A stretch of 64,000 nucleotides of DNA. Source: Candidatus Woesearchaeota archaeon CG10_big_fil_rev_8_21_14_0_10_37_12 (GTDB lineage Archaea > Nanobdellota > Nanobdellia > Woesearchaeales > ARS49). Made by a program: the position numbers and the translations under genes. Every line of letters starts with the position of its first letter. Within the stretch, counting starts at the first letter, position 1. The notes below the pieces were generated by a model. It was not told where the DNA came from and did no database searches. It saw only the letters and a list, made by a program, of their open reading frames with translations. The stretch is taken from positions 73,205 to 137,204 of the forward strand of contig PCYA01000014.1 of NCBI GenBank assembly GCA_002762795.1, read 5' to 3'. Below, one piece after another: positions 1-64,000 of this stretch.

Positions 1-140
1 GCAGGATTAATGATTATTCTTCGCATGATGAATGGTTTTTAGAGTCTGTTGAGAAAAAAGTTTGTGGTGATGGTTTAATAGAGCTTACATCTGTAGCTCA
101 GAATGGAAAAGAGAAAGATAGCGAGACTGCTGTTGTTGAT

Positions 141-2906
141 TTGTCTGCTTGTGAAAAATCTTGTTCGCCAACAATCGAGTTATTTGATCTTGATGGATCC
201 TTGCAATCATATCCTAATCCTTGTTGTTCAGTTGATAAAAACATTCCTTCTGCGTGTTGCACTGCGTCTGGTAATTTTCAGACAGGAAAGTTGTTGACTC
301 TTGAGACAAGTCAGTGTGTAAAATCAGAAGTAAGTTTGTTTGGTGCGAAACAGGTTGCCTGTATGCCTAATGTTGTGCGTTGTGATGCTCGTTTTGCGTC
401 AGGAATTCATGGAGAATCAGAATCTATTTACAAAAGCTTAAATTGGGTTGCTCTTGGCCAGAAATGCGACATGCCTTTCAATCCATTTATGGATTCTTTT
501 ACAAGTAATCGTTTTGGTACTGCAGTCGATTCTTGTTCAGCTGTAGAATTAGCTCCTTACTGTGTTCCAGGAACAAAGAAAATTATTCCAAACGGTGTTG
601 CTTGTTCTCCTACTGTTTGGGAGTGTATTGACGGCTATTTGAGATTAGTTGATTCTGGACAGCAGCCAAGTGTTGAAGTTTGTGATAATGCTGACAATGA
701 TTGTGACGGCAAGATTGATGAGGATATTATTTGTTCTTGTTCAAGAAGTTATGAAACAAAAGCTTGTTTTTCCGATAAAGATAATCCTGTTTCAATTTGT
801 GTTAAGAAAAAAGGTATTGGTTTTGAGTGGGACACTAGCATGTGTGCTTTTGAAAGTAAAAAAATAGTGAAAATAAAAGAAGAGTATGCTGTTACAGCAG
901 GTCTTGTTAGTCCTGTTATTCCTGGAGTTCGTCCGTATCGTGTAGCAGAATTGGAAAATGGAAAGTTTGCGTTAAGCACTCCTACTGGTTTTGTTACTGA
1001 TTGCGGAAGTGACTTGGTTTCTGGTTGTTTTGTTTCGGGAAAAACAGTTGATGGCCCTGTTGTGTTTTCAAAAGTTGATAAATTTGATGTTGAAAAGCCT
1101 GTTTTATTTGCGTACAATATTAATAATTGTGATAATGGTTTGGTTGAGTTTTCAGAAGCAGTTCCTCCTGTGCAGAATGTTGAAGCGTATTTTACAACTG
1201 CTGATGCACGTGTGCGTATCCCTGCAACATTAAGTTCTGTTGCTAAAGGAACAGGCAGTTTAGATATGAATGATTTGTTTGAAAATTCTGTGCTGCCTGA
1301 AATTATTTTCAAAGAGCTTGATGAACTTGTGATTTTTTCTGATAAGGAAGAAGTTCAAATTGATGGTTTACGATTTTTATTAGATAAAGGAAAATTAAGC
1401 GCGATAGTTAAGAACAGTAATAGCCCTGTTAAAAATAAAGGGTTGGTGACTCTTGGTCAACCGCTTGAAATCATATTTAGTACCTTGCCTAATAATGTGT
1501 TAAAGGTTTCAGCTCCTCTCGTTTTAAAAAGAGGTATGGACCCTGGTTCTTTAGGAGCGTATGTTTGGCTTGATGGTACTTGGGAGTATATTGGTGGAGA
1601 GCTTATTGATGGTATTTTTTTTGTTGATATTCAACTGCAACAATTTGCTGTTGACAATAAGTTAAATCTGCTGATTGCAGGGAGTGCTTGTGTAGGCTGC
1701 AAGCAAGCGTACTTATATTCTGTACGTGAAGTAAATTCTGATGTTCTATTAGTGTTAGCGCATGGTTTCTTAAGTTCTCCGAGAAGGAGTATGAGTGCAT
1801 TGTTGTATGATATTGAAAAAAGCAAGATACAAGTTGATGTTGCTTTGTTTGGTTACGGAAGCATTGCGCCTGAAGAAGCTTCAGATGTTCTTGGTGCAAG
1901 GTTGCGAGATGAGATTAAAAAGAATGGTTACAAAAAAGTTGTTTTTGTAGCCCACAGCCTTGGCGGACTTATCATTAGAGATATGCTGCAAAAAGAATCT
2001 TGGCAATCTGATTCTCTTTTGCCATTTATTGATGCTGTTATTCTTTCTGGTACTCCTAACAGAGGAACTCCTATTGGAAGTAGGGCAAATAATGTATTCG
2101 ATATATTTGCTAAGTTGATTGATTTTGGTGATGTGCTTCCTGTTGGAGGAGTTCACAAGGATACGCTGAACTTACTGAGCACAGGAGTGCAATATAACTG
2201 GCCTGAGTCTGTAAAATTGTTTGTTCATGCAGGCAATGAGGATTTGTTTGGTATTGGAAGTTTTTTCAGAGTAGGCTATCCTAATGATGCATTAGTTTCA
2301 AGAGACAGTGCGCAGGTCGTAGGCGATAAAATTCAAAATGATGTTTGTGTAAACTGGGTAGAACAAGAAAGTAACCATTTTGGATTGAATAAAAATAGCG
2401 AGCAAAGGTATTCTTTGCTTTATTTTTTGAGAGAATTAAGTGATTCATTCAGGAAGAAAGACGATGCAAAAATGTATGTTTTGATGCAGGTTGATAATTG
2501 CCAGTCTGGTTTGCTGGAAGTTTACGGCACTCTTGTTGAAAAAGAAAAGCTTGCTTTGCCAGAAGGTTGTGAGGTCTTTGGTTGTGGAGATTCCGTTTGC
2601 CAGCTTGGCGAATCTTGTGCAGTAGATTGTGCTGCAGGTGATCTTTGTGATGATGTTTCGCATTTCACATATTTGTTTGCTGTATTAGCCGTACTCATAA
2701 TAATTTTACACGGAGTTATATTAAGTGCGGGAGAGCGAAACAAATACATTCTCTATTCAGCATATGTGCTGACTGGCTTTGCAGTTGTTGCTGTTGTTGT
2801 ATCTGTTATTTGGTGTGAGTTATCAGTTATTCCTGCAATTGCAACAGCATTAGCCGTGCTTGCGTTGATTGTTGAGTGGGCAACAAGTATTGATAGACGA
2901 TGGTAA
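141..2906 (+). CDS. Secreted or membrane-anchored alpha/beta-hydrolase (lipase/esterase-like) with a Cys-rich N-terminal region and C-terminal transmembrane helices
   Basis: 921-aa ORF with an N-terminal hydrophobic signal-like segment. The Cys-rich N-terminal third contains a CDNADNDCDGKIDED motif resembling a putative metal-binding repeat. The central region has a GxSxG nucleophile elbow (VVFVAHSLGGLIIRD) typical of lipases/esterases. The C-terminal ~90 aa carry two or three hydrophobic helices. Confidence 0.55.
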   Translation: MSACEKSCSPTIELFDLDGSLQSYPNPCCSVDKNIPSACCTASGNFQTGKLLTLETSQCVKSEVSLFGAKQVACMPNVVRCDARFASGIHGESESIYKSLNWVALGQKCDMPFNPFMDSFTSNRFGTAVDSCSAVELAPYCVPGTKKIIPNGVACSPTVWECIDGYLRLVDSGQQPSVEVCDNADNDCDGKIDEDIICSCSRSYETKACFSDKDNPVSICVKKKGIGFEWDTSMCAFESKKIVKIKEEYAVTAGLVSPVIPGVRPYRVAELENGKFALSTPTGFVTDCGSDLVSGCFVSGKTVDGPVVFSKVDKFDVEKPVLFAYNINNCDNGLVEFSEAVPPVQNVEAYFTTADARVRIPATLSSVAKGTGSLDMNDLFENSVLPEIIFKELDELVIFSDKEEVQIDGLRFLLDKGKLSAIVKNSNSPVKNKGLVTLGQPLEIIFSTLPNNVLKVSAPLVLKRGMDPGSLGAYVWLDGTWEYIGGELIDGIFFVDIQLQQFAVDNKLNLLIAGSACVGCKQAYLYSVREVNSDVLLVLAHGFLSSPRRSMSALLYDIEKSKIQVDVALFGYGSIAPEEASDVLGARLRDEIKKNGYKKVVFVAHSLGGLIIRDMLQKESWQSDSLLPFIDAVILSGTPNRGTPIGSRANNVFDIFAKLIDFGDVLPVGGVHKDTLNLLSTGVQYNWPESVKLFVHAGNEDLFGIGSFFRVGYPNDALVSRDSAQVVGDKIQNDVCVNWVEQESNHFGLNKNSEQRYSLLYFLRELSDSFRKKDDAKMYVLMQVDNCQSGLLEVYGTLVEKEKLALPEGCEVFGCGDSVCQLGESCAVDCAAGDLCDDVSHFTYLFAVLAVLIIILHGVILSAGERNKYILYSAYVLTGFAVVAVVVSVIWCELSVIPAIATALAVLALIVEWATSIDRRW

Positions 2907-3457
2907 AAAATGGAAAAGAATCTGAACAGTTTCTAGAATTAAAGACATTCCATGCCAAGCAAATAAGAGAAAACATATTAAACAAACTAATCCATAATAA
3001 AGAAACCGGTTGTTTTTATTCCCCATTCGATTCCAGTAAAAGAAATTTCTGTATTTTATTTTACAAAGATAATATTGTTAAATCAATGATACAATATTCT
3101 GATTTAGAAAATACCAAAGATGATTCGAGACAAATTTTTGTTTACTTAAGACAACTGAATCCCGAAGCTGAAACAAAAATAGTTTTAGATTTTGATAAAA
3201 ATCACGATAAACATAAAAAAATACATTTAAACACAAAAATTCCCGATAATTTTTTGAATAAAAAGGCTATTGATAAAATCAATCATTTGGCAGTAGTTTA
3301 TTCTAATAATAGGATTGATTATTTTAAAACTTTTTTCAGTATGTTAGTGAAGCTAAAGGAGACTGGTTTCTTCAATGAATTTAACGAATATAGCATCTAT
3401 CAATTAGATATTGACTCTGAAGAGTACAAGAAAATTGATAAGTTTTTGAAAATGTAA
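2900..3457 (+). CDS. Hypothetical Lys-rich protein
   Basis: 185-aa ORF that overlaps the preceding stop by 7 nt. It is very AT-rich and I recognise no motif. Confidence 0.3.
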   Translation: MVKNGKESEQFLELKTFHAKQIRENILNKLIHNKETGCFYSPFDSSKRNFCILFYKDNIVKSMIQYSDLENTKDDSRQIFVYLRQLNPEAETKIVLDFDKNHDKHKKIHLNTKIPDNFLNKKAIDKINHLAVVYSNNRIDYFKTFFSMLVKLKETGFFNEFNEYSIYQLDIDSEEYKKIDKFLKM

Positions 3458-3479
3458 ATAGTTTAATCTATAAAAATAA

Positions 3480-3588
3480 CGGACCTGCAGGGATTCGAAC
3501 CCTGATCACTGGGTGTCTTGCAATGGTTAGCTCGTATCATTGCGGCCACTACCGAAGCCCAGCATTCTATCCATTAAACTACAGGCCC
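3480..3588 (-). tRNA. tRNA-Arg (anticodon UCG) with a ~36-nt intron after position 37
   Basis: Minus-strand cloverleaf. Acceptor GGGCCUG pairs with CAGGUCC (one G-U pair). The D-loop has GG, the T-arm is CAGGG-UUCGAAU-CCCUG, and the discriminator is G. Anticodon stem CUGGG/CCCAG is interrupted by 44 nt, consistent with loop CUUCGG plus an intron after position 37, giving anticodon UCG. No CCA is encoded. Confidence 0.7.
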
Positions 3589-3593
3589 AAAGT

Positions 3594-3733
3594 AAATCAA
3601 TACTATGGTTTCATTGGGGATTTAGTTTCTTGGAAATTTATTTCCAATAAACTACAGGCCCGACTCTATGTAGAGTCTATGGTTTCTCAGGACTTAGTTT
3701 TTTGGTATGTGAATACCAATAAACTACAGGCCC
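3594..3733 (-). repeat. Two tandem ~72-nt units, each starting with a copy of the first 18 nt of the adjacent tRNA-Arg (GGGCCTGTAGTTTATTGG) followed by a hairpin
   Basis: The minus-strand motif GGGCCTGTAGTTTA(T/A)TGG occurs at 3588, 3661 and 3733 with 72-73-nt spacing. Units 2 and 3 continue with hairpins TTGGAAAT..ATTTCCAA and TTGGTAT..ATACCAA, which are compensatory stems. They then share AAACTAA(A/G)TCC and AAACCATAG. Neither unit has a 3' acceptor strand, so they are not complete tRNAs. Confidence 0.5.
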
Positions 3734-3895
3734 TGTTAAGAATAAAAAAAATCATTATTTAAAAAACTAAGCTTTCTAAAAATAAAAAAGAACCTCTTAC
3801 ATCACACGTCTAACCACAAAAAAGCCACCAGTCACCTCTTTTTCCCAGGCTTTGTGGATTAAGGGTCTCTTTTCCCTCGCTAAAACAATGGATTA

Positions 3896-4648
3896 TTATG
3901 GACAATTCTTTCTGAGAGTAGGGTCAATAATTCTTGCGCATGCTTTTGCATCATTTGTTGCATGGTAATAATCAAGATAACATTGGTCTCCTAGTTCTTG
4001 GCATTTTGACAGTTCCTTGTATTCAACTATTAAGTTAAACAGGCAAGTTTTTACTTTGGCCGTGTCTCTGTCTCGCCTACATTCTTCGTATTTTTTTGAT
4101 TTTTCTGCATCTGAATCATAATAGCATGTGTTTCCTGCACAATTAATTGATTTTTGTTGTAGTTGATTGTTTTGATTAATCTTTTGTGTGTTCTGTTGTG
4201 GTGCTTGTTCAACAAATAATTGTGGTACTTGAGCTTGTTCTTGTTTTGGTCTTGTTTCAAGCATTTGTGCTTGTGCTTGTACTGGTTGAACTTGAACTTG
4301 TTGTACTGGTACAACTGATGGTGTATCTATTTGTTCTGTGACTTGTATTTCTTTTGCTTGTATTTGTTCTGGTGTGATTGGATGAGGTACAAATCCTGTT
4401 GGTTCTTGTTGTGAAGGCATGAATACAGCTGCTGCTGCGAAAATAACGATGATTAGACCTAGCCATGTTGCTCTGAATGGTGTGAGTAATTTTTCTGGTT
4501 TTAAGTGATGTTCTTGTTCAACATGATGTATTGCTTGGAGAATATGGTCTTCTTGCCATCCTGCTGCAAGTAGATTTTGTGCGATGTGTTCTTGGGTGTG
4601 TTTTTGTTGTTTTGCTTTGCGCACGTAGTCTGTGAGTCTTTCGTTCAT
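3896..4648 (-). CDS. Hypothetical membrane-anchored protein with a Q/V-rich linker and a Cys-rich C-terminal domain
   Basis: 250-aa ORF with one hydrophobic helix (LGLIIVIFAAAAVFM), a Q-rich low-complexity stretch, and a C-terminal Cys cluster. Confidence 0.35.
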   Translation of the reverse strand: MNERLTDYVRKAKQQKHTQEHIAQNLLAAGWQEDHILQAIHHVEQEHHLKPEKLLTPFRATWLGLIIVIFAAAAVFMPSQQEPTGFVPHPITPEQIQAKEIQVTEQIDTPSVVPVQQVQVQPVQAQAQMLETRPKQEQAQVPQLFVEQAPQQNTQKINQNNQLQQKSINCAGNTCYYDSDAEKSKKYEECRRDRDTAKVKTCLFNLIVEYKELSKCQELGDQCYLDYYHATNDAKACARIIDPTLRKNCP

Positions 4649-4721
4649 GAGCGTAAAAAAGCATGAAGTATTTATAAGGATTTAGTATGTACAATACTAT
4701 AATTATGCTCTATTTCTCAGC

Positions 4722-5936
4722 TTATTCATATCGTAATGCTTCTACAGGTTTTAATGACGCTGCTCTTTTTGCAGGCAATATGCCGCTTATTGCACCGATT
4801 AATATTGCAAATATTAGCACTCCAAAAATAAGTTGTACTGGATAAATTGCTAGCAATGTTCCTGGACCGAATGAATTGTTAACAATAAGCTCTACGCTTT
4901 TGCTTATTCCTGCGCCAATAAGTATTCCTATACTTCCTCCAGTCAGTCCAAGTAATGCGCTTTCTACAAGGAATGTAATAAGTATGTCTTTGTTTTGTGC
5001 TCCTATTGCTTTCATCACTCCTATTTCTCTTGTTCGTTCAAGAACAGAAGTGTACATGGTGTTCATAATTCCTATGCCACCAACTAATAAACTGATTGCA
5101 GCTATTCCTATAAAGACAATTTGAACAATATTGAATACTTTGTTGAATGATTCAATGAGTTCTGTACTTGTTTGTACCATAAAATCTTCTTTTCCTTCAT
5201 CCTGATGTCTGTCTCGTCTTATTAATCGCTCTATTCTTTCTGCTACTTCATCTGGATTAACTCCTTGTTCTGTTTGAGCAAAGATCATCGAGTACGCATC
5301 TGACTCGTTTAATATATCTCGCATGTTTTGTTCAGGCATTACTAGTCCATTATCTAATCCCGGATCTCCTGTTCGTTTTAGCGTACCTACAACTTTGAAC
5401 TTTTGATTACTTATTAAAAAAGTGTCTCCTACGCGTGCATTTTTTCCAAATGTTTTTTTGTTTGCAATGTTATAACCAATAACTATTTTGTCAGAGTCTT
5501 TGTGCGTGAGTAATCTTCCTTGGTCTGCTTCCCATAAGTTTACTGCTGTTGCAAGTGTTGCTTCTCGTTGTGTTTCCGGCACGCTTGCAATAAAAAGTGT
5601 TCGTTGTACTCTATTGAATTGTACTTGTATTGCTCTGTAAAGAACTCCTGCTGTTTGCTTTATTGCAGGTGCTCTTTCTGTAACAGTCAATTCTCGCTCA
5701 GTCATTTTCCCTGGTGCGCTTTGTCCAGTAAATCCTGCTGCTTCTTTTGCTTGAACAATTATTTTGTCTGCACCAACTTTCTCAAATTGTTGATTGATTG
5801 TGTACTGTAATCCTTGTCCAAGAGATATTAGTGCAACTACTGCTGCAATGCCGATAAATACTCCTAACATTGTGAGCGCTGCACGTTTTTTTCGTTTGCG
5901 AATGTTTCTTAATGCCATTTTGATTTGTTCAATCAT
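4722..5936 (-). CDS. ABC transporter permease, FtsX/MacB family
   Basis: 404 aa with an N-terminal transmembrane helix, a large extracytoplasmic domain, and C-terminal FtsX-like helices. The conserved stretch is TMYTSVLERTREIGVMKAIGA. It overlaps its upstream paralog by 8 nt. Confidence 0.8.
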   Translation of the reverse strand: MIEQIKMALRNIRKRKKRAALTMLGVFIGIAAVVALISLGQGLQYTINQQFEKVGADKIIVQAKEAAGFTGQSAPGKMTERELTVTERAPAIKQTAGVLYRAIQVQFNRVQRTLFIASVPETQREATLATAVNLWEADQGRLLTHKDSDKIVIGYNIANKKTFGKNARVGDTFLISNQKFKVVGTLKRTGDPGLDNGLVMPEQNMRDILNESDAYSMIFAQTEQGVNPDEVAERIERLIRRDRHQDEGKEDFMVQTSTELIESFNKVFNIVQIVFIGIAAISLLVGGIGIMNTMYTSVLERTREIGVMKAIGAQNKDILITFLVESALLGLTGGSIGILIGAGISKSVELIVNNSFGPGTLLAIYPVQLIFGVLIFAILIGAISGILPAKRAASLKPVEALRYE

Positions 5937-7140
5937 TGCGTAGTGCCTCTACTGGTTGTAGTTTGCTTGCTTGTCTTGCTGGAAATATGCCCGATATTGT
6001 TCCGATGATAAATGAAAAAAGTAATGCTCCTATGATGAGTTGCCAGGAAAATGATGCTTGTAGTATATCTCCTAACGCGTTTTGTGATGCTAATTCTACG
6101 AGTTTGCTCAATCCAAAACCAATCAGTATTCCTATTGCTCCTCCCACCATGCCCAGAATTCCACTTTCAACAACAAACAAAATAAGTATGTCTTTGTTTT
6201 GTGCTCCTATTGCTTTCATCACTCCTATTTCTCTTGTTCGTTCAAGAACAGAAGTGTACATGGTGTTCATAATTCCTATACCACCAACAAGAATGCTTAT
6301 TAATGCAATACCAATAAATACTCCTTGTACTACACCAAGAATAACATTTACGCTTGAAATCAGTTCTTCACTTGTTGTGACTGTGAAATCTTCAAATCCT
6401 TCTTTTTGGTGTCTATCTTTTCGTATTGCGCGCTGTATTTTGTCAGCAATTTGTGATGGTTTTTCTCCTGTTACAATTTGTGCAAAAAGAGCACTGTATT
6501 CTTTCTTGTTTTTTGTAAGCTCTCTGAGATCTTTTTCGTTCATCATTATGGATTCGTCTCTTCCTGCACCTATTTTTTTTAAAAATCCTACAATTTCGAA
6601 GTTTTCTCCATTGATAAGAACGGATTTTCCTAGTTGTAAATCTCTTGGAAAATGTTCTTCTGTCCAATAGTGATATCCTACGAGAATTTTTTTATTGTCT
6701 GTAGGTTTGAGTAGTCTTCCGTCTGCAACAGCTATGTTGTTTGCTCCTATAACTAAATCTCTGTCTTCATGTTTTTCTGGAAGACTTGCTGCAAAAATTG
6801 TTTGTGTAGTATCTGCGTATTCTACTGTTACTGATTGTAAAATTCTTCCTGCTGCTCGGCTTACTCCTGGTGTTCTTTTTACAATCTCAAGATCATCCTC
6901 ATCTACTTTTCCTGGAGTGTCTTGTCCTGGTGGTCCAAATCCGGCAGTTGCTCCTTGGATGATTATTTTATCTGCTCCTACTCCTGAAAATTGTGCATTG
7001 ATTGCGTCTGCCATTCCTTGCCCAAGGGATATTAACGCTACAACAGCTGCTATGCCAATAATTATGCCAAGTGCTGTTAGCATTGTTCTGAGAATTCTTT
7101 TTTTCAGGCTTCCAAGCACTAGTGCAAGATAGTCTTTCAT
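5929..7140 (-). CDS. ABC transporter permease, FtsX/MacB family (paralog of 4722-5936)
   Basis: 403 aa. Nearly identical conserved blocks (NTMYTSVLERTREIGVMKAIGAQNKDIL) show this is a tandem duplication within the operon. Confidence 0.8.
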   Translation of the reverse strand: MKDYLALVLGSLKKRILRTMLTALGIIIGIAAVVALISLGQGMADAINAQFSGVGADKIIIQGATAGFGPPGQDTPGKVDEDDLEIVKRTPGVSRAAGRILQSVTVEYADTTQTIFAASLPEKHEDRDLVIGANNIAVADGRLLKPTDNKKILVGYHYWTEEHFPRDLQLGKSVLINGENFEIVGFLKKIGAGRDESIMMNEKDLRELTKNKKEYSALFAQIVTGEKPSQIADKIQRAIRKDRHQKEGFEDFTVTTSEELISSVNVILGVVQGVFIGIALISILVGGIGIMNTMYTSVLERTREIGVMKAIGAQNKDILILFVVESGILGMVGGAIGILIGFGLSKLVELASQNALGDILQASFSWQLIIGALLFSFIIGTISGIFPARQASKLQPVEALRND

Positions 7141-8321
7141 CTGCGCTTATTGGTTTTTTTCTTTTTCCACCAGTAAATTCCACCCGCAATAATGATAAGC
7201 AGAACAATAATTACTGGAAGTAATGATCCTCTGCTTTCAAGATCATTATCTGTTATTATTCTTAGAGGCAAGTCATATTGTTGTGTAAAATCAACATTGT
7301 AAGGATCTTTGAATGTTATTTCCAATTTGAGCTTTGGTTCTTTTACCAGTGGTTTAAGAATAAAGTCTACTGTTTCAAAGTCATCGTTGTCAAGATTACC
7401 GACATATGCTTCGTTGCTCGGTGTTAGAATTTCGTAATCTTCTGTTTTGATAAGTCTAATGTCAACATATTTGAGATCAACTATTCCTTTGTTGATTACT
7501 TTTAATGATACTGTTCCTGGCTTTTGTTTGTTTTCAAAATCTGTTGAATCTACGATGAGTGATACTTCGGGCTCTGCATTGATAAGAGTGCTTATTTGTA
7601 CTGTTTCATTGTATTGCTTATTTTTTTCATCTTGGTATGATAATTTTAATGGCAGTTTGTAAAGTTTTACTTGTGTGCTCGTGTCAGATGCTATCTGAAA
7701 AATAATTGTTTCTGTTTCTCCTGCAGGGATATTGGGTAGCCTTCTTTTTGTTCCTGTGCCTATTGTGCTGAAAGAATCTCCCAAGTCAAGAGATACGTCA
7801 ACATTTTTTATGCCTATCACGCCTGCATTTTTTAATGTGAGTGTTACTTCTGCTGTTTGTCCTGGTTTTATTGGTGTTGGATCAATTTTGTAGTCATCAA
7901 TAATTAATACCGCATTTTGTGTTTGTACGGCGATCTTAGCTTCTAAATAAGTCCATTGTTCGCCTGCTGATGTTTTGTATAAGAATTTTATTGTGTGATC
8001 TCCATTTCTTGCTTCTGGATCAACAAGAACTGTGAATTTTTCTACTTTGTCTTCTGTTGACGCAACAAAACCTACATCAATTTCTTGTGGTTGTCCAGGT
8101 GGTAAACTAAATGGGTATTCTGGGTCAAATCGTAATGTTACTGTGTCTGCTACTCTTCCTGCATTTTGAAATTGTAGCCATATGTCTACTGTTCTTCCTT
8201 GTTCTGCAGGTGTTGGCTCGTATTTGAGAATGTTTGCTTTGACTTCTGTAAACACAACCAGTGAGTGAGTAGCAGATACAAGTAGCAAAGATAAGAGTAG
8301 TAGTAAGGCTAATTTTTTCAT
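7137..8321 (-). CDS. Secreted, C-terminally anchored surface protein with predicted beta-sandwich repeats, co-transcribed with the ABC exporter
   Basis: 394 aa with an N-terminal signal peptide ([17 protein letters not shown]) and a C-terminal hydrophobic helix followed by a basic tail (IIVLLIIIAGGIYWWKKKKTNKRR). Repeated beta-rich segments are present. There are 4-nt overlaps with both the ATPase and the permease genes. Confidence 0.5.
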   Translation of the reverse strand: MKKLALLLLLSLLLVSATHSLVVFTEVKANILKYEPTPAEQGRTVDIWLQFQNAGRVADTVTLRFDPEYPFSLPPGQPQEIDVGFVASTEDKVEKFTVLVDPEARNGDHTIKFLYKTSAGEQWTYLEAKIAVQTQNAVLIIDDYKIDPTPIKPGQTAEVTLTLKNAGVIGIKNVDVSLDLGDSFSTIGTGTKRRLPNIPAGETETIIFQIASDTSTQVKLYKLPLKLSYQDEKNKQYNETVQISTLINAEPEVSLIVDSTDFENKQKPGTVSLKVINKGIVDLKYVDIRLIKTEDYEILTPSNEAYVGNLDNDDFETVDFILKPLVKEPKLKLEITFKDPYNVDFTQQYDLPLRIITDNDLESRGSLLPVIIVLLIIIAGGIYWWKKKKTNKRR

Positions 8322-9019
8322 AGTTTACCTCTTTTATTCTTTTTTGTAGATAGTATTTGCCCATCTTTTAAAAATTCTGCCCTTCCGGCAACTTTTGAAA
8401 GGTTTAAATCATGAGTAACCATGACTACTGTTTTTCCTGTTTTGCTTAGTTGTTTAAGAAAGTCCATGACTTCTTTTCCTGTTTTACTGTCAAGGTTTCC
8501 TGTTGGTTCATCTGCCAAGATTACTAATGGGTCTGTTGCGAGACTGCGTGCTATTGCTACTCTTTGTTGTTGTCCTCCTGAAAGTTCTGTTGGTCTGTGA
8601 TGTAATCTTTCCTGTAAACCAAATTGTGCAAGTAATTTCTCTGCTCTTTTTTTTCGTTCGTGTTCAGGAATGCTTTGAAACATCATTGGTAACATAACGT
8701 TTTCAAGCGCTGTTAGCGTGTCAATAAGATTAAAGCTTTGGAAGATAAATCCTATTTTTTGTCCGCGTATTTGTGCAAGTTCTGACTCACTAAGTTTGCT
8801 GATATCATGCCCATCTAAATATATTGTTCCTTTTGTTGGCACGTCTAAGCAGCCCACCATGTTCATTGCCGTGCTTTTTCCACTTCCTGATGGTCCTAAA
8901 ATTGCTAGAAATTCTCCTTTGTGCACTGATAGGTTTATTCCGCGCAGTGCGTGCACTTGTGTGTCTCCAATTTTGTATGTTTTCCAGACATCTTTAAGTT
9001 CGATAATTGGTTTTTTCAC
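8318..9019 (-). CDS. ABC transporter ATP-binding protein (MacB/LolD-like)
   Basis: Walker [13 protein letters not shown] signature [15 protein letters not shown], Walker [12 protein letters not shown] and an H-loop are all present. It is the first gene of the minus-strand operon. Confidence 0.85.
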
Positions 9020-9179
9020 AATTGTTTAACCTGCAGATAACATTTAATATTGTGTATTCACTGAACAGAAAAAACAAACAGCTATTTTTGAAAAGAACAG
9101 CAAAACATTTATATAGATCACTTCTCTATTCTGGAGTAATAAACATAAAATAAAACGTAATGTTAGGAGGGCTGTAATT

Positions 9180-9563
9180 ATGGCTTTTTTTTCAAAGTTA
9201 AAAGAAAAATTTGGTGGATCAAAATATAATGAATTTGGCGAAGAAGAATACGTTGAATTAGAAAACGATACAGATGCAGCAAAATCAAAAGTGCTTGTCC
9301 GCCCATTTGTTTTGGATGATTTTGAAGATGTGAAACCAGTTCTTCAGTCATTGCGCGAAGGATACACTATTGCTCTTGTTAATATTCGTCCGTTAAAAGA
9401 AAAAGATATTGTTGAGTTAAAGCGTGCCATTAACAAGTTAAAGAAAACAACTGAAGCAATAGATGGTCAAATTGCAGGCTTTGGCGAAGATAGTTTGGTT
9501 ATTACTCCTTCATTTGCAAGCATTTACAGAAGTTCGCAGATGAAAAGAGTTGAAGAGGAATAG
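9180..9563 (+). CDS. sepF: SepF-like cell division protein (DUF552 family)
   Basis: 127 aa. The segment VLVRPFVLDDFEDVKPVLQSLREGYTIALVNIRPL...AIDGQIAGFGEDSLVITP follows the SepF pattern. A GGAGG ribosome-binding site lies 7 nt upstream. Confidence 0.55.
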   Translation: MAFFSKLKEKFGGSKYNEFGEEEYVELENDTDAAKSKVLVRPFVLDDFEDVKPVLQSLREGYTIALVNIRPLKEKDIVELKRAINKLKKTTEAIDGQIAGFGEDSLVITPSFASIYRSSQMKRVEEE

Positions 9564-9570
9564 TTTTTTA

Positions 9571-10041
9571 TTATTTAGTGGGATAATTTAGTCCAAATTT
9601 GGCAAAGAAGCTTTCTCCCTGTAGTGAATATCTGGAAAGAGATAATGGTAAAGTTGAACTCACTTGAGAAAAATAATCTATTGAAGACCAATCAATAACA
9701 GCCAGATCAAAAGAATCTATGAATTTAAGTGTTTGGGAAAGAACCGTGCGATACCAGGTTGACGTTACGGGATCTCCTGAAAAACTTCTTTGTTGTGCTA
9801 CCTGCCTTAAGTCTTCTTTTATCTGTTCATCAGGGCGTGTAAGCAACGAGTCTATTAAACGAACGACGTCATCTAAGCGAATATTTCTAAAAGCGCATGA
9901 TTCTATATCATATTGAGGAATTCCAAATGTTACAAGACCTCTCGAGTCCAACAAGTGGTAACGACAAATATGAGTTATTCGTTCTTGAGTATGTGCAGTA
10001 AATTCTGGCAATCTTGAATATCGCGACATAATACTTAACAA
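9571..10041 (-). CDS. Hypothetical protein
   Basis: 156-aa ORF overlapping the upstream endonuclease V gene by 7 nt, which suggests an operon. I recognise no motif. Confidence 0.35.
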   Translation of the reverse strand: MLSIMSRYSRLPEFTAHTQERITHICRYHLLDSRGLVTFGIPQYDIESCAFRNIRLDDVVRLIDSLLTRPDEQIKEDLRQVAQQRSFSGDPVTSTWYRTVLSQTLKFIDSFDLAVIDWSSIDYFSQVSSTLPLSLSRYSLQGESFFAKFGLNYPTK

Positions 10042-10721
10042 CTCACATCAATTTGTCTTTCTGTCCTTATTTGTTCTTCTTGTTTTTCTCTTTTTTCCAG
10101 TTTATATTTTTCAACAAGTTTGCTCGCCATTCTGTGTGCTAAGTGTAATGGTTCTGGTAATTTATGTGGCAGGCAAACACATTGTTTGACAATTTGTGCT
10201 GCTTCTTCAACAGTTATCAAATTTCCTGGAGAAACATAAAGTGGCTTTGCATGTTCTTTCGTTAATACTCTTTTGCCAGTGAGTTCTCCATTAAAAAAAA
10301 TCCTATCTTCTTGTTCTTCTCCAGATAATAATTTTGTTCCAACTCCAATAACTGGTTTACTAAGTTCTGTGCCAACAAAGTTTGCAAGTCCTGCTTTTTC
10401 TGGGTGCAAAATTCCATCGCCTGAAACAATTAAAACATCTGGTTCGTATTCAAGATCGTAATATGTTTGACAAATAACTGGTCCTTCTCTGAATGCAATA
10501 AGTCCAGGGATATAGTTTATTGGTGGCTTTGTCACAGTGTATGTTTTTTCTTTTATTTCCATTGTTTGTGCATCAACAACAACTGCTGTGCAAATGCATT
10601 TGTCTGCAAAATAAGCTACTGCGAATCCTGCAAAGTATTTTGGCACTTCTGATAATTCTATCACTTTGATCTGTTTAGCTATTCCACTCTGTCTGTCGTT
10701 TAAATTGCCAACTTTTTCCAT
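10035..10721 (-). CDS. nfi: Endonuclease V (deoxyinosine 3' endonuclease)
   Basis: The motif block YIPGLIAFREGP...DVLIVSGDGILHPEKAGLANFVGTELSKPVIGVGTKLL matches the Endonuclease V family catalytic core. Confidence 0.75.
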   Translation of the reverse strand: MEKVGNLNDRQSGIAKQIKVIELSEVPKYFAGFAVAYFADKCICTAVVVDAQTMEIKEKTYTVTKPPINYIPGLIAFREGPVICQTYYDLEYEPDVLIVSGDGILHPEKAGLANFVGTELSKPVIGVGTKLLSGEEQEDRIFFNGELTGKRVLTKEHAKPLYVSPGNLITVEEAAQIVKQCVCLPHKLPEPLHLAHRMASKLVEKYKLEKREKQEEQIRTERQIDVSC

Positions 10722-10804
10722 CTTTTGTTTCCCACTCTTTTCAAGTATGATCGAGAATAAGCCCTATTTAAAACTTTCGTTTTTAATTACTACGAAGTAA
10801 CAAA

Positions 10805-11965
10805 TCATCTATGGGTTTGTGAGATGAATTTTTCCAATCTGTTGAGTGCTTTCTCGATAATAGATAGTTTTGTTGCAAAGCTAAAACGCATATAGCCTTC
10901 TCCTGCTGAACCAAAATCTATACCTGGCACTGCTGCTACTTTTTGTTTTTTCAATAAGTCAAAAGCGAATTTTTTGCTGTTTTTGCTAATGTGCGAAATG
11001 TTTGAAAATGCGTAAAATGCACCTTTTGGCACAGGTGTCATCAAACCCAGTTCATTTAATCGTGGAACAATCACATCTCTTCTCTGTTGATATTCTTTAA
11101 CCATCCCATGAACATATTTTTTTGGAAGTTGCAATGCCTTGACTGCCAGTTTTTGAGAAATTGTTGGGGCGCAAATGCTTGCTTCAACATGCATTTTTTT
11201 GATTCCTTTTGCTGCTTGTTCTGGTGCCGCAACATAACCAAGCCTAAAACCACACATAGCATAACTTTTTGACATAGTTTGAAAGGTGAATACTCTATCA
11301 GACATTCCATTGAGAGATCCGATACTGATGTGTTTTACATCATCATATAGAATATATTCATAAGCTTCATCCGAGAATATTGCCAAATCATATTCGACTG
11401 CAAGATCTGCAAGCTCTTCAAGTACCTTTTTACGAATAACATTCCCTGTAGGGTTAGCCGGTGAGTTAATAAGCAAAACTTTTGTTTTTCTTTCGTTAAT
11501 TTGTTTTTTTATTTCATCAGGATTTGGCTCAAAAGCGTTTTCTTCGCGTAATTGAAAAAATTTTGGAACGGCATTAAAAATTTCAACAGTTGGCAAATAA
11601 GCCATATAACTCGGATTAGGCAGTAAAATCTCCTCAGAAACATCCAATGTTGTCGCAGTTGCAAGCAATAATGCTTCTTGTGACCCTGATGTTACAACAA
11701 CATTTTCAGGGTTTGCTTTGATATCATTTTCTTTTTTAAGCTTCTTACAAATAGCTTCACGAAGTTCTAGCAATCCTCCTGGTGTAGAATAATGATTACT
11801 TTGGTTTGCAAGTTTTTTAATTTCTGAAACAAGCGGCTTTGGTAAAGAAAAATCAGGTTCCCCAGGCCCAAGAGATAACACTTCAGGATGATCTGTCATC
11901 AATTCGAGTAGTCTCTCGATAACTAAATCTGGTAGCTGTTCTTCTCGTTCTGATATGTGCACCAT
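10805..11965 (-). CDS. Pyridoxal-phosphate-dependent aminotransferase, class I/II (aspartate aminotransferase-like)
   Basis: 386 aa with LGPGEPDF near the N-terminus, NSPANPTGNV, and a PLP-lysine context (FQTMSKSYAMCGFRLGY). Confidence 0.8.
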   Translation of the reverse strand: MVHISEREEQLPDLVIERLLELMTDHPEVLSLGPGEPDFSLPKPLVSEIKKLANQSNHYSTPGGLLELREAICKKLKKENDIKANPENVVVTSGSQEALLLATATTLDVSEEILLPNPSYMAYLPTVEIFNAVPKFFQLREENAFEPNPDEIKKQINERKTKVLLINSPANPTGNVIRKKVLEELADLAVEYDLAIFSDEAYEYILYDDVKHISIGSLNGMSDRVFTFQTMSKSYAMCGFRLGYVAAPEQAAKGIKKMHVEASICAPTISQKLAVKALQLPKKYVHGMVKEYQQRRDVIVPRLNELGLMTPVPKGAFYAFSNISHISKNSKKFAFDLLKKQKVAAVPGIDFGSAGEGYMRFSFATKLSIIEKALNRLEKFISQTHR

Positions 11966-11998
11966 CTTTTCAGCGTATTAATTGTTATCTTTATTTAA

Positions 11999-12847
11999 AT
12001 GTTTTTTAAGGCAAAGCTTAAAAACAATAATCGAATCCATATTGTTATGAAAATAAAAGAGCAATTCATCGTTAGAAATTTTGCAATATCGCTAAAGTTA
12101 ATTAAAACCAACCTGCACTTGTTTGTACTTGCTTGTTTGGTTGATCTTGCATTTTTCTTTTCACTTGGCTTGTTTACTGCTCCTGTGAAAGACAGAATTT
12201 CATCTTACGCAGTTACACTAAATACACAATTATCACAAACACTTGCTTCAAGTAAAGGCGAAACAGTGAATTTATTGAGTAGGCTTTTTTCTCTAGAAGT
12301 TTCACCTATTACAAACAAAATAATTTTTTTTGTTATCACATCATTCATAATTTCTTATGCGGTCTTCGTAATTTTTCAAAGTACAAACTGGTGGCTGAAC
12401 AAAAAAATTGCGAATCAGAAAATAAAATACGAACAGTACGCTGCAAGTTTTGCAAAAATAAACTTAATTTGGCTTGCAGGTTATGTCATTTACAAACTAA
12501 TTGATTTAACTGTTGGGTTAAGAAAAGTCTTTATTGAAAAAATTGCTCCTGGAGCACCAAGTCCAAGTGAGCAATTAATATTTGTTTTGTTTATTTTCAT
12601 GTGTATCGCAGCATGGTTCAGCTATCCAGAATTAAAAGCAAAAGCATTGTTTAAAACACCCATAAAGAAAAGTGCGCAATTAATTATTTTTGCAGGAGTG
12701 TTGTATGGTTTACTGCAATTAATTTTATTTGTGATTGGAAAAGTAAATCCTGCTGGTGCAACAATTATTGGTATTTTGCTCATCCTTCCATTAATTAATT
12801 TTGTAAAAATATTGACAATAAAGGTGGTTTCTCATGTTCGTACATAA
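11999..12847 (+). CDS. Hypothetical polytopic membrane protein
   Basis: 282-aa ORF with several hydrophobic helices. It overlaps lgt by 14 nt, and the true start may be internal. Confidence 0.35.
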   Translation: MFFKAKLKNNNRIHIVMKIKEQFIVRNFAISLKLIKTNLHLFVLACLVDLAFFFSLGLFTAPVKDRISSYAVTLNTQLSQTLASSKGETVNLLSRLFSLEVSPITNKIIFFVITSFIISYAVFVIFQSTNWWLNKKIANQKIKYEQYAASFAKINLIWLAGYVIYKLIDLTVGLRKVFIEKIAPGAPSPSEQLIFVLFIFMCIAAWFSYPELKAKALFKTPIKKSAQLIIFAGVLYGLLQLILFVIGKVNPAGATIIGILLILPLINFVKILTIKVVSHVRT

Positions 12848-13577
12848 TTTGAATCCAACACTCCTTAATATTGGTCCGTTGGAAATCCGTTGGTATGGTT
12901 TAATGTACGTTTTAGCATTTCTTGTTACGTATTATTATGTTCGTTCAGTAATCCGCAAAGGAAAATTAAACTTGACTGAAAAAAATCTTGACGATTTACT
13001 TGGCTTGATGGTACTTGCATTGATTGTTGGCGCTCGTTTGTTTTACGCAATCTTTTACAATCCTGGTTATTTTGTTGCGCAACCGTGGAAGATTTTTTTT
13101 GTTTGGGAAGGTGGCTTGAGTTTTCATGGCGGATTAACAGGAATCATTCTGGTTACGTGGTGGTATGCACATAAGAAAAACCTCAAATTATTACAGTTAG
13201 CTGATGTGTTTTGCGTTCCGTTAGCGTTAGGCAATGCGTTTGGCAGGATAGGTAATTTTGTCAATGGAGAATTGTATGGTGTTGTGACTGATTTGCCGTG
13301 GGGAGTTGTGTTTCCAGGAGTTTCAGGAGTGCGTCATCCTACGCAAATTTACGAGGCATTGTATAATATTATTATTTTTGTTGTACTCTTTTTGATGCGA
13401 AACAAAGTCCGCTCGTATGGGTGCCTTTTTGGTTGGTATCTTGTATTATATGGTCTGTTCAGGTTTAGTGTTGAGTTTGTTAAAGATTTGCCACTGTATG
13501 GTCCACTTACAATGGGGCAATGGTTGACCATTCCTGTTTTTGTGATCGGCATTGTTTTAATTTGGAAGAAGAAATAA
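12834..13577 (+). CDS. lgt: Prolipoprotein diacylglyceryl transferase
   Basis: Lgt signature blocks are present: IRWYGLMYVLAFL, WEGGLSFHGGLTG, GRIGNFVNGELYG, and PWGVVFP...RHPTQIYE. Confidence 0.8.
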   Translation: MFVHNLNPTLLNIGPLEIRWYGLMYVLAFLVTYYYVRSVIRKGKLNLTEKNLDDLLGLMVLALIVGARLFYAIFYNPGYFVAQPWKIFFVWEGGLSFHGGLTGIILVTWWYAHKKNLKLLQLADVFCVPLALGNAFGRIGNFVNGELYGVVTDLPWGVVFPGVSGVRHPTQIYEALYNIIIFVVLFLMRNKVRSYGCLFGWYLVLYGLFRFSVEFVKDLPLYGPLTMGQWLTIPVFVIGIVLIWKKK

Positions 13578-13675
13578 TTTTTTCTCTGAACTCTTTACTT
13601 CCTACTTCAAACCTCTTACCTCAAACCATACAATACTTCGCAAAACTTAAATACAGTAAATGATTAGCAAGTTGT

Positions 13676-13870
13676 ATGATAAAAAAAGTTATCCTTTTAT
13701 TATTGATTATAAGCTTGCTTGTTGCAAGCTGCACAAACACTGTTCCTCAAATGAATCAGCAAAGTCCTGGAATGAATACTGCTCCTGCAAATGCAGTTCC
13801 AAGCAAACCACAGTATGAACCTCCACCAACTGCTCCAACTGACGAATCTCAGACTGATATTGATTATTAA
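13676..13870 (+). CDS. Small secreted lipoprotein (lipobox VASC)
   Basis: 64 aa with a signal peptide ending in a lipobox-like LVASC, then a Pro/Gln-rich mature region. It sits immediately downstream of lgt. Confidence 0.45.
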   Translation: MIKKVILLLLIISLLVASCTNTVPQMNQQSPGMNTAPANAVPSKPQYEPPPTAPTDESQTDIDY

Positions 13871-13902
13871 AGATTAAATGTAAATAATAAAAAGAACCGA
13901 AT

Positions 13903-14181
13903 ATGATAAAAAAAGTTGCCAAAAAAACTGTGAAAAAAACCAGTAGCGGTCCAAAAGTGACTGTGTATTCTACGCCTACATGCCCATTTTGTCACAAAGC
14001 CAAAGACTTTTTAAAAGAGAACAAAATTGCATTTAAAGATATTGATGTCAGCAAAGATCACGATGCTGCGCAGGACATGATTGAAAAATCAGGCCAGATG
14101 GGCGTTCCAGTTATTGAGATTGGAGATGAAATTATTGTTGGCTTTGATAAGGCGAAGATGAAGAAGGCTTTGAAGTTGTAA
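13903..14181 (+). CDS. Glutaredoxin-like protein (thioredoxin fold, CPFC active site)
   Basis: 92 aa. VTVYSTPTCPFCHKAKDFL plus a C-terminal GVPVIEIGDEIIVGFD match the NrdH/glutaredoxin pattern. Confidence 0.75.
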   Translation: MIKKVAKKTVKKTSSGPKVTVYSTPTCPFCHKAKDFLKENKIAFKDIDVSKDHDAAQDMIEKSGQMGVPVIEIGDEIIVGFDKAKMKKALKL

Positions 14182-14230
14182 TGTTATAAACATTCAATCA
14201 TAACTGTCTTACCATTTTCTGCACGGAAAA

Positions 14231-14476
14231 TCAATCGTAAATGATTTTCCTGTGATCAAAACAGTTAATTATCATTCTATCTTGTTCAAGTCTGTAGATT
14301 ATTCTAAATGGAGGGATTCGTACGCTGCGATGCAATTTGAAGTCATATTTTAAGGGCTTGCCTGTTTCTGGATTTTCAGAAAGTTTTTTCAGTTGTTTGA
14401 TAATTTTTAGTCTTGTACTTTTATCTTTAATTTTTCTATATTCTTTTGCGAAATCTTCAGAAAATATTATTTCCAT
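14231..14476 (-). CDS. Type II toxin, RelE/ParE family
   Basis: 81 aa. It overlaps the upstream antitoxin gene and has the RelE-like block KLHRSVRIPPFRIIYRL. Confidence 0.65.
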   Translation of the reverse strand: MEIIFSEDFAKEYRKIKDKSTRLKIIKQLKKLSENPETGKPLKYDFKLHRSVRIPPFRIIYRLEQDRMIINCFDHRKIIYD

Positions 14477-14478
14477 TT

Positions 14479-14763
14479 TTAATGCATGAAAAGTTCATCA
14501 ATTTCTTCATCTTCCATTAAAGAGTTTACTTTGATAAATTTTCCTTCACGTATTTGCTTTTCACTCCGTTCAATATTTTCTATTAGTTGAATATCTCTCG
14601 TAAGAGTTTCCTTTCTTATAACTTTTAATAAAATATTTCCTCCTTCGTTAAAAACAAGAAATTTTGTTGATGGTTTTAGTCCTGCGTCTTTTCTTATTTC
14701 TGCAGGTATGACTACTTGCCCATTTTCTGATAGTTTTGTTATTGAAACTTCCATACCAATCAC
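14479..14763 (-). CDS. Type II antitoxin, AbrB/MazE (SpoVT) family
   Basis: 94 aa. SENGQVVIPAEIRKDAGLKPSTKFLVFNEG is a swapped-hairpin AbrB-like segment. It lies upstream of and adjacent to the RelE-like gene. Confidence 0.6.
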   Translation of the reverse strand: MIGMEVSITKLSENGQVVIPAEIRKDAGLKPSTKFLVFNEGGNILLKVIRKETLTRDIQLIENIERSEKQIREGKFIKVNSLMEDEEIDELFMH

Positions 14764-15253
14764 CTAAAATGTATTTTAATATTAAAAGAGCTTGTATATA
14801 AAGCTTTCTGTGAGAAGTTTTAAATAAGAAGCTTGAAAGAGATTATCAGGGGCTAAAGTTAAAATAGATATAGGAAAGTTTGTAGAATATGTAGCTATTT
14901 TTGTTCCAGGAACAATTTTCTTAGTTTATTTATGTAATTATGGCAGTTTTAATTTAAACAGTCTGAAATTAGAGATAATAACGAACAACAGTTTCATATT
15001 TGCTTTTATTTTTATTACAACAGTCTTTGCGTTAGGAGCAATTCTGTATTTATTTGGGCACAGGTTAACTCCAAATGTGTTGGATTATTTTATTGGTCCC
15101 TTCAAAGAAGATACCTCCGTTCGTAGATATTGAAGACAATTTTGTAGTTCTGTTTCGCTTACATTATTTGTTATTATCCTAATGGAGTTTATTTTCGTAA
15201 TTATTTATTATGATCCTTATCAAGTAGTTCCATTAACAAAAAACTAAATAAAG

Positions 15254-15305
15254 AAAAACGCACTATTCCCCGACCTGAAGGTCGGGGTATTTATCGTGCG
15301 TTTTT
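15254..15305. terminator. Bidirectional intrinsic-terminator-like hairpin
   Basis: AAAAACGCAC, then CCCCGACC-TGAA-GGTCGGGG (an 8-bp GC stem), then TATTTATC-GTGCGTTTTT. The hairpin is flanked by an A-run on the left and a T-run on the right, so it can terminate both the plus-strand side and the minus-strand gene ending at 15383. Further nested inverted repeats lie at 15310-15372 (TTGCAAAGTTCGC...GCGAACTTTGCAA enclosing CGCCC-TAAA-GGGCG and GGGG-TATTAAA-CCCC). Confidence 0.4.
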
Positions 15306-15382
15306 CTACTTGCAAAGTTCGCCCTAAAGGGCGGGGTATTAAACCCCTCTACAAAGTTCTTGCGAACTTTGCAATAAAAAAA

Positions 15383-16348
15383 CTAAACCTTCGCCCCGCT
15401 ATAGGCTCTATTCCCTGCATTGCTTCTTGCGCGTTGCATTCTTGGCTGTACGCTGTATGCTGTTCTGCCAACGTCTGGATGTTTTGCATAGTGCGCTGCA
15501 TCATAAGCAAAGTTTGCTGGTGTTGCAGCCACTTTTGCTGGAACTATTCTTCCGTGCACGTGCGCTCCGTTGCCCATCGCATACACTGGTTGTCTTTCTT
15601 CTTCCCATCTTCTGAACTCATCACTGTGTTCTGGAATTTCTATTCGTGGACCTCCAATATATCGTGCAGGAATCAACTCTCGCTCTGGTAGTCTCATAAC
15701 AAGATCATTCATGTCAACTCTTTGTAGTCTGCTGTCTTTGAATGCTTTGTACCACGCTGCTTGTGCTGCTTGTTGCTGGTATTTTCCTTTGCGTTTCAAA
15801 TACATACCTACACCAATTGGCAAGGCTATTGAGCTCAAGAATCCTGCTGCTGCTCTGCCTGCTGTTGCACCATCTATTCCTAAAGTGTCTGAGATTTCTC
15901 GTCCAAGTCCTTTGTGATCTTGTATTCCTAATTCTTTGACTGCTTTTCTGTATCGTGATGCGTCTGCAATGTCTGCTAATTGTCCTGCTCCTGCTCCAGC
16001 GATGCTTGACGGCACTCCTCCTAGTGGGTTGCCCATCCAATAACTCGCTGTTGCCGCACCGTACAAGCCCATTTCTGCAGCGCGTAGCCATGCACCTGGG
16101 CGCAAGTAGCCTCTTAGTCCTGGATTGACAAACCATTGTACTTTTCCGTAGTTTTCTTGCATTCTTTTTACAAGTTCTCCTGCGTTTGCAGATGCTTTGT
16201 CTCCTGCCCATTCTCCATCATCTCTGAAAAGATACGGCTTAAGACTGTCTCCAAGAGTTTCAAGACCATGTCTGACAAAGTCTTGTTCTCCTTTTCCTGT
16301 GCAAGCAGTGCCGATGATTTTTTCCAGATTGTTGTTTAAGGCTACCAT
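15383..16348 (-). CDS. Hypothetical protein of a GC-rich island (Gly/Ala-rich, no recognised domain)
   Basis: 321-aa ORF of about 50% GC against a 35-38% background. It is the last gene of a three-gene minus-strand operon. Confidence 0.5.
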   Translation of the reverse strand: MVALNNNLEKIIGTACTGKGEQDFVRHGLETLGDSLKPYLFRDDGEWAGDKASANAGELVKRMQENYGKVQWFVNPGLRGYLRPGAWLRAAEMGLYGAATASYWMGNPLGGVPSSIAGAGAGQLADIADASRYRKAVKELGIQDHKGLGREISDTLGIDGATAGRAAAGFLSSIALPIGVGMYLKRKGKYQQQAAQAAWYKAFKDSRLQRVDMNDLVMRLPERELIPARYIGGPRIEIPEHSDEFRRWEEERQPVYAMGNGAHVHGRIVPAKVAATPANFAYDAAHYAKHPDVGRTAYSVQPRMQRARSNAGNRAYSGAKV

Positions 16349-16360
16349 TATTTTCTCCCT

Positions 16361-16747
16361 CTAATTTAGTTCGATAGTTGGATTTGTTATAACATCTAAT
16401 GCTTCATTGATTGTTAAGATGCCGATGAATTTGCCGTGTTCTGTAACAGGACAATTTCCAATATTGAGTTTTTTCATTTCATTGTATGCTTTAAGCACGC
16501 TTCCACCGTCGTCAAAAACCAAGATATCTTTTGTCATTATTTCTTCAACTTTTGTTTCTGGCCCTTTACCTTCTGCAACTAATCGGCCGTTAATATCGCT
16601 GATGGAAATAATACCAACAGGTTTCATTGTTTCATCTACAACATAGATTTGTCTTAATCCTGATTCTTTGATTGTTTTTGCAGCATCCTGTGCTGTTTGT
16701 CCAAGTTTACAATGTATTGGTTCTACTAGTCTGCATTGTTTTATCAT
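16361..16747 (-). CDS. CBS domain pair protein
   Basis: 128 aa with two CBS-like motifs (IYVVDETMKPVGIISISDI and the hGhhT-type spacing). It overlaps the upstream gene by 4 nt (ATGA). Confidence 0.65.
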   Translation of the reverse strand: MIKQCRLVEPIHCKLGQTAQDAAKTIKESGLRQIYVVDETMKPVGIISISDINGRLVAEGKGPETKVEEIMTKDILVFDDGGSVLKAYNEMKKLNIGNCPVTEHGKFIGILTINEALDVITNPTIELN

Positions 16748-18879
16748 GTTCTTTCCTCCAAACTCGTTTGCTGAGCTTCTATTTTCTCATATGCTGAAGC
16801 GAGTTGAGTATTAAATGTTTTGATAGCTTTTTGTTGTTCATCAAGGAAGTTTGTGCAATTTCCAACTGCTTCTGCTACTGCTCCTGCGTAGTTTCCTCTG
16901 TGTTTTCCTCGTGTTGCAGCTTCCATTTCTCGACGCAAGTCTGATTCTCTTCGTGTTTGTTCTGTTAATCCAACAAGGTGTTTTTGTACAATTCTTGCTT
17001 GTGTTGCATACGCTCCTGCTACTGTTTGTACTTCAGCAGAACTGGTTACATCAATAAGAGCTGTTTCTAATTGTCTGTATGCTAAGATTGGGTCTCCTGC
17101 TTCAAGTGCTTCGGCAATTCTGTCTGACAATTCTGGGTCTCCGTGTTGTTGTGCAAATTCTGTTGCTGCGGTTGTAAATTGAAGCAGAGTTCTTTGCATT
17201 GTTCCTGTTGCTGCTTTTAATCCGTCTTCTGCTGTTTGTAATTCTTCGTATGCATTTGGTACATCAAATCTTGCTTCGCCATATCCTGCGTTTGTTTTGA
17301 TTCCAATTGCTGCATCTACATCTCTCAGTTGTCGTTCTACTGCAGTCATCGCATCGTATGCTTGTTGTGCTTCTGGTGCAAGTTTGCTTATTTTTGCTGC
17401 GTTGCGTGCTTGTTTTGTCCAATAGCTAATTGCTACTGGTTTGATAAGTAAACAGTTAAGTGCGAGTGCTGCTGCTGCGTATGCTGCTGTTAATCCCCAG
17501 TATACCCAGGGGAAGTATCCTTCTGATCTAGTTACCCAAAGAGTATAACCAAGTTGGTCTTGTGCATATTCAGCTGCATTGTCTATTTGCGCGTCTTCTT
17601 GTTTTGCCTTTCCATCAAGGTCTTTTACAAGGGAATCAACAGTTTTCTTTTTTGGCAAAGGTACTTTTGGTAATGTTCCTTCATCTGCGATAAATGTGCC
17701 GTCTTCTATTTGTCGTATTCTTGTTTCTAGTCTTTGTTTTAATAATTCTACTTGCGGCATCATGCCTTCTTTGAGTCCTAAGCGTACTGTTTCTGCTTCA
17801 TCCAACATAGCATATAAACGCAAAACTCTTGGTTGTACTTGCTCTATTAAGTCACGGTGTGGTCCTGCCTGTTCAAATGCTGTTTCCAGTGCAGCATATG
17901 CTTGCTGCAGTTTTTCATTTGCAGTATTCTTGTTTTGTTCTTGTTGTTCTTTAAGGAATGTGTTGAGTGCGTTTACTCTTGCACTTCTTTCTGACTCGCT
18001 TGCTCCAGGGTGTTCTCTGCAAATTTGTACAATTTCATCTTTTATTGAATCTCGGTATGCGAGCAATGCAGGGTCGTTTTGATCTGGTAATTTTGCAAAT
18101 GAGTTGTTTACAACTTCTGTTGCGCGCGTTATTATTTCCTCGCCTTCATCTGTTGCATCTAAAATATCTAATATGAGTTTGAGGTTTGTTGTGTATGTTG
18201 TTGTGTATTCTTGTCGTTTTGGTGCAAGGCCTACTTTATCCCATAGCCAATCTTGTATTCCTACTGATGCTTTTGGTAGTTCTGTTCCTGTTATTTTACT
18301 CCAGAAGTCATCATTTACTTGCAATTCGTATTCTGCGCTTCTCCAGAAGGTGTACCAAGAATCATATTTTGCGCGGTAATCTCTTTCTGTTCTGAATCCT
18401 TCAACAAGTTTGTCTAATCTTTCTAGTTCTGGTTTGAATTCTTCTTTGAATTGTTTTACTTTTGGAATTGTTTCTTGTTCAAGTTCTGTTGTTGCATTTT
18501 CAAATTGTTCAGTTACAAGTGCTCGTTGTATTACTCTGCCTGGAGTGGTTTCTCGTGCATGTTGAACAAGTGGTTTGCCTCCTAGTATGTATTGGTCTGC
18601 GCGCGCAAAATGTGGTTCGAGAACTGAAAATCCTGCAGTTTCAAGTGCAGCCAATCCTAAGAATGCTGTTGTTGGTCGTAAACCTGCTTTTGAATTGCGT
18701 TTCATTTGTTTGGCAAGTTTTGCGTACGCTTGCGTAGCTGTTGCTCTCTTAGCTTCAAGCAATTTTCTGCGTTTTGTTAAATCCGCAGTATCTTGTTGAA
18801 GCAACTCATCAAGCGCAAGCTCTTGCAATTCTTCCACTCTTTTAAATGGCCAAACCATAGTGTTGTTTATAACCTCCAA
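16744..18879 (-). CDS. Large alpha-helical (coiled-coil-like) protein with one or two central transmembrane helices
   Basis: 711 aa, Q/A/E/L-rich with predicted long helices and a hydrophobic segment (FPWVYWGLTAAYAAAALALNCLLIKPVAI). I recognise no catalytic motif. GC content is elevated. Confidence 0.45.
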   Translation of the reverse strand: MEVINNTMVWPFKRVEELQELALDELLQQDTADLTKRRKLLEAKRATATQAYAKLAKQMKRNSKAGLRPTTAFLGLAALETAGFSVLEPHFARADQYILGGKPLVQHARETTPGRVIQRALVTEQFENATTELEQETIPKVKQFKEEFKPELERLDKLVEGFRTERDYRAKYDSWYTFWRSAEYELQVNDDFWSKITGTELPKASVGIQDWLWDKVGLAPKRQEYTTTYTTNLKLILDILDATDEGEEIITRATEVVNNSFAKLPDQNDPALLAYRDSIKDEIVQICREHPGASESERSARVNALNTFLKEQQEQNKNTANEKLQQAYAALETAFEQAGPHRDLIEQVQPRVLRLYAMLDEAETVRLGLKEGMMPQVELLKQRLETRIRQIEDGTFIADEGTLPKVPLPKKKTVDSLVKDLDGKAKQEDAQIDNAAEYAQDQLGYTLWVTRSEGYFPWVYWGLTAAYAAAALALNCLLIKPVAISYWTKQARNAAKISKLAPEAQQAYDAMTAVERQLRDVDAAIGIKTNAGYGEARFDVPNAYEELQTAEDGLKAATGTMQRTLLQFTTAATEFAQQHGDPELSDRIAEALEAGDPILAYRQLETALIDVTSSAEVQTVAGAYATQARIVQKHLVGLTEQTRRESDLRREMEAATRGKHRGNYAGAVAEAVGNCTNFLDEQQKAIKTFNTQLASAYEKIEAQQTSLEERT

Positions 18880-19029
18880 GTATATAAATCATCCCTTTAT
18901 TTGTTCCTGAGAAGTGATAAATTCTTGTTGTTTGTTTTCTCATTTTTCTCATGAAAGTAAGAAAGCATGAAGCGTATAATTAGGTTTCCATGAATAAATG
19001 CCACAAAACGCAACATTTATTAAACTGGT

Positions 19030-20052
19030 TTGCACTTTATGCGCAAAATGGTTGATTTTTTTGGAAGAATAAGCGAGAAACGTGCTGTTGAGACTGTTAA
19101 AGAAGCTGAAAGAAAATTTATTTATGAGCTTGTTGATGACGCAAGAGCTCCTCTGACAAAGTTTGCCAAGAAATTAAGAGTGTCAAAAGATACTGCACAT
19201 TACACTTTAACCAAACTACAGAAGAGTCATGTTGTCGTGCATATTTCTCCAATTGTTGACCTGACACGATTTGGTTTCAGAACATATCATGCTTTTTTTG
19301 TTACAAACGATGATAATAAACAAAAGCGTACAGAGTTCTTAGAATACCTCAAAAAACACGCACACACAAAAAGTTTGATGGAATACACTGATCGGTGGGA
19401 GATTGAATGGATATTAATTGCAAAAAACGTGCAGGAATTTGACAGCATTATTATGAAAACAGTAACAAAATTTTCTGACGTGATCATTGAAAAAATGAAA
19501 CTGCTCGTGATTAAAGGTTACAAGTCAACAACTGTTGCAGCAAGGCACATTCCTGAATTAAAAAATCCAAAGAGTTACGAATATGATAATGCTGATTTAA
19601 AACTGTTAAATTTTCTTCATGAAGACGGACGCATGAGTTCGCATGCAATTGCTGAGCAGCTAAAAATTTCTCCGAATGCAGTGCGTTATCGCATAAAAAA
19701 ACTAATTGAAACAAATATAATTCGTTCATTTTCTGCAACAATAAATATGAGCGCGCTTGGATATCACGTGTACACTGTTGGTCTTATTTTGAAATCGTTG
19801 AGCGAGGAGCAAGAAGCAAAGATGCGCGAGTTTTTCAGAAATAAACGATTTATTATTCGTGCAGTAAAAGTGCTTGGCCACTGGGATGTTTTGCTTACTA
19901 TTGTTTCAGATTCAATCAAACATTTTCATACCACTGTTAAAGAGATCGAAGATGCTTTTTCTGATGTCATTATTAATTATGAATCTTTGATTGCATATGA
20001 AGAACACGTGTTCAAATATATTCCTGATGTTGTCATGAAGGAGAAGAAATAA
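19030..20052 (+). CDS. Transcriptional regulator with two tandem Lrp/AsnC-type winged-helix modules
   Basis: 340 aa. HTH-like segments are present at residues ~30-75 and ~195-240 (LKISPNAVRYRIKKLIETNII), and each is followed by a ligand-binding-like domain. Confidence 0.55.
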   Translation: MHFMRKMVDFFGRISEKRAVETVKEAERKFIYELVDDARAPLTKFAKKLRVSKDTAHYTLTKLQKSHVVVHISPIVDLTRFGFRTYHAFFVTNDDNKQKRTEFLEYLKKHAHTKSLMEYTDRWEIEWILIAKNVQEFDSIIMKTVTKFSDVIIEKMKLLVIKGYKSTTVAARHIPELKNPKSYEYDNADLKLLNFLHEDGRMSSHAIAEQLKISPNAVRYRIKKLIETNIIRSFSATINMSALGYHVYTVGLILKSLSEEQEAKMREFFRNKRFIIRAVKVLGHWDVLLTIVSDSIKHFHTTVKEIEDAFSDVIINYESLIAYEEHVFKYIPDVVMKEKK

Positions 20053-20095
20053 TTCTAAAAGCTTATAAACATCATAACCCAAAAAAAAAGTATTC

Positions 20096-20169
20096 GGGCG
20101 CGTAGCTCAGCCTGGTAGAGTGCTTCGTTCGCAACGAAGAAGCCCCGGGTTCAAATCCCGGCGCGTCCA
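20096..20169 (+). tRNA. tRNA-Ala (anticodon CGC)
   Basis: Acceptor GGGCGCG/CGCGUCC carries the G3:U70 Ala identity pair. The D-arm is GCUC-AGCCUGGUA-GAGU. Anticodon loop UUCGCAA gives CGC. The T-arm is CCGGG-UUCAAAU-CCCGG and the discriminator is A. Confidence 0.85.
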
Positions 20170-20471
20170 TAGAACTAAAGCTTGATATTGATTTTTCAGG
20201 CAAATAAATTTAAAAAGTGAAATTATTTATTGTGAATAATGAAAAAGTGGTTTGTTATTGCAGTAATTAGGTCAATATTTTTTTAGTTACAGTTTTCAGC
20301 TCCACCAACCCCCCAAAAAAGAAATCTTGTGTGATTTAATCATGCGAATGAAGTAGTTGATATGATTAGATAGCACATTTTGAGTGCAAAAACTCACCTA
20401 ATCATCAGAAGATATGATTAACTTGAATAAAAAAGTTATTCTTTTTATACTATTGATTTAATCTGTTATTT

Positions 20472-21620
20472 ATGAAACTTCGCCAGAAACCAGAGGATTT
20501 TATTGTAGAAGAAATTCCTTCAAAAGAACTCAAATCTTCTGGAAAGTTTGCTGTTTACAAATTGTCAAAAGTAAACATGACAACGTTTGCCGCAGAGAAA
20601 GTATTAGCAAGGCATTGTAATGTTAAATTCAATAAAATAGGTTTTGCAGGGCTTAAAGACACTCATGCAAGAACAACTCAGTATTTTTCTGTTGAAACAA
20701 ATAAGCCTGAATGCGGAACATTTAAAGAACAAAATGTCATCTCTCAGATTGTTGGTTTTTTTGACGAAAAAATTCGCACAGGTGATCTCGCAGGCAATAA
20801 ATTCATCATCACTGTTCGTGAACTTTCAGAAAAAGATGTTAAAATTGCAAAGAAAAATCTGTCTTTTGTAAAAGCAGGCGTGCCAAATTATTTTGACAGC
20901 CAGCGTTTTGGAAGTCTAAAAGGAGTAAAAGGGTTTATTGCAAAAGACATTTTACTTAATGATTATGAGTCTGCTGTTAAAAAAGCAATAACTCCCATTT
21001 ATAGAAAACAAAAATCCCAAATAAAAATAATCAACAAATTTTTACTTGCTCATTGGAGGAAATGGAATTTATGTTTAACAGAAATTGAAAAATATGGTTT
21101 GGAAAAAACCGCGCAAGGAACAATAATATCTTTTTTATCAGAACACCCTCAGGATTTCAAAACTGCGTTTCAGAAGCTGTTCAAAGGAATACGCGAAATA
21201 TTTTTCTCAGCGTACCAGTCTTACATCTGGAATGAATGTGTAAGACAAGTAATAAAAAACGCAACGCAAAAAAACATAGGGATTCCTTATGAAGCAGGAA
21301 TATTGACATTTCCACAATCAAATGTAAATCTGATTGGCAAAGAATTTCCATTACTTGCTGCAAGTATGCAAACAACCGAAGAAAACATGAAAATCATACA
21401 AAACATATTGAAAAAAGAAAATATGGCTCTTGATAAATTTAAAACAGATGAACATGTACTTGTACCAAGACTCCGAAAGATATTTGTTGTGCCTGAAAAT
21501 CTTTTTGTCGAATTTGAGGATGATGAGAGGAATGAAGGCAAGAAAAAAGCAATTGTCTCATTTAATTTGCCAAAAGGATCGTATGCAACTATTGTGCTGA
21601 AGGGATTGTTTGAGGAATAA
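20472..21620 (+). CDS. truD: tRNA pseudouridine synthase TruD/Pus7 family
   Basis: PEDFIVEEI at the N-terminus, FAGLKDTHARTTQ, and NYFDSQRFG are motifs conserved in TruD/Pus7. Confidence 0.75.
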   Translation: MKLRQKPEDFIVEEIPSKELKSSGKFAVYKLSKVNMTTFAAEKVLARHCNVKFNKIGFAGLKDTHARTTQYFSVETNKPECGTFKEQNVISQIVGFFDEKIRTGDLAGNKFIITVRELSEKDVKIAKKNLSFVKAGVPNYFDSQRFGSLKGVKGFIAKDILLNDYESAVKKAITPIYRKQKSQIKIINKFLLAHWRKWNLCLTEIEKYGLEKTAQGTIISFLSEHPQDFKTAFQKLFKGIREIFFSAYQSYIWNECVRQVIKNATQKNIGIPYEAGILTFPQSNVNLIGKEFPLLAASMQTTEENMKIIQNILKKENMALDKFKTDEHVLVPRLRKIFVVPENLFVEFEDDERNEGKKKAIVSFNLPKGSYATIVLKGLFEE

Positions 21621-21665
21621 ATAGGAATAATTAAAAACTACTTACTGCAGACTGCATACTAGATT

Positions 21666-21739
21666 GGGCGTGTGGTCTAACCCGGTATGGCGCTCGGCTG
21701 GCAGCCGAGAAACTGCGAGTTCAAATCTCGCCACGTCCA
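21666..21739 (+). tRNA. tRNA-Ala (anticodon GGC)
   Basis: Acceptor GGGCGUG/CACGUCC has G3:U70. Anticodon arm CUCGG-CUGGCAG-CCGAG gives GGC. The T-arm is GCGAG-UUCAAAU-CUCGC. The D-loop is 9 nt and contains GG. Confidence 0.75.
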
Positions 21740-21809
21740 TTGAAAAATAACCAGCAATTATTGGAATACAAAATTTGAAAAACAATCTTGCGCTGAATTT
21801 CTTTAAGTC

Positions 21810-22643
21810 CTATTTCTCATCAAGTAAGAGGTGCAAATGATGCATTGTAGAGATATACGTTTCAATTGATGCAATTTCGGGAGTTACACGTTGAGTAGCA
21901 ACCCTTAATCTTAACTGCTTATCATACCCTTCTCCCTTCTCAATTTCTCGATGTATTTCTAATTCCACTTGAGAAGCAGGCAATGGCGGTAGCTCAAGCC
22001 CTGCTCTTGGAGCAACGCTTGCAAGTCCATAATGCAATAAACAGTTTTTATTGTTGTATAACCAAGTTTCTGCACCTGACTTTTTTGGAGGAGGAATGTC
22101 CAATTCCAAACCTAATGATTCATAGCGACTAAGCAACTTTACATACAAACTCCATCTCTCATTATCTTTACACTCTCTGGAACTTTCTTGTCTTACAACT
22201 TTTTCAATTCCTTTACCAAGTTCACCATTCAAATATTCAACTAAACTTTTCTCAGCGTTAGACAACCCGTCAATAATTCCGAGTCGCATTAATTTTTCTA
22301 GACAATATACGGCATCTGCCCCCATTCTCCAACCATACCTAAGATCAAGATAACAGTCTCTAAAATGATTTAATTTGCGTTTTGTCTCTTGTGTAAGCTC
22401 ATATTTTGGATTAAGTAAATTATCGGCATATGCTCCAAATGCAAGAAATTTTACTGCAGCATCATAGAACTCGTTTCGTCTCTCATTTTGTATCATGCCA
22501 TCATCTATTAAGCCATGAAACCGCTTATCTTCTTCAGTTAAGTACTTGCGTATTTCCTGTTCTTTCTCTATTGGTATAACAATACGCGCTCTAAACTGCT
22601 CCAGCTCTACTGGTGTTCCACTCCCATCAACTAAAACCACCAT
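21810..22643 (-). CDS. Hypothetical protein
   Basis: 277-aa ORF with no recognised motif. Confidence 0.4.
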   Translation of the reverse strand: MVVLVDGSGTPVELEQFRARIVIPIEKEQEIRKYLTEEDKRFHGLIDDGMIQNERRNEFYDAAVKFLAFGAYADNLLNPKYELTQETKRKLNHFRDCYLDLRYGWRMGADAVYCLEKLMRLGIIDGLSNAEKSLVEYLNGELGKGIEKVVRQESSRECKDNERWSLYVKLLSRYESLGLELDIPPPKKSGAETWLYNNKNCLLHYGLASVAPRAGLELPPLPASQVELEIHREIEKGEGYDKQLRLRVATQRVTPEIASIETYISTMHHLHLLLDEK

Positions 22644-22667
22644 ATGACCAGAAAATTTATGAATGTT

Positions 22668-25600
22668 TTATAAAACTTCCTGCACGTAATTTCTTTGATC
22701 GTACCATTTTCTGGAAGAAGTTGCAGTTCTTTGTTTAGGTCCTTTTTCAGATGGTAAAACATCTCGCGCATGAACAACTCTTTCCTTTTCGCCTCTATGA
22801 ACTGCAACAAAATGCTCTAAGTCTCGCATGAGTGCGTCGCTTGTTTCTTCTATTCCTGCTCCGGGTCCGGGGTTGATCGTGTATTGTTTTCCATCTGTAT
22901 TAAAGAGGAACAAATTATCTGTTGCTTGTAATCTGTAAAATGGATTTTCTTTGTGTACTTCTTGAAGTCCAACTGATATCCATCCTCTTTTTAATTTATC
23001 ATCATAATGAACTTCAGCAATGTAACAAAGTGATTTGTCTTTAGGAAGTTCTGTTTTAAGTTTTTCAAATGCTGAATCAAGAGGTTCTATTTGTTTAGCA
23101 AAGTCTGCTCCTTTTGCTGATGTAATAGAATTAAGATCAAAAGTTATTCCTGAATCTCGTTCATAAGCGTCAATTATTGGTTGAATGAAACTTTCATGTT
23201 CGATATTGCATGCACTGAAGCCAACACCATATCGTGTTGCTATTATTCTCCAAAGAATTATTGCTTTGTTTAAAACATCTCGTCCAGAATAGTCATCGTA
23301 CGGTTTTGGTTCTGTGTAGCCTTGTTCAATGGCAGTTGTGATAACTTCAGATAGTTTTTTTCCTTGTTCAAGTTCAGATAAAGTATAGCCTAAAGTTCCG
23401 CTCATAACACCTTGGACATGAATTGTTCTTGGTTTGTCTTTAATAAGATCCATTAATGTTTCTGTAGCTCCTAAGTTTGCGCCAACTGTTCCTCGTATGT
23501 GTACCCGGTCGTCAAATACTGCGTTCAACAACCGTCGAGATCTTGACCTTTTTCTCCATTCATTTGTTTTTTGACCAGCGCTCACAGAATTATTATAATT
23601 CATCGCGCAAGGTGTTTTGTTAACAGACACAACATCCATACCAAGAGCAAGCGCATAAGATTGCACGTCTGCCATGCAAGAGTTGTTTGTAGCATCAACA
23701 AACACAAAATCGCCTTTTTCCATTCCTTGAACGCTACGAATGTCTCTTAAGTCAAGATAAACAAGATCAAAAATCCTACTGCGATATTCACCAATCTCAG
23801 AAAAAGATTTTTGTTCTTTTCGTTTGACATGAATAATTTCACCAAGATCATATTCGCTAAATCCTCCAATTTTTGAAAGAACTCCTGTGCTGTCTGCAAC
23901 ACCAACAACATTAATACCTAGTTTATCATATGATTCGAGAGCTTTTTCCAAAAATCTTAAACCGACTTTTCCAGCACCAAAGAGGATAACATTTATTTTT
24001 TTGAGCTTGTTGTATGTGCAGCGAATAATATCTTCGATAGAGTCTGTTGGAACAACAACTTGTAAAAGTTCTGGATGATCTGGCGGAATAAACGGAACAA
24101 CTCGTCTGAATCCCGGAGCGAGTTTACCGTCCCTTACAAGAGTTTCTGCCACAAATTTTAAGTAATCCTTATACGCGTGACCTATTTTTTCTCCGCAAAC
24201 TGAAACAAGTGAACAATCTGGATAATGAGCGATTTGTGCAGGATCAAAAGCTTGTTCTCCCGTGCGTTCAGTAGTTTCATTTATTCGTTCAACAAGATTT
24301 GTGCCAAAGTGTGTTTTGTTGTCTCTGCCTTCTTTTGGTGTAGTTTGAATAACAAACGTTCCCAGAAGTCCATCTTTTGTTGTTTCAGCTTTTGAGTAAA
24401 GTAATCGAGCACCATCATATTCTTGAATTGTTCTTCGCACAAGATCAAATTCTGTTCCATCTTTAACATCAAACTCTCTGTAGGCAATGTTATGTAAAAC
24501 ACCAATGCCTTTCATTCGGGATCGTGATGATGTTGAAAATGAAGTGATAGTTGTTCCAGGGTCATCTGGATTGAATGTGTTTTTAACAACAGGAGAACAA
24601 GTTGCATTTCTTTCCAAAATGTCTAGTGCTTCTTGTTTAATAACAGGCATACCGCCAAACGAGCCAAGAGTTGCTACTTCTCTTCGAGAAATTTGCCTTA
24701 CTGTTTGTGCACCACCAAGAAGTTTTGGATCTGCAATTAGAACACCATCAGCATCAGAATAAATAAATGGTTGAGAAACTTTCAATGCAACAGCCAAAGC
24801 TATTGTTGTAACATTTGACCCGTCTCTTCCAAGAGTTGTTCTTCTTCCTTCTTCATCTTTTGCAACAAAACCAGGATAAAAAATAAGACGATGAGGATTT
24901 TGCTCTCGTAACTCTTTATGATAACGAGCGATGTCTGTTCTAAGGCTTTGTTCAAGAAGTTCTGCTTTTGTGAATTTTGAATCTGTTACAAAGCCAGCAT
25001 CACCTGATTCTACTGTTAAGACATATTTGCCATCGCACGAGTTTAAGCGTTCTAACAGGTGTTGTTCAGTAAGTTCCAGTTCTGTTCTTTCTTTTTTCTG
25101 CCTCAAACGAGTATGTTCTGCTGCAAGCTTTTGTTGTACAACTTCTGCAACTATCGGCGTTGATAATAATTCACCTATTGAAACAACAGAATCAGAAAGT
25201 GCACATTCATCAAGAGTTAACCCTATGTGCGACGCGCGTATTTGTTCTGTAACAAGTTCTTCAAGTTGAGAAAGTCTGTCTCGGACATCAGTTTTATCAA
25301 ATCTAAGTTCATCAAGCGTTACATAATGTTTTCTTCTGATCCTATTTATTCGGCGCAGTGCTGCTTCAGAATCTTTGTCCTTAACTGCCTGAACCACATT
25401 TAAACAATGATCTGTTATTTTTTTCTCTTTACTTCCGGGTGTTTTGCCAAGTGCAGAAACAACAACATTCACGTTTCTGTAACCAGTTAGCTCTTCAATA
25501 CCTAAATAACCATGAACTCGCGTCATATACTGGCGTACAATAATGTCTGCTACTAGATTGATATTTGCAGCTGTAGAAACAGAACTGCCCCCGAACTTGA

Positions 25601-25697
25601 TTATTGTTTCTTGCAAAGTGCCACTCCGAATAAAAATCAAAAGTGAAGATATAAAAGACTTGCCATTAAAAATAATTTGTCTATTGTCAAGAACCAT
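22668..25697 (-). CDS. Bifunctional aspartokinase / homoserine dehydrogenase (ThrA-like) with an extended central regulatory region
   Basis: 1009 aa. The N-terminal amino-acid-kinase motifs are IIKFGGSSV and VVSALGKT. The central region is ACT-like. The C-terminal half has the homoserine dehydrogenase NAD-binding motif ILFGAGKVG and conserved GVMSGTLGY and NPGPGAG blocks. Confidence 0.75.
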   Translation of the reverse strand: MVLDNRQIIFNGKSFISSLLIFIRSGTLQETIIKFGGSSVSTAANINLVADIIVRQYMTRVHGYLGIEELTGYRNVNVVVSALGKTPGSKEKKITDHCLNVVQAVKDKDSEAALRRINRIRRKHYVTLDELRFDKTDVRDRLSQLEELVTEQIRASHIGLTLDECALSDSVVSIGELLSTPIVAEVVQQKLAAEHTRLRQKKERTELELTEQHLLERLNSCDGKYVLTVESGDAGFVTDSKFTKAELLEQSLRTDIARYHKELREQNPHRLIFYPGFVAKDEEGRRTTLGRDGSNVTTIALAVALKVSQPFIYSDADGVLIADPKLLGGAQTVRQISRREVATLGSFGGMPVIKQEALDILERNATCSPVVKNTFNPDDPGTTITSFSTSSRSRMKGIGVLHNIAYREFDVKDGTEFDLVRRTIQEYDGARLLYSKAETTKDGLLGTFVIQTTPKEGRDNKTHFGTNLVERINETTERTGEQAFDPAQIAHYPDCSLVSVCGEKIGHAYKDYLKFVAETLVRDGKLAPGFRRVVPFIPPDHPELLQVVVPTDSIEDIIRCTYNKLKKINVILFGAGKVGLRFLEKALESYDKLGINVVGVADSTGVLSKIGGFSEYDLGEIIHVKRKEQKSFSEIGEYRSRIFDLVYLDLRDIRSVQGMEKGDFVFVDATNNSCMADVQSYALALGMDVVSVNKTPCAMNYNNSVSAGQKTNEWRKRSRSRRLLNAVFDDRVHIRGTVGANLGATETLMDLIKDKPRTIHVQGVMSGTLGYTLSELEQGKKLSEVITTAIEQGYTEPKPYDDYSGRDVLNKAIILWRIIATRYGVGFSACNIEHESFIQPIIDAYERDSGITFDLNSITSAKGADFAKQIEPLDSAFEKLKTELPKDKSLCYIAEVHYDDKLKRGWISVGLQEVHKENPFYRLQATDNLFLFNTDGKQYTINPGPGAGIEETSDALMRDLEHFVAVHRGEKERVVHARDVLPSEKGPKQRTATSSRKWYDQRNYVQEVL

Positions 25698-25847
25698 CCG
25701 TCAATAGATGGATGGCATGAAGCGACAGCTTCATCTTCACTTGTAATGACCCGTGGTTTTTGATCATGCTTAGAAATATGCCATATCACTATGGTGATAA
25801 GGACTCTGTCCATCAGTCAAATATACTGATAGTATATTTCTGACATA

Positions 25848-26249
25848 TTAACAACCCAGTTCTCTTCGTTGTTTCAATTTCCAGAGCCTATTTTGCTCTT
25901 TAGAAGGGTCAATCTCAGCAATCCAAACAACATTGCCCAGATGATATCCACCATCGCGATCTATAACAAAAGTTTCGCCTATTTTAGGCGCTTCAAATCT
26001 GCCGCTTCGTGTTGCAACACCAATACCACTGCCTACGCTAAAAGGTGCTTTGTAGGCACGATAAAATTCTACGCCGTATTCTAAAAGCTCAGAGTCTTCA
26101 CAAGTTCGAAACTCATAAGATGAGTATGGGCTGCGTCTTCTTTCTTCTTGTTTCGGGCTGCAAACAGCAATTTGGTGAATCATTGGAAGTCTAAAATCAT
26201 CAAGGCTTTCTTGCACCACAAAGTAAACGCGCATAAAATAAAAAAGCAA
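25848..26249 (-). CDS. Hypothetical protein
   Basis: 133-aa ORF. The start is probably internal and I recognise no motif. Confidence 0.3.
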   Translation of the reverse strand: MLFYFMRVYFVVQESLDDFRLPMIHQIAVCSPKQEERRRSPYSSYEFRTCEDSELLEYGVEFYRAYKAPFSVGSGIGVATRSGRFEAPKIGETFVIDRDGGYHLGNVVWIAEIDPSKEQNRLWKLKQRRELGC

Positions 26250-26306
26250 ATATTAAATTAAAATTTTGCGAAACACTTTTAAACAGATACATTTCTTATC
26301 GTCTGT

Positions 26307-26945
26307 ATGGTGAAAGCAGTATTTTTTGACTTTTGGGGAACGTTAGTTGAAAACGGAACAAGATCTCCAATGAAGCAGTCCTGGCAGATATTACGTACAG
26401 GCCTGCCGTTTAGTCCATTTGTTCAACGTTTTGAAGAAGCAGTAATGACAAAACAGTTTCCAGATCAGGCAGCTGCATTTACTGAAGCGTGTAATGAGTT
26501 TGATATTGCTCCAAAGCCGTTTATTATTGAAAAATTGATTGGTGTTTGGAATAAGAATAAATTGCTTGCAAAAACATATGATGAAACAGAAGTCACGTTA
26601 AGGGAGCTTAAGCAAAAAGGACTCAAGCTCGTACTTGTAAGCAATACATTACAAGATAATGTTTCTCCTGTTTTGGAAAAGTTTGGTTTGCTTGAGTTAT
26701 TTGATCATGTTTTTCTCAGTGATGAGCAGGGTGTGTTGAAAACAACCGGTTTATTTGAAAAAGCGTTAAAAGAAGCAAAGTTGAAAGCAAAAGATGTTAT
26801 TTCTGTGGGAGATAGTATTGAAACAGATATTAAAGGTGCAGAAGCTGCAGGAATTAAATCTTATTTGATTGACAGGCGGAACACAAGAGAGTTTGAGAGT
26901 AAAATTGTTAGTTTGGATGAATTAACAGATATTGTAGAGGAATAA
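26307..26945 (+). CDS. HAD-superfamily hydrolase (subfamily IA-like)
   Basis: Motif I is FFDFWGTLV (DxxGT-type with D replaced by a context variant). The later motifs LVSNT and GDSIETDIKGA are typical of HAD phosphatases. Confidence 0.65.
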   Translation: MVKAVFFDFWGTLVENGTRSPMKQSWQILRTGLPFSPFVQRFEEAVMTKQFPDQAAAFTEACNEFDIAPKPFIIEKLIGVWNKNKLLAKTYDETEVTLRELKQKGLKLVLVSNTLQDNVSPVLEKFGLLELFDHVFLSDEQGVLKTTGLFEKALKEAKLKAKDVISVGDSIETDIKGAEAAGIKSYLIDRRNTREFESKIVSLDELTDIVEE

Positions 26946-26946
26946 A

Positions 26947-27216
26947 ATGATAAAAATAATTCATAGAGGTCATGATAGACAGGGTAGAGGTTTTACTCCT
27001 GAAGAAGTACTTGAAGCAGGCTTAACGTGCCAACAATTTGGCAGAATTACTGGTGTTCGCTGGGAACCAAGAAGGAAAACAAAATATTCTGAAAATGTAA
27101 AATTCTTGAAAGAACTTGCAAGTAAGTTGCCTGAAGAAACTAAAAAAGAAAGCAAGCCAAAAAAAGTGATTGATAAAAAGCCAGCTGTAAAAAAAGCTGA
27201 GGCTAAGAAAAAATAA
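26947..27216 (+). CDS. rpl13e: Ribosomal protein eL13 (L13e)
   Basis: RQGRGFTPEEVLEAGL...RWEPRRKTKYSENVKFLKEL parallels the eukaryotic/archaeal eL13 block (AGRGFSLEEL..AGI....D.RR.N.S.E.L..NV.RLK.Y). The C-terminus is Lys-rich. Confidence 0.7.
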   Translation: MIKIIHRGHDRQGRGFTPEEVLEAGLTCQQFGRITGVRWEPRRKTKYSENVKFLKELASKLPEETKKESKPKKVIDKKPAVKKAEAKKK

Positions 27217-27217
27217 A

Positions 27218-27631
27218 ATGAGTGATTGTGTTTTTTGTAAGATTGTGAATAACGAAATACCAAGTGATAAAGTATTTGAAAACGATCACGTAATGGCTTT
27301 TCTTGATATTGCGCCAAGTAGTCCTGGGCATACTTTAGTGATTCCTAAGGAGCATTATGCTGATTTGACTGAAACTCCTGATAATGTTCTTGCGGAGTTA
27401 AGCAAGACTGTTAAAAAAATTGGTCCGAAAATTGTGAGCGCAGTTGATGCCAAAGGATTTAATCTTCTTTCAAACATTAAAGAAGTTGCTGGTCAGGTTA
27501 TATTTCACACACACATTCATATAATTCCTCGTTTTGAAGGCGATGGTTTAAAACACTGGCCTAAAATTGAGTTAAGCAAAGAAAAAATAGAAGAAATAAA
27601 AGAAGAAATAATTGAAAATATTACAAAATAG
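27218..27631 (+). CDS. HIT family hydrolase (histidine triad protein)
   Basis: N-terminal CVFCKIV, then PSSPGHTLVIPKEH, and the histidine triad HTHIHIIPR. Confidence 0.8.
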   Translation: MSDCVFCKIVNNEIPSDKVFENDHVMAFLDIAPSSPGHTLVIPKEHYADLTETPDNVLAELSKTVKKIGPKIVSAVDAKGFNLLSNIKEVAGQVIFHTHIHIIPRFEGDGLKHWPKIELSKEKIEEIKEEIIENITK

Positions 27632-28738
27632 TTAGCTTAATCGCATAATCTCACCATTTTTAATTTGATTTTTTGCTGGTTTTGTTCCAATAACATCGCC
27701 ATTTTCATCAAATGATATCTTTCCAAGTATGCCGTCGTAAGGCTCCATTTCATAGAGCCAGTTTTTAATTGCAGTTGCGTCATAACCGACTGCCTCAATT
27801 GCGTTTTTTAGGATGTAAACTGAATCATATCGTGCTGCTGCTCCGTATTCAAATGCAGGATCTTCACCATACTTTTCTTTGTATTTTTCAAACAGTTTTT
27901 TCTTTTTTGGACTTTCTGATACTGGTGGTTCTGAGAAGAAGATCATCCCGTCTGCTAACGGGTGTTTTCTGACTTCTTTGTTTGTGCCGAAGAAATTTCC
28001 ATACAATTGTCCTTTGTAGCCAAGCTCCTGAAGTTGGTTCAATGAAGCAATTCCCGTTGCAGGAGTGTTTGGGTTCAAATAAATAACATCTGGCTTTTGC
28101 GCTAAAAGTTTAGTTAATTGAGTTCTATGGTCTTGAGAGTCTTGTTCGTAAAATTCTTCAATAACAGTTCTTCCTTCTTTTTCAAAATATTTTCTGATGA
28201 CTGTGCTGATGCCGACAGGATAGTTTGTTTGTTCTGTTATGAGCCCAACAGTTTTGTATTTGCTGAGCTCTTTTGCAAGAGAATTGCCCATTACTTCATC
28301 AGAATAAATTGTCCTGAAAATGTAATCTCCTGAATGAGTTATGTCTGGCAATGTTGCCCAAGCAGCAATAACAAGAACTTTGTTTTGTTCTGCTAAAGGT
28401 GAAATTCCAAAAGTCTCTGCACCACAAACAGACAATATTATTTTGACTTTATCAACTTCAATTAATTTCGTGGCTGCACTGACAGCACCTTTTGCAGTGC
28501 ATTTTCCATCTTCATAAATGACATTGACTTGTTTGCTATTAATTCCACCTGCTGAATTGATCTCATTAAGTGCAATTTCTATAACATTTTTTTCTAATAT
28601 GCCATAAATTGCAGAATCTCCAGATAATGGACCAACAAAGCCAATAGTTATTGTGTCTTCTGCTGTTGTTGCACCTGTGAGTGCTTGTCCGCAGCTAATT
28701 AATGATAGTAATACAAATAGTAAGAGTGGTTTTTTCAT
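27632..28738 (-). CDS. LivK-like (Peripla_BP_6) substrate-binding lipoprotein, orphan (module 1)
   Basis: Lipobox LISC. IGFVGPLSGDSAIYG...ALNEINSAGGINSKQVNVIYEDGKC follows the branched-chain amino acid binding protein fold signature. No permease or ATPase is adjacent. Confidence 0.75.
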   Translation of the reverse strand: MKKPLLLFVLLSLISCGQALTGATTAEDTITIGFVGPLSGDSAIYGILEKNVIEIALNEINSAGGINSKQVNVIYEDGKCTAKGAVSAATKLIEVDKVKIILSVCGAETFGISPLAEQNKVLVIAAWATLPDITHSGDYIFRTIYSDEVMGNSLAKELSKYKTVGLITEQTNYPVGISTVIRKYFEKEGRTVIEEFYEQDSQDHRTQLTKLLAQKPDVIYLNPNTPATGIASLNQLQELGYKGQLYGNFFGTNKEVRKHPLADGMIFFSEPPVSESPKKKKLFEKYKEKYGEDPAFEYGAAARYDSVYILKNAIEAVGYDATAIKNWLYEMEPYDGILGKISFDENGDVIGTKPAKNQIKNGEIMRLS

Positions 28739-29250
28739 GGACTTTCCCTCTGAAATGGTGCTAGATATCCCACCGTGCGGGCAAGGTTGTCTGAGTCAGA
28801 ATACACACCGGATTGTTTAAATGCGTCAAATTCTTTTTCTGTTAGAAAGCGACAAGCCCATTTGATGAAGTCAGTTAGTAATTGCTCGCCATGAATCTGT
28901 ATTTTTTCAGAGGGCGTGTATCTGGTTGTTTGTTCTGATGTATTTAGTTCATAAGTGTCCATTGTGTAAAGAACGTCATGATATCTTGTTCTAAATCGAA
29001 TAAGTTCTGGAGCGGAAATAGGCTTTGGATCCTCAGATATAATAAAGACATGTGAACTAAAACCATCGAAGGCAAATCCCTTTGGCAGCAGTTCAATTCT
29101 TCCTCCAACAGGTATGTTTGCGTGCCATTTTGCAAGTCTATAATCTGCTCCTTGCCATTCGCAGACAGGACATTCATAGATTGGTGCTCCGTCTTCCTTT
29201 TTTCCTATTTCGATTGGTTCTAATTTACCTTCGAGGTCAACATCAATCAT
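28735..29250 (-). CDS. Hypothetical CxxC protein (paralog of 29247-29786)
   Basis: 171 aa with YECPVCEW...HANIPVGGRIELLPKGFAFDGF. It is in an operon with the binding protein through 4-nt overlaps. Confidence 0.4.
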   Translation of the reverse strand: MIDVDLEGKLEPIEIGKKEDGAPIYECPVCEWQGADYRLAKWHANIPVGGRIELLPKGFAFDGFSSHVFIISEDPKPISAPELIRFRTRYHDVLYTMDTYELNTSEQTTRYTPSEKIQIHGEQLLTDFIKWACRFLTEKEFDAFKQSGVYSDSDNLARTVGYLAPFQRESP

Positions 29251-29786
29251 TTCATTACCTCTGGACAGAATTTTTCAAAGCCTTCAACACGGTAAGTTAA
29301 ATTATCTAAATTTATTATGTTGATTTCTCTGGTAGCTTCATCACCAAATTTTGTTTCTAAAAATTCATCAAATTCTGATTTTTGTAATAATCTATATTGT
29401 CCTGCACGAAAATGTGTTTGTAATATGTTTGATGGTGGGCGCGACCGAAGTTCATCTTCTAAACGCCACCAGTTATTTTCACCAGTTTTTCCTGGAAAAT
29501 ACGTTATTCCATTATATCTGAAGTCGTGTGTTGAAAGTCCGAAGAAGGGAGGATCTGCTTTTTGTACTTGAGATGAATCGCCAATAACACACATACGTAT
29601 TAATTGTGAATCAGGATGTATTTCTCCAAACGTGAATCCATTTGGAAAAACCACCCCTCTTCCCAAAGGAATATCAACATGAGCTTTAGCCTCTTCATAT
29701 GTCCCAACAATTCGTTCTTCACAAGTTGGACAGCCATATATGCCTGTTTCAATTTCTCTCGATTCTATTGTCTTCGCTTCTCTCAT
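29247..29786 (-). CDS. Hypothetical CxxC protein (paralog of 28735-29250)
   Basis: 179 aa with YGCPTCEE...HVDIPLGRGVVFPNGFTFGEI. The motif spacing matches its neighbour, indicating a tandem duplication. Confidence 0.4.
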   Translation of the reverse strand: MREAKTIESREIETGIYGCPTCEERIVGTYEEAKAHVDIPLGRGVVFPNGFTFGEIHPDSQLIRMCVIGDSSQVQKADPPFFGLSTHDFRYNGITYFPGKTGENNWWRLEDELRSRPPSNILQTHFRAGQYRLLQKSEFDEFLETKFGDEATREINIINLDNLTYRVEGFEKFCPEVMK

Positions 29787-29917
29787 GTTCCACCACCCTG
29801 TAATATTTTTCTTTCCGAACGATAGTGAGGAGATAGAAAAATTATTTTAATCTTTCTCCCCCCTTTATACGTTAAAATAAGGCAAAGTTTAAATAATGCA
29901 AATTCTCAAACAAATAC

Positions 29918-30664
29918 ATGATAAATCAAGCATTACAACGAATCGGTTTGACTGATGGTGAAATCAAGGTTTACCTCGCATTACTAGAGCTTGGTTCTAC
30001 TTCAACAGGAAAACTCACAAAAAAGTCAGGTATTTCTGGCTCGAAAGTTTACGAGGTTCTTGATCGTTTGATGAACAAAGGATTAGCAAGTTTCATAATA
30101 AAAAATGGCGTAAAATATTTCGAAGCTACAAGACCAGAGCGTTTGTTAGATTATCTTGATGAAAAAGAAAGCGAGATAGAAAAAGAAAAAGAAGAAGTGC
30201 AAAAGATTCTTCCTCAGCTTCTCTTGAAACAGAAATCCGCGCAGGAAAGCGTTGCAAAAATATTTACTGGATGGGAAGGGATTAAAACAGCAAATGAAGA
30301 TATTATTCAAACACTAAAAAAAGGTGAAGAGTGGTTGAGCATGGGTTTAACAGAGCAGCCAAAATCTTGGGAGCTTTATTTCACAAAAAGACAGGAAACA
30401 AGATCAAAAAAAGGAATTAAGCTCAAGCATTTGTTGAATGAAAAATACAAGGCATTATACAAAGAACGAAAAAAGTTGCCATATTCTGAATATCGCTTTC
30501 TTCCAAAAAGTTTTGAAATGCCAACGAGCACTGAAATTTACAAAGATAAAGTGCTCATTTTGATTTTAGCAAAAGAAAGTCCGATGGCTATTATGATTAA
30601 GAACAAAGCAGTCGCAGAAAGTTTTAGAAAATATTTTTATGCATTGTGGGAAAAAATGAAATAA
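29918..30664 (+). CDS. TrmB-family transcriptional regulator
   Basis: N-terminal winged helix (LTDGEIKVYLALLELGSTSTGKLTKKSGISGSKVYEVLDRLMNKGLAS), a coiled linker, and a C-terminal effector domain. It is divergent from the binding-protein operon. Confidence 0.75.
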   Translation: MINQALQRIGLTDGEIKVYLALLELGSTSTGKLTKKSGISGSKVYEVLDRLMNKGLASFIIKNGVKYFEATRPERLLDYLDEKESEIEKEKEEVQKILPQLLLKQKSAQESVAKIFTGWEGIKTANEDIIQTLKKGEEWLSMGLTEQPKSWELYFTKRQETRSKKGIKLKHLLNEKYKALYKERKKLPYSEYRFLPKSFEMPTSTEIYKDKVLILILAKESPMAIMIKNKAVAESFRKYFYALWEKMK

Positions 30665-31420
30665 TTATCTCTTACTTTGTTTCCACATTAAGTTAAAGTA
30701 TTCCATAAAACTGTTTGCTACATCTTGTGATTTGATGTTGATTGTAGTTATTTGTTTTCCGAATATAATGATAAATGTTCTGTCTTGGTAAATATTAATT
30801 GCAACTGGTGAAACGTGTGAAATGAAACGTATTTCTGTATCCTTGAATTTGAGTTTTTGATATCTTTCATCTATTGTTCCTCTGGCTGATTCGTTGTACA
30901 ACATTTTTGTTTTTAATTTTTTCTGGTTTCTTATGTGGTGCAATTTTTCAAAATACGCCAGCACGTCTGGTCGTTCTTGTGCGCGTGTTCCTCCGATGAC
31001 GTATGAAGTTTCTCCTTTTTTCATGCGTTCTATTTGTTCTCTGAAAACTAGTTCCATTCCTTTGAAGCCTGTTAACAGTTCTACTTCTTGTTCTTCTTTT
31101 GATGCGTTGAATTTAGCAAACAACGCCGGCAAAATCGCTGTCGCTTCGTCCTCCAACTCTTTTAGTTTTTGTTTTCGTTCTTCAAGATAAGATAGAATAT
31201 TTTTTGGGCTTGTCGGCTTGAAGTGTTTAATGTTTTTCTTAACGTAAATAGAAACAAGTCCTTTTGCTTGTAATCGTTCCAATATTTCGTATACTTTTGA
31301 CCCTGCTATTTGTGATTTGTTAACAATGTCTCCTCTTGTTGAATTTCCAAGATCAAGTAACGCCAAATAGACTTTTGCTTCTGATTCTGTTAATCCGATT
31401 TCCTGCAAAACCGTTATCAT
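30665..31420 (-). CDS. TrmB-family transcriptional regulator
   Basis: 251 aa with the same architecture (LTESEAKVYLALLDLGNSTRGDIVNKSQIAGSKVYEILERLQAKGLV). It overlaps the upstream PIN gene by 4 nt. Confidence 0.75.
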   Translation of the reverse strand: MITVLQEIGLTESEAKVYLALLDLGNSTRGDIVNKSQIAGSKVYEILERLQAKGLVSIYVKKNIKHFKPTSPKNILSYLEERKQKLKELEDEATAILPALFAKFNASKEEQEVELLTGFKGMELVFREQIERMKKGETSYVIGGTRAQERPDVLAYFEKLHHIRNQKKLKTKMLYNESARGTIDERYQKLKFKDTEIRFISHVSPVAINIYQDRTFIIIFGKQITTINIKSQDVANSFMEYFNLMWKQSKR

Positions 31421-31836
31421 TTTGATGCCTCAAATTGAAATATTTCTTCAGATGTGTAAACAGTAATTTGTTTTTGTTTCTCTTTTAATTTCTTATCATT
31501 CGACCAGATTGCACATTTTTGTTTTAATGCAAGTGCAACATAGTGAATATCGTCTGGGTCAGGAGATATTCCTGCTGCTTGGTCTTTTAAATTCTGAAAT
31601 TCTTCAAATGGAATTATATTGATTTTGCTGTGTGTTAATATATTAAATAAAATCTCCTTGATTTCTGGCTGAGATAATCCCGTTTTTTCTTTAATTTCCA
31701 ATATATGTTTATTTATTTCTTCAAAAACAAATTCAGGCACACAAAATGAATGATTGCTGAACAAAAGAAAATATCTTGTATAACTATCTTTAATTAAAGC
31801 TGAGAATATGATGTTGGCATCAATTACAAGCTCCAT
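31417..31836 (-). CDS. vapC: PIN-domain ribonuclease (VapC-like toxin)
   Basis: 139 aa. The N-terminus LVIDANIIFSAL has the first acidic residue of a PIN domain, and later conserved D/E positions (PDPDDIHYVALA) are present. Confidence 0.65.
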   Translation of the reverse strand: MELVIDANIIFSALIKDSYTRYFLLFSNHSFCVPEFVFEEINKHILEIKEKTGLSQPEIKEILFNILTHSKINIIPFEEFQNLKDQAAGISPDPDDIHYVALALKQKCAIWSNDKKLKEKQKQITVYTSEEIFQFEASK

Positions 31837-32106
31837 CTATTGTCCTGCAAGAAAGCGTTTTGCTACTACTTTGTTGATTTTTCTGCCAAGTTCTAAAGCA
31901 TCTTTTTCAGTAAGCTTACTTTTTGATACGATTTCATCCATCTTTTTCAAGATAATTAATCTTTCTCGTATTGCTTGCCGAGCTACCTCTGACCAGTTCA
32001 TTTCTGGATGATTATCCATTTCCGACTTCATTTCTTCAGGTACTGCTAAAGTTATACTAACCATTTTATCACCTACGTTTAATACGTGTGATATGTATAT
32101 AAACAT
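31837..32106 (-). CDS. vapB: Ribbon-helix-helix (CopG/VapB-like) antitoxin
   Basis: The probable start is the internal Met, giving MVSITLAVPEEMKSEMD...WSEVARQAIRERL (RHH pattern). It directly abuts the PIN gene. Confidence 0.5.
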   Translation of the reverse strand: MFIYISHVLNVGDKMVSITLAVPEEMKSEMDNHPEMNWSEVARQAIRERLIILKKMDEIVSKSKLTEKDALELGRKINKVVAKRFLAGQ

Positions 32107-32182
32107 TTCTCTGTTCTTAGAGCAATATAAGTCCCCCTTTAGGGCAACCTAATATTTAAATATTTGCTTCCAATTAATAGAT

Positions 32183-33271
32183 TTGGTGATTACAATGAAA
32201 CAAACAGCGATAACAACTACTGCAATTCTGCTTTTATTTTTAGCAGGTTGTGTAATAGAAACAAGTAAAGAAGACACAATAAAGCTTGGCGCGATTATGA
32301 GTTTAACAGGTTTTGCGTCAGATTACGGAACAAATTCTCAGAAAGGCGCTCAATTAGCTGTTGAAGAAATCAATGCGAATGGTGGAATTAACGGCAAACA
32401 AATAGAATTAATTTTTGAAGATGATCGCACTGATGGGAAAGCTGCTGTTTCGGGAGCTACAAAATTAATTGAAATTGATAACGTTGATGCAATTATTGGA
32501 GGAACATGGGATTTAAGCTTAGAACCAATTGCTCCATTAGCAGACCAGCACAACATAATCATCATCAACCCTTCAACAGGAAACACAAAAGATACAAGAC
32601 TTGCAAAAAATGTTTTTATCACATGGCCTGCTATAAAATATCAAGTATATGAATTAGAAGAAACATTAACACAGGAAAACATCACAACAGCCGTTGTTAT
32701 TAGAAATGCTGGTGCGTGGTCTCAATCACAAGAAACACATCTGGAAAAACTCCTGGAAAAAATAAATGGGAGTATCCTGAAACTAATGATTGGTTATGAA
32801 GTTGATAATAATGATTTCCGTTCTGAGATAAGTATCGCTAAACAATTAAATCCAGATTTGTTATATCTCGGTCTTGGTTATAACGATGCTGCAAATGTAG
32901 TGCAGTTCACTCAAGAGCAGGATTTTCATCCAGTAATCGTAACATTAAGCGGCGCTTTTGAATACGCTATTGAAAAAGGAAGTATCAAGAAAGAACACCT
33001 CAAAAAAACATACATTCCAGACGTTATCCCAAACGAAAATACAGAGTTTTACAAAAAGTTTGAAACAAGATTTGGTAAACCTCCGGGAATTACTGCTGAT
33101 ACTGCATACAAAGCAGTAATGCTCCTTGCAGAAGCGTGGGAGAAAACAGGAACAACAAACACAGATGAAGTTCGAGATTACCTAAACTCGCTTGACTTCT
33201 TTGATGAGAATGGTGATGCAAAAAAACCTGTTCCAGTGCGAAAAATTGAGAGCAGAACGTATGTTGAATAA
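32183..33271 (+). CDS. LivK-like substrate-binding lipoprotein, orphan (module 2)
   Basis: Lipobox LAGC. IKLGAIMSLTGFASDYG...AVEEINANGGINGKQIELIFEDDRTDG matches the family signature. Confidence 0.75.
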   Translation: MVITMKQTAITTTAILLLFLAGCVIETSKEDTIKLGAIMSLTGFASDYGTNSQKGAQLAVEEINANGGINGKQIELIFEDDRTDGKAAVSGATKLIEIDNVDAIIGGTWDLSLEPIAPLADQHNIIIINPSTGNTKDTRLAKNVFITWPAIKYQVYELEETLTQENITTAVVIRNAGAWSQSQETHLEKLLEKINGSILKLMIGYEVDNNDFRSEISIAKQLNPDLLYLGLGYNDAANVVQFTQEQDFHPVIVTLSGAFEYAIEKGSIKKEHLKKTYIPDVIPNENTEFYKKFETRFGKPPGITADTAYKAVMLLAEAWEKTGTTNTDEVRDYLNSLDFFDENGDAKKPVPVRKIESRTYVE

Positions 33272-33314
33272 CTGAAAGCAAAAAAATAAATAGGGGTATT
33301 ACTTTGTTTAATAA

Positions 33315-33695
33315 ATGAAACAAGTTCCAGGCTCATTAAGAAATTGGTTCACCATCCACTTCATAGCCGATATTATTTTTGCAGTTTCGTTGTTATTTTT
33401 TCCAGAATATTTTCTTTCATTTTTTGGTTTTAACACGGCAGAACCACTGCTTGCCAGATTAGTCGGGGCTGCATTAATCGGAATTGGTGGAACTTCATTG
33501 TTAATGAGAACCAAATCTGTTGAGAGTTTTCAAACAATGCTTACTTTGAAAATATTGTGGTCGTACACTGCAATTATTTGTTTTGTAGTTGCACTGTTCC
33601 AAGGAAGTCCAGCAATTACGTGGTTGTTTCTTGCTATTTTTGTGTTGTTTGCAATTGTTTGGACGTATTATAAAAGAAAGTTACAAACCAAGTAG
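33315..33695 (+). CDS. Hypothetical small membrane protein (4 predicted helices)
   Basis: 126-aa hydrophobic ORF downstream of the binding protein. Confidence 0.35.
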   Translation: MKQVPGSLRNWFTIHFIADIIFAVSLLFFPEYFLSFFGFNTAEPLLARLVGAALIGIGGTSLLMRTKSVESFQTMLTLKILWSYTAIICFVVALFQGSPAITWLFLAIFVLFAIVWTYYKRKLQTK

Positions 33696-33807
33696 TTTTT
33701 TAAGCTGTTAATATTTTTATCTCTCATATTACTTTTTTAATTTGTTTCAAGTATAAATAAGTGACCAATACCTTTTTAAACAAAAACCTGGCTTTTTCTC
33801 ATTAACC

Positions 33808-33881
33808 GGCGATGTAGCTCAGCCTGGTAGAGCACTGGTTTCATAAGCCAGGGGTCGCGTGTTCAAAGCACGCCATCGCCA
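33808..33881 (+). tRNA. tRNA with anticodon CAU (elongator Met, or Ile2 if C34 is modified)
   Basis: Acceptor GGCGAUG/CAUCGCC. The D-arm is GCUC-AGCCUGGUA-GAGC. Anticodon arm CUGGU-UUCAUAA-GCCAG gives CAU. The T-arm is GCGUG-UUCAAAG-CACGC. It lacks the initiator A1:U72 pair and the three anticodon-stem G-C pairs. Confidence 0.8.
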
Positions 33882-33882
33882 T

Positions 33883-34821
33883 TTATTTTCTAACTATTTT
33901 TTCAAGTGGATATCTGTTCACAAACATCCAGTCTTTTACGTTGTAAACTTCCCAGTCTAGCAAGTTATCTCCTAATGTGTCAGCAATTATTTCAAGGACT
34001 TGTTTGTATTCTTCAAATGTTTTGGCAAATATTTGTGTGAAAAAAGTTCCTTGCTCTAATTCCAATAAGTAAGGTATTTTCTTAGCTTTTTCAAAAATTT
34101 GAAGTGCTTGTGCGTATGAAGTATTCTTTGTTTTGATCAGTAACATATCTACTTGTGTGTGAAATTTTGTTCTGCTTGGCTGCGCAAGGAATAAAGGGAA
34201 GAATCCTTGTTTTTGAAGTTTTTTGAAGCGATACATAACAACATCATAGGTTAATTTTGTTTTTCGCGCAAGTTCAAGCATTGAATCTCTTCCTCCCCCA
34301 TGTCCAAGAACAGTTACAATTTTTACGTCTTTTTCGTCGAGATCAATCTTTTTTGGTCTCTTCACAGGTTTATTTTTCATCTTTATCGGAATATCATATA
34401 CTGAAAAGGGAATGAATGTTTCCTTGCTCATAACATGTGTTTCAAAAGTGATTGCGATCTGTTCAAAATATTTAATTAATTGTTTTCTTTCTTTGTCAGT
34501 CAGAAATGTTAGTAATGCATAGTTCATTTTATGCAGCAAATGAAACAATCCTGTTACTGCTTTATTTTTAGTAATTTCTTGTTCAAATGATTTTAGCTTA
34601 TTAATGGGAATTTGAACAAAAAATAGCTCGACTGGCAAAGGCAGCATATCCCATTGAAGAATTGCATCATATCCTGAAATATAGCCTTCTTTTTCCAAGC
34701 GTTGAATTCTGTAAACAACTGTTGACTGCGAAAGCTTTGTTAGTTTTGATAGTTTTGTTGTTGATATTCTGCAATTATGGGTTAAATTTTCAAATATGAT
34801 TTGGTCTTTTTTGTCCAACAT
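33883..34821 (-). CDS. Transcriptional regulator with two winged-helix (Lrp/AsnC-like) modules
   Basis: 312 aa. HTH segments are at the N-terminus (CRISTTKLSKLTKLSQSTVVYRIQRLEKEGYI) and at ~170-215 (LELARKTKLTYDVVMYRFKKLQKQGFF). It is divergent from binding-protein module 3. Confidence 0.55.
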   Translation of the reverse strand: MLDKKDQIIFENLTHNCRISTTKLSKLTKLSQSTVVYRIQRLEKEGYISGYDAILQWDMLPLPVELFFVQIPINKLKSFEQEITKNKAVTGLFHLLHKMNYALLTFLTDKERKQLIKYFEQIAITFETHVMSKETFIPFSVYDIPIKMKNKPVKRPKKIDLDEKDVKIVTVLGHGGGRDSMLELARKTKLTYDVVMYRFKKLQKQGFFPLFLAQPSRTKFHTQVDMLLIKTKNTSYAQALQIFEKAKKIPYLLELEQGTFFTQIFAKTFEEYKQVLEIIADTLGDNLLDWEVYNVKDWMFVNRYPLEKIVRK

Positions 34822-34916
34822 AAGAAGATAAATGACTGTTCTTTTTTTAAATTTTCCTAAATTTATCGAAAAAGAGGCAAAAAAGTTGATATATTAGATG
34901 AGCTACTGTATTTTCG

Positions 34917-36020
34917 GTGGTAAAAATCATGAAGAAATTCGTACTCAGTATTCTGGCATTTATTTTTTTATTCTCATGTGCATCTCAAAGTGATGAAGTC
35001 GTTATTGGTGCTATTTTCCCATTAACTGGCGATTACTCATCTATGGGCGAAAGTTACTTGTCTGCATTAGAGATTGCTGCAGAACAAGCAAATGTTAAAT
35101 TTATAGTTGAGAACGAGGGTAGTTGTGATGTAAAATCTGCATTAACTGCTGCACAAAAACTTGTGACTATTGACAAGGTTGATTTTTTAATTGGTCCTGT
35201 TTGTTTAATCACATTTAATGCTGTGTTGCCGTTTGCTGAAGAAAATAATATTGCAATGTTTGGTCCTTCAGTTGATCAAACTATTATTGATGAACAAAGC
35301 GAGACGTATAAAAATGTTGCAGTTGGTTTGTATCCTGCATTTCATAAAACGTGGTATCAACTTGCAGAAGAAGCATACAAAAAAGGGAAAAAAATTGCCG
35401 TTCTACAAACTGTTGATGAAGGTCCTGAACGAAATGTTGCAAAATTCACGGATAAATATGAAGAACTTGGTGGAGATATTATTTTGCATGAGCGTGTTGA
35501 TGCTGGTACAAAAGATTTCAGAACATTGCTTTTGAAGCTTGACAATTTAGCCAAGAAGAAGTCTGGCTTAATTATTTGGCCGCATTTAGCCAGAGACGAT
35601 AGAATTTTGTTCTATAAACAAAAAGACGAACTAAATGTCTTGCAAGGAGCTTATTTATTAGGAGATTTGTTTATTGATCTTGAATTACAGCCATTTTTGG
35701 ATGCGTTAGGAGAAGAAACATTAGAAGGTGTTATATCTACAACATACAAAGATGCTATGTCTGAAGAGTTCAAAAAAGCATTAAAAAACAAATTTAATGT
35801 TGATCCTGTTCTTGGAACCGATAACGTGTATGACGCAGTAGTTCATGGTTCTGAAATTAGTAAAGACTGCAATAAAAATTCTGAATGTATAATTTCAAGA
35901 TTCAAAAATACAGATTATGCTGGCGTCTCTGGAAAGTTAGAGTTTGATGAAACAGGCAACAGAGTTGGAACAGTTGTGACAAGAATACTAAATAATGGAA
36001 CGTTTGTGATTAAAAATTAG
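34917..36020 (+). CDS. LivK-like substrate-binding lipoprotein, orphan (module 3)
   Basis: Lipobox LFSC. VVIGAIFPLTGDYSSMG...ALEIAAEQANVKF. It is more divergent but keeps the same fold signature and length. Confidence 0.65.
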   Translation: MVKIMKKFVLSILAFIFLFSCASQSDEVVIGAIFPLTGDYSSMGESYLSALEIAAEQANVKFIVENEGSCDVKSALTAAQKLVTIDKVDFLIGPVCLITFNAVLPFAEENNIAMFGPSVDQTIIDEQSETYKNVAVGLYPAFHKTWYQLAEEAYKKGKKIAVLQTVDEGPERNVAKFTDKYEELGGDIILHERVDAGTKDFRTLLLKLDNLAKKKSGLIIWPHLARDDRILFYKQKDELNVLQGAYLLGDLFIDLELQPFLDALGEETLEGVISTTYKDAMSEEFKKALKNKFNVDPVLGTDNVYDAVVHGSEISKDCNKNSECIISRFKNTDYAGVSGKLEFDETGNRVGTVVTRILNNGTFVIKN

Positions 36021-36466
36021 TAACCTTTATCAACTCCAAATAATTGCATTTGTTGCACGTCCCAAAGTAAAGGTGTCGTAGTATCAGTTTTTCTGAACTC
36101 AACTATTTCTCCATACCATGGAGGCACATCTTCTATTGAGTGTTCAAGCAAGGGTCCTGTTCTGTTCCATTTAGAAATTACTCTGTAACTATCATACCTT
36201 CCAAAATGAACTGGGCTTTTTTGACGTCCTGTTTCCCTATAAAGTGCAATGCCTGGTTGCGGATTTCCTTGTCCTGTTAAAGACTGTAATGTTGCTATTG
36301 TTTCATCTGTTGCAGGAACTCCCAACTGTTGTAAAATATAATGTCCGCAATCATATGTTGCGCCAGTTTCAATAATTATGATTCCAAATCTGGTTAATTC
36401 ATCATATTTTCCAGCCTTAACAATTTCCCCAATATCATGTCTTCTTTGCGTTTGTTCAATGCGCAT
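36017..36466 (-). CDS. Hypothetical protein
   Basis: 149-aa ORF convergent with the binding protein. I recognise no motif. Confidence 0.35.
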   Translation of the reverse strand: MRIEQTQRRHDIGEIVKAGKYDELTRFGIIIIETGATYDCGHYILQQLGVPATDETIATLQSLTGQGNPQPGIALYRETGRQKSPVHFGRYDSYRVISKWNRTGPLLEHSIEDVPPWYGEIVEFRKTDTTTPLLWDVQQMQLFGVDKGY

Positions 36467-36568
36467 ACTTAATTAGAACGGTGATTTTTTATAAGGTTAC
36501 TGGTCTAAAAAACATCCATGATGAAAATCATTAGTTTTATAAATAACTTAAAGCGAAAAAATCAGTAT

Positions 36569-36693
36569 GCTGACGTCGCGTAATCTGGTATCGCACAAGC
36601 CTGGAAATTTGCGAGTTCACGAGCAAAATTCGGGAATTCCTTCACGAGAGCTTGACCCGCAAGGGTATCCCGGTTCAAATCCGGGCGTCAGCG
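36569..36693 (+). tRNA. tRNA-Ser (anticodon GGA) with a ~43-nt intron after position 37 and a long variable arm
   Basis: Acceptor GCUGACG/CGUCAGC with discriminator G. The D-loop contains GG. Anticodon stem CAAGC...GCUUG is separated by loop CUGGAA plus an intron, giving anticodon GGA. The variable arm is long (ACCCGCAAGGGUAU), and the T-arm is CCCGG-UUCAAAU-CCGGG. Confidence 0.7.
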
Positions 36694-36820
36694 TTTTCAA
36701 GTACCAAGAGAACAAAGTTCTCTGGTCCAGAAAAGCAAAGCTTTTCGGAATACGGGTCGCTGCATTTTTATAAATTCTTTAACCACAACCTTTTTAAACT
36801 AGCTATTTGAGTATACAAGT

Positions 36821-37309
36821 ATGGGGCAATATGATAGTTTAGTGGACTCGGCAATGAAGATTGGCTTATCTGTAGCAGTAGCTGTAAGTGCTGGTTATGA
36901 AGGGCTTGTTAAACCTCTGTTGAGAAAATATGATTCTGAAAGAAATACTGTAAAAGCGTATGATGCTCAGTTAGATCGCGAATTAGTAGACATAAGAACA
37001 CAAAACTTAAGACGCACAGCATTGGACACAGAGTTGCAAAGAAGAGGATTTCGATTAGAAGGTGTTTCTTTAGATGATGCAATAACTGCTTCAAAATTTT
37101 TTGAGCATGATCCGACAAAGGTTGTTGCGTGTAGTTGTAGTTATGGTGCTGATATTAGAAAACTGGATTTTGATGGAAACGGCGTTATAACTCCTGACGA
37201 AGTTAGTGGGTATGTTGCGTTTGCTGGCGCAGTTGACGCACTAGTTGCTGATGTTTCACGCATTCCAATAGAAACAAGAGGAAGAAGAGTTGTTCCTCAA
37301 GGCCGATAA
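36821..37309 (+). CDS. Hypothetical protein with an EF-hand/dockerin-like DxDxDG calcium-binding loop
   Basis: 162 aa containing DFDGNGVITPDEV. Confidence 0.4.
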   Translation: MGQYDSLVDSAMKIGLSVAVAVSAGYEGLVKPLLRKYDSERNTVKAYDAQLDRELVDIRTQNLRRTALDTELQRRGFRLEGVSLDDAITASKFFEHDPTKVVACSCSYGADIRKLDFDGNGVITPDEVSGYVAFAGAVDALVADVSRIPIETRGRRVVPQGR

Positions 37310-37894
37310 TCATTTCTTCCAGACAGCCAATAAAAACCAATAAATCAAAAATAAGTGTATTGCCATTAACAATGGCCATGTTAACTGGTATTCTGGTAAA
37401 AATGATAGTACACCGCAGGAATAAAACAAGCAATTCAAATTGTATTCTGTTCCCCAAAAGAAAGACAAAGGATACAAAGTAAAATAATGTATTCCGCTGC
37501 CAATCCATGCTTGTTTTATTGGTCCGCCAAGAATATAAAGTGCGTATAGTCCAAGCGGCAAGAAAAGAATGTGCTGCAAACTGTACAAGTGTATCCAGTT
37601 AAATGTTCCTGCATCAGTAAACATATAAGTTGTTATACCAAAAAGATATTCTCCAGTAAATAATCGCATTAAGAAGTCAATGCTCCAAATTAGTTCAGGA
37701 ATAAATCCGATGCACAGTTCTGCAAACACCCAGAATCTGCTTCCAAAAAGAACTGCTAATCCAAGAATGATGAATGTGTGGTTGCTAAACCAGACAATAT
37801 AATGCGGTTTGAGAAACAGTAAAAATGAAAGTACAGGAAGTAAACCAATCAACAACAACACACTTCCGAGGAGTTGTTGTTTGTTCATCCCCAC
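37310..37894 (-). CDS. Hypothetical polytopic membrane protein
   Basis: 194-aa ORF with five or six hydrophobic helices. It overlaps the helicase gene by 10 nt. Confidence 0.4.
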   Translation of the reverse strand: MGMNKQQLLGSVLLLIGLLPVLSFLLFLKPHYIVWFSNHTFIILGLAVLFGSRFWVFAELCIGFIPELIWSIDFLMRLFTGEYLFGITTYMFTDAGTFNWIHLYSLQHILFLPLGLYALYILGGPIKQAWIGSGIHYFTLYPLSFFWGTEYNLNCLFYSCGVLSFLPEYQLTWPLLMAIHLFLIYWFLLAVWKK

Positions 37895-39981
37895 AACACG
37901 TCCAGCAATTGTTTTCCGTATCTTTGTGTTTTTGCTGGTCCAAATCCATGAACTGATTGCAGTTCAATTATATTCTGTGGTTTCATTTCTGCCAGCGAAT
38001 AGAGTGTTTTGTCATGCATTATTAAGAAAGCAGGAACGCCTAATTCGTTTGCTGTTTGTGTTCTCCATTCTTTAAGTTTTACTATCGTGTCTGCTGCGTG
38101 AATGGTCTTGCTACTTTGGATTTTATAGAGTGGTTTTTGTGATTCTTCGTTTGTTTTTGTCACGTGTTTTTGCATTTCTTGCGTGAAAAACCTGCTTAGT
38201 GTTCCTGTGTATGTTACATAGATGTGTTGTTTTGTTCTGCTTAGTGCAACGTAAAATAGACGTTTTTCTTCTTCTTCCTTGTCGTAGTCAACGTATTGAA
38301 TTAAGTCTATTATGGGGTGGTCTGATGTTTTGCAGGGAAAATAGTTTGTGTTGCAACCAGTTAAAAATACTGTTTCTGCTTCTAGTCCTTTGATTGCGTG
38401 GATTGTTGCAAGAGTGACTGCGCCGTTAACATCTTCGCTTGGATTTCGTAATTCGTCTGTTTTTACAATGTGTGGTATGTTGTGCGCTTTGAATTGTTCA
38501 GATAGTTGTGTGAGTTGTTTGTTTGTTCTGGCAAGTACAAATAGTTCATCTAAAGGACAGTCAGCATTTTTTATTTTGTCAATGATCAATGCGTTTTCTT
38601 CTTGTTCTGTGTTGCATTTGAGGAGGTAGATGTTGCTATCTTTAGCATTTAGGCTTTCTAAGTCTGGAAGGTGCATGTCTTTGATTGATTCATTAATAAA
38701 TTTGACAATTGGTTTTGTGCTTCGGTAATTAACTTGTAATGGTATGATGTTGCTATCCGGGTATTTTTCTTCAAAGTTGAGGATGTGTTGTATTTTTGAT
38801 CCTCTCCATCCGAAGATGCTTTGTCTGGGGTCTCCTACGCAGAATAGGTTTTCTGGATGTAATAATTTAAGGAGTTCTATTTGTGCTTCATTTACGTCTT
38901 GATACTCATCTACTAGGACGTGAGTATATTGAGTTATGTGCTGAGGGGATTTTTTGAAAAATGTGATTGTGTCTAAGAGTTGGTCTGTGAAGTCTCGCAG
39001 TCCGTTGTTTTTCATGTGATGTTCAAGAAAAGTGCACACTTTATGGATCATTTTTGCACTGTTTGCGTGTTTGTGATCTATGATAAATGGTTCTAAAGGT
39101 TTGTTTTGTAGTTTGAAATAATCAAGAATTGTAAAGCAGTCGTGCATTATGTTACGCATGAGTTGTTCTTCTGTTTTGCTTCTTTGTTGTCCGATTGTGT
39201 AATAAGTTTGTATCACGTTTTGAGGGTTGATGGAAAGATTGTTTAGTGCAAGTCTGAATGCGCGCATTTTGTCTGCATAGGTCATGACGTGAACAGGTTT
39301 TCCGTATATTTCTTGAGTGTATTTTCGTAATATTTTTTCGCAGAATGAATTGAATGTTTCCACATGGAAGTTTGTTGTTCCCAATCTGCGCATCATTTCT
39401 TGTCGTGCTTTTCGCGTGAATGTGATTGCGAGAATATTTTGTTCGTTTATTCCTTTGTATTTTGTTAAGAACTCGATGCGTTTTGTTAGCACTGTTGTTT
39501 TTCCTGATCCTGCGCCGGCAATGCAGAGAATGTGCTTTGCAGGAGATGTGATTGCTTTTTTTTGTGCTTCATTGAATTGGTTGAGAAAGAAGTCAAATGC
39601 GTTGAACAGTTCTTTTTCTTGTTTGCTGATTTGCAGTTCATATGTTTGTGCAGCGTGTGCAAGTTTCTTTTTGTGCAGTGTTGGACTTTTGAGTTCTTGT
39701 TTTCCTTTTTCTGTTAATTGAAGCACCTTTGCAAATGTGTTTGTTGGTATGGAAATTTGCTCAATGAGATTGTTTAATAACAGGTTTTGTAGGATGTCTG
39801 CAAGTTCTTCTTTCGTGTATGCCATGGTCGCATAGCTTGGAAGTTTTTGGAGTTTGTTACGTTCTATACTATCATTTGTTTTGCCTTGAAGAAAGGTTAT
39901 GAGTAGTTGTTTTCCTACAGGAAATGGTATTTCAGAAAGCGCTCGTAATATGGTCAGATAATCAAGCTCTTTTTTTGTCAT
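37885..39981 (-). CDS. UvrD/PcrA-family superfamily-1 helicase with an N-terminal winged-helix-like region and a C-terminal HRDC domain
   Basis: 698 aa. Walker A is CIAGAGSGKTTVL, the helicase DExx motif is VLVDEYQD, and the motif VI block is VALSRTK. The C-terminal ~70 aa (LGVPAFLIMHDKTLYSLAEMKPQ...LQSVHGFGPAKTQRYGKQLL) follow the HRDC pattern. Confidence 0.75.
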   Translation of the reverse strand: MTKKELDYLTILRALSEIPFPVGKQLLITFLQGKTNDSIERNKLQKLPSYATMAYTKEELADILQNLLLNNLIEQISIPTNTFAKVLQLTEKGKQELKSPTLHKKKLAHAAQTYELQISKQEKELFNAFDFFLNQFNEAQKKAITSPAKHILCIAGAGSGKTTVLTKRIEFLTKYKGINEQNILAITFTRKARQEMMRRLGTTNFHVETFNSFCEKILRKYTQEIYGKPVHVMTYADKMRAFRLALNNLSINPQNVIQTYYTIGQQRSKTEEQLMRNIMHDCFTILDYFKLQNKPLEPFIIDHKHANSAKMIHKVCTFLEHHMKNNGLRDFTDQLLDTITFFKKSPQHITQYTHVLVDEYQDVNEAQIELLKLLHPENLFCVGDPRQSIFGWRGSKIQHILNFEEKYPDSNIIPLQVNYRSTKPIVKFINESIKDMHLPDLESLNAKDSNIYLLKCNTEQEENALIIDKIKNADCPLDELFVLARTNKQLTQLSEQFKAHNIPHIVKTDELRNPSEDVNGAVTLATIHAIKGLEAETVFLTGCNTNYFPCKTSDHPIIDLIQYVDYDKEEEEKRLFYVALSRTKQHIYVTYTGTLSRFFTQEMQKHVTKTNEESQKPLYKIQSSKTIHAADTIVKLKEWRTQTANELGVPAFLIMHDKTLYSLAEMKPQNIIELQSVHGFGPAKTQRYGKQLLDVLWG

Positions 39982-40027
39982 GAACTTTCTGATTCTGACA
40001 TTTTAATAAATGTTGCTGTTTGTTTAT

Positions 40028-40753
40028 TCACTCTTTTGCCTCTTTCCAAAATCTTTCAAATAATTTCATATACGAATCTGCTGTTTCTTTACTTGTGATT
40101 AAGATGGCAAAAGGAGGCTTAGATGTGTACGTGACAATCAAAACCTTGTTTTTGTAAATCCATGTATCAGTTGGAAAATAGGAAATTGGTGTGAACTTTA
40201 ATTCCCCATATGTTATTTGTGTAACATCAACTCTCGGTCTGAAAGATTCATCATAAATAACCAAGGTCTTAATTTTTTTCTTTCTTTTTATGTCTTGATA
40301 TACTTTGTAATATGCTCCCATTGAATCAGCCATGTGTCCTGACGCAAAAACAACATGTTTATCTTTTGATGTTAGTTCTTTTAACATATTGTTCATTGCG
40401 GATTTAAGCCCTTTAACTCCCTCATAAATAGAAACTGTTTGTTTTGAAGCAGATTCTTTTTTCAGAATGTTTAATTCTGGAAGTAATGATTTTGCTAATT
40501 CTTGTTTCTCTTCCAAAAAATCCAGAAGTCGTGAAGGATCTACTGCCTGAAAATATTTTATGTTTTCTTTGATAACATATGAAGTGAGGCCTTTTTTTAT
40601 TAGAGATTCTAATGCGTCGTAGATAATGACTCTGTGCAAACCGGTTTTCTTTACAATCGCACCGGTTTTTGTTTCACCAATTTCTAACAACGCTCTGTAT
40701 GTGAGTGCTTCATTATGCGTTAATCCCAGTTCTTGTAATTGTTCGAGATTCAT
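40028..40753 (-). CDS. TrmB-family transcriptional regulator
   Basis: 241 aa with N-terminal LTHNEALTYRALLEIGETKTGAIVKKTGLHRVIIYDALESLIKKGL. Confidence 0.7.
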   Translation of the reverse strand: MNLEQLQELGLTHNEALTYRALLEIGETKTGAIVKKTGLHRVIIYDALESLIKKGLTSYVIKENIKYFQAVDPSRLLDFLEEKQELAKSLLPELNILKKESASKQTVSIYEGVKGLKSAMNNMLKELTSKDKHVVFASGHMADSMGAYYKVYQDIKRKKKIKTLVIYDESFRPRVDVTQITYGELKFTPISYFPTDTWIYKNKVLIVTYTSKPPFAILITSKETADSYMKLFERFWKEAKE

Positions 40754-40823
40754 ACTGCATAGCAGTTTGTACTCTTATTTAAAATTTGTTATTTGTTATC
40801 AATATTTTATAACAACAATTTAA

Positions 40824-41699
40824 ATGGCTGTTATTTTCAGCATTATTTGGTGGCTTACAATGACAGACAAGAAAACAGAAGAAAAACAAGTGTTAGAGAA
40901 ATTTGCAGAAGCAGCAACCTGCCAAGGGTTAAAAGCAAGGGAAGAACTACGACATGTTGTTGATTCTCCCGATATGAGCAAACCATATTATGCAATTTGT
41001 CTTGACGGATACTTTGATACTTCTCCTGGTATCATGCTCAAACCAAATCCTCATGCAGTCAGGTGGCTTGCACGCTTTGCAGAAGCGTATGATAAAGATC
41101 AAGGAACTGATGTTGTTTCTCAACTAAACAGACTGTATGTGCCAAGAGAAGAATTGTTATTAATGATTGAGCGTGATTGGCACGCAACAGACTGGAAACT
41201 ACCTGATTACATAGACTGGGCACAGCACTTCGTAGGACCTGGTAAACCATTCGAAACATCACCCATTCGTCCCAATTATATTTCATTTCCAGAATTTGTC
41301 TCGCTTCCAGAAAAACTCGTCGAAATAAAATACATAACGCGCTTTGAGATGGGAACAGGAAGAGAAACAAGACATCAATGGATAGTTGGATACGGAAAAT
41401 TAAACTCTATCCCAGTGCCAATAGGAGAACCACGCGTTTTTGAACTCAGACCCAGTGAGTTTTATACACAAAGAGAAAAGCCTCAAGAACTAAAATTTCC
41501 AAGAAGTTGGGAAAATGCCTGTACAGAAGTATTTCCAGACCGTGAAGAAAAAGAATACGCGATTGTCCTCGCAGCACCACCAGAAGCTGACAGTTACATG
41601 TTAGGAAATAGAAAAATACGTGCAAAACAAACAAAACGAGGAGACATCAAAAAAATAGAAAAAATATTCCAAGCAGTACAATATTACAAGACATCTTAA
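40824..41699 (+). CDS. Hypothetical protein (divergent from the TrmB gene)
   Basis: 291-aa ORF with no recognised motif. Confidence 0.4.
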   Translation: MAVIFSIIWWLTMTDKKTEEKQVLEKFAEAATCQGLKAREELRHVVDSPDMSKPYYAICLDGYFDTSPGIMLKPNPHAVRWLARFAEAYDKDQGTDVVSQLNRLYVPREELLLMIERDWHATDWKLPDYIDWAQHFVGPGKPFETSPIRPNYISFPEFVSLPEKLVEIKYITRFEMGTGRETRHQWIVGYGKLNSIPVPIGEPRVFELRPSEFYTQREKPQELKFPRSWENACTEVFPDREEKEYAIVLAAPPEADSYMLGNRKIRAKQTKRGDIKKIEKIFQAVQYYKTS

Positions 41700-41771
41700 C
41701 CCAACGAAGAATCTTTTCGTTTTCTTCATCAATAGAACTCCCATTAACTGCATAACGACCAAGTAAAAAAA

Positions 41772-42527
41772 TTATTTTTTAGCCCTTTCCCATATATCAT
41801 TGAAATGGTTTGTGTAAATTTCTGCTAATTTTTTGTTTTGTATTTTGAATGATATTAATCGTCCTTCATCAGATATGTGTGTAACAACAGTATCTTTGTA
41901 AATAGTTATTCCTACAGGTATTTTTTCTTTTGTATAAAGCATAATGTTGTTAAATCTGTTGCCATACATTTCGTGAAACATTTCTTTCATTGTTTCTGGC
42001 GCAAGAAGTCTTAATTTGATTCCTCTTTCTTTGATGCGTTTATTGTGTTGAATAAAAAATAAACGCAGGTTTTTTGGCTCTCTTGCTGTTTGTCCAACAA
42101 CAAATGCTTGATAAGTGTCGCCTTTTTTGAGTCTTTTCAATAACTCTGCAAAAATCATTTGAAATCCTTTGAATCCTTCATAGACTTCCATTATTGTTCT
42201 GTCTCTGAAGAGTTTTTGTTGTTGTTTGAGTTCAGGTAGTATTTGTTTGATTTGTTCTTTTTGTTCTTGTAATTCTGCAATTTTATTCTCGAGTAATGCA
42301 GGCAAGTTTTCTGGATCAATTGCGGAAAACTGCTTTCTATTTCCTTTCAGGGCATAAGTAATAAGCCCTTTTTCCATTAATGTATTCAGGCAATAATAAA
42401 CGCTTGAACTTTGCAGTCCTGAATGTTTTGCAATCGGGCTATTTGTGCTTGGACCTAATTTCAAAAGAGTTAGATAAACTTCTATTTCGCCGTCTGTTAA
42501 TCCCAGGCTTTTCAATTCCTCTATCAT
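41772..42527 (-). CDS. TrmB-family transcriptional regulator
   Basis: 251 aa with N-terminal LTDGEIEVYLTLLKLGPSTNSPIAKHSGLQSSSVYYCLNTLMEKGLI. Confidence 0.7.
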   Translation of the reverse strand: MIEELKSLGLTDGEIEVYLTLLKLGPSTNSPIAKHSGLQSSSVYYCLNTLMEKGLITYALKGNRKQFSAIDPENLPALLENKIAELQEQKEQIKQILPELKQQQKLFRDRTIMEVYEGFKGFQMIFAELLKRLKKGDTYQAFVVGQTAREPKNLRLFFIQHNKRIKERGIKLRLLAPETMKEMFHEMYGNRFNNIMLYTKEKIPVGITIYKDTVVTHISDEGRLISFKIQNKKLAEIYTNHFNDIWERAKK

Positions 42528-42540
42528 TCAACAGTTACTG

Positions 42541-43665
42541 TTGAATGAAAGTTTATATGCTTTGTGGTTTTTACAACACGTAATGAAAGTGATGACAACA
42601 TTAATGACGACCGTGCTTGTGTTAATTCTGATTAGTTGCACTACAAATAATGAAACAATCAAAATCGGGGGAGTGTTTCATTTAACAGGCCCTGCTGCTG
42701 TTTGGGGCGAGGGCGAGATGAATGCTGCTGCTTTGGCTGTAGAAGAGATTAACAATGCAGGCGGAATTAATGGAAAACAAACAGAACTTATTATCGAGGA
42801 TTCTAAAACTGATTTTACTACAACAACTACTGCGTTCAGAAAACTAATTGAGTTAGATGAAATAAAAATGATTGTTGGTCCTACTTGGTTTGGGCAAGTT
42901 GCGTATCAAATTGCGGATGAAACGGGAACAATAATTATTTCTCCGTCGACAGGAACAAGTACGCCATCAACAATCTATTTTTTCAATTTGTGGCCGCATG
43001 AACGAGCACAAATCATTCCTGAAATAGAATATATGAAAACAGAAGGAATTAAAAAAATCGCAATTGTACATACCACAAATGAATGGTCTGAATCAATGAA
43101 GCAAAATTTTGTTGATGAAGCAAGAAAACAGAATTTAACAATTGTTAAAGAGTTTGGCTCTGCTCCTGATGAACAGGATTTCAAAACAATCATTACGCAA
43201 TTAAAACAGTTGGATATTGATGTAGTGTATGCTCCGTTTGCGTTTTACCCATCACAAGGCGCGTTTAGTAAGCAAGCTAAAGAGTTAGGGTTAACAATTC
43301 CAATTTATTCTACAGATGGAACAGAAAATGTCGAGTTGCTAACTGCATTTCCTGAAATTGAAGGAACTATTTACCCTTATCGAACAAAAGGGCCAAGAGA
43401 AGATGAGTTTATTTCGAACTACAGAGCAAAGTTCAATAAAGATCCTTCTCCAGCGTCAGCGTATGCGTATGATGCTGTTATGTTGCTTGTAGGTACGCTA
43501 AAAGAGGGGAAACAAAGCCCTGATGAAATTGCTGATTATTTGCGCTCAATTAAAAATCATATTGGTGCGTCAAACAGAATCACATTTGATGAATTTGGAA
43601 GAGTTGCTGAAAAACCTTACGAGATGAAAATTGTTGAAAATAACTCGTTCATAATAATATCTTAA
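42541..43665 (+). CDS. LivK-like substrate-binding lipoprotein, orphan (module 4)
   Basis: The likely true start is at the internal Met near 42583 (MKVMTTLMTTVLVLILISC, lipobox LISC). IKIGGVFHLTGPAAVWG...ALAVEEINNAGGINGKQTELIIEDSKTD matches the family signature. Confidence 0.7.
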   Translation: MNESLYALWFLQHVMKVMTTLMTTVLVLILISCTTNNETIKIGGVFHLTGPAAVWGEGEMNAAALAVEEINNAGGINGKQTELIIEDSKTDFTTTTTAFRKLIELDEIKMIVGPTWFGQVAYQIADETGTIIISPSTGTSTPSTIYFFNLWPHERAQIIPEIEYMKTEGIKKIAIVHTTNEWSESMKQNFVDEARKQNLTIVKEFGSAPDEQDFKTIITQLKQLDIDVVYAPFAFYPSQGAFSKQAKELGLTIPIYSTDGTENVELLTAFPEIEGTIYPYRTKGPREDEFISNYRAKFNKDPSPASAYAYDAVMLLVGTLKEGKQSPDEIADYLRSIKNHIGASNRITFDEFGRVAEKPYEMKIVENNSFIIIS

Positions 43666-43848
43666 GGCAACTTTGAATTAATCAGTTTTTTGGTGAATGG
43701 CGTGAACGCCCTGTGATTTTTGTCGTCGGTATTCAAAGTTGGCTTAGGGAACTTTGAGGTATTTTTATTAATTTTTCAAAGTTCCCTTAATTTTATCTTC
43801 GTCTTGTGGTTACACATTTTTTTATAAGATGGCTGTTTTAATTTTGTT

Positions 43849-44274
43849 ATGAAAGGGTGGTATGTATTTTTATTGCTTGCATTAGTCGCGTGCTCTACGC
43901 CTGAGCAATTGACAGCTCAAGTAGTTCAGGAATCACCGCAGCAAGTTGAGCCAACAAAACCTGTGCAACAGACTGCGCAAGCAACTGTTTGTACGCCTTC
44001 AAGAAGTATTGGTGAAGCGTGCAAGCAGGATTGTAATTGTCTTGAACCAAGTAACTGTGTTAATGGCGTTTGCCGTTTGACTTATTTGAGAAAAGGCGAA
44101 CAGTGTGTTGAAAATGAGCAGTGTTTAACAAATTATTGCACGAATGATTACAAATGCGGAGTTATATCAGGGGAAACGAAAACAGTCCATTGCAAACGTC
44201 AATGTTCTGATTATTATGATCGCAGTGAGAGATGTTTTACCATGTGCGAGGAATCTTTTTCAGAAAAAGTTTAA
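43849..44274 (+). CDS. Small Cys-rich secreted lipoprotein
   Basis: 141 aa with lipobox LVAC and about 16 Cys arranged in repeated CxxxC/CxNxxC spacings. Confidence 0.45.
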   Translation: MKGWYVFLLLALVACSTPEQLTAQVVQESPQQVEPTKPVQQTAQATVCTPSRSIGEACKQDCNCLEPSNCVNGVCRLTYLRKGEQCVENEQCLTNYCTNDYKCGVISGETKTVHCKRQCSDYYDRSERCFTMCEESFSEKV

Positions 44275-44364
44275 GAATGGTTTGTAAATCAAAGTTTTAT
44301 GGAGTAAATATTTTCGGATATTTAGAAGATTACAGTTATAAACGAAAGGGTTCACGAATAAAAA

Positions 44365-45162
44365 ATGAGCGATAGAAGAACGTTGGATTGTGTTGTAGCT
44401 GCTGTGCAAGGGTTCTGGTCAGATGATGGCTGGGTTGATTGCCTTACTGGAGATGAAAATCCTTTGCCTGAACGAACTTTAGATAAAGGCAAAATTTATC
44501 ATTTTGGTAGGGGAACGCAGTCAGATCGTTTTGTTGAACTAAGTACCTCGCATGAAAGTATTGAACAAGGAGCTCATTTTAATTTAGTGCGAGGTCGCTA
44601 TTGGGAGTTACGTTCTGACGTTGATAGACCGTTAGTTGTTGAAAAAATTGATAAAGGAAAAAAGCGGGTTTTTGTGCTTGGTGCTTGTGAAGATAATAAC
44701 ACAGATAGGTATGTCAGCGTGTTTAAAACAGTTGGAAGGCCAAAAGAAGATGCTCAACAACTCAAGTTAGGAGTAACATTTAAGGAGAGGCTTTCTGATA
44801 ATGGTTTTCTTGTTTGTCAGTATCGTGTTATTGAGAGAACAAAAGATCAGTTGTATGCGTACCGAACTTACAAAGGAGCAAAAGATAATGGACTTTTTAA
44901 GTTAACAGAATTCGAGCTTGCGGGTGATCAGAGAACTTGGCTTGAAGTTCCAAAGGATGAGCGACAGCCTGTTCCGTATGTGCTCATTAACGAAAGAGGA
45001 TTGAGCATACCATTGCAAAAGGGTTCATTATATCATGTATATCCACTGTGCGATGTTGCATTAGTTGATGGTAAGTCAATGAGAGTTTGTACATACAACA
45101 CTAATGGGAACGATATGCGAGTTGAGTTGCAAGTAAAAAATTCTGCAAGTTTAGCACAGTAA
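44365..45162 (+). CDS. Hypothetical protein
   Basis: 265-aa ORF with no recognised motif. It is on the same strand as, and adjacent to, 45210-46583. Confidence 0.4.
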   Translation: MSDRRTLDCVVAAVQGFWSDDGWVDCLTGDENPLPERTLDKGKIYHFGRGTQSDRFVELSTSHESIEQGAHFNLVRGRYWELRSDVDRPLVVEKIDKGKKRVFVLGACEDNNTDRYVSVFKTVGRPKEDAQQLKLGVTFKERLSDNGFLVCQYRVIERTKDQLYAYRTYKGAKDNGLFKLTEFELAGDQRTWLEVPKDERQPVPYVLINERGLSIPLQKGSLYHVYPLCDVALVDGKSMRVCTYNTNGNDMRVELQVKNSASLAQ

Positions 45163-45209
45163 CGATTAGTTTTTAAAGTCAATTAGCAATTATCAGTTGA
45201 GGGATTCAT

Positions 45210-46583
45210 TTGGGACATTTCAAAGACGAAATTTTAATTTCTTTGGCAGAGAATGGAAATATTGCTCAATTTGTGAGTTATGATCCTAAAGGAAATCAGC
45301 GTTTTTCTTGTGTGAATGGGTTTCAAACAAATCATAAGTTTGCTTCAATTGAAGAAAGCGTAAAAATTTTGTTTGATAAAGCACAGGATGGTGAATTGGA
45401 AATCAGATCTTTTAAACCAGATGATCCGAAGGGCCAGCCATTTATTCGTCATTTAACAACTGTTAAAGAAACGGTTGCAAAAGCAAAAGAGATGCTTGAG
45501 CAAGGTCTGTTCATCATCATTCATGAAGAAGTTGAAGACGCAGGAAAAACTTCTGGTGTGTTGCTTGGCAATGTAATTGAGTTTGCTCCGTTGACTACAC
45601 CTCGTTGTGTTGAGCTGGCTGAGACAGATAAACAAGGGTTTGCTGCATCGCTTCCTAAAAATATTGCGTTAAAGTTTTTTGAAAAAATTTATGGGTTTAT
45701 TCCTAGTTTGAATTTTCCTGATGATATGCGTGTTGAATTTAGTTTGTTGCCAAAACCGTATGGCCATAAGCAAGATCATGTAATGACTTGGGAGTTAGAG
45801 AATGTTGGAAATACAAAAACAGTCGCTTCGTGGGATTGGCCGAACAGGTTTAGCAAGTTTATCGGTGATAAAACCTATGGTTTGTTGATAGCTGATGTGC
45901 TTGGTTTGCTTGTTCCAAGAACGCAAGTTATTGGCAGGGAAGTGTTTTTTGTTTTTGGCACGCCAACTGGTTCTGCTGTTAAGTGGACGCGTACTGCTCC
46001 TGCTGAACAAACGCCGGGCAAGTTTACAACAATAAGAGGTTATGTTGATCCGTTTGAATTGCTGAAAAAAGAGGATGAGAATAAAGCAATAGCTGCTGTT
46101 CTTGTGCAGGACGAAGTTCCGTTTGAGTATTCTGGGACTGTTTCTATCAAATCAGACAACTCTTTGTTAATTGAGGGTGTAAAAGGGCAAGGTGATAATT
46201 TTATGCTTGGCAAGCAATCTCCAGATGATCTTCCTGAAACAGTTGTGCAAGCATTAGAAAAACTTTGTTATCAAGCAAAAAACATTCTCGGACCTGTTCG
46301 CATGGAGTGGGTGTTTGATGGCAAACAAGCTTGGGTTGTGCAATTGCATAAATGTGAAGTGCAGTCAAAAGATGATGTGATTGTTCCTGGCAATCCAGAA
46401 AAGTGGAAGCAGTTTGTTTTAACTGAAGATAAGGGTCTTGAAGAATTAAGAAAGTTTAGCGAGCAAGCAAAGCAAGGAGGTTTTGGTGTTGAGGTTGTTG
46501 GCAATTTTGGTTTAACAAGTCATGTTGGTGATATTTTAAGAAAAGCAAATGTTCCTGCTAAGAGAGTTAAGCTGAAGAGTTAA
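45210..46583 (+). CDS. Hypothetical protein
   Basis: 457-aa ORF with no recognised motif. Confidence 0.4.
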   Translation: MGHFKDEILISLAENGNIAQFVSYDPKGNQRFSCVNGFQTNHKFASIEESVKILFDKAQDGELEIRSFKPDDPKGQPFIRHLTTVKETVAKAKEMLEQGLFIIIHEEVEDAGKTSGVLLGNVIEFAPLTTPRCVELAETDKQGFAASLPKNIALKFFEKIYGFIPSLNFPDDMRVEFSLLPKPYGHKQDHVMTWELENVGNTKTVASWDWPNRFSKFIGDKTYGLLIADVLGLLVPRTQVIGREVFFVFGTPTGSAVKWTRTAPAEQTPGKFTTIRGYVDPFELLKKEDENKAIAAVLVQDEVPFEYSGTVSIKSDNSLLIEGVKGQGDNFMLGKQSPDDLPETVVQALEKLCYQAKNILGPVRMEWVFDGKQAWVVQLHKCEVQSKDDVIVPGNPEKWKQFVLTEDKGLEELRKFSEQAKQGGFGVEVVGNFGLTSHVGDILRKANVPAKRVKLKS

Positions 46584-46665
46584 CTTTTTAAAGCTCTGTT
46601 TTTCTGTTTGTGTTGTCCTTGCTGCTTATGGTCTGCAAAGACGCAAGTAGCGCCTTAGGACAATT

Positions 46666-46762
46666 GCCGAAGTAGTATAGTCCGGTCAAGTATGCGGCCC
46701 TCTCGAATACAATAAAAGTATAGAGTCCGGCTGAAACCCGGGTTCGAATCCCGGCTTCGGCA
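46666..46762 (+). tRNA. tRNA-like gene with a ~25-nt insertion (probable non-canonical intron). Structure and anticodon are unresolved; one candidate is GAA (Phe).
   Basis: Perfect 7-bp acceptor GCCGAAG/CUUCGGC with discriminator A, and a canonical T-arm CCGGG-UUCGAAU-CCCGG. A Phe-like anticodon hairpin UCCGG-CUGAAAC-CCGGG is present but overlaps the T-stem. There is an internal near-duplication (AGTATAGTCCGG ... AGTATAGAGTCCGG). No standard cloverleaf can be drawn without removing an insertion. Confidence 0.45.
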
Positions 46763-46775
46763 TATTACATCAAAA

Positions 46776-46970
46776 ATGGAAAAATACAAAAGATTCCTTA
46801 GAAAAATCAAATGGTTTTTAGACTTTGCATCAAAACTTACGATAGGTGTTGCCGGTGGCTTAACAGTTATTTCAGCAACAAAAGGAGCATCTTATTTTCT
46901 ATTAGCAGTTTGGGCATTAACACTTTTTGCTGGCATAGGAGCTTGTTTTTTACTTGATCAAGTAGATTAG
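46776..46970 (+). CDS. Hypothetical small membrane protein
   Basis: 64-aa ORF with two hydrophobic helices. Confidence 0.3.
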   Translation: MEKYKRFLRKIKWFLDFASKLTIGVAGGLTVISATKGASYFLLAVWALTLFAGIGACFLLDQVD

Positions 46971-47764
46971 TTTTGCTTTGTCCCTTCCACAAACCAGTCC
47001 CACATTTTTGGTTTGCCTGAGAATGCGATGTATCCTGATACGTCTCTTCCCCACGGATAGTACACTTTGCTTAATGTAATGTTCTTAAATCCTGCGTCTT
47101 TTAATCTAACGTCTAATTCAAATCCGTAATAGAATTTTTGTACTGTTCCTTCATAAGTGTATGTTGCTTTGACGAAATCGTGTTGTTTTTCTTCGAGTAA
47201 TTGTTTTGTTTTTTTGCGTGCTTTTTGTTCGTCTTTTTCTTCTGCTATTTGGCTGTCGAGAATGAGCATTCCCTGATATAATACTGCGTCCATTGATGGA
47301 AATATGCCAAAGAATTTGCCGTTTGGTTTCAAAACAGAATGTAGTGCTTCAAGGGCGGTTTTCACATCAGTAATTGTTGGTCCTAATACTGAATTTATTG
47401 CGAGCACAACATCAAATTTTTGTTTGTATTTGTCGAGTTGAGAAAAGGAGTTCACACCATAGGTTATGTTTTTTGCCGAATTTATTTTCTTTGCTTCTTT
47501 GATCATTTCAGGAGAAAAATCAAAGGCGTAAACGTGTTTGAATTGTTTTGCAAGTTTGTCCAGTATTTCTCCTCGTCCACAGCCTATGTCTGCTATTGTT
47601 TTGTTTTTCTTGTCAGGAATTTTGTTTAATTTTCGAAATAAGGGATTGTTTACTCCTTTGCGTAATGGGCTGACTATTTCTTCATGGTATATTTTTGCTA
47701 TTTTATCCCAATCTTTTGGTTTCATTTTTCTTGCATCTCCCGTTTTTGTGTGTATTTTTTCCAA
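46967..47764 (-). CDS. Class I SAM-dependent methyltransferase
   Basis: Motif I IADIGCGRGEIL, the acidic motif II region YAFDFS, and motif III VLAINSVLG. Confidence 0.75.
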   Translation of the reverse strand: MEKIHTKTGDARKMKPKDWDKIAKIYHEEIVSPLRKGVNNPLFRKLNKIPDKKNKTIADIGCGRGEILDKLAKQFKHVYAFDFSPEMIKEAKKINSAKNITYGVNSFSQLDKYKQKFDVVLAINSVLGPTITDVKTALEALHSVLKPNGKFFGIFPSMDAVLYQGMLILDSQIAEEKDEQKARKKTKQLLEEKQHDFVKATYTYEGTVQKFYYGFELDVRLKDAGFKNITLSKVYYPWGRDVSGYIAFSGKPKMWDWFVEGTKQN

Positions 47765-49500
47765 ATCTTTAAGAATTCTCCATTTTTCAATACTTCAGTC
47801 AATGTTCCTCTAGCAACTATATTGCCTTTTTTAAACAAATAAATTTTATCAAAGTGAGTAAGCAAATGCAATCTATGTATTGAGGAAATTATGGTTTTAT
47901 TTTTGAATTCTGAAAATATTCCTTTGTATATTTGTAGTTCATTTTTTGGATCGACACTGCTTGTTGGTTCATCCAATAATAAGATTGGTTTGTTTTCAGA
48001 AGCAAGCAGGCCTCTTGTGAGGGCCAGTCTTTGTTTCTCGCCACCGCTTAAATTGACTCCTTTTTCTACTATTGATGAGTCTAATCCTCTTGGAAGTTTT
48101 TTAATAATTTTTGTAAAGCAAGCAATGTTTCCATATTTTTTTATTTGACTGTCAGAATATCTGCCGCCCATTGTTATGTTTTCTCGTATTGTTGTTGTGA
48201 AAAGTTCAGGATCTTGTGGCAAAAGTAATATGTTGGATCCTATCGCGTTAAATCCTTGCTGGATATGTTTATTATCTACAAGCAAGTTAACTTGTTTAGG
48301 TTTGTATAGTCCTCGAAGTAATTTAAGAAATGTTGTTTTTCCGCTACCACTCTCTCCAACAAGTGCTATTCTTTCGTTTCTTTTTATGGACAGCGATATT
48401 GAATTAAGATGTAATTCCCCTTCATCACCCGCATAATTAAAACTCAGGTTGTTGATGGATATTTTTTGCCAATTATTGTTAAGATTGATCTGTTTTATTG
48501 TTTGTTCATTTTTAAACTCATTGCTTATTTCTTCTGCATTCTCAACTGCAGTTTTCCATCTAACTATATCTCCATACCTGTAAGCAAATCTGAAAAATAT
48601 ATCCTTTATGCGCTCAACATATCCATACAGTGCGTAAAGTGATCCAATTAAAATGGGCAATCCTGCATGATAGTTTTTGAAGATGTAAGTTCCAAGAACT
48701 AAAAACATCATGATTCCTCCAAATAAAGATACCAAAAACCATTTCACTTCGTTAAGTTTAGCGTTTTCTTTGAATATTGAGAATGGTGCAAGCATTCTTT
48801 GAAGAATTTGTTTTGATGCAAGTTTTTCTAAACGTAAAATTACTACTGTTGTTATGTTGCTTATAGTATCGTAGACTTTTTCAGTTATTCTATTGTCTGC
48901 TAGATTTAACTCTCTATATTGTTTTCTTAATTTATTATCATATGTAAAAATAACATGCAAGGTTATCAGAATAACAAATGCAACAATGTATGCTGAATGA
49001 ATATTAAAATATACCAAAGCAAAGTAAGATCCTACTAGTTTCATTATTGTATCTATTACTTCAAAAGTAGTTCCTGAATACTGTTCAAGTGCAACTGTGC
49101 CTTTTTCTATTTTGTCAATAGTATTTCCTGAGTGATGGTTTGTATGCCAGTCCATTGGCAAATTCATTGTGCCATCAATCAAACTTTTCTTGTAATTGAC
49201 TTCAACCATGAATGCGTTTTTTCGTTCAATAACTCTTGCAGGCCCGTGAAAAATCCAAAACCCGAGAACAAGTAAGATAAATAAAAAGAGCAGTCCCAGA
49301 ATTGTTGGAATGTTGCCTGAATGAATTCCCTGTTCTTGAATTATATTCAATAATTTTGCAACAATGAGTGGCTCAAAGAATGCTACAATGCCTGAGCAAA
49401 AAAATAGGAAAGTACACAAAATCAATGAAGAACGATTTCCTTTTGAATAAGTCCACATTAATCTTGTTAAATAAATAATAGGATCGTCTTTAAAGCTCAT
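47722..49500 (-). CDS. ABC exporter, fused transmembrane domain and ATPase (MsbA-like half-transporter)
   Basis: 592 aa with six N-terminal helices. Walker A is GESGSGKTT, the signature is LSGGEKQRLALTRGL, and Walker B is ILLLDEPTSSVD. Confidence 0.8.
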   Translation of the reverse strand: MSFKDDPIIYLTRLMWTYSKGNRSSLILCTFLFFCSGIVAFFEPLIVAKLLNIIQEQGIHSGNIPTILGLLFLFILLVLGFWIFHGPARVIERKNAFMVEVNYKKSLIDGTMNLPMDWHTNHHSGNTIDKIEKGTVALEQYSGTTFEVIDTIMKLVGSYFALVYFNIHSAYIVAFVILITLHVIFTYDNKLRKQYRELNLADNRITEKVYDTISNITTVVILRLEKLASKQILQRMLAPFSIFKENAKLNEVKWFLVSLFGGIMMFLVLGTYIFKNYHAGLPILIGSLYALYGYVERIKDIFFRFAYRYGDIVRWKTAVENAEEISNEFKNEQTIKQINLNNNWQKISINNLSFNYAGDEGELHLNSISLSIKRNERIALVGESGSGKTTFLKLLRGLYKPKQVNLLVDNKHIQQGFNAIGSNILLLPQDPELFTTTIRENITMGGRYSDSQIKKYGNIACFTKIIKKLPRGLDSSIVEKGVNLSGGEKQRLALTRGLLASENKPILLLDEPTSSVDPKNELQIYKGIFSEFKNKTIISSIHRLHLLTHFDKIYLFKKGNIVARGTLTEVLKNGEFLKIWKKYTQKREMQEK

Positions 49501-49614
49501 CAGTAAAGAAAAAGAGCAGCCCTTTTTATGGAATCGTTGTCACCAAAGAATGATAATAATCAAAAAGTTTTTATAGATGGTGTTCTCTCAAAAAGCAAAT
49601 TGGAGGTAAAACCA

Positions 49615-49695
49615 ATGAAAGAACAAATAAGAAGTAAACAAAAAATATCCTTTTCTGCTAGTGTAACTACTAATTCTAATAACAATAATAATTAA
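49615..49695 (+). CDS. Candidate leader peptide (26 aa) ending in six Asn codons within eight, upstream of aspS
   Basis: A GGAGGT sits 7 nt upstream of ATG. The sequence is MKEQIRSKQKISFSASVTTNSNNNNN*. It is followed at 49726-49753 by hairpin GCGCTT-GATC-AAGTGC plus TAATCTTTTCTG. Confidence 0.35.
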   Translation: MKEQIRSKQKISFSASVTTNSNNNNN

Positions 49696-49725
49696 TTGTG
49701 CAATTCATCTAAACGAAATGTTTTG

Positions 49726-49753
49726 GCGCTTGATCAAGTGCTAATCTTTTCTG
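49726..49753 (+). terminator. Intrinsic-terminator-like hairpin with a U-rich tail (candidate attenuator) in the aspS leader
   Basis: GCGCUU/AAGUGC is a 6-bp stem (one G-U pair) with loop GAUC, then UAAUCUUUUCUG. It lies 65 nt upstream of the AspRS start. Confidence 0.35.
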
Positions 49754-49818
49754 AAAAGTGAGTTGTAAATCATTCAAAACAAGTTAAGAAAGAATAGCGA
49801 TAGCCATGGAGGATTAAA

Positions 49819-51081
49819 ATGAAACGAACACTCATAAAAGAATTAAAAAAACACTTTGGAAAGGAGGTTTTGGTTAAAGGCTGGGTTAGCAGAATTAGAG
49901 AAATTGGAGGTATTGGTTTTGTACTGTTAAGAGAACGGTCCGGAGTTGTGCAATTAGTAGTGCCAAAAGAATTGTACAAAGAGTTATCAGCAGAAACACC
50001 GATTGAAATAAAAGGCATGGTTTGTGCTGAACAGCGTGCTCCTGAAGGTTTAGAAGTACATGTAAAACAACTGAAAATCTACAGCAAAGTGCAGCCTTTG
50101 CCGATTCAGTTAGAGAAGGAATTGCCTCTGCCTACATTAATGAAGCATCGTCCGATTTCTTTGAGGGCAAAAAAACAACAAGCGATTTTTAAAGTTCATG
50201 CAGAACTAGTGCATGCTTTTAGAGAATTTATGAGATCAAAAGAATTTACAGAGATTCATAGCACAAAACTTACAAGCAGCGGTTTGGAAGGCGGCAGTGA
50301 AATTTTCGAGTTGCAATATTTTGAAAAGAAAGGATATCTTGCTCAGAGCCCTCAATTCTATAAGCAGATGATGGTTGGAGTGTTTGAGCGAGTATTTGAA
50401 GTTGGCAAAGTATACCGTGCAGAACCACACGCTACAACAAGACATCTTGCAGAATATGTTGGTTTGGATTTTGAAATGGGTTTTATTGAGTCTGTTGAAG
50501 AAGTAATGGAAATGGAAGAAGCTCTGCTAAAATATGTGTTCAAGCAGTTAGAGGAACATTGTAAATCTGAATTAAAATTGTTTGGTGCAGAGGTTCCTCG
50601 GATAAAATCAATACCAAGAATTCCTTTTTTGAAAGCAGTAGAGTTGCTTGAGCAAGGTTACAAAAAAGAATTCGGTAAAGAAGATTTAACTCCTGAAATG
50701 GAGCGTTTGCTTTGTGAATTTGTAAAACAAAAATATGGCGAGGAGTTTGTTTTTGTTACAGAGTATCCTTGGAAAAAGCGTCCGTTTTATGCAATGCCAA
50801 AAGGAGAATTGTCTGAAAGCTTTGATTTGCTTTTCAGAGGCTTAGAGATCACGACTGGAGGACAAAGAGTGCACGAATACGAACAACTGCTTGAATGTAT
50901 GAAGCAGAAAAAAGTCAAGCCTGAAGCGTTTGAGAGTTATTTGATGTGCTTTAAATACGGCATGCCTCCTCATGGAGGTCTTGGAATAGGGTCTGAGCGT
51001 ATTGTGAAGCAATTGCTTGGCTTGCCGTCTGTAGAAGAAGCCAGTCTCATACCACGAACGAAAGAACGGTTCCTGCACTGA
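49819..51081 (+). CDS. aspS: Aspartyl-tRNA synthetase, archaeal/eukaryal type (class IIb, probably non-discriminating)
   Basis: 420 aa. There is an N-terminal OB-fold anticodon-binding region (VLVKGWVSRIREIGGIGFVLLRERSG). Class II motif 2 is FRAEPHATTRHLAEYVGLDFEM and motif 3 is GMPPHGGLGIGSERIV. The length is typical of archaeal AspRS. GGAGG sits 6 nt upstream of ATG. Confidence 0.85.
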   Translation: MKRTLIKELKKHFGKEVLVKGWVSRIREIGGIGFVLLRERSGVVQLVVPKELYKELSAETPIEIKGMVCAEQRAPEGLEVHVKQLKIYSKVQPLPIQLEKELPLPTLMKHRPISLRAKKQQAIFKVHAELVHAFREFMRSKEFTEIHSTKLTSSGLEGGSEIFELQYFEKKGYLAQSPQFYKQMMVGVFERVFEVGKVYRAEPHATTRHLAEYVGLDFEMGFIESVEEVMEMEEALLKYVFKQLEEHCKSELKLFGAEVPRIKSIPRIPFLKAVELLEQGYKKEFGKEDLTPEMERLLCEFVKQKYGEEFVFVTEYPWKKRPFYAMPKGELSESFDLLFRGLEITTGGQRVHEYEQLLECMKQKKVKPEAFESYLMCFKYGMPPHGGLGIGSERIVKQLLGLPSVEEASLIPRTKERFLH

Positions 51082-51181
51082 GTTTTTATATTTTTTATTA
51101 AATCTGATATTTAATAATCTGAATCAATAGTTCATAATTGATTAATAAATGGTCTTCTTCTAGGAGTGTGAGGTGAAAGTT

Positions 51182-51271
51182 ATGAAAAAGAAAATGTATG
51201 ACAGGCGTTTTGTTGGTGATTTGTATGACTTCGGGCAACCAAGTTGGGAGCAAACAGAAGAAGCTGCATAA
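51182..51271 (+). CDS. Candidate small ORF (29 aa)
   Basis: GAGGTGA sits 5 nt upstream of ATG. The sequence is MKKKMYDRRFVGDLYDFGQPSWEQTEEAA*. It is followed by a GC-richer structured region at 51290-51440. Confidence 0.25.
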   Translation: MKKKMYDRRFVGDLYDFGQPSWEQTEEAA

Positions 51272-51443
51272 TTTTTTGTTTTTTGTCAAGAGCCACTGGT
51301 GATCGCACTGCGGTACTCAACACCAGTGGCATGACGGTTCAGAAAGTCATAAGATAATATAGTCCAGTGGTTCTTGATCATGCTCGGAATGCCACTCGCT
51401 CCAGTAAACCACTCGTGATATACACGAATGGCATTCCGACATG

Positions 51444-52535
51444 TTAATTAATTGTTACAAACTTTCCATTGCGTGCTGTTTTTATGCTGACTTCTTCTCG
51501 TTGTCCGATGCCACGATTATCAACTGAAAGGTATCCGTTTGCTCCTTCATACCCCTCTATATTGTAAAGTTTTTGCTTGATGCATTCGCTATGATTTCCA
51601 CAAGTATCAAGTGCTTTTGCTAAAAGCATATAACTATCGTACGCGTTTGCTGCGTACAGTCCTGGTTCTTCTCCGTATTCAGCAAGGTATGCTTGTTTGA
51701 ATGCGATTTTGCGTGGCAAGTCTTTTGGGTCTTCAGGATACGTGTACACAACACGTTCTGCAAGTTTGCCAAGCTGATCAATGACGTTCTGATCCTGATA
51801 TAAGTTCCAAGTTAAAATGGGCAAATTTATGCCGAGTTCTTCTGCTTGTTTTACGAGAAGAATGCTGTCTGGAACGTACCCTAAAATATATATTGCCTCA
51901 GGGTCTTTGTTTGCGATTTTCATAAGATATGTTCGGAAGTCTGTTTCTTGAGTATCAAGACTATTTACATAGTATTCTTCAGCGGTAAACATAATATTGT
52001 TTGTGTCAAGTGCTTGTTTAAGTTCAGCAATGCTTTCTCGTCCAAGATCATCATCTATTGCAATTGCTGCAATTGAAGAATAATTTTTTTCTACTGCATA
52101 GTTTGTAATTGCAGTCATTTGTTTGTTCATTTCTGGAAGAAAACTGAAATGGTAATCGCCTGCCTCTGCGGTTGCTTGTAGCACCATGCCCAAGGTGATG
52201 CGCGGTGTTTGTGTTTCTTCAATGTAAGGTGCTGATGCAAGCAAGGAGACTGTACAAATAGGTCCAAGAATTGCATCAACGTCGTCCACAGTAAGTAGTT
52301 TTTGTGTTGCTAACACTCCTGTTTTTGGATCGCATTTGTCATCTTCTACAATAAGTTTGTATTGGTTGCCTGTTTCTTTTGCTGCAAGTTGTATACCGTT
52401 AAGTAATTCCTCGCCAAGATGTGCTGCTTTGCCTGTTTGCGGAATTAATATTCCTATTGTTGATTCTTGCACTGTTTGCGTGCACGATAGCAATAGGACT
52501 AATAAAATGACATAGTGTTTCATGTAACCACCCAA
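51444..52535 (-). CDS. LivK-like substrate-binding lipoprotein, orphan (module 5)
   Basis: Lipobox LLSC. TIGILIPQTGKAAHLG...AAKETGNQYKLIVEDDKCD. Confidence 0.75.
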   Translation of the reverse strand: MGGYMKHYVILLVLLLSCTQTVQESTIGILIPQTGKAAHLGEELLNGIQLAAKETGNQYKLIVEDDKCDPKTGVLATQKLLTVDDVDAILGPICTVSLLASAPYIEETQTPRITLGMVLQATAEAGDYHFSFLPEMNKQMTAITNYAVEKNYSSIAAIAIDDDLGRESIAELKQALDTNNIMFTAEEYYVNSLDTQETDFRTYLMKIANKDPEAIYILGYVPDSILLVKQAEELGINLPILTWNLYQDQNVIDQLGKLAERVVYTYPEDPKDLPRKIAFKQAYLAEYGEEPGLYAANAYDSYMLLAKALDTCGNHSECIKQKLYNIEGYEGANGYLSVDNRGIGQREEVSIKTARNGKFVTIN

Positions 52536-52630
52536 TTATAGAAAAAGCTAATTAAGTATTTTAAAATTTGTTACCCCTGTTGGAGGTATTAATGGCAAAA
52601 TTTTTAAAGACAGTTATATTCCGCAAATAG

Positions 52631-53362
52631 ATGGATTTGGAGTTGTTCAAAGAATTAGGGTTCACAGAACGCGAAGCAAAAGTGTATCTTGCATTGATAG
52701 AGCTTGGTTCAAGCACTGCTGGCCCAATAGCGGCGCGGTCTGGCTTGCAGCATGCAAAAGTTTATGAAACATTGCAGCGATTAATAGAAAAAGGATTGGT
52801 ACATTATATTGTTATTTCTAAAACAAAACACTTCAAGGCTGCGCCTCCTAAAGACATATTGGGACTATTAGATGATCGAAAAAGACGTTTTAAAGAAATT
52901 TTAAGCGAGTTGGAATTAAAGGAAAAATATGCAAAAGATCAGCAGATTGCAGTTGTACACGAGGGGTTTAAAGCATTTAAGGCATTGTTTGATCGCTTAG
53001 CAGATGAATTAAAAAAAGGCGATTGGTATTATGTGTTTCCGTTTAAAGAGGGGTATAAAACAAAAGCGATCCCTGCATTTTTTAGAACATTTCATAAAAA
53101 ATTAGAAGAAAAAAAAGTAGTTGATAAAGTGTTGAGCAATCGTGAAGTTAAAAAAGAGGTGTTAAGTACTTACAAAGATAACAAAAATATCAAGATCAAA
53201 TTTACTGATTTTAATGTTCCTATCGGAATTGTTATTATAAAGGGAAAAGTTATTCAGGTGACATGGGAGGATAAACCTACTGCGATTGAGATCGTATCAG
53301 CTCAAATTTATAAGCAATACAAAATATTTTTTGAGGATATGTGGGAAAAAGCAAGTAAATAA
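52631..53362 (+). CDS. TrmB-family transcriptional regulator
   Basis: 243 aa with N-terminal FTEREAKVYLALIELGSSTAGPIAARSGLQHAKVYETLQRLIEKGLV. Confidence 0.75.
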   Translation: MDLELFKELGFTEREAKVYLALIELGSSTAGPIAARSGLQHAKVYETLQRLIEKGLVHYIVISKTKHFKAAPPKDILGLLDDRKRRFKEILSELELKEKYAKDQQIAVVHEGFKAFKALFDRLADELKKGDWYYVFPFKEGYKTKAIPAFFRTFHKKLEEKKVVDKVLSNREVKKEVLSTYKDNKNIKIKFTDFNVPIGIVIIKGKVIQVTWEDKPTAIEIVSAQIYKQYKIFFEDMWEKASK

Positions 53363-53401
53363 GGCATAAAGCTATTAAACAAAAATAAAATTAAGAATAA
53401 C

Positions 53402-53977
53402 ATGACAATAATATCAATTGTTGGAACTGCAGGTGTTGGAAAGTCCTTTTTAGTTAAGCAACTTTCTGCAATGCGATGTCTTCCAGCGTTTTTTGAAGGT
53501 GAAGAGGGCACTATTCCAAAAGAAATCCTGGAAAGTATTTTTTCTGGTGAACATCCAATAAAACGTTGGACGTGGTTTATTAACAGATATAAAATTTTTC
53601 TAGAGCAGGCAAAAAAAATTTCTGCTGTAGGTGTTGATTGTTTATGTGACGGAAGTCCATTGAATGCGTACGCAGTTTTAGCCTACGAAGATGAAGCGTA
53701 CAGAGCTGAGTTGTTAATGTTGGCAAATTCTATTGATTATTTAGAGCCTGACAAAACAATTTTGTTAATTGCAAGTGAAGAGAAAATTCGCGAGTTTACA
53801 AAGCAGAGAGGAAGAAAAGTTGAGAAAGATGACAAAGCAATTGAGCGTGCAATGAAGATTCAGGATGAATACACTCGTTTGGCAAAAGAAAGAGGCTTGC
53901 TTATTGTTAATAGAACTGATCTTGATTTTACCAAAGAAAAAGATTTGAAGTTTGTTTGGGATGAAATCAGGTTATAA
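53402..53977 (+). CDS. P-loop NTPase, deoxynucleoside-kinase-like
   Basis: 191 aa. Walker A is IVGTAGVGKSF. The overall size and a DGSPLNAYAVLA block resemble the dNK family ERS motif. The assignment is tentative. Confidence 0.45.
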   Translation: MTIISIVGTAGVGKSFLVKQLSAMRCLPAFFEGEEGTIPKEILESIFSGEHPIKRWTWFINRYKIFLEQAKKISAVGVDCLCDGSPLNAYAVLAYEDEAYRAELLMLANSIDYLEPDKTILLIASEEKIREFTKQRGRKVEKDDKAIERAMKIQDEYTRLAKERGLLIVNRTDLDFTKEKDLKFVWDEIRL

Positions 53978-54054
53978 TAACCTCTTTACTGCATACTGTT
54001 TACTGTGTACTAAAAACCAATACTTTAAAAAGCTAAATCTCTTATTAAACCAAT

Positions 54055-55296
54055 ATGAAAAAAAATGGCGATTCTTTGCATAAGCTCTGTTTTTCTTCGA
54101 GAAGAGTGGAGTTGTTTAAGGAACTTCCAATCAATACGCAAGGCAATACTTTATTAAATCTTTCCAGACAGTGCAAATATCATATTCTTGAGAGATTAAC
54201 AAACACTGAAATTATTAATTTGTTGCATTATCTTGATAGCAGTGATATTACTGATCTTTTACAGTGCATTGAAGAAAGACGGAAGAAAAAGCTTGTTTCT
54301 CTTTTGGAAAAAGATGTGCGGAAAAAGGTTGAGTTTTTGCTGAGGTTCAGCCCCAATACTGCGGCTGGAATGATGAGCCTTGATTATGTGATTGTTTCAA
54401 AAGAATCAACATTTGATGGAGTAATTAAAAAAGCGCAAAAACATGAGAAAGATACTGGAAGATTTCCTGTTATTTTGGTTGTCGAACAGGGCTTTTTAGT
54501 TGGTGAACTTCCTGCATATTCTTTTGCAGCTCACAAAAAAGAAGATAAAATTGAGAAGCAAGTTAAAAAGATTCCGTCTGTACGTTTTGATGCTGATGAG
54601 AGCGAAATTATTAGTATTATCAGAAGAAATCCTACAAATAAAGTTGTTGTTCTTGACGACGATAATAGTGTTCTAGGGTTTATTTATGCATCAGATGTGC
54701 TGAAGTTAGTGCATAAGACAAGCGGCCATTCTTTGTACGCTTTTGCCGGTGTTGGTCATGAAGAGGATGTTTTTGATTCTCCTTTGATTAAAGTGCAGAA
54801 CAGATACAAGTGGTTAATTCTTAATTTGTTTACTGCTTTTTTAGCCGCAAGCGTCGTTGGGCTTTTTCAGGACACTATTTCGCGTGTTGTTTTGCTTGCG
54901 GCATACATGCCTGTTGTTGCGGGTATGGGTGGTAATGCTGGAACTCAGGCGCTTGCAGTTGTTGTGCGTGGTTTAGCATTAAAACGCGTTGAGTTGCGAA
55001 CAGGAACAAGAGTTATTTTGAATGAACTTTTAGCAGGAGCTGTAAATGGTATTATTACTGGCGGTTTGGTTGTATTAGTAGCACTCATATTACAGCAGAA
55101 TCCTTTGCTGGGTCTTATTGTTTGTCTAGCAATGATTTTTAATTTGATTATTGCTGGTGTTGCAGGTTCATTGGTTCCGTTAGTTATGACGCGTTTGGGT
55201 AAAGATCCTGCCACTTCTGCGTCGATTTTTATTACTACCTGCACTGATGTGTTTGGTTTTTTTACATTTTTAGGTTTGGCATCAATATGGTTATAA
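54055..55296 (+). CDS. mgtE: Magnesium transporter MgtE
   Basis: 413 aa with an N-terminal MgtE-N-like region, a CBS pair, and a C-terminal five-helix membrane domain carrying the hallmark GGNAGTQALAVVVRG. Confidence 0.8.
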   Translation: MKKNGDSLHKLCFSSRRVELFKELPINTQGNTLLNLSRQCKYHILERLTNTEIINLLHYLDSSDITDLLQCIEERRKKKLVSLLEKDVRKKVEFLLRFSPNTAAGMMSLDYVIVSKESTFDGVIKKAQKHEKDTGRFPVILVVEQGFLVGELPAYSFAAHKKEDKIEKQVKKIPSVRFDADESEIISIIRRNPTNKVVVLDDDNSVLGFIYASDVLKLVHKTSGHSLYAFAGVGHEEDVFDSPLIKVQNRYKWLILNLFTAFLAASVVGLFQDTISRVVLLAAYMPVVAGMGGNAGTQALAVVVRGLALKRVELRTGTRVILNELLAGAVNGIITGGLVVLVALILQQNPLLGLIVCLAMIFNLIIAGVAGSLVPLVMTRLGKDPATSASIFITTCTDVFGFFTFLGLASIWL

Positions 55297-55311
55297 GAAG
55301 TATAGGTAAAA

Positions 55312-57264
55312 ATGGAGTTTGAAGGATTTATATTAGACAAGTTTCAAGAGGACGCAATTAGGGCTATTGAGATAAATCACTCTATGGTTGTTTCTGCTCC
55401 TACTGGTTCTGGAAAGACCTTGATTGCTGATTATATTATTGACAAAGAATTGAAAGGAAAGAAACGTGTTATTTATACAGCACCTATCAAAGCATTATCT
55501 AACCAAAAATTTCGTGATTTTACAAAACAATATGGAGAGGATAAGATTGGTCTTGTTACTGGCGATTTGGTAATTAATTCATCGGCACAAATTCTGATTA
55601 TGACAACTGAAGTTTATAGAAATATGGCAGTTATCAAAGATCCTATGTTGGATAATGTTGCGTATTGTATTATGGATGAGGTTCATTTTATTAGTGACGA
55701 AGAAAGAGGTTATGTTTGGGAGGAATCTATTATTTTTAGTCCTGAAACAGTTCGCTTTTTGTTTTTGTCTGCAACCATTCCTAATGGGCACGAGTTTGCT
55801 GATTGGGTGAAAACCATCAAAAAACATCAGGTAGAAGTTGTTGTGCACACCGTGCGCCCTGTTCCATTGGAAATTAAGTTTTTTGATACTGATCTCGGCA
55901 TTACAACATTGCAGGAAATTAAAAAAAGAAAAGAGCTTGATGATATTCCTGATTACAAAGGTGCTTTTTCAAGACGTTCTAGGTACAAAAAAGCTTATGT
56001 GAAACCTCCTGAGTTTACTGACTTGATTAAAGAGCTTAAGGCAAAAGGTAAACTGCCGTGTATTTATTTTGTTTTTTCTCGTGTGAAAACTCAGGATTAT
56101 GCTGTTAAGCTTGCAAAGATTAGTTCGTATGTTGATCAGAAAGATAAGTTTGAGCTAGCGCAATTTATAACGAATGAATTTCAGAAGATCAATGAGGATA
56201 TTTCGCGTTTGAAATCAACAAAAGAAGTACGTTCCTGCTTGTCAAAAGGCATTGCTTTTCATCATGCTGGTCTGCTTCCTGATGTAAAACATATTATTGA
56301 AAAATTGTTTGGCAAAGGCCTTATCAAAGTGTTGTTTGCAACTGAAACTTTTGCTGTTGGCATTAACATGCCTGCTAAGACTGTTTGTTTTGATGGTTTA
56401 CGGAAGTTTACAGGCACTGGTTTTAGAAGCTTGAATTCTAAGGAGTTTTTTCAGATTGCTGGTCGTGCTGGACGGCGTGGTATGGATAAAACTGGTCTTG
56501 CTGTTGCTGTTGTTCATCGACCAAGTCTAGAATTAAAGCAAGTCTCAAATTTAGTGAAAGGCGATACGCTTCCATTGATGTCTCAGTTTAAGCTCTCGTA
56601 TAATACTGTGCTGAACATGGTTCATTTGCATAACGAGGCTGAGATTGATAAAATTTTGAAGATGAATTTTTTTACGTTTCAGCAGTCTGAGGGAAATATT
56701 GATGATGTTGATGTAGTAAGAAGTATCAAAGCGCGTTATGAAAAAGCAGTTAAGAAATTAAAAGTGATGAATTATATTAGTAAGGATTGTTTGACTGATC
56801 TTGGGATGTTTACAACAAAAATTTTTTCTAATGAACTTGAAATTTCTCAGATGTTTGCTACAAAGTTTAAAGATCGTTTGGATGAGTATGATGTTTTATT
56901 GCTTATAGGTTCTTTAGTATATGAGCCAAAGCGTGAAGCAAAGTTTTTTCAGATTTTTCCTTCAAAGAAAATTGCAACGCTTGTTAATAAGTTGAAAGAC
57001 CATCCGTATTTGAAAAACCAAGAGTGGTATAAGCATATGACTAATCTTTCTGCGTTTCTTAAGCCTTGCAGTGAAGGTAAAAAATTTGTTGATATTTTGC
57101 GAAATGCAAACATGCCTGAGGGCGATGTTATTCGTTTCCTAATGCAACTGCTTGATAGACTTGAACAAATTGACAGAGCGTCTGATGATTTTGATTTTAA
57201 GAAAAAAGTACAGAATTGCAAAGATATGATTAAGAATTGTCTGGAAGGAATTCATGTATTTTAA
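55312..57264 (+). CDS. Superfamily-2 DExH-box helicase (Ski2-like)
   Basis: 650 aa. Motif I is SAPTGSGKT, motif II is MDEVHF (DEVH), motif III is SAT, and motif VI is QIAGRAGRRG. A C-terminal helical domain follows. Confidence 0.75.
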   Translation: MEFEGFILDKFQEDAIRAIEINHSMVVSAPTGSGKTLIADYIIDKELKGKKRVIYTAPIKALSNQKFRDFTKQYGEDKIGLVTGDLVINSSAQILIMTTEVYRNMAVIKDPMLDNVAYCIMDEVHFISDEERGYVWEESIIFSPETVRFLFLSATIPNGHEFADWVKTIKKHQVEVVVHTVRPVPLEIKFFDTDLGITTLQEIKKRKELDDIPDYKGAFSRRSRYKKAYVKPPEFTDLIKELKAKGKLPCIYFVFSRVKTQDYAVKLAKISSYVDQKDKFELAQFITNEFQKINEDISRLKSTKEVRSCLSKGIAFHHAGLLPDVKHIIEKLFGKGLIKVLFATETFAVGINMPAKTVCFDGLRKFTGTGFRSLNSKEFFQIAGRAGRRGMDKTGLAVAVVHRPSLELKQVSNLVKGDTLPLMSQFKLSYNTVLNMVHLHNEAEIDKILKMNFFTFQQSEGNIDDVDVVRSIKARYEKAVKKLKVMNYISKDCLTDLGMFTTKIFSNELEISQMFATKFKDRLDEYDVLLLIGSLVYEPKREAKFFQIFPSKKIATLVNKLKDHPYLKNQEWYKHMTNLSAFLKPCSEGKKFVDILRNANMPEGDVIRFLMQLLDRLEQIDRASDDFDFKKKVQNCKDMIKNCLEGIHVF

Positions 57265-57375
57265 AAAGTGCGCAGTAAACGGTAGACAGTCAGCAGTACA
57301 GTCGTTTACTGCTTACCACATACTGTGTGCTATTTACTCATAAAAGGAAAACATATAAACCTAAACATAATTTGA

Positions 57376-58203
57376 ATGATAAGAATGGTGAATGTTAAGA
57401 AGCTTAATGGTGAGTTGCAAGAGTATGATCCTGCTAAGTTGAGAGTTTCTTTAAAGCGTGCAGGTGCTGATGATAAGCACATTGATAATATTTTGAGTGA
57501 TGTAAATAAAATTTTATATGATGGGGTTACTACGAGAAAATTGTTTAAGTTTGTGTTTTCACAATTAAAAAAGTGTGATCCAAAAACATCTTGTAAGTAT
57601 GATTTAAAAAATGCTATTATGCGTCTTGGACCTGAAGGTTTTGCGTTTGAAGAATATATTGGATATTTGTTTAAGCATTTAGGCTATAAAACAGACTTAA
57701 ACCAGTTTGCAAGAGGACAGTTTATTAGTCATGAAATTGATGTTATTGCCGAGAAAGGAAATGAGCGTTTGATGGTTGAATGTAAGCATCATAAGGAGGC
57801 GTGGATGGGGACGAGCATTCAGATTGCTTTGTATGTTTATGCGCGTTTTCTTGATGTTAAGAAAGAATTTTCTGCTCCTGTACTTGCAACGAATACGCAA
57901 TTTTCAGGTCAGGTAATGAAGTACGCAAAGGGTGTTGGTTTACGTTTGCTTGGTTGGAGAGATCCTAAAGGTAGTAATCTGGCTTTGTACGTTGAAAAAT
58001 TTAAGTTGTATCCTGTAACAATGTTGGATACTCTTAGCAAGGAAGATTTGAAGAATTTATTAAGAAATAAGATCATTCTTGTCGAAACGCTTGCTGCCAA
58101 AAGTGAAGCTGAAGTTGTTAAAGTATTAGGGATCTCAAGACAAAAAGCAAAAAAAGTGCATGATCAGGCTGTCGCATTGTGTCCTTCGTGTAAACTGAGT
58201 TAA
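57376..58203 (+). CDS. ATP-cone domain fused to an Mrr/restriction-endonuclease-like (PD-(D/E)xK) domain
   Basis: 275 aa. The N-terminal ~90 aa follow the ATP-cone pattern (VKKLNGELQEYDPAKLRVSLKRAG). The central HEIDVIAEK...LMVECKHH gives the D...E.K nuclease motif. The C-terminal region is helix-hairpin-helix-like. Confidence 0.5.
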   Translation: MIRMVNVKKLNGELQEYDPAKLRVSLKRAGADDKHIDNILSDVNKILYDGVTTRKLFKFVFSQLKKCDPKTSCKYDLKNAIMRLGPEGFAFEEYIGYLFKHLGYKTDLNQFARGQFISHEIDVIAEKGNERLMVECKHHKEAWMGTSIQIALYVYARFLDVKKEFSAPVLATNTQFSGQVMKYAKGVGLRLLGWRDPKGSNLALYVEKFKLYPVTMLDTLSKEDLKNLLRNKIILVETLAAKSEAEVVKVLGISRQKAKKVHDQAVALCPSCKLS

Positions 58204-58208
58204 TTTTA

Positions 58209-58373
58209 TTACATATATTCATCAGATCCATCGCTGTATCTTCCAGGATCTATTTCTTCGATGTGAACTTGAACTTTTTGTCCCGTGTTGTCTCTTATTG
58301 TAGCTGTTCCTCCCTTTAATTTATGGATTATTTTCTCAAGTTCATATTCCCACAAACCCTCAATTTCTGCCAT
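58209..58373 (-). CDS. Candidate small ORF (54 aa), convergent with the upstream gene
   Basis: MAEIEGLWEYELEKIIHKLKGGTATIRDNTGQKVQVHIEEIDPGRYSDGSDEYM*. It falls below the ORF-track threshold and no motif is recognised. Confidence 0.25.
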   Translation of the reverse strand: MAEIEGLWEYELEKIIHKLKGGTATIRDNTGQKVQVHIEEIDPGRYSDGSDEYM

Positions 58374-58435
58374 TAATAGCTTATAATTTAGCGTCGATAT
58401 ATATGTTTGGCTAAGAATTTATATAAAAAATAAAG

Positions 58436-58620
58436 CTCCCACCGGAGCAGAGCTCAGGGGGTACAACAAAAATTAAAGATTTTTGTGTACAACGAAAAAT
58501 ACCTTTTTCGCGTACAGAAAACCTCAAGGTTTTCTTGTACAAGAAAATTCGAGGAATTTTCTTTGTATTTTTAAACTTCATCGGGAAAAATCATACCGCA
58601 GCAGAGCTGCGGGGTATTAG
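58436..58620. repeat. Intergenic element: two ORB-like dyad-plus-G-string motifs flanking four tandem ~27-nt A/T hairpin units
   Basis: CCGGAGC-AGA-GCTCAGGGGGTAC at 58446-58468 and CCGCAGC-AGA-GCTGCGGGGTAT at 58596-58618 are hairpins with a compensatory G/C swap, each followed by a G4-5T string. Between them lie four tandem units GTACA(A/G)N plus a hairpin (CAAAAAT..ATTTTTG, CGAAAAA..TTTTTCG, GAAAACC..GGTTTTC, GAAAATTC..GAATTTTC). Confidence 0.4.
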
Positions 58621-58721
58621 ACCCAATGAAGAAATAAAAAACTTTGAACTATCTGTTTGCACTCTTAACTATTCACTTCGTATTATCCACCGCATACTTC
58701 TTACTGCAAACCACTCATTGT

Positions 58722-59288
58722 TTAAATTTTTCCCACTAAATCCAGTCCTGGTTTGAGTGTTTTTCCGCCTGGTTTCCAGCTTGCTGGGCAGACTTGTCCG
58801 GGGTTTTCTGCAACAAATTGTGCTGCTTGTAATCTTCGCAGTACTTCATGTACACTTCTTCCAATGCTGTTGTCATGGATGTCATATGATTTGATGTTTC
58901 CATCTGGATCAATAATGACTGTACACCGTAAGGAAAGTCCTTCTTCCTCAATGAGTGTACCGTAGTCTATGCAGATTTTTCTTGTTGGATCTGCGATCAT
59001 GGGAAACTTAATTTTTTTTATGGTTTCACTGTTGTCATGCCATGCTTTGTGTACAAATGCTGTGTCTGTGCTGACTGCAAGTACTTCTGTGTTTATTTTC
59101 GTGAATTCGTCGTAGTGGTCTGCAAATTCTCCAAGTTCTGTTGGACAGATAAATGTAAAATCTGCTGGATAAAATAGCAATACTACCCATTTGCCTTTGT
59201 AGCTTTTTAAGTCTATTTTTTGTATTGCATCAGTGTGATATGCTTCTGCATGGAATTCTGGTGCTTGTTTTCCTATGTATGTGTTCAT
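58722..59288 (-). CDS. Peroxiredoxin (AhpC/TSA family)
   Basis: 188 aa. The peroxidatic Cys lies in YPADFTFICPTEL, and a resolving Cys is near the C-terminus (GQVCPASW). Confidence 0.85.
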   Translation of the reverse strand: MNTYIGKQAPEFHAEAYHTDAIQKIDLKSYKGKWVVLLFYPADFTFICPTELGEFADHYDEFTKINTEVLAVSTDTAFVHKAWHDNSETIKKIKFPMIADPTRKICIDYGTLIEEEGLSLRCTVIIDPDGNIKSYDIHDNSIGRSVHEVLRRLQAAQFVAENPGQVCPASWKPGGKTLKPGLDLVGKI

Positions 59289-59377
59289 AAAATCTCCTCC
59301 CCGTATTTGATTCAGAACTAAGAGTATAAATAAATTATGATTTTACATGTACAATGTAGACAGTCCATCGTTTCTGC

Positions 59378-61645
59378 TTGCTGTATAATGCGTACTGCAT
59401 ACTAATTGTCGCTAGATTTATAAATGACCTTTCTTTACAATTCTTTGTGAAAAAGAGGTTGTTACCCTTAGTTTTGTTAGTTTCTTTGCTAGCGCTAGCA
59501 GTTGAAGCTATTCCAAGTGTAACAAATATTGAACATTTAGCTCCTGCTATTGTGAATAATAGTCAGACAAACATTACGCTGATGACATTCACATTAACAA
59601 CAATTGAGAATTTTCCGGCAGGTCGTTGGTCTGGCAGCGGCGCGTTCAGGGCAACAACATATACTGGCGCTCCAGGAGATATAAGTAAAGTTTCTTTGTA
59701 TGCTGACGACGGAAACAACATGTTCTCAAGCAATGATACTCTGTGCGGAAGTGCAACGACTGCATACAATAATCAGTTTTCATTTAAGCCAGGAGTTGAT
59801 TGTAATCTCGACACAAATGTTTCAAAAAAGTTTTTTGTTGTAATTGATATTGCAAGTTCTGCGCAAACAGGAAACGCTGTTGATTTGCGTATTGATGCAT
59901 ATAATTTATCATTTATGAGCGGTCTTGCCCCAACTTCTGCTATTAATCCTGCAGGGCAGGCATATGTAAATGCAATTATTCCTGATACGACAAATCCAGT
60001 TACAACACACAATATCCCAACAGCCTGGCAAAATGCTCTGTTTACTGTCCAGCTGGTTTGTACTGATTCTCAAAGTGGATGCGGAAGTCTGAATGCGTTA
60101 GTAAATGGAACACTTTCGAGTACGGCGGAGAACACATTAAACGTGCAGATAAGCACAGAAGGAATTCATACAATTGAATTTTGGAGTGTTGATAATACTG
60201 GTAATGAGGAAGCACATCAAACAAAAAATCTTTCTGTTGATTTAACTCGCCCAGCGCTGATTAATTTTACAACTAACACGAGTTTGGCAAATCAAAATGA
60301 TGTATTGCAGATAACTATTACGTTTTCAGATACGTTATCTGGTATTGAGCACGGTGTTTCGCCTGTGATTAGCTGGGAGAATTTGCCTGCAATGTGTGAT
60401 GGTACGTTTACTCAGACAAATTATTCTGGCAATGTTTGGAGAGGAACTACTGTTGTTCCTGCAAACTGTGATGGTACTGCAACAATTGTAGTAGCAGATA
60501 CGCAAGATATTGCAGGCAATAGAATTACCGAAACAAATGGAGGGTCTTTCACAATAGATAATACTGCTCCAGCAACTCCGAGTCTTGTAATTCCGTTAAA
60601 TAATGCTTTGTTGAATAATGATTCATTGACAAATAGTTCTGTGAACTTTTCATGGTCTGTGAGTAATATAAGCGATGTTGACCAATTTGCTGTGCAAATT
60701 GCAACAAACAGTAATTTCAGCTCAATAATTTCAGAAGTAAACACTACTGCAACAAGTGTTCTGAGAAATTTGAGTGAGGATGTTTATTATTGGCGCGTTA
60801 TATCTTATGATGCTGTTGGTAATGCTGCAAATTCTTCCAGCAACATGTTTGAGTTGTCTTCTCGCTTTATTGAAATTTTCACAGTGAACGTTACTGCAGG
60901 CGGAGTAACAACTCCTGTAACTGCTGGTTTGAGTCTTGTAATTAATACTACACAAAATAGTACGCTGTTTATTGCAGTCACAGAAAGCGAGGCAGGTTTG
61001 CCGAATGGTTTCACAGATCGTGTTGGAAGTGAATACGAGCTTTCAATAACAGATTTTGATAATGTTTCATGGCCTGTTGAATTAAATATTTATTATAACG
61101 ATTCAGTAATTGCTGGTTTAGATGAATCTTCTTTGCGCATTGGTTGGTTCTTGAATAATTGGAGTGTATTCCCTGCAAATACAAGTGGAGTAAATCTTTC
61201 TGAAAATTTTGCGTGGACAGATACTAATACGTTTATTCATATTAGCTTGTTTGCAAACGAAATACCGGCACCTTTCCAGCCATCAACGAGTCTTACAAAA
61301 AGAGGGCCTAGAAGCAGCGATAATGGCCGATCTAGTTCAGCAAAGTCAAGTACTGCGTCAACAAGTCAGGGCGAAACAACAAGTTCTGAACAGTCTACAG
61401 CACAAGCAACGCAAATCGATGAACCTGTGAAGGAGGCATTAACACCAATTCTGGAGCGTAAAGAAGCCAAACAGCGTGAAGATGCACCTGTTGAATTAGA
61501 ACCAGAAAGTTCTTCTACTGGGTTAATTACGACAGGAATTATCGCAGCAGCGCTTATCGCTTTAGCAGGGTATGGATTATCACGAAGAAAAAAAGGCAAA
61601 GGTGAATTAGAGACAAGCTTGCATAATGTTAGAAAAGGGATGTGA
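59378..61645 (+). CDS. Large secreted cell-surface protein with a Ser/Thr-rich stalk and a C-terminal transmembrane anchor with a basic tail
   Basis: 755 aa with an N-terminal signal/anchor (LLPLVLLVSLLALAVEA). It is Asn/Thr/Ser-rich with many N-x-S/T sequons. There is an S/T-rich linker (SSDNGRSSSAKSSTASTSQGETTSSEQS), then LITTGIIAAALIALAGYGLSRRKKGK. Confidence 0.55.
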   Translation: MLYNAYCILIVARFINDLSLQFFVKKRLLPLVLLVSLLALAVEAIPSVTNIEHLAPAIVNNSQTNITLMTFTLTTIENFPAGRWSGSGAFRATTYTGAPGDISKVSLYADDGNNMFSSNDTLCGSATTAYNNQFSFKPGVDCNLDTNVSKKFFVVIDIASSAQTGNAVDLRIDAYNLSFMSGLAPTSAINPAGQAYVNAIIPDTTNPVTTHNIPTAWQNALFTVQLVCTDSQSGCGSLNALVNGTLSSTAENTLNVQISTEGIHTIEFWSVDNTGNEEAHQTKNLSVDLTRPALINFTTNTSLANQNDVLQITITFSDTLSGIEHGVSPVISWENLPAMCDGTFTQTNYSGNVWRGTTVVPANCDGTATIVVADTQDIAGNRITETNGGSFTIDNTAPATPSLVIPLNNALLNNDSLTNSSVNFSWSVSNISDVDQFAVQIATNSNFSSIISEVNTTATSVLRNLSEDVYYWRVISYDAVGNAANSSSNMFELSSRFIEIFTVNVTAGGVTTPVTAGLSLVINTTQNSTLFIAVTESEAGLPNGFTDRVGSEYELSITDFDNVSWPVELNIYYNDSVIAGLDESSLRIGWFLNNWSVFPANTSGVNLSENFAWTDTNTFIHISLFANEIPAPFQPSTSLTKRGPRSSDNGRSSSAKSSTASTSQGETTSSEQSTAQATQIDEPVKEALTPILERKEAKQREDAPVELEPESSSTGLITTGIIAAALIALAGYGLSRRKKGKGELETSLHNVRKGM

Positions 61646-62020
61646 TCATCCCCAAATACCTAACAAAATACCAATAATTTCTACAATAACATATAACCAT
61701 ATGATGTAAAGAAGAGTTCCTGTTACGAATGTGATAAGTATCAGATTTATTATTTTATTTCTGTGTTGTTTTGCCTGGTCGAGAGTACAAATGCCTTTTT
61801 TTCTGAAATAAAACCATAAGCTAAGAGCAAGCAATAATAATCCTACTCCTCGAAATGCCCATTTGTATTGTCCATAGAATGTGTCTGCAAGGGATGATGC
61901 AAACGCAACGCTTGATAAACCAAATAATACTAAAACAATCGGGCTGAAACAACAAAGTCCAGCAACAAATGCAGGCAATGCTGTTATTTTGAAGATGTCT
62001 TTCCAACTGGTTTTTTGCAT
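61646..62020 (-). CDS. Hypothetical membrane protein (3-4 helices)
   Basis: 124-aa hydrophobic ORF. Confidence 0.4.
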   Translation of the reverse strand: MQKTSWKDIFKITALPAFVAGLCCFSPIVLVLFGLSSVAFASSLADTFYGQYKWAFRGVGLLLLALSLWFYFRKKGICTLDQAKQHRNKIINLILITFVTGTLLYIIWLYVIVEIIGILLGIWG

Positions 62021-62070
62021 TAATTTCTATAATCATTTTATTGTTTTTTAAAGATTATGAATTAAGAAAA

Positions 62071-62154
62071 CGCCAGCACCCGGATTTGAACCGGGATATC
62101 CTTTCGGAAACTGGTTTTCAAGACCAGCGCAATACCAGGTTATGCGATGCTGGC
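62071..62154 (-). tRNA. tRNA-Ser (anticodon UGA), no intron
   Basis: Acceptor GCCAGCA/UGCUGGC with discriminator G. Anticodon arm CUGGU-CUUGAAA-ACCAG gives UGA. The variable arm is long (UUUCCGAAAGGAUAU), and the T-arm is CCCGG-UUCAAAU-CCGGG. Confidence 0.8.
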
Positions 62155-62348
62155 ATAACTCTGCCACATCACGTGTTGTTTTTAAATGTTGCTGAAGATT
62201 CAGAGGAAATGCTGACGTAGTCAGGTATTGGTTAATTGTTCATAAGCAGCTCTCACTGTTTAAATATCTTCGTCTAAAAAGTTAAGAAAGCATTTTGGGA
62301 ATTCTACTTATCCTCTTCCAGCGTAACATCTTGCTTGTTGTCCTTCTG

Positions 62349-63470
62349 TTAATTCGCTTTTTGAGTATCTTGTTCTGTTACTTCTCCTGCATAGCTTATT
62401 TTCATTGCTTTTCTGTAGTCTTCAATTGTTGAACAGATGCCATTTCCTATGAGCCAGCGTACTTTGACGTCTACTGCTACATCTGTATGATCATAGCTTG
62501 GGATGCCTCCTGCTTTGATTGCTTCTAAGCCGACTTCGTAGTGTGCACCTCCTGCGCTGCCACCTACAAATTTTGTTGTGATAAATATTGGAGTCATGTA
62601 TTCTTCTGATGCTTGCTTTATGACTGGAATAAGATTGTATTGTCCTTCTGAACAGACATTGCCTTCTCCGAGTGATTTTAGAATGAGTGCTGATATGCCG
62701 CCGCCTGTTATGAACCCTAAAACTACATTTGGGTCTGTTCCTGGTGTTAGTTCAAAACTTATTACTCCTCTTCCGAATTTTGGTGCTAAGTTGAGTTTGT
62801 CTTGTGCATTTTCTTTTTTTCTGAGTAAATTTGTTTTTAGTGTGACTCCTTTTGCATCTATGACACCAACGCAGGGGCATGCTGGCGATACAAACGCGTC
62901 AAAGTCTTTTTCGCTTGCTTTTAATGTTCTGCTGCCAAGAAAAACTTTGTCCCAGAAGTTTACTATAACATCTGCAACATCTAATTCTATAGCTTTGTTT
63001 AATACTCTGAATAAATTTTCAAGGTTGAATCTTCCGTCTCCTCCAGGTTCGTAGAGGGGGTTTTGTGAGCCTGTTATGCAGATAGGTATTCGCAGTCCTG
63101 TTTTTCCGGGATTTTTACCGTGTAGTGCAAGTGCAAGTGCTGTTGATGTATATGCTAATGTGTCTGTTCCGTGTGCTATTGCAACTGCATCATAGCCTTC
63201 TTCGTCTTGCGCTTTCTTAATTCGAAAAATAAGTTTTTCCCAGTCGTTTGGAGACATATTTGTGCTATCTTTTGCTGTAACAAATTCAAAAATTATTTCT
63301 GATTCTTGTTTTAAGCTTTTTATGATTGGTTCGCAAGCGCTCTTAAAAATTGCAGAATCTTTTGGTGGAACTAATACAACATCATTTCCTCGTTGTTCAG
63401 GAACTTGGCCTATTGTTCCTCCGTTGTACAAAAATAAAATTTTTTTGGACATTTTGTTATTTCTCACCAA
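62349..63470 (-). CDS. L-asparaginase family protein (asparaginase/GatD-type amidohydrolase domain)
   Basis: 373 aa. The N-terminal LYNGGTIG matches the TGGTIAG motif, and IAHGTDTLAYTS is the second catalytic-threonine motif. Confidence 0.7.
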   Translation of the reverse strand: MVRNNKMSKKILFLYNGGTIGQVPEQRGNDVVLVPPKDSAIFKSACEPIIKSLKQESEIIFEFVTAKDSTNMSPNDWEKLIFRIKKAQDEEGYDAVAIAHGTDTLAYTSTALALALHGKNPGKTGLRIPICITGSQNPLYEPGGDGRFNLENLFRVLNKAIELDVADVIVNFWDKVFLGSRTLKASEKDFDAFVSPACPCVGVIDAKGVTLKTNLLRKKENAQDKLNLAPKFGRGVISFELTPGTDPNVVLGFITGGGISALILKSLGEGNVCSEGQYNLIPVIKQASEEYMTPIFITTKFVGGSAGGAHYEVGLEAIKAGGIPSYDHTDVAVDVKVRWLIGNGICSTIEDYRKAMKISYAGEVTEQDTQKAN

Positions 63471-63676
63471 ATTTGCTGATTTGTTTTAATGAAATTTCTC
63501 CGTTAAGTATTTCTTGAATAATTCTCTTCCCAAAAGGTTGTAGTGTTTCCATATTCTTGTAAAGCAAAAAAACCCATATATTAGTGTATTCCAAAAAATG
63601 TTGTAAATATTTCCAAAAACACCATAAAATTTATAAAAAATGGAATATTTTTCCAGTTTTAATGTGAGAAACGAAA

Positions 63677-64000
63677 ATGAAACTTGATGATAAAGACCGC
63701 GCAATTATTAGAGAGTTGCTGAAGAACAGTAAACAAACAACGAGTCAATTAGGTAAAAAGCTAAACATGCCTATTACAACAGTTCATAATAGGATTAAAA
63801 AACTGGAAAAAGAGCAAATTATCAGGCATTATACTGTAAATCTTGATTACAAAAAACTTGGTCAGCCAATTCTTGCGTTTATTGGTGTGACAATAAATTA
63901 TCAAGCAGATCCTAAAAAACTAATTAACCAAACAGAAATTGCAAAAGAAATCAAGAAAATTTCTTGTGTTCAGGAATGTACTATTATGACTGGAGGAACT
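63677..64000 (+). CDS. Lrp/AsnC-family transcriptional regulator (3' end runs off the window)
   Basis: MKLDDKDRAIIRELLKNSKQTTSQLGKKLNMPITTVHNRIKKLEKEQIIRHYTVNLDYKKLG... is the HTH_AsnC pattern followed by the start of an AsnC_trans-like domain. No stop occurs before the window end. Confidence 0.65.
   Translation, partial: MKLDDKDRAIIRELLKNSKQTTSQLGKKLNMPITTVHNRIKKLEKEQIIRHYTVNLDYKKLGQPILAFIGVTINYQADPKKLINQTEIAKEIKKISCVQECTIMTGGT

Follow-up and report, generated by a model that had tools for sequence, protein, structure and literature searches.

LivK-type binding lipoproteins beside TrmBL2-like regulators in a woesearchaeal archaeon: possible additional receptors for a Liv-type ABC importer

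RESULTS AND DISCUSSION

The DNA analyzed here (the window, 64 kb of a Candidatus Woesearchaeota contig) carries what appears to be a loose grouping of cassettes, each a regulator plus a receptor, for an ABC importer of the Liv type (HAAT family). The same cassette is usual beside LivHMGF in ultra-small bacteria and archaea, and the binding proteins are therefore most likely extra receptor subunits and not a new kind of receptor. On balance we favor the explanation that they are additional or alternative receptors with different pockets, each locally regulated, for one Liv-type importer encoded elsewhere in the genome. Each LivK-fold protein would be exported and then tethered to the membrane through its lipobox cysteine, and each gene would be read from a short divergent promoter region common to it and a regulator of the TrmBL2-like or tandem-HTH type. 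The six binding proteins differ in their pocket residues and so probably capture different small solutes, which they would pass to a common LivHMGF-type permease/ATPase, and each regulator would switch the adjoining receptor gene, and itself, through a module-specific operator. The cassette is widespread across ultra-small bacteria and archaea and is not confined to this lineage.

Six LivK-type lipoproteins with different pockets

27632 to 28738, minus strand: SBP1, LivK-type substrate-binding lipoprotein, 368 aa, lipobox LISC (PF13458, E = 8e-54)
32183 to 33271, plus strand: SBP2, LivK-type lipoprotein, lipobox LAGC (PF13458, E = 1e-49)
34917 to 36020, plus strand: SBP3, LivK-type lipoprotein, lipobox LFSC (PF13458, E = 3e-29)
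42541 to 43665, plus strand: SBP4, LivK-type lipoprotein, lipobox LISC (PF13458, E = 2e-49)
51444 to 52535, minus strand: SBP5, LivK-type lipoprotein, lipobox LLSC (PF13458, E = 4e-49)
12834 to 13577, plus strand: Lgt, bacterial-type prolipoprotein diacylglyceryl transferase (PF01790, E = 2.7e-75, full length)

A sequence-only reading of the window had described five LivK-like lipoproteins of the Peripla_BP_6 family, and all five fit PF13458 in an HMM search, far above the Pfam gathering score, and carry a signal peptide and a lipobox. They are only 25 to 27% identical to one another, SBP3 being the most divergent. A sixth TrmB-binding-protein pair, SBP6 and its TrmB, lies ~9.4 to 10 kb past the right end of the window; SBP6 also has a lipobox, so that all six binding proteins differ in this from most CPR homologs. 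The longest open reading frames of SBP2 to SBP5 probably start too early: gene calls place the likely starts at 32195 for SBP2 (358 aa), 34929 for SBP3 (363 aa), and 52523 for SBP5 (359 aa), and for SBP4 a likely start at 42583 (360 aa) is deduced rather than gene-called. The lipoboxes are probably lipidated by the Lgt encoded 14 kb away, which is 41% identical to an annotated bacterial lgt product, matches E. coli Lgt (PDB 5AZB) with an E value of 3e-41, and keeps the equivalents of the catalytic Arg, His, and Tyr.

SBP1 matches the LivK structure 3TD9 in sequence (E = 9e-33), and its AlphaFold model (pLDDT 91.9) superimposes on 3TD9 with a Foldseek TM score of 0.77 to 0.80; SBP1 accordingly has the LivK/LivJ fold. 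Comparison with its closest ortholog, 85% identical, gave a dN/dS of 0.12, strong purifying selection which implies that SBP1 does something. A comparison of pocket residues showed that these positions vary among the six proteins. SBP6 retains Ser79/Thr102 as in LivJ, together with an acidic residue at position 226, the LivJ contacts to the alpha-amino-acid are absent from the five proteins of the window, and none of the six reaches the NCBIfam cut-offs for the LivJ or UrtA subfamilies. Every binding protein of the window has a homolog outside this genome, often in a CPR bacterium, that is at least as similar to it as are its paralogs in the window; the best homolog of SBP4, for example, is a bacterial protein at 47% identity (locus L026). 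Given this low mutual identity, the closer homologs elsewhere, and the presence of the cassette in Patescibacteria and DPANN, the proposal that the proteins form a lineage-specific expanded family is not borne out.

Regulators and gene arrangement

28735 to 29786, minus strand: two paralogous CxxC proteins, of 171 aa (28735 to 29250) and 179 aa (29247 to 29786), co-operonic with SBP1
29918 to 30664, plus strand: TrmB1, TrmBL2-like wHTH regulator, 248 aa (PF01978, E = 7e-16), divergent from the operon of the 179-aa and 171-aa proteins and SBP1
30665 to 32106, minus strand: operon of an RHH antitoxin (31837 to 32106), a PIN toxin (31417 to 31836), and TrmB2 (30665 to 31420; 251 aa; PF01978, E = 2e-16), divergent from SBP2
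33315 to 33695, plus strand: DUF8292 protein, 126 aa, four transmembrane segments by hydropathy (PF26941, precomputed match)
33883 to 34821, minus strand: tandem AsnC-type HTH regulator, 312 aa (two PF13404 stretches), divergent from SBP3
40028 to 41699: TrmB6 (40028 to 40753, minus strand; PF01978, E = 1e-12) and a divergent 291-aa ORF (40824 to 41699, plus strand)
41772 to 42527, minus strand: TrmB4, TrmBL2-like regulator, 251 aa (PF01978, E = 2e-16), divergent from SBP4
52631 to 53362, plus strand: TrmB5, TrmBL2-like regulator, 243 aa (PF01978, E = 3e-18), divergent from SBP5

The regulators are of the types previously proposed: the ORFs at 29918, 30665, 41772, 52631, and 40028 contain the TrmB wHTH domain (PF01978, E = 1e-12 to 3e-18), and the one at 33883 is a tandem wHTH protein with two AsnC-type HTH stretches, in which Pfam found no PF01037 ligand domain. 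TrmB6 is indeed paired with an unrelated ORF, whose 291-aa product has no match in Pfam or NCBIfam. The TrmB-like proteins have the architecture of TrmBL2 and lack the sugar-binding subdomain of TrmB; the TrmB1 model (pLDDT 86.5) has TrmBL2 (5BQT) as its top Foldseek match (E = 1.6e-14).

Each lipoprotein had been read as divergently paired with a regulator. This holds directly for three pairs (33883/34917, 41772/42541, and 51444/52631), a number equaled or exceeded in ~0.1% of gene-order shuffles of the window, but at SBP1 and SBP2 co-oriented genes intervene. SBP1 comes third in a tightly packed operon (29786 to 27632, with two 4-nt overlaps) lying opposite TrmB1, after two CxxC proteins that are 26% identical to each other (E = 2e-7) and have no Pfam match; a C terminus like that of the 179-aa protein also precedes the SBP1 ortholog in locus L177. 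SBP2 lies opposite the RHH-PIN-TrmB2 operon (32106 to 30665), TrmB2 not being its immediate neighbor. The PIN toxin (PF10130 PIN_2, E = 9e-26) and TrmB2 genes overlap by 4 nt, and the antitoxin is of the RHH_12 type by precomputed match.

Candidate operators and the case for local regulation

29858 to 29879, plus strand: conserved cis element CCCCCC-TTT-ATACGTTAAAATA, ~40 to 60 nt upstream of TrmB1, unique in the window
42524 to 42548, no strand: perfect 12-1-12 palindrome TCATTCAACAGT-T-ACTGTTGAATGA, 25 bp, overlapping the TrmB4 start codon

The element CCCCCC-TTT-ATACGTTAAAATA is a candidate operator or promoter element of TrmB1. In the form CCCCC-N3-ATACGTTA it is present in a single copy at each of the loci that encode a TrmB1 ortholog and is absent from 168 other loci. 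The palindrome TCATTCAACAGT-T-ACTGTTGAATGA, a candidate TrmB4 operator, has a core with a single occurrence in the window (0.11 expected by chance at up to three mismatches). At other loci, TCAACA-N5-TGTTGA and related half-sites recur between TrmB and SBP genes.

These elements bear on the alternative that the TrmB-like proteins are general or autoregulated DNA-binding proteins alongside which the SBP genes happened to land, an alternative that concerns regulation only, is compatible with either transporter scenario below, and is weighed independently of them. TrmBL2 is a chromatin protein, and the regulators here share its architecture, without the sugar-binding subdomain. TrmB1 is conserved far above SBP1 (65 to 80% versus ~50% identity), with relatives in more than 100 protein clusters of Woese-, Pace-, and Nanoarchaeia at 63 to 80% identity, and its upstream element is retained whichever gene is the divergent neighbor. 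In none of the four contexts reached through the regulator itself does a TrmB1 ortholog have an SBP neighbor, so TrmB1, at least, is not dedicated to SBP1; together with the TrmBL2 architecture, this speaks against the view of each regulator as a dedicated sensor. Furthermore, the nearest relatives of the window's TrmB proteins are one another, whereas those of its SBPs are proteins of other genomes. We nevertheless regard mere adjacency as distinctly improbable. Divergent regulator-SBP pairs number 50 in 29 of 80 related loci and span two domains, and the chance probability of the arrangement in the window is ~0.001. Across 49 modules, regulator similarity correlates with SBP similarity, weakly but significantly (rho = 0.23, Mantel P ~ 0.01), with regulator and SBP nearest neighbors concordant in 8 of the 49. 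The TrmB4 palindrome lies within the 55-nt spacer between TrmB4 and SBP4, and 26 of 53 TrmB-divergent spacers have TTGACAA half-sites, an enrichment over other divergent spacers (5 of 183).

Linkage of the cassette to Liv transporters in related loci

The comparison set consisted of 80 genome loci with the SBP1-family motif, nearly all from CPR or DPANN. LivH and/or LivM lie within 10 kb in 53 of them (E = 1e-16 to 1e-66), and multiple SBP paralogs are frequently interleaved with livH, livM, livG, and livF. The 50 divergent units (44 with TrmB, 6 with a tandem-HTH regulator) are found across Patescibacteria and DPANN, and 18 of the 29 loci that hold them also encode LivH/M. The modular regulator-receptor architecture proposed for the window is upheld. 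In L020 and L026, arrays of five to six units end in a true LivF (E = 2e-66 and 5e-64). Tandem-HTH-like regulators (23 to 28% identity) lie divergently upstream of an SBP gene in seven DPANN loci (L015, L016, L024, L041, L059, L065, and L068), where LivH/LivM follow most of the SBP genes; this is the 33883/34917 arrangement plus a permease. In three bacterial genomes, an isolated TrmB-SBP cassette and Liv transporter genes occupy different contigs: JACKFN01 (isolated unit in L046, SBP-LivHMGF in L076), CAYIYW01 (isolated unit in L019, SBP-LivH-LivM in L073), and CAIJXO01 (isolated unit in L022, TrmB-SBP units adjoining a true LivF, E = 1e-53, in L018).

Search for a transporter in this genome

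No LivH or LivM permease, even as a relic, was found across 89.5 kb of the genome (window plus flanks). E. coli LivH/M gave no phmmer match in the window, ~100 CPR/DPANN LivH/M proteins gave no tblastn match in window plus flanks, and a LivM scan of JGI metagenomes returned no contig of this organism among the matches listed. The stated absence of LivH/M/G/F-type permeases and ATPases from the 64 kb holds for these types alone: other ABC systems are present, of the MacB/FtsX type (4722 to 9019) and as a fused protein (47722 to 49500). We consider it highly unlikely that one of these, or the DUF8292 protein, is a non-Liv membrane partner. The window does contain ABC systems, and the DUF8292 gene lies 43 nt past SBP2 on the same strand. 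However, a DUF8292 homolog adjoins binding proteins in none of the 80 related loci, the fused protein has an exporter-type architecture (ABC_membrane plus ABC_tran), MacB/FtsX systems are not known to work with LivK-type binding proteins, and such a neighbor stands beside only one of the six SBPs.

Rather more plausible, although still unlikely in our judgment, is that LivHMGF has been lost and that the six lipoproteins are true orphans that serve an episymbiont as surface traps for ligands, as receptors for host metabolites, or in adhesion. The 89.5 kb hold neither a permease nor a relic of one. In the closest woesearchaeal relatives (L003 and L178) the SBP1 module likewise lacks a permease within 10 kb, which leaves some probability for true orphans, and in L005 a 50- to 70-residue LivF relic follows the SBP1 ortholog, with no more of the transporter there; together these suggest that the transporter may have been lost in this lineage. 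The non-canonical pockets, the purifying selection on SBP1, and the lipoboxes, unlike most CPR homologs, fit this reading as well, and liv sets are often incomplete in Woesearchaeota metagenome-assembled genomes, a published survey having found a complete livKHMGF set in only one of nine (PMC11606122). Against loss, two-thirds of the related loci link this SBP subfamily to the transporter, and other genomes combine remote modules with Liv transporter genes. The cluster contains no kinase or chemoreceptor as a membrane signaling partner, and adjoining cytoplasmic regulators make most sense with ligand uptake. Incompleteness of metagenome-assembled genomes also makes absence look commoner in published surveys than it is. 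It had been argued that the binding proteins cannot be classical ABC importer components; with 53 of 80 loci linked to LivH/LivM and three genomes holding both arrangements, this does not follow. Indeed, a regulator in the cytoplasm can respond to what an extracellular receptor binds only if that ligand is brought into the cell, and the model of the sequence-only reading therefore implicitly needs a transporter. Its observation is confirmed and its interpretation partly supported, nutrient scavenging by a reduced-genome archaeon being plausible. For these reasons we infer that a shared Liv-type importer is encoded elsewhere in this genome.

Comparison with known systems

In E. coli, LivJ and LivK are both served by LivHMGF. 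The binding proteins there have the same fold and Pfam family as those described here, several of differing specificity can use one permease/ATPase, as we propose, and livJ is annotated as a transcription unit apart from livKHMGF, which recalls the separate SBP genes of the window. An Lrp/AsnC-type regulator controls the E. coli SBP genes (Haney 1992, as cited in PMC8050422). In contrast to E. coli, there are six receptors here, 25 to 35% identical and below the LivJ subfamily cut-off, with LivJ ligand contacts mostly substituted; they are lipid-anchored rather than periplasmic, their regulators are mostly TrmBL2-like, one per receptor, and the surrounding 89.5 kb lack a permease.

TrmB of Thermococcus and Pyrococcus is a local repressor with a palindromic operator, encoded beside a trehalose/maltose ABC operon, and here too a TrmB-family wHTH gene adjoins genes of an SBP-dependent ABC type. 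The regulators of the window differ in aligning end to end with TrmBL2 (241 to 251 aa) without the sugar-binding C-terminal subdomain, the partner is LivK-type and not MalE-type, and the unit is repeated. With TrmBL2 itself, the archaeal chromatin-like global repressor (PDB 5BOX/5BQT), they share a full-length profile and fold match, comprising the wHTH, coiled coil, and PLD-like C-terminal domain. Identity is ~20%, however, and the paralogs here number at least seven per genome, all of them at divergent promoters, which would point to local rather than global roles.

Rhodopseudomonas palustris and its relatives have orphan LivK-like binders of aromatic acids, with many Peripla_BP_6 paralogs, non-amino-acid pockets, and some paralogs encoded away from any permease; proteins of this type are among the Foldseek neighbors of the SBP1 model. 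Those are large genomes with several LivHMGF sets, whereas this one is ~1 Mb with wHTH-paired paralogs. Also comparable are the liv-cluster arrays of CPR/Patescibacteria (L020, L026, and L079), of which our literature search found no published description as TrmB-SBP cassette arrays. They contain the identical two-gene divergent unit and the same SBP subfamily, in up to six tandem units, but mostly inside livHMGF clusters, and their SBPs usually have an uncleaved transmembrane anchor in place of the lipobox.

Architecture of the modules

Six modules, five in the window and one to its right, combine a gene for a LivK-type lipoprotein (SBP1 to SBP6) with a gene for a regulator, and TrmB6 is a further TrmB-type regulator of the window:

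27632-28738 (-): SBP1, with the regulator TrmB1 (29918-30664)
32183-33271 (+): SBP2, with the regulator TrmB2 (30665-31420)
34917-36020 (+): SBP3, with the tandem-HTH regulator (33883-34821)
42541-43665 (+): SBP4, with the regulator TrmB4 (41772-42527)
51444-52535 (-): SBP5, with the regulator TrmB5 (52631-53362)
40028-40753: TrmB6
L175 10684-12664, equivalent to about 73443-75423 in window numbering (outside the window): SBP6 (371 aa, lipobox LAAC), with the divergent regulator TrmB7 (251 aa)

Flanks of the same contig (~6 kb leftward and ~19 kb rightward, the latter including a 10-kb extension anchored on a VIT1 gene) bring the readable sequence to 89.5 kb of a roughly 1-Mb genome. The Woesearchaeote belongs to the Crystal Geyser CG10 source set, and the gene order of the window is repeated in independent JGI, ENA, and Logan assemblies, the window corresponding to positions 11815-75814 of the 130-kb ENA contig k141_175184. 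GC content is even across the window (33 to 41%), archaeal housekeeping genes lie between the modules (ribosomal protein L13e, TruD, SepF, AspRS, helicases, and tRNAs, some with introns), and the region is ordinary chromosome with no obvious island.

The five regulator-receptor modules proposed in the sequence-only reading proved to be real and nonrandom; ~0.1% of gene-order shuffles gave three or more direct pairs. Divergent pairing, which that reading had ascribed to all five, is direct for SBP3, SBP4, and SBP5, with spacers, measured from the corrected start codons, of 107 (34822-34928), ~55, and 107 nt, but not for SBP1, which comes third, after the genes for two paralogous CxxC proteins, in an operon with translational coupling that faces TrmB1, or for SBP2, which faces an RHH-PIN-TrmB2 operon. 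The CxxC proteins, u179 and u171 (179 and 171 aa; 28735-29786, minus strand), are predicted to be cotranscribed with the secreted SBP1, the operon being read from the sequence. Among loci retrieved from other genomes or assemblies (L numbers), a u179-like C terminus precedes the SBP1 ortholog in L177 (positions 3-116), and a 190-aa gene with no detected similarity occupies the u179/u171 position in L178 (9400-9972). The RHH and PIN genes form a VapBC-like pair in one operon with TrmB2 (30665-32106, minus strand; 4-nt overlap), and a second toxin-antitoxin pair, MazE-like and ParE-like, lies at 14231-14763.

Family, fold, and ligand pocket of the binding proteins

As had been proposed, SBP1 to SBP5 fit Peripla_BP_6 (PF13458) in an HMM search, all far above the gathering score of 31.7 (103 to 184 bits; E values of 3e-29 to 8e-54), with pairwise identities among them of 25 to 27%. 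Of the six, SBP6 comes closest to LivJ (E = 1e-40 against the Escherichia coli protein), and SBP1 matches solved LivK/LivJ binding proteins (E = 9e-33 for 3TD9). The predicted structure of SBP1, the sole binding protein modeled, has the two-lobe type I periplasmic-binding-protein fold (pLDDT 91.9), and its best Foldseek match is LivK 3TD9 (TM 0.77/0.80), along with LivJ and other ABC binding proteins. None of the six SBPs reached the NCBIfam cutoffs for the LivJ or urea-binding subfamilies, scores for NF011933, the LivJ/LivK branched-chain subfamily, being 46 to 166 bits against a cutoff of 477.

In LivJ, we take the contacts to the alpha-amino and alpha-carboxylate groups to be Ser79, Ala100, Thr102, Tyr202, and Glu226. 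When the ligand pockets were compared, in an alignment whose 20 to 25% identity makes single columns uncertain, all five positions were found to be replaced, and differently so, in SBP1 to SBP5, and SBP6 was found to retain Ser79, Thr102, and an acidic residue at position 226. Taken together, the family and fold matches, the missed subfamily cutoffs, and the replaced contacts point to genuine Peripla_BP_6 members with diverse predicted ligands. A dN/dS of 0.12 against an 85%-identical ortholog indicates strong purifying selection on SBP1.

Membrane anchoring

All six SBPs have a hydrophobic N terminus followed by a lipobox Cys, as read from the sequence. We judged them to fit a definition that combines the motif [LVI][ASTVI][GAS]C with an Lgt enzyme in the genome, noting that some of the lipobox-like motifs have a noncanonical residue at -2 or -3 (e.g., LFSC), and the SBPs are accordingly listed here as predicted Lgt-dependent bacterial-type lipoproteins. 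The relevant genes of the window are:

12834-13577 (+): bacterial-type Lgt (PF01790, E = 2.7e-75, full length)
11999-12847 (+): gene upstream of and overlapping the Lgt gene, encoding a 282-aa protein with ~7 transmembrane segments and no family match

The predicted product of the first gene is a bona fide bacterial-type Lgt encoded on an archaeal contig. It is 41% identical to an annotated bacterial Lgt, and comparison with E. coli Lgt (5AZB; E = 3e-41) showed that the equivalents of Y26, H103, R143, N146, R239, and E243 are retained. The gene order, with SepF, Alba, and S17e beside the Lgt gene, is reproduced in an independent ENA assembly. The window yielded no signal peptidase II. Hong et al. 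2025 (PMC12462473) state that archaea have no known Lgt homolog. How archaeal lipoproteins are made is a question on which a genuine bacterial-type Lgt in an archaeon has direct bearing. Among homologs in loci L003 to L082, 171 of 183 from CPR have a hydrophobic N terminus with no Cys close by, resembling an uncleaved transmembrane anchor, and a Cys is present in 17 of 39 from DPANN; the predicted anchor type of the SBPs thus differs by domain. A small lipoprotein (43849-44274, plus strand; lipobox LVAC) follows SBP4.

Regulators and candidate operators

The five TrmB-type proteins of the window score 48 to 66 bits against the TrmB wHTH family PF01978 (gathering score, 25.6). They are each other's nearest relatives, and a profile search with all five for paralogs outside the window returned only the window genes and TrmB1 orthologs; TrmB7, from the right flank, matches TrmB1 with an E value of 9e-55. 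The window proteins differ from TrmB and TrmBL1 in length (241 to 251 aa versus ~340), in score (28 to 48 bits against NCBIfam cutoffs of 600 to 650), and in the absence of the sugar-binding C-terminal effector domain, Pfam reporting the N-terminal wHTH alone and no match to the TrmB effector-domain family. Their likeness is to TrmBL2: a profile of the five (positions 4-253) aligns to residues 7-262 of 5BOX (E = 6e-8), and the top eight Foldseek matches of a TrmB1 model (pLDDT 86.5) are all TrmBL2 (E = 1.6e-14 to 6.5e-12). The C-terminal half of this model matches Zucchini, which has a PLD-like fold, and the TrmBL2 architecture of wHTH, coiled coil, and PLD-like C-terminal domain was found. 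The tandem-HTH regulator (33883-34821) contains two AsnC-type HTH stretches and has no PF01037 match; unlike Lrp/AsnC, it has no detected RAM/AsnC_trans_reg ligand-binding domain, and on this domain content it is a tandem-HTH relative and not a canonical Lrp.

Each receptor had been placed under its own dedicated sensor-regulator, a description that the data do not support in two respects. Because the sugar-binding part of TrmB is missing, a sensor role for the window TrmBs is unproven. Furthermore, four loci found by way of the regulator have two small unrelated genes and no binding protein opposite the TrmB1 ortholog; those of L091 and L092 do not detectably resemble u179/u171 or one another. 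With SBP1 orthologs as the starting point, the TrmB1 and SBP1 orthologs were found to face each other in three loci (L003, L005, and L178). TrmB1 is among the most conserved proteins in this analysis (65 to 80% identity across Woese-, Pace-, and Nanoarchaeia), and more than 100 protein clusters in these groups are 63 to 80% identical to it.

No operator common to all modules was found in the window, where the TrmB1 element and the TrmB4 palindrome are each unique. The former, CCCCC-N3-ATACGTTA, lies 40 to 60 nt upstream of every TrmB1 ortholog start (29858-29879 in the window) and recurs in L003, L005, L091, L092, L173, L174, and L178 whatever the opposite gene; it occurs in none of 168 other loci compared. 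The latter is a perfect 25-bp palindrome (42524-42548) over the start codon of TrmB4, inside the 55-nt spacer that TrmB4 and SBP4 have in common. A sigma-70 promoter scan gave matches at chance level, as expected for an archaeon. Among the CPR loci L007 to L079, TTGACAA/TTGTCAA, sometimes as inverted repeats, occurs in 26 of 53 TrmB-divergent spacers versus 5 of 183 other divergent spacers, and may be half of an operator or may simply reflect strong -35 boxes.

Relationship of the modules to Liv transporters

The window contains no LivH or LivM, as judged by phmmer with E. coli LivHMGF probes, and to this extent the assertion that it lacks a Liv-type transporter stands; it does encode a fused ABC exporter and an ABC system of the MacB/FtsX type. 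The absence of LivH and LivM extends to the entire 89.5 kb by tblastn with ~100 CPR/DPANN proteins and those of E. coli, and relaxed searches there for LivF, LivG, LivH, or LivM relics gave noise-level matches only. Among the matches listed in a LivM alignment scan of JGI metagenomes, only L122 comes from a sibling sample; this contig is bacterial, as an MreC-like fragment on it shows.

The five SBP paralogs have diverged too far for their alignment to seed a search for loci. A motif search of species-representative genomes yielded 80 loci, nearly all of them in Patescibacteria/CPR or DPANN archaea, which were probed by phmmer with E. coli LivHMGF and the window proteins. LivH and/or LivM lies within 10 kb in 53 of the 80, and the binding-protein genes, up to 12 per locus, are often interleaved with livH, livM, livG, and livF. 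The divergent regulator-binding-protein unit occurs in 29 loci (44 TrmB units and 6 tandem-HTH units), in 18 of them together with LivH/M; L020 and L026 hold arrays of five or six units ending in a true LivF, and the usual DPANN order is a tandem-HTH gene divergent from an SBP gene, followed by LivH, LivM, LivG, and LivF. The nearest relatives of the SBPs lie in other genomes and are often bacterial (SBP6 with L007, 54%; SBP4 with L026, 47%), and similarity among regulators correlates weakly with that among binding proteins (rho = 0.23, p ~0.01). Recurrence across CPR/DPANN liv loci means that the cassette is not an invention of this lineage, contrary to the suggestion of a lineage-specific family, and on these comparisons we regard it as a widespread building block of liv systems in ultrasmall prokaryotes. 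The cassettes appear to move between bacteria and archaea. Published work has described the exchange of genes between Patescibacteria and DPANN (PMC12455944). A literature search for TrmB-LivK cassettes or multiple livK genes in CPR/DPANN found no published description.

It had also been held that the binding proteins cannot be importer components. The 53 loci with LivH/LivM speak against this, as do three bacterial genomes in which isolated units coexist with Liv genes on another contig: JACKFN01 (unit L046; SBP-LivHMGF in L076), CAYIYW01 (unit L019; SBP-LivH-LivM in L073), and CAIJXO01 (unit L022; TrmB-SBP units beside a true LivF in L018). Closer to the window, the three nearest Woesearchaeal SBP1 modules have no nearby permease, and in L005 a LivF remnant (4041-4259; the N-terminal 50 to 70 residues, at most 59% identical to DPANN/CPR LivF) directly follows the SBP1 ortholog, with unrelated genes on the other strand thereafter. 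The nearest relatives are represented by JAHWIP01 (YT2_088), JAUXTV01, which carries the LivF relic, the Ga0118719_1000212 bin, and GCA_053532935.1. In a published survey, one of nine Woesearchaeota MAGs had a complete liv set (PMC11606122). With the permease-free modules of the closest relatives, the LivF relic, and this survey set against it, the reading that we somewhat favor is that the SBPs are receptors for a Liv importer encoded elsewhere in the genome. That they are true orphans in a genome devoid of a Liv transporter agrees with the modules of the closest relatives, sits less easily with the coexistence of isolated units and Liv genes in the three bacterial genomes, and seems unlikely to us; such an absence would make the SBPs an unusual example of binding proteins that a symbiont has conserved without a transporter.

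We give rather little credence to a more elaborate form of loss. The Woesearchaeote, perhaps with its whole sublineage, would have lost LivHMGF and kept six or more diverged, lipid-anchored LivK-fold proteins, all under purifying selection and each paired with a regulator, as transporter-independent surface receptors anchored by a horizontally acquired Lgt pathway; to our knowledge, this pathway is not known from archaea. Such receptors might, for example, capture or recognize host-derived metabolites at the episymbiotic interface.

With an importer encoded elsewhere as the favored reading, the module set is best filed as ABC uptake of the HAAT type with multiple receptors, each of which has its own TrmBL2-like or tandem-HTH regulator, a scheme common to CPR and DPANN. 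If so, genome-reduced DPANN and CPR organisms may broaden their nutrient range cheaply by adding cassettes to one common ABC translocator. For organisms about whose nutrient dependencies little is known, the modules offer a concrete, testable set of receptors together with candidate operators.

Other features of the region

Three large proteins with signal peptides, none of which matches a known family, are encoded to the right of SBP6 (L175 14432-19520). The left end of the window cuts the gene for a 1,727-aa DUF7379/DUF676 esterase-like protein (window 141-2906, plus strand; L087 11743-16926). Rfam matches of 97 to 125 nt without an ARAGORN report mark three probable intron-containing tRNAs:

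3480-3588 (-): probable intron-containing tRNA
36569-36693 (+): probable intron-containing tRNA
46666-46762 (+): probable intron-containing tRNA

Follow-up and report, generated by a model that had tools for sequence, protein, structure and literature searches.

Does a short open reading frame (ORF) ending in a run of Asn codons, situated immediately before an archaeal-type aspartyl-tRNA synthetase (AspRS) gene in a woesearchaeotal genome, sense the supply of charged tRNA? The question arose from a sequence-only reading of the 64-kb stretch of DNA analyzed here (the window). That reading had described a 26-codon ORF with a well-spaced Shine-Dalgarno (SD) sequence and an Asn-rich end, and had proposed that it works as a ribosome-stalling attenuator responding to Asn-tRNA. 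On balance, the evidence presented below inclines us slightly towards the view that this ORF is a leader-peptide sensor of Asn-/Asp-tRNA supply and the first cistron of a leader-aspS mRNA. The features of the locus are given in Table 1.

Table 1. Features of the leader ORF-aspS locus (positions in the window)
Feature	Position	Strand	Remarks
Predicted archaeal TATA box TTTTTATA of the leader-aspS transcript	49568..49575	+	Calibrated on window genes
Shine-Dalgarno GGAGG, leader ORF	49602..49606	+	8 nt 5' of ATG 49615
Leader ORF	49615..49695	+	26 codons; peptide MKEQIRSKQKISFSASVTTNSNNNNN, then stop
Anti-SD candidate UCCUUUU inside leader ORF, window-specific	49647..49653	+	Predicted pairing with aspS SD; low confidence
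Regulatory codon run N-S-N-N-N-N-N (AAT TCT AAT AAC AAT AAT AAT)	49672..49692	+	Adjoins stop codon
9-bp hairpin TTGGCGCTT-GATC-AAGTGCTAA	49723..49744	+	Contains 10-bp palindrome CTTGATCAAG
T-rich tail TCTTTTCTG	49745..49753	+	Four consecutive T at most
Shine-Dalgarno GGAGG, aspS	49808..49812	+	No TATA box at -34..-19
aspS, archaeal-type aspartyl-tRNA synthetase	49819..51081	+	420 aa; NF003483, TIGR00458

Both the ORF with its SD spacing and the Asn-rich end were borne out. The peptide finishes with TNSNNNNN directly before the stop codon, codons 20 and 22 to 26 being Asn (AAT five times, AAC once), i.e., six of the last seven sense codons. When the whole window was translated in six frames, this tail was the sole 8-residue segment with at least six Asn. 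We also surveyed 1012 ATG-started ORFs of 10 to 60 codons in the window, a set in which the leader tail was entered twice (as its 26- and 55-codon versions). The leader tail alone had at least five Asn/Asp among the last 10 residues, and the leader ORF was one of four small ORFs preceded by a full GGAGG at the right distance. The 55-codon version comes from public gene calls, which lengthen the ORF to an ATG at 49528. This reading was rejected, since its start has neither SD nor TATA box, overlaps the two divergent promoters and lies 5' of the point where transcription is predicted to begin, and the corresponding ORFs of relatives have 21 to 37 codons with an SD.

Translation of the leader ORF and its co-transcription with aspS are predicted from the way in which genes of the window begin. 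A TATA-like motif at -34 to -19 of the start codon with no SD, the pattern of leaderless genes, was observed in 19 of 55 window ORFs, and hand counts on three genes placed the last base of the motif 20-21 nt before the ATG. Based on this spacing, the leader-aspS mRNA is predicted to start at approximately 49597, about 22 nt after 49575. Another 13 genes, including aspS, have only an SD at their start. The general pattern in the window is that first genes are leaderless and SD-only genes are internal or leadered cistrons, the organism using SD-dependent initiation for internal cistrons. Motif inspection of the window leader revealed no good TATA box between the hairpin and aspS. Since aspS is SD-only and the leader ORF has a TATA box further upstream, the two are read as one transcript, of which aspS looks like the second cistron.

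The main test of the sequence-only reading was whether the small ORF and its Asn run are conserved. The closest AspRS clade comprises five lineages (P0001 to P0005) that are mutually 61-68% identical, all other matches being at most 59% identical. Upstream DNA was compared for four of the five lineages (P0004 was left out), comprising the window locus (WIN) and the relatives' loci L089/L090, L088 and L085; a truncated gene fragment (L098) and members of other groups (P0010, P0011, P0006, P0007, P0009, P0016 and P0035) were also left out. All four lineages share a common layout of TATA box, SD, short ORF, spacer, SD and aspS. Their leader ORFs have 21-37 codons, the last of which are rich in Asn or in Asn and Asp, and are separated from aspS by spacers of 52-150 nt. 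Moreover, each lineage has GGAG(G) 7-10 nt before the leader ATG and, 45-60 nt upstream, a box of the TTTATATA type. The leader peptides of the relatives are MKTQKHKGKQSTAKIVSTRSLNNNSLSNNDNQ in L089/L090, MKTKIERQEIWQVKSFSIARAINDNYNSDNFDNDDDN in L088 and MKEIKQIGSIKLEVSLANNNC in L085, and their Asn/Asp run stops 0-1 codon short of the stop codon. Asp codons occur in the tails of two of the three relatives. The L088 tail is a mixed series of AAC, GAT, AAT and GAC with no repeat, and the L085 leader has three Asn codons only (NNN).

The four leader peptides all begin with MK and are Asn/Asp-rich at their end, but have nothing else in common. No motif or structure shared by the four spacers was detected by k-mers with mismatches, minimum-energy folds, or SD accessibility with modelled ribosomes. 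Since peptides and spacers are unrelated except for the Asn/Asp-rich ends, it is the codons, rather than the protein or an RNA motif, that appear to be under selection. As far as sequence can tell, the leader ORF with its Asn/Asp-rich end is real and conserved among the closest relatives, as are its translation signals and codon bias, and this conservation in four of four lineages strengthens the idea of a sensor based on stalling for want of Asn-tRNA. Leaders within one lineage were 100% identical (L001-L003 with the window, and L084-L087 with one another, independent assemblies of the same lineage), so that comparison of microdiversity carried no information. A search of contigs with the whole AspRS gave, among the matches listed, only Firmicute and other bacterial homologues with 45-51% identity, which were of no help for synteny but served the T-box comparison described below.

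The gene directly downstream of the leader is indeed an archaeal-type AspRS, as the sequence-only reading had stated. The protein scored 531 bits against NF003483 (aspartate--tRNA(Asn) ligase; cutoff 353) and 389 bits, above cutoff, against TIGR00458, and its best solved relative is 1N9W, the non-discriminating AspRS2 of Thermus thermophilus (E 1.7e-117). In the anticodon-binding loop, RAPEGLEV of the window enzyme aligns with KAPGGLEV of 1N9W and with KAKLGFEI of the T. kodakarensis AspRS, which we take to be discriminating. One residue of this loop, Pro in the non-discriminating Thermus enzyme, differs between that enzyme and the T. kodakarensis AspRS (its functional meaning is reported by Feng et al. 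2003). The position of the Thermus Pro is occupied by Pro in WIN and P0005, by Lys in P0003 and P0004, and by Gln in P0002. The window AspRS is probably non-discriminating; the Lys and Gln residues suggest that not all of the relatives may charge tRNA-Asn. No AspRS paralogue was found in the 64-kb window of the contig of approximately 784 kb, and a scan of 26 window ORFs against Pfam or NCBIfam gave no match to a Gat subunit family.

Taken as a leader peptide gene, the ORF would be the SD-initiated first cistron of a two-cistron mRNA that has a TATA promoter of its own. How fast the ribosome passes the Asn run before the stop codon would provide a readout of charged tRNA-Asn and, where the leaders of relatives contain Asp codons, of charged tRNA-Asp as well. 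These charged tRNAs would be the products of the pathway that starts with this AspRS. A non-discriminating AspRS charges two tRNAs, to which Asn and Asp codons correspond, and the Asp codons in two of three relatives' leaders are in keeping with an enzyme acting on tRNA-Asp as well as on tRNA-Asn. At low charging, the ribosome would stall where the leader ORF ends, its footprint entering the beginning of the spacer, and we infer that such a stall would raise the expression of aspS. The stall would most likely affect output through translation, by reshaping the spacer RNA, and leaky termination at short T tracts might contribute. That Woesearchaeota possess a true leader-peptide sensor at Asn/Asp codons, which tunes a non-discriminating AspRS to Asn-tRNA(Asn) and Asp-tRNA(Asp) and does so without a bacterial hairpin terminator, is plausible in our view, if just short of probable.

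The most likely specific form of such a leader-peptide sensor is translational attenuation of the ermC/cat type, in which the ribosome-binding site of aspS is hidden until a stall in the leader, of one ribosome or of several in a queue, frees it. Taken by itself, this form is tentative and rather doubtful, and the predicted structures point both ways. In the minimum-energy fold of the window leader, the aspS SD is paired with 49649-49653. The probability that this SD is unpaired was 0.03, and rose to 0.65 when the whole leader ORF was masked. However, modelling one ribosome on the Asn codons barely relieved the occlusion (0.04-0.21), and in the three relatives the SD was already accessible with no ribosome (0.45-0.71), i.e., occlusion is not predicted there. 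Since the pairing of 49647-49653 is absent from the relatives, confidence in this segment as an anti-SD is low. The position of the codon run speaks in favor of translational attenuation: with the Asn run at the ORF end in four of four lineages, the footprint of a stalled ribosome would extend 12-15 nt into the spacer. A helix begins at this point or overlaps the stop codon in all four minimum-energy folds (49699-49708 in WIN, right after the stop in L088, overlapping it in L089 and L085). In addition, both cistrons have an SD, so no bacteria-specific factor would be needed. Against this, predictions for AU-rich RNA are unreliable, and the four sequences, being unalignable, allow no covariation test.

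The sequence-only reading had assigned the output to a stem-loop and U-rich tract between the leader ORF and aspS. This corresponds to a classical transcription attenuator: fast translation of the leader would let the hairpin and U tract terminate transcription, and a stall at the Asn codons would favor an antiterminator and readthrough into aspS. The stem-loop is present as described, its core GCGCTT-GATC-AAGTGC beginning 30 nt past the leader stop and extending to 9 pairs. It appears in unconstrained folds, and a consensus scan picks it up together with the sequence that follows, TCTTTTCTGA. The U-rich tract held only in part, as a T-rich tail does follow, but with its four consecutive T it falls short of the terminators that follow genes in this genome, which are runs of T5-T7 without hairpins. 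Moreover, one terminator-like site was found in the window leader region when 0.4 were expected in 700 nt, and hairpin and T tail alone are not significant; the folds of the leader have z-scores of -1.4 to -1.5, and their energies are not unusual.

As a conserved output, the hairpin and U tract failed: no terminator-like site was found in L089, L088 and L085, and the L089 spacer has no T run at all. An alternative antiterminator pairing was also looked for, and a manual search of the window leader found no upstream segment complementary to 49723-49731. When the entire leader was folded with a ribosome placed on the Asn codons or on the stop, its total free energy stayed at -28.6 to -34.7 kcal/mol, in line with the lack of a competing segment. 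Hairpin-dependent intrinsic termination is not known as the established way in which archaeal transcripts end. Uncoupling of ribosome and RNA polymerase is expected to raise termination in archaea (polarity), which gives a purely transcriptional attenuation model the wrong sign. The conserved leader ORF with its cognate codons would suit a transcription attenuator too, as would more distant relatives on phage-like contigs, in which a short ORF and aspS are separated by a strong, covarying hairpin and U-run terminator. All in all, a transcription attenuator is unlikely here, though it deserves some weight. What persists of the attenuator first proposed is the leader ORF with its conserved codons; the hairpin switch, absent from the three relatives and with no antiterminator found for it in the window, does not.

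For the phage-like relatives, too, a classical leader-peptide logic found no support, a simple ribosome-masking model leaving the terminator intact in every state.

It is also very unlikely that the leader has no sensing role, being either a chance ORF in AT-rich intergenic DNA or a generic starter cistron that has drifted towards AAT. The genome has 36% G+C, AAT repeats are a common low-complexity sequence, the L085 tail is merely NNN, and no structural output was detected in the leaders by folds or k-mers, all of which would suit such an ORF. However, drift would favor Lys, Ile and Phe codons equally with Asn. The Asn-rich tail is single in 64 kb, and the tail of L088 is mixed rather than repetitive. 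Furthermore, SD, ATG, frame and Asn/Asp-rich end have been kept in four independent lineages in which the rest has diverged. Least probable of all, and with hardly any weight in our judgment, is that the ORF product is a small protein with a function of its own and/or that aspS has a separate promoter whose dimeric regulator would use the palindrome CTTGATCAAG as a DNA operator: public gene callers do give a 55-aa protein, the core of the hairpin forms a perfect palindrome of 10 bp (49729-49738) with a second exact copy 2.8 kb away (46953-46962), and a TrmB-family regulator gene lies 1.5 kb downstream, but the peptide varies in sequence and length and matches no family, the 55-codon start has the defects described above, the palindrome is missing in the relatives, and no good TATA box lies between hairpin and aspS. 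The second copy of the palindrome was ruled out as operator evidence, since that copy is part of a coding region.

In bacteria, gene control by leader-peptide attenuation is a classic, examples being the pheST operon of E. coli (with the pheM leader) and the bacterial trp, his, thr and leu leaders, in which a short SD-led ORF in the 5' leader has codons rich in the amino acid of the downstream gene. The locus described here resembles pheST in that the downstream gene is also an aminoacyl-tRNA synthetase, and resembles these leaders in general in that the peptide is unconserved save for the regulatory codons and the MK start. It differs from them in its archaeal host, in Asn or Asn and Asp codons that would report on an indirect, tRNA-dependent pathway, in having no conserved terminator/antiterminator pair, and in a codon run that abuts the stop codon. 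As in the ermC/cat systems (e.g., PMC5499644), a ribosome stalled upstream would make the ribosome-binding site of the following cistron accessible, and SD-dependent initiation would suffice. In those systems, however, a drug acting with the nascent peptide brings about the stall, and not a shortage of charged tRNA, and the SD-sequestering hairpin is well defined, whereas here it is a weak, window-specific prediction. In mycobacteria, leaderless short ORFs encoding polycysteine are reported to attenuate the expression of operonic genes in response to cysteine (bioRxiv 10.1101/834739). They share with the leader ORF a run of a single codon type upstream of matching pathway genes, but they are bacterial, leaderless and specific for Cys, whereas the ORF found here is SD-led in an organism whose first cistrons are otherwise mostly leaderless.

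A different kind of charging sensor is found at the orthologous gene of Firmicutes. A T-box leader was detected just upstream of the archaeal-type aspS in 15 of 16 Firmicute loci tested, and its specifier was read as GAC (Asp) in three of them. The same T-box model (RF00230) gave no hit in the window leader, and neither did any other Rfam family in 49400-49900, even at E values up to 10. At the gathering score, only tRNAs, and nothing in the leaders, were found by Rfam in the window and 12 related loci. In C. acetobutylicum, a T-box is reported to control ND-AspRS-GatCAB-AsnB (Saad et al. 2012, J Biol Chem 287:20382, as cited in PMC4574755). By analogy, the same enzyme family would in both cases be controlled by the charging of its own tRNA, although a T-box, unlike the leader ORF, binds uncharged tRNA directly and does not need translation. 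The T-boxes at orthologous aspS genes thus offer a precedent for the sensing of cognate tRNA charging in the same gene family.

Literature searches for leader peptides or attenuation in archaea returned bacterial work only. To our knowledge, cis-acting sensing of tRNA charging is not established in archaea, and few regulatory leaders are known there. If the leader ORF is what we propose, it would be, as far as we know and as far as the literature can be searched, the first case of control by a codon-sensing leader peptide in Archaea and the first such control of the indirect Asn-tRNA pathway, aspS encoding the enzyme with which tRNA-dependent asparagine formation starts. The locus would also provide a small construct, of about 250 nt, for the study of transcription-translation coupling and attenuation in an archaeal host. 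A dedicated SD-led mini-cistron would have been added in a mostly leaderless transcriptome, and the same AspRS family would have been brought under charging control at least two times, through T-boxes in Firmicutes and, in the present case, through leader ORFs. Archaea, too, would then employ the translating ribosome as a metabolite sensor.

The segment at 49600-49820 had been described in the sequence-only reading as a Shine-Dalgarno (SD) site, a short ORF ending in Asn codons, a hairpin and the archaeal-type aspartyl-tRNA synthetase (AspRS) gene aspS, and this description was exact when the sequence was read again. Its Asn-rich tail is beyond chance: it is the sole 8-residue stretch with at least six Asn in a six-frame translation of the whole 64 kb, and of the 1012 ORFs that start with ATG and span 10-60 codons, no other has a tail with at least five Asn/Asp in its last ten residues. 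A GGAGG at the right distance precedes four of these 1012 ORFs, the leader ORF included. The hairpin with its T-tail is not beyond chance (one terminator-like site in 700 nt vs 0.4 expected), and the folding energies of the leader are unremarkable (z of -1.5 and -1.4).

Features of the window and of loci from AspRS relatives
Feature	Location	Strand	Remarks
TTTTTATA box upstream of leader ORF	49568-49575	+	TATA-like; leader ORF also has SD
TATA-like box of divergent ABC-transporter gene	49522-49529	-	at leaderless distance
Leader-ORF SD	49602-49606	+	GGAGG
Leader ORF	ATG 49615, stop 49693-49695	+	26 codons, MKEQIRSKQKISFSASVTTNSNNNNN
Hairpin	49723-49744	+	extendable to 9 pairs, then TCTTTTCTGA
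aspS	49819-51081	+	own GGAGG at 49808-49812
tRNA match (Rfam)	3480-3588	-	97-125 nt for the three matches; missed by ARAGORN
tRNA match (Rfam)	36569-36693	+	missed by ARAGORN
tRNA match (Rfam)	46666-46762	+	missed by ARAGORN
Five paralogous Peripla_BP_6 genes	27632-28738, 32183-33271, 34917-36020, 42541-43665, 51444-52535
Aspartate kinase + homoserine dehydrogenase ORF	22668-25697	-	1009 aa; N-terminal ~220 residues unmatched
Phage-like-group leader	L106 1273-1409		also L110, L114, L107, L108, L092/L094, L116, L165, L167, L170
L171 leader (MRKLYTKYDQSQDDDRLRSLTG-stop) + terminator	L171 773-900		tRNAs 1037-1367; aspS 1390
aaRS cluster	L094 130-10466		IMG/VR UViG_3300049793_000366, 508 kb, listed as viral; also L170

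Two classes of gene start (examples lie at 4648, 36466, 43849 and 49500) were found in the window: 19 ORFs have a TATA-like box at -34 to -19 without an SD, and 13 have an SD without such a box; no window gene start has both at these distances. Box-only starts would mark leaderless first genes and SD-only starts, to which aspS belongs, internal or leadered cistrons. With the box-to-start spacing of the leaderless genes, the leader transcript is predicted to begin at about 49597, a short way 5' of the SD. The leader ORF is unusual in being a putative first cistron yet SD-led. Public pipelines call a 55-codon version of the ORF, whose start lacks an SD and lies upstream of the predicted transcription start; our preferred candidate for the first cistron of a leader-aspS mRNA is therefore the 26-codon ORF.

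A protein search placed the window AspRS among five lineages (P0001-P0005) that are mutually 61-68% identical, every other match being at most 59% identical. Upstream DNA was compared for four of the five, leaving out P0004. All four share the same layout, namely a TTTATATA-type box, GGAG(G), a short ORF, a spacer (123, 81, 150 or 52 nt), an SD and aspS, and in each the ORF has an Asn- or Asn/Asp-rich end, so the leader ORF and its Asn run are conserved in relatives. The peptides end in ...VTTNSNNNNN-stop in the window, ...TRSLNNNSLSNNDNQ-stop in L089/L090, ...AINDNYNSDNFDNDDDN-stop in L088 and ...SLANNNC-stop in L085, the Asn/Asp run stopping 0-1 codon short of the stop codon. Apart from the MK with which they begin, these peptides show no relationship to one another, and no k-mer or structure is shared by the four spacers. 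Because the ORF keeps its place, its translation signals, its frame and its type of codon and nothing else, it has, as judged from these four lineages, the look of a leader peptide. On balance, we lean towards the reading that it serves aspS as a sensor of Asn/Asp-tRNA supply that works through the ribosome.

Asp codons beside the Asn codons are in keeping with a synthetase that has both tRNA-Asp and tRNA-Asn as substrates. The window is archaeal DNA, and its AspRS is 100% identical to a protein listed at NCBI under Candidatus Woesearchaeota archaeon CG10_big_fil_rev. This AspRS scores above the curated NCBIfam cutoff for aspartate--tRNA(Asn) ligase, and among solved structures the non-discriminating archaeal-type AspRS2 of Thermus thermophilus comes closest to it. 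That the enzyme is non-discriminating is suggested by the family models and by a single loop residue; this residue is Pro in the window and P0005, Lys in P0003 and P0004, and Gln in P0002, and work by Feng et al. in 2003 is said to have dealt with its significance for non-discriminating AspRS. No AspRS paralogue was found in the 64-kb window, nor did any of the 26 window ORFs scanned against Pfam or NCBIfam match a Gat subunit family.

As for the output of the proposed switch, we infer that translational remodelling ranks above hairpin termination. A helix starting a few nucleotides past the leader stop, or overlapping it, is common to the minimum-energy folds of the four lineages, whose sequences are unalignable, and its start would lie under a ribosome held up at the last Asn/Asp codons. 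Release of a masked aspS SD finds some support in the window only, where this SD is predicted to be base-paired to UCCUU (49649-49653) within the leader ORF and its modelled unpaired probability rises from 0.03 to 0.65 when the leader ORF is covered, although one ribosome modelled at the Asn codons changes this pairing little and comparable occlusion is not seen in folds of relatives. The hairpin formed in every unconstrained fold, and the L089 spacer is without any T run. A classical terminator/antiterminator, in which the hairpin terminates and ribosome position decides, is not supported, because a manual search found no segment able to pair with the hairpin 5' arm, the hairpin and U-tract are present in the window only (absent from L089, L088 and L085), and the leader has only a T4 run whereas genes of this genome end in hairpin-less T5-T7 runs right after the stop codon. 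From the attenuator proposed in the sequence-only reading, the proposed ribosome-sensing leader ORF is retained and the hairpin-terminator output ranked lower.

A different leader was found in more distant relatives, whose AspRS are 51-56% identical to that of the window and have a common C-terminal motif, SLIPRTKE.F.H. This group sits on contigs of up to 508 kb listed as viral (IMG/VR), with aaRS and tRNA gene clusters. At least 10 of its loci have a conserved leader 80-100 nt upstream of aspS, consisting of a conserved ORF of ~20 codons (M[KR]KIFKLNDDCYLWTDC..D-stop) directly 3' of a TATATTTG motif, a long conserved hairpin with an invariant GAUGAU (Asp-Asp) in its stem, and a strong terminator, CCCAGUUAG...CUAACUGGG + U6-7, that varies among loci by compensatory changes. 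This leader, which matches no Rfam family, is a candidate for a new attenuator or an element akin to a riboswitch. It may be a structured RNA switch instead of, or besides, a leader peptide, since GAUGAU lies in a stem, the 3'-end reading frame is not kept in every locus, and ribosome masking never removed the terminator in our model. Given this predicted terminator, premature termination ahead of aspS genes of this clade probably occurs outside the archaeal group, which is no proof of how the window leader works. In L171, aspS comes only after the leader, the terminator, a pair of tRNA-Asp genes and a pair of tRNA-Gln genes, and the leader may control a tRNA-Asp/aspS unit. Besides AspRS, the L094 contig encodes class II G/H/P/S/T-type, Glu/Gln-type and Ile/Leu/Val/Met-type enzymes. 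Its AspRS, with the shared C-terminal motif, groups in one clade with the Woesearchaeal enzyme, which suggests that genes have been exchanged between DPANN archaea and huge phages or the hosts of such phages.

Other features of the window include TrmB-family and Hel308-like genes and three long Rfam tRNAs, which are probably intron-containing archaeal tRNAs. The 10-bp palindrome CTTGATCAAG has two exact copies (46953-46962 and 49729-49738) and 9 matches with at most one mismatch vs 3.6 expected; the repetition is probably a coincidence, because the copy at 46953-46962 lies in the 3'-terminal part of a 64-codon ORF (46776-46970). The lipoprotein-like receptors of Peripla_BP_6 or branched-chain amino-acid type represent a striking expansion in 64 kb of a small genome, and the aspartate kinase/homoserine dehydrogenase fusion is a biosynthetic capacity unexpected for a DPANN archaeon.

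Functionally, the proposed control comes closest to the leader peptides that regulate bacterial amino-acid operons and also pheST, an operon that encodes a synthetase. In Firmicutes, orthologous archaeal-type aspS genes are under charging control by another means, the T-box: 15 of the 16 loci tested (L005, L016, L044 and 12 more) have one immediately upstream, ~100-600 nt before aspS at 4001, and the specifier reads GAC (Asp) in all three alignments inspected. As cited in PMC4574755, Saad et al. 2012 describe a T-box controlling a non-discriminating AspRS-GatCAB operon in C. acetobutylicum. Neither a T-box nor any other Rfam family was matched in the archaeal leaders of the window and its relatives. 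Searches of full texts for leader peptides or attenuation in archaea gave bacterial studies only, which favours the novelty of archaeal leader-peptide control, short of proof because coverage was incomplete. Control by the leader upstream of aspS would then be a variation on a known type, within a domain, the Archaea, for which that type is not established.
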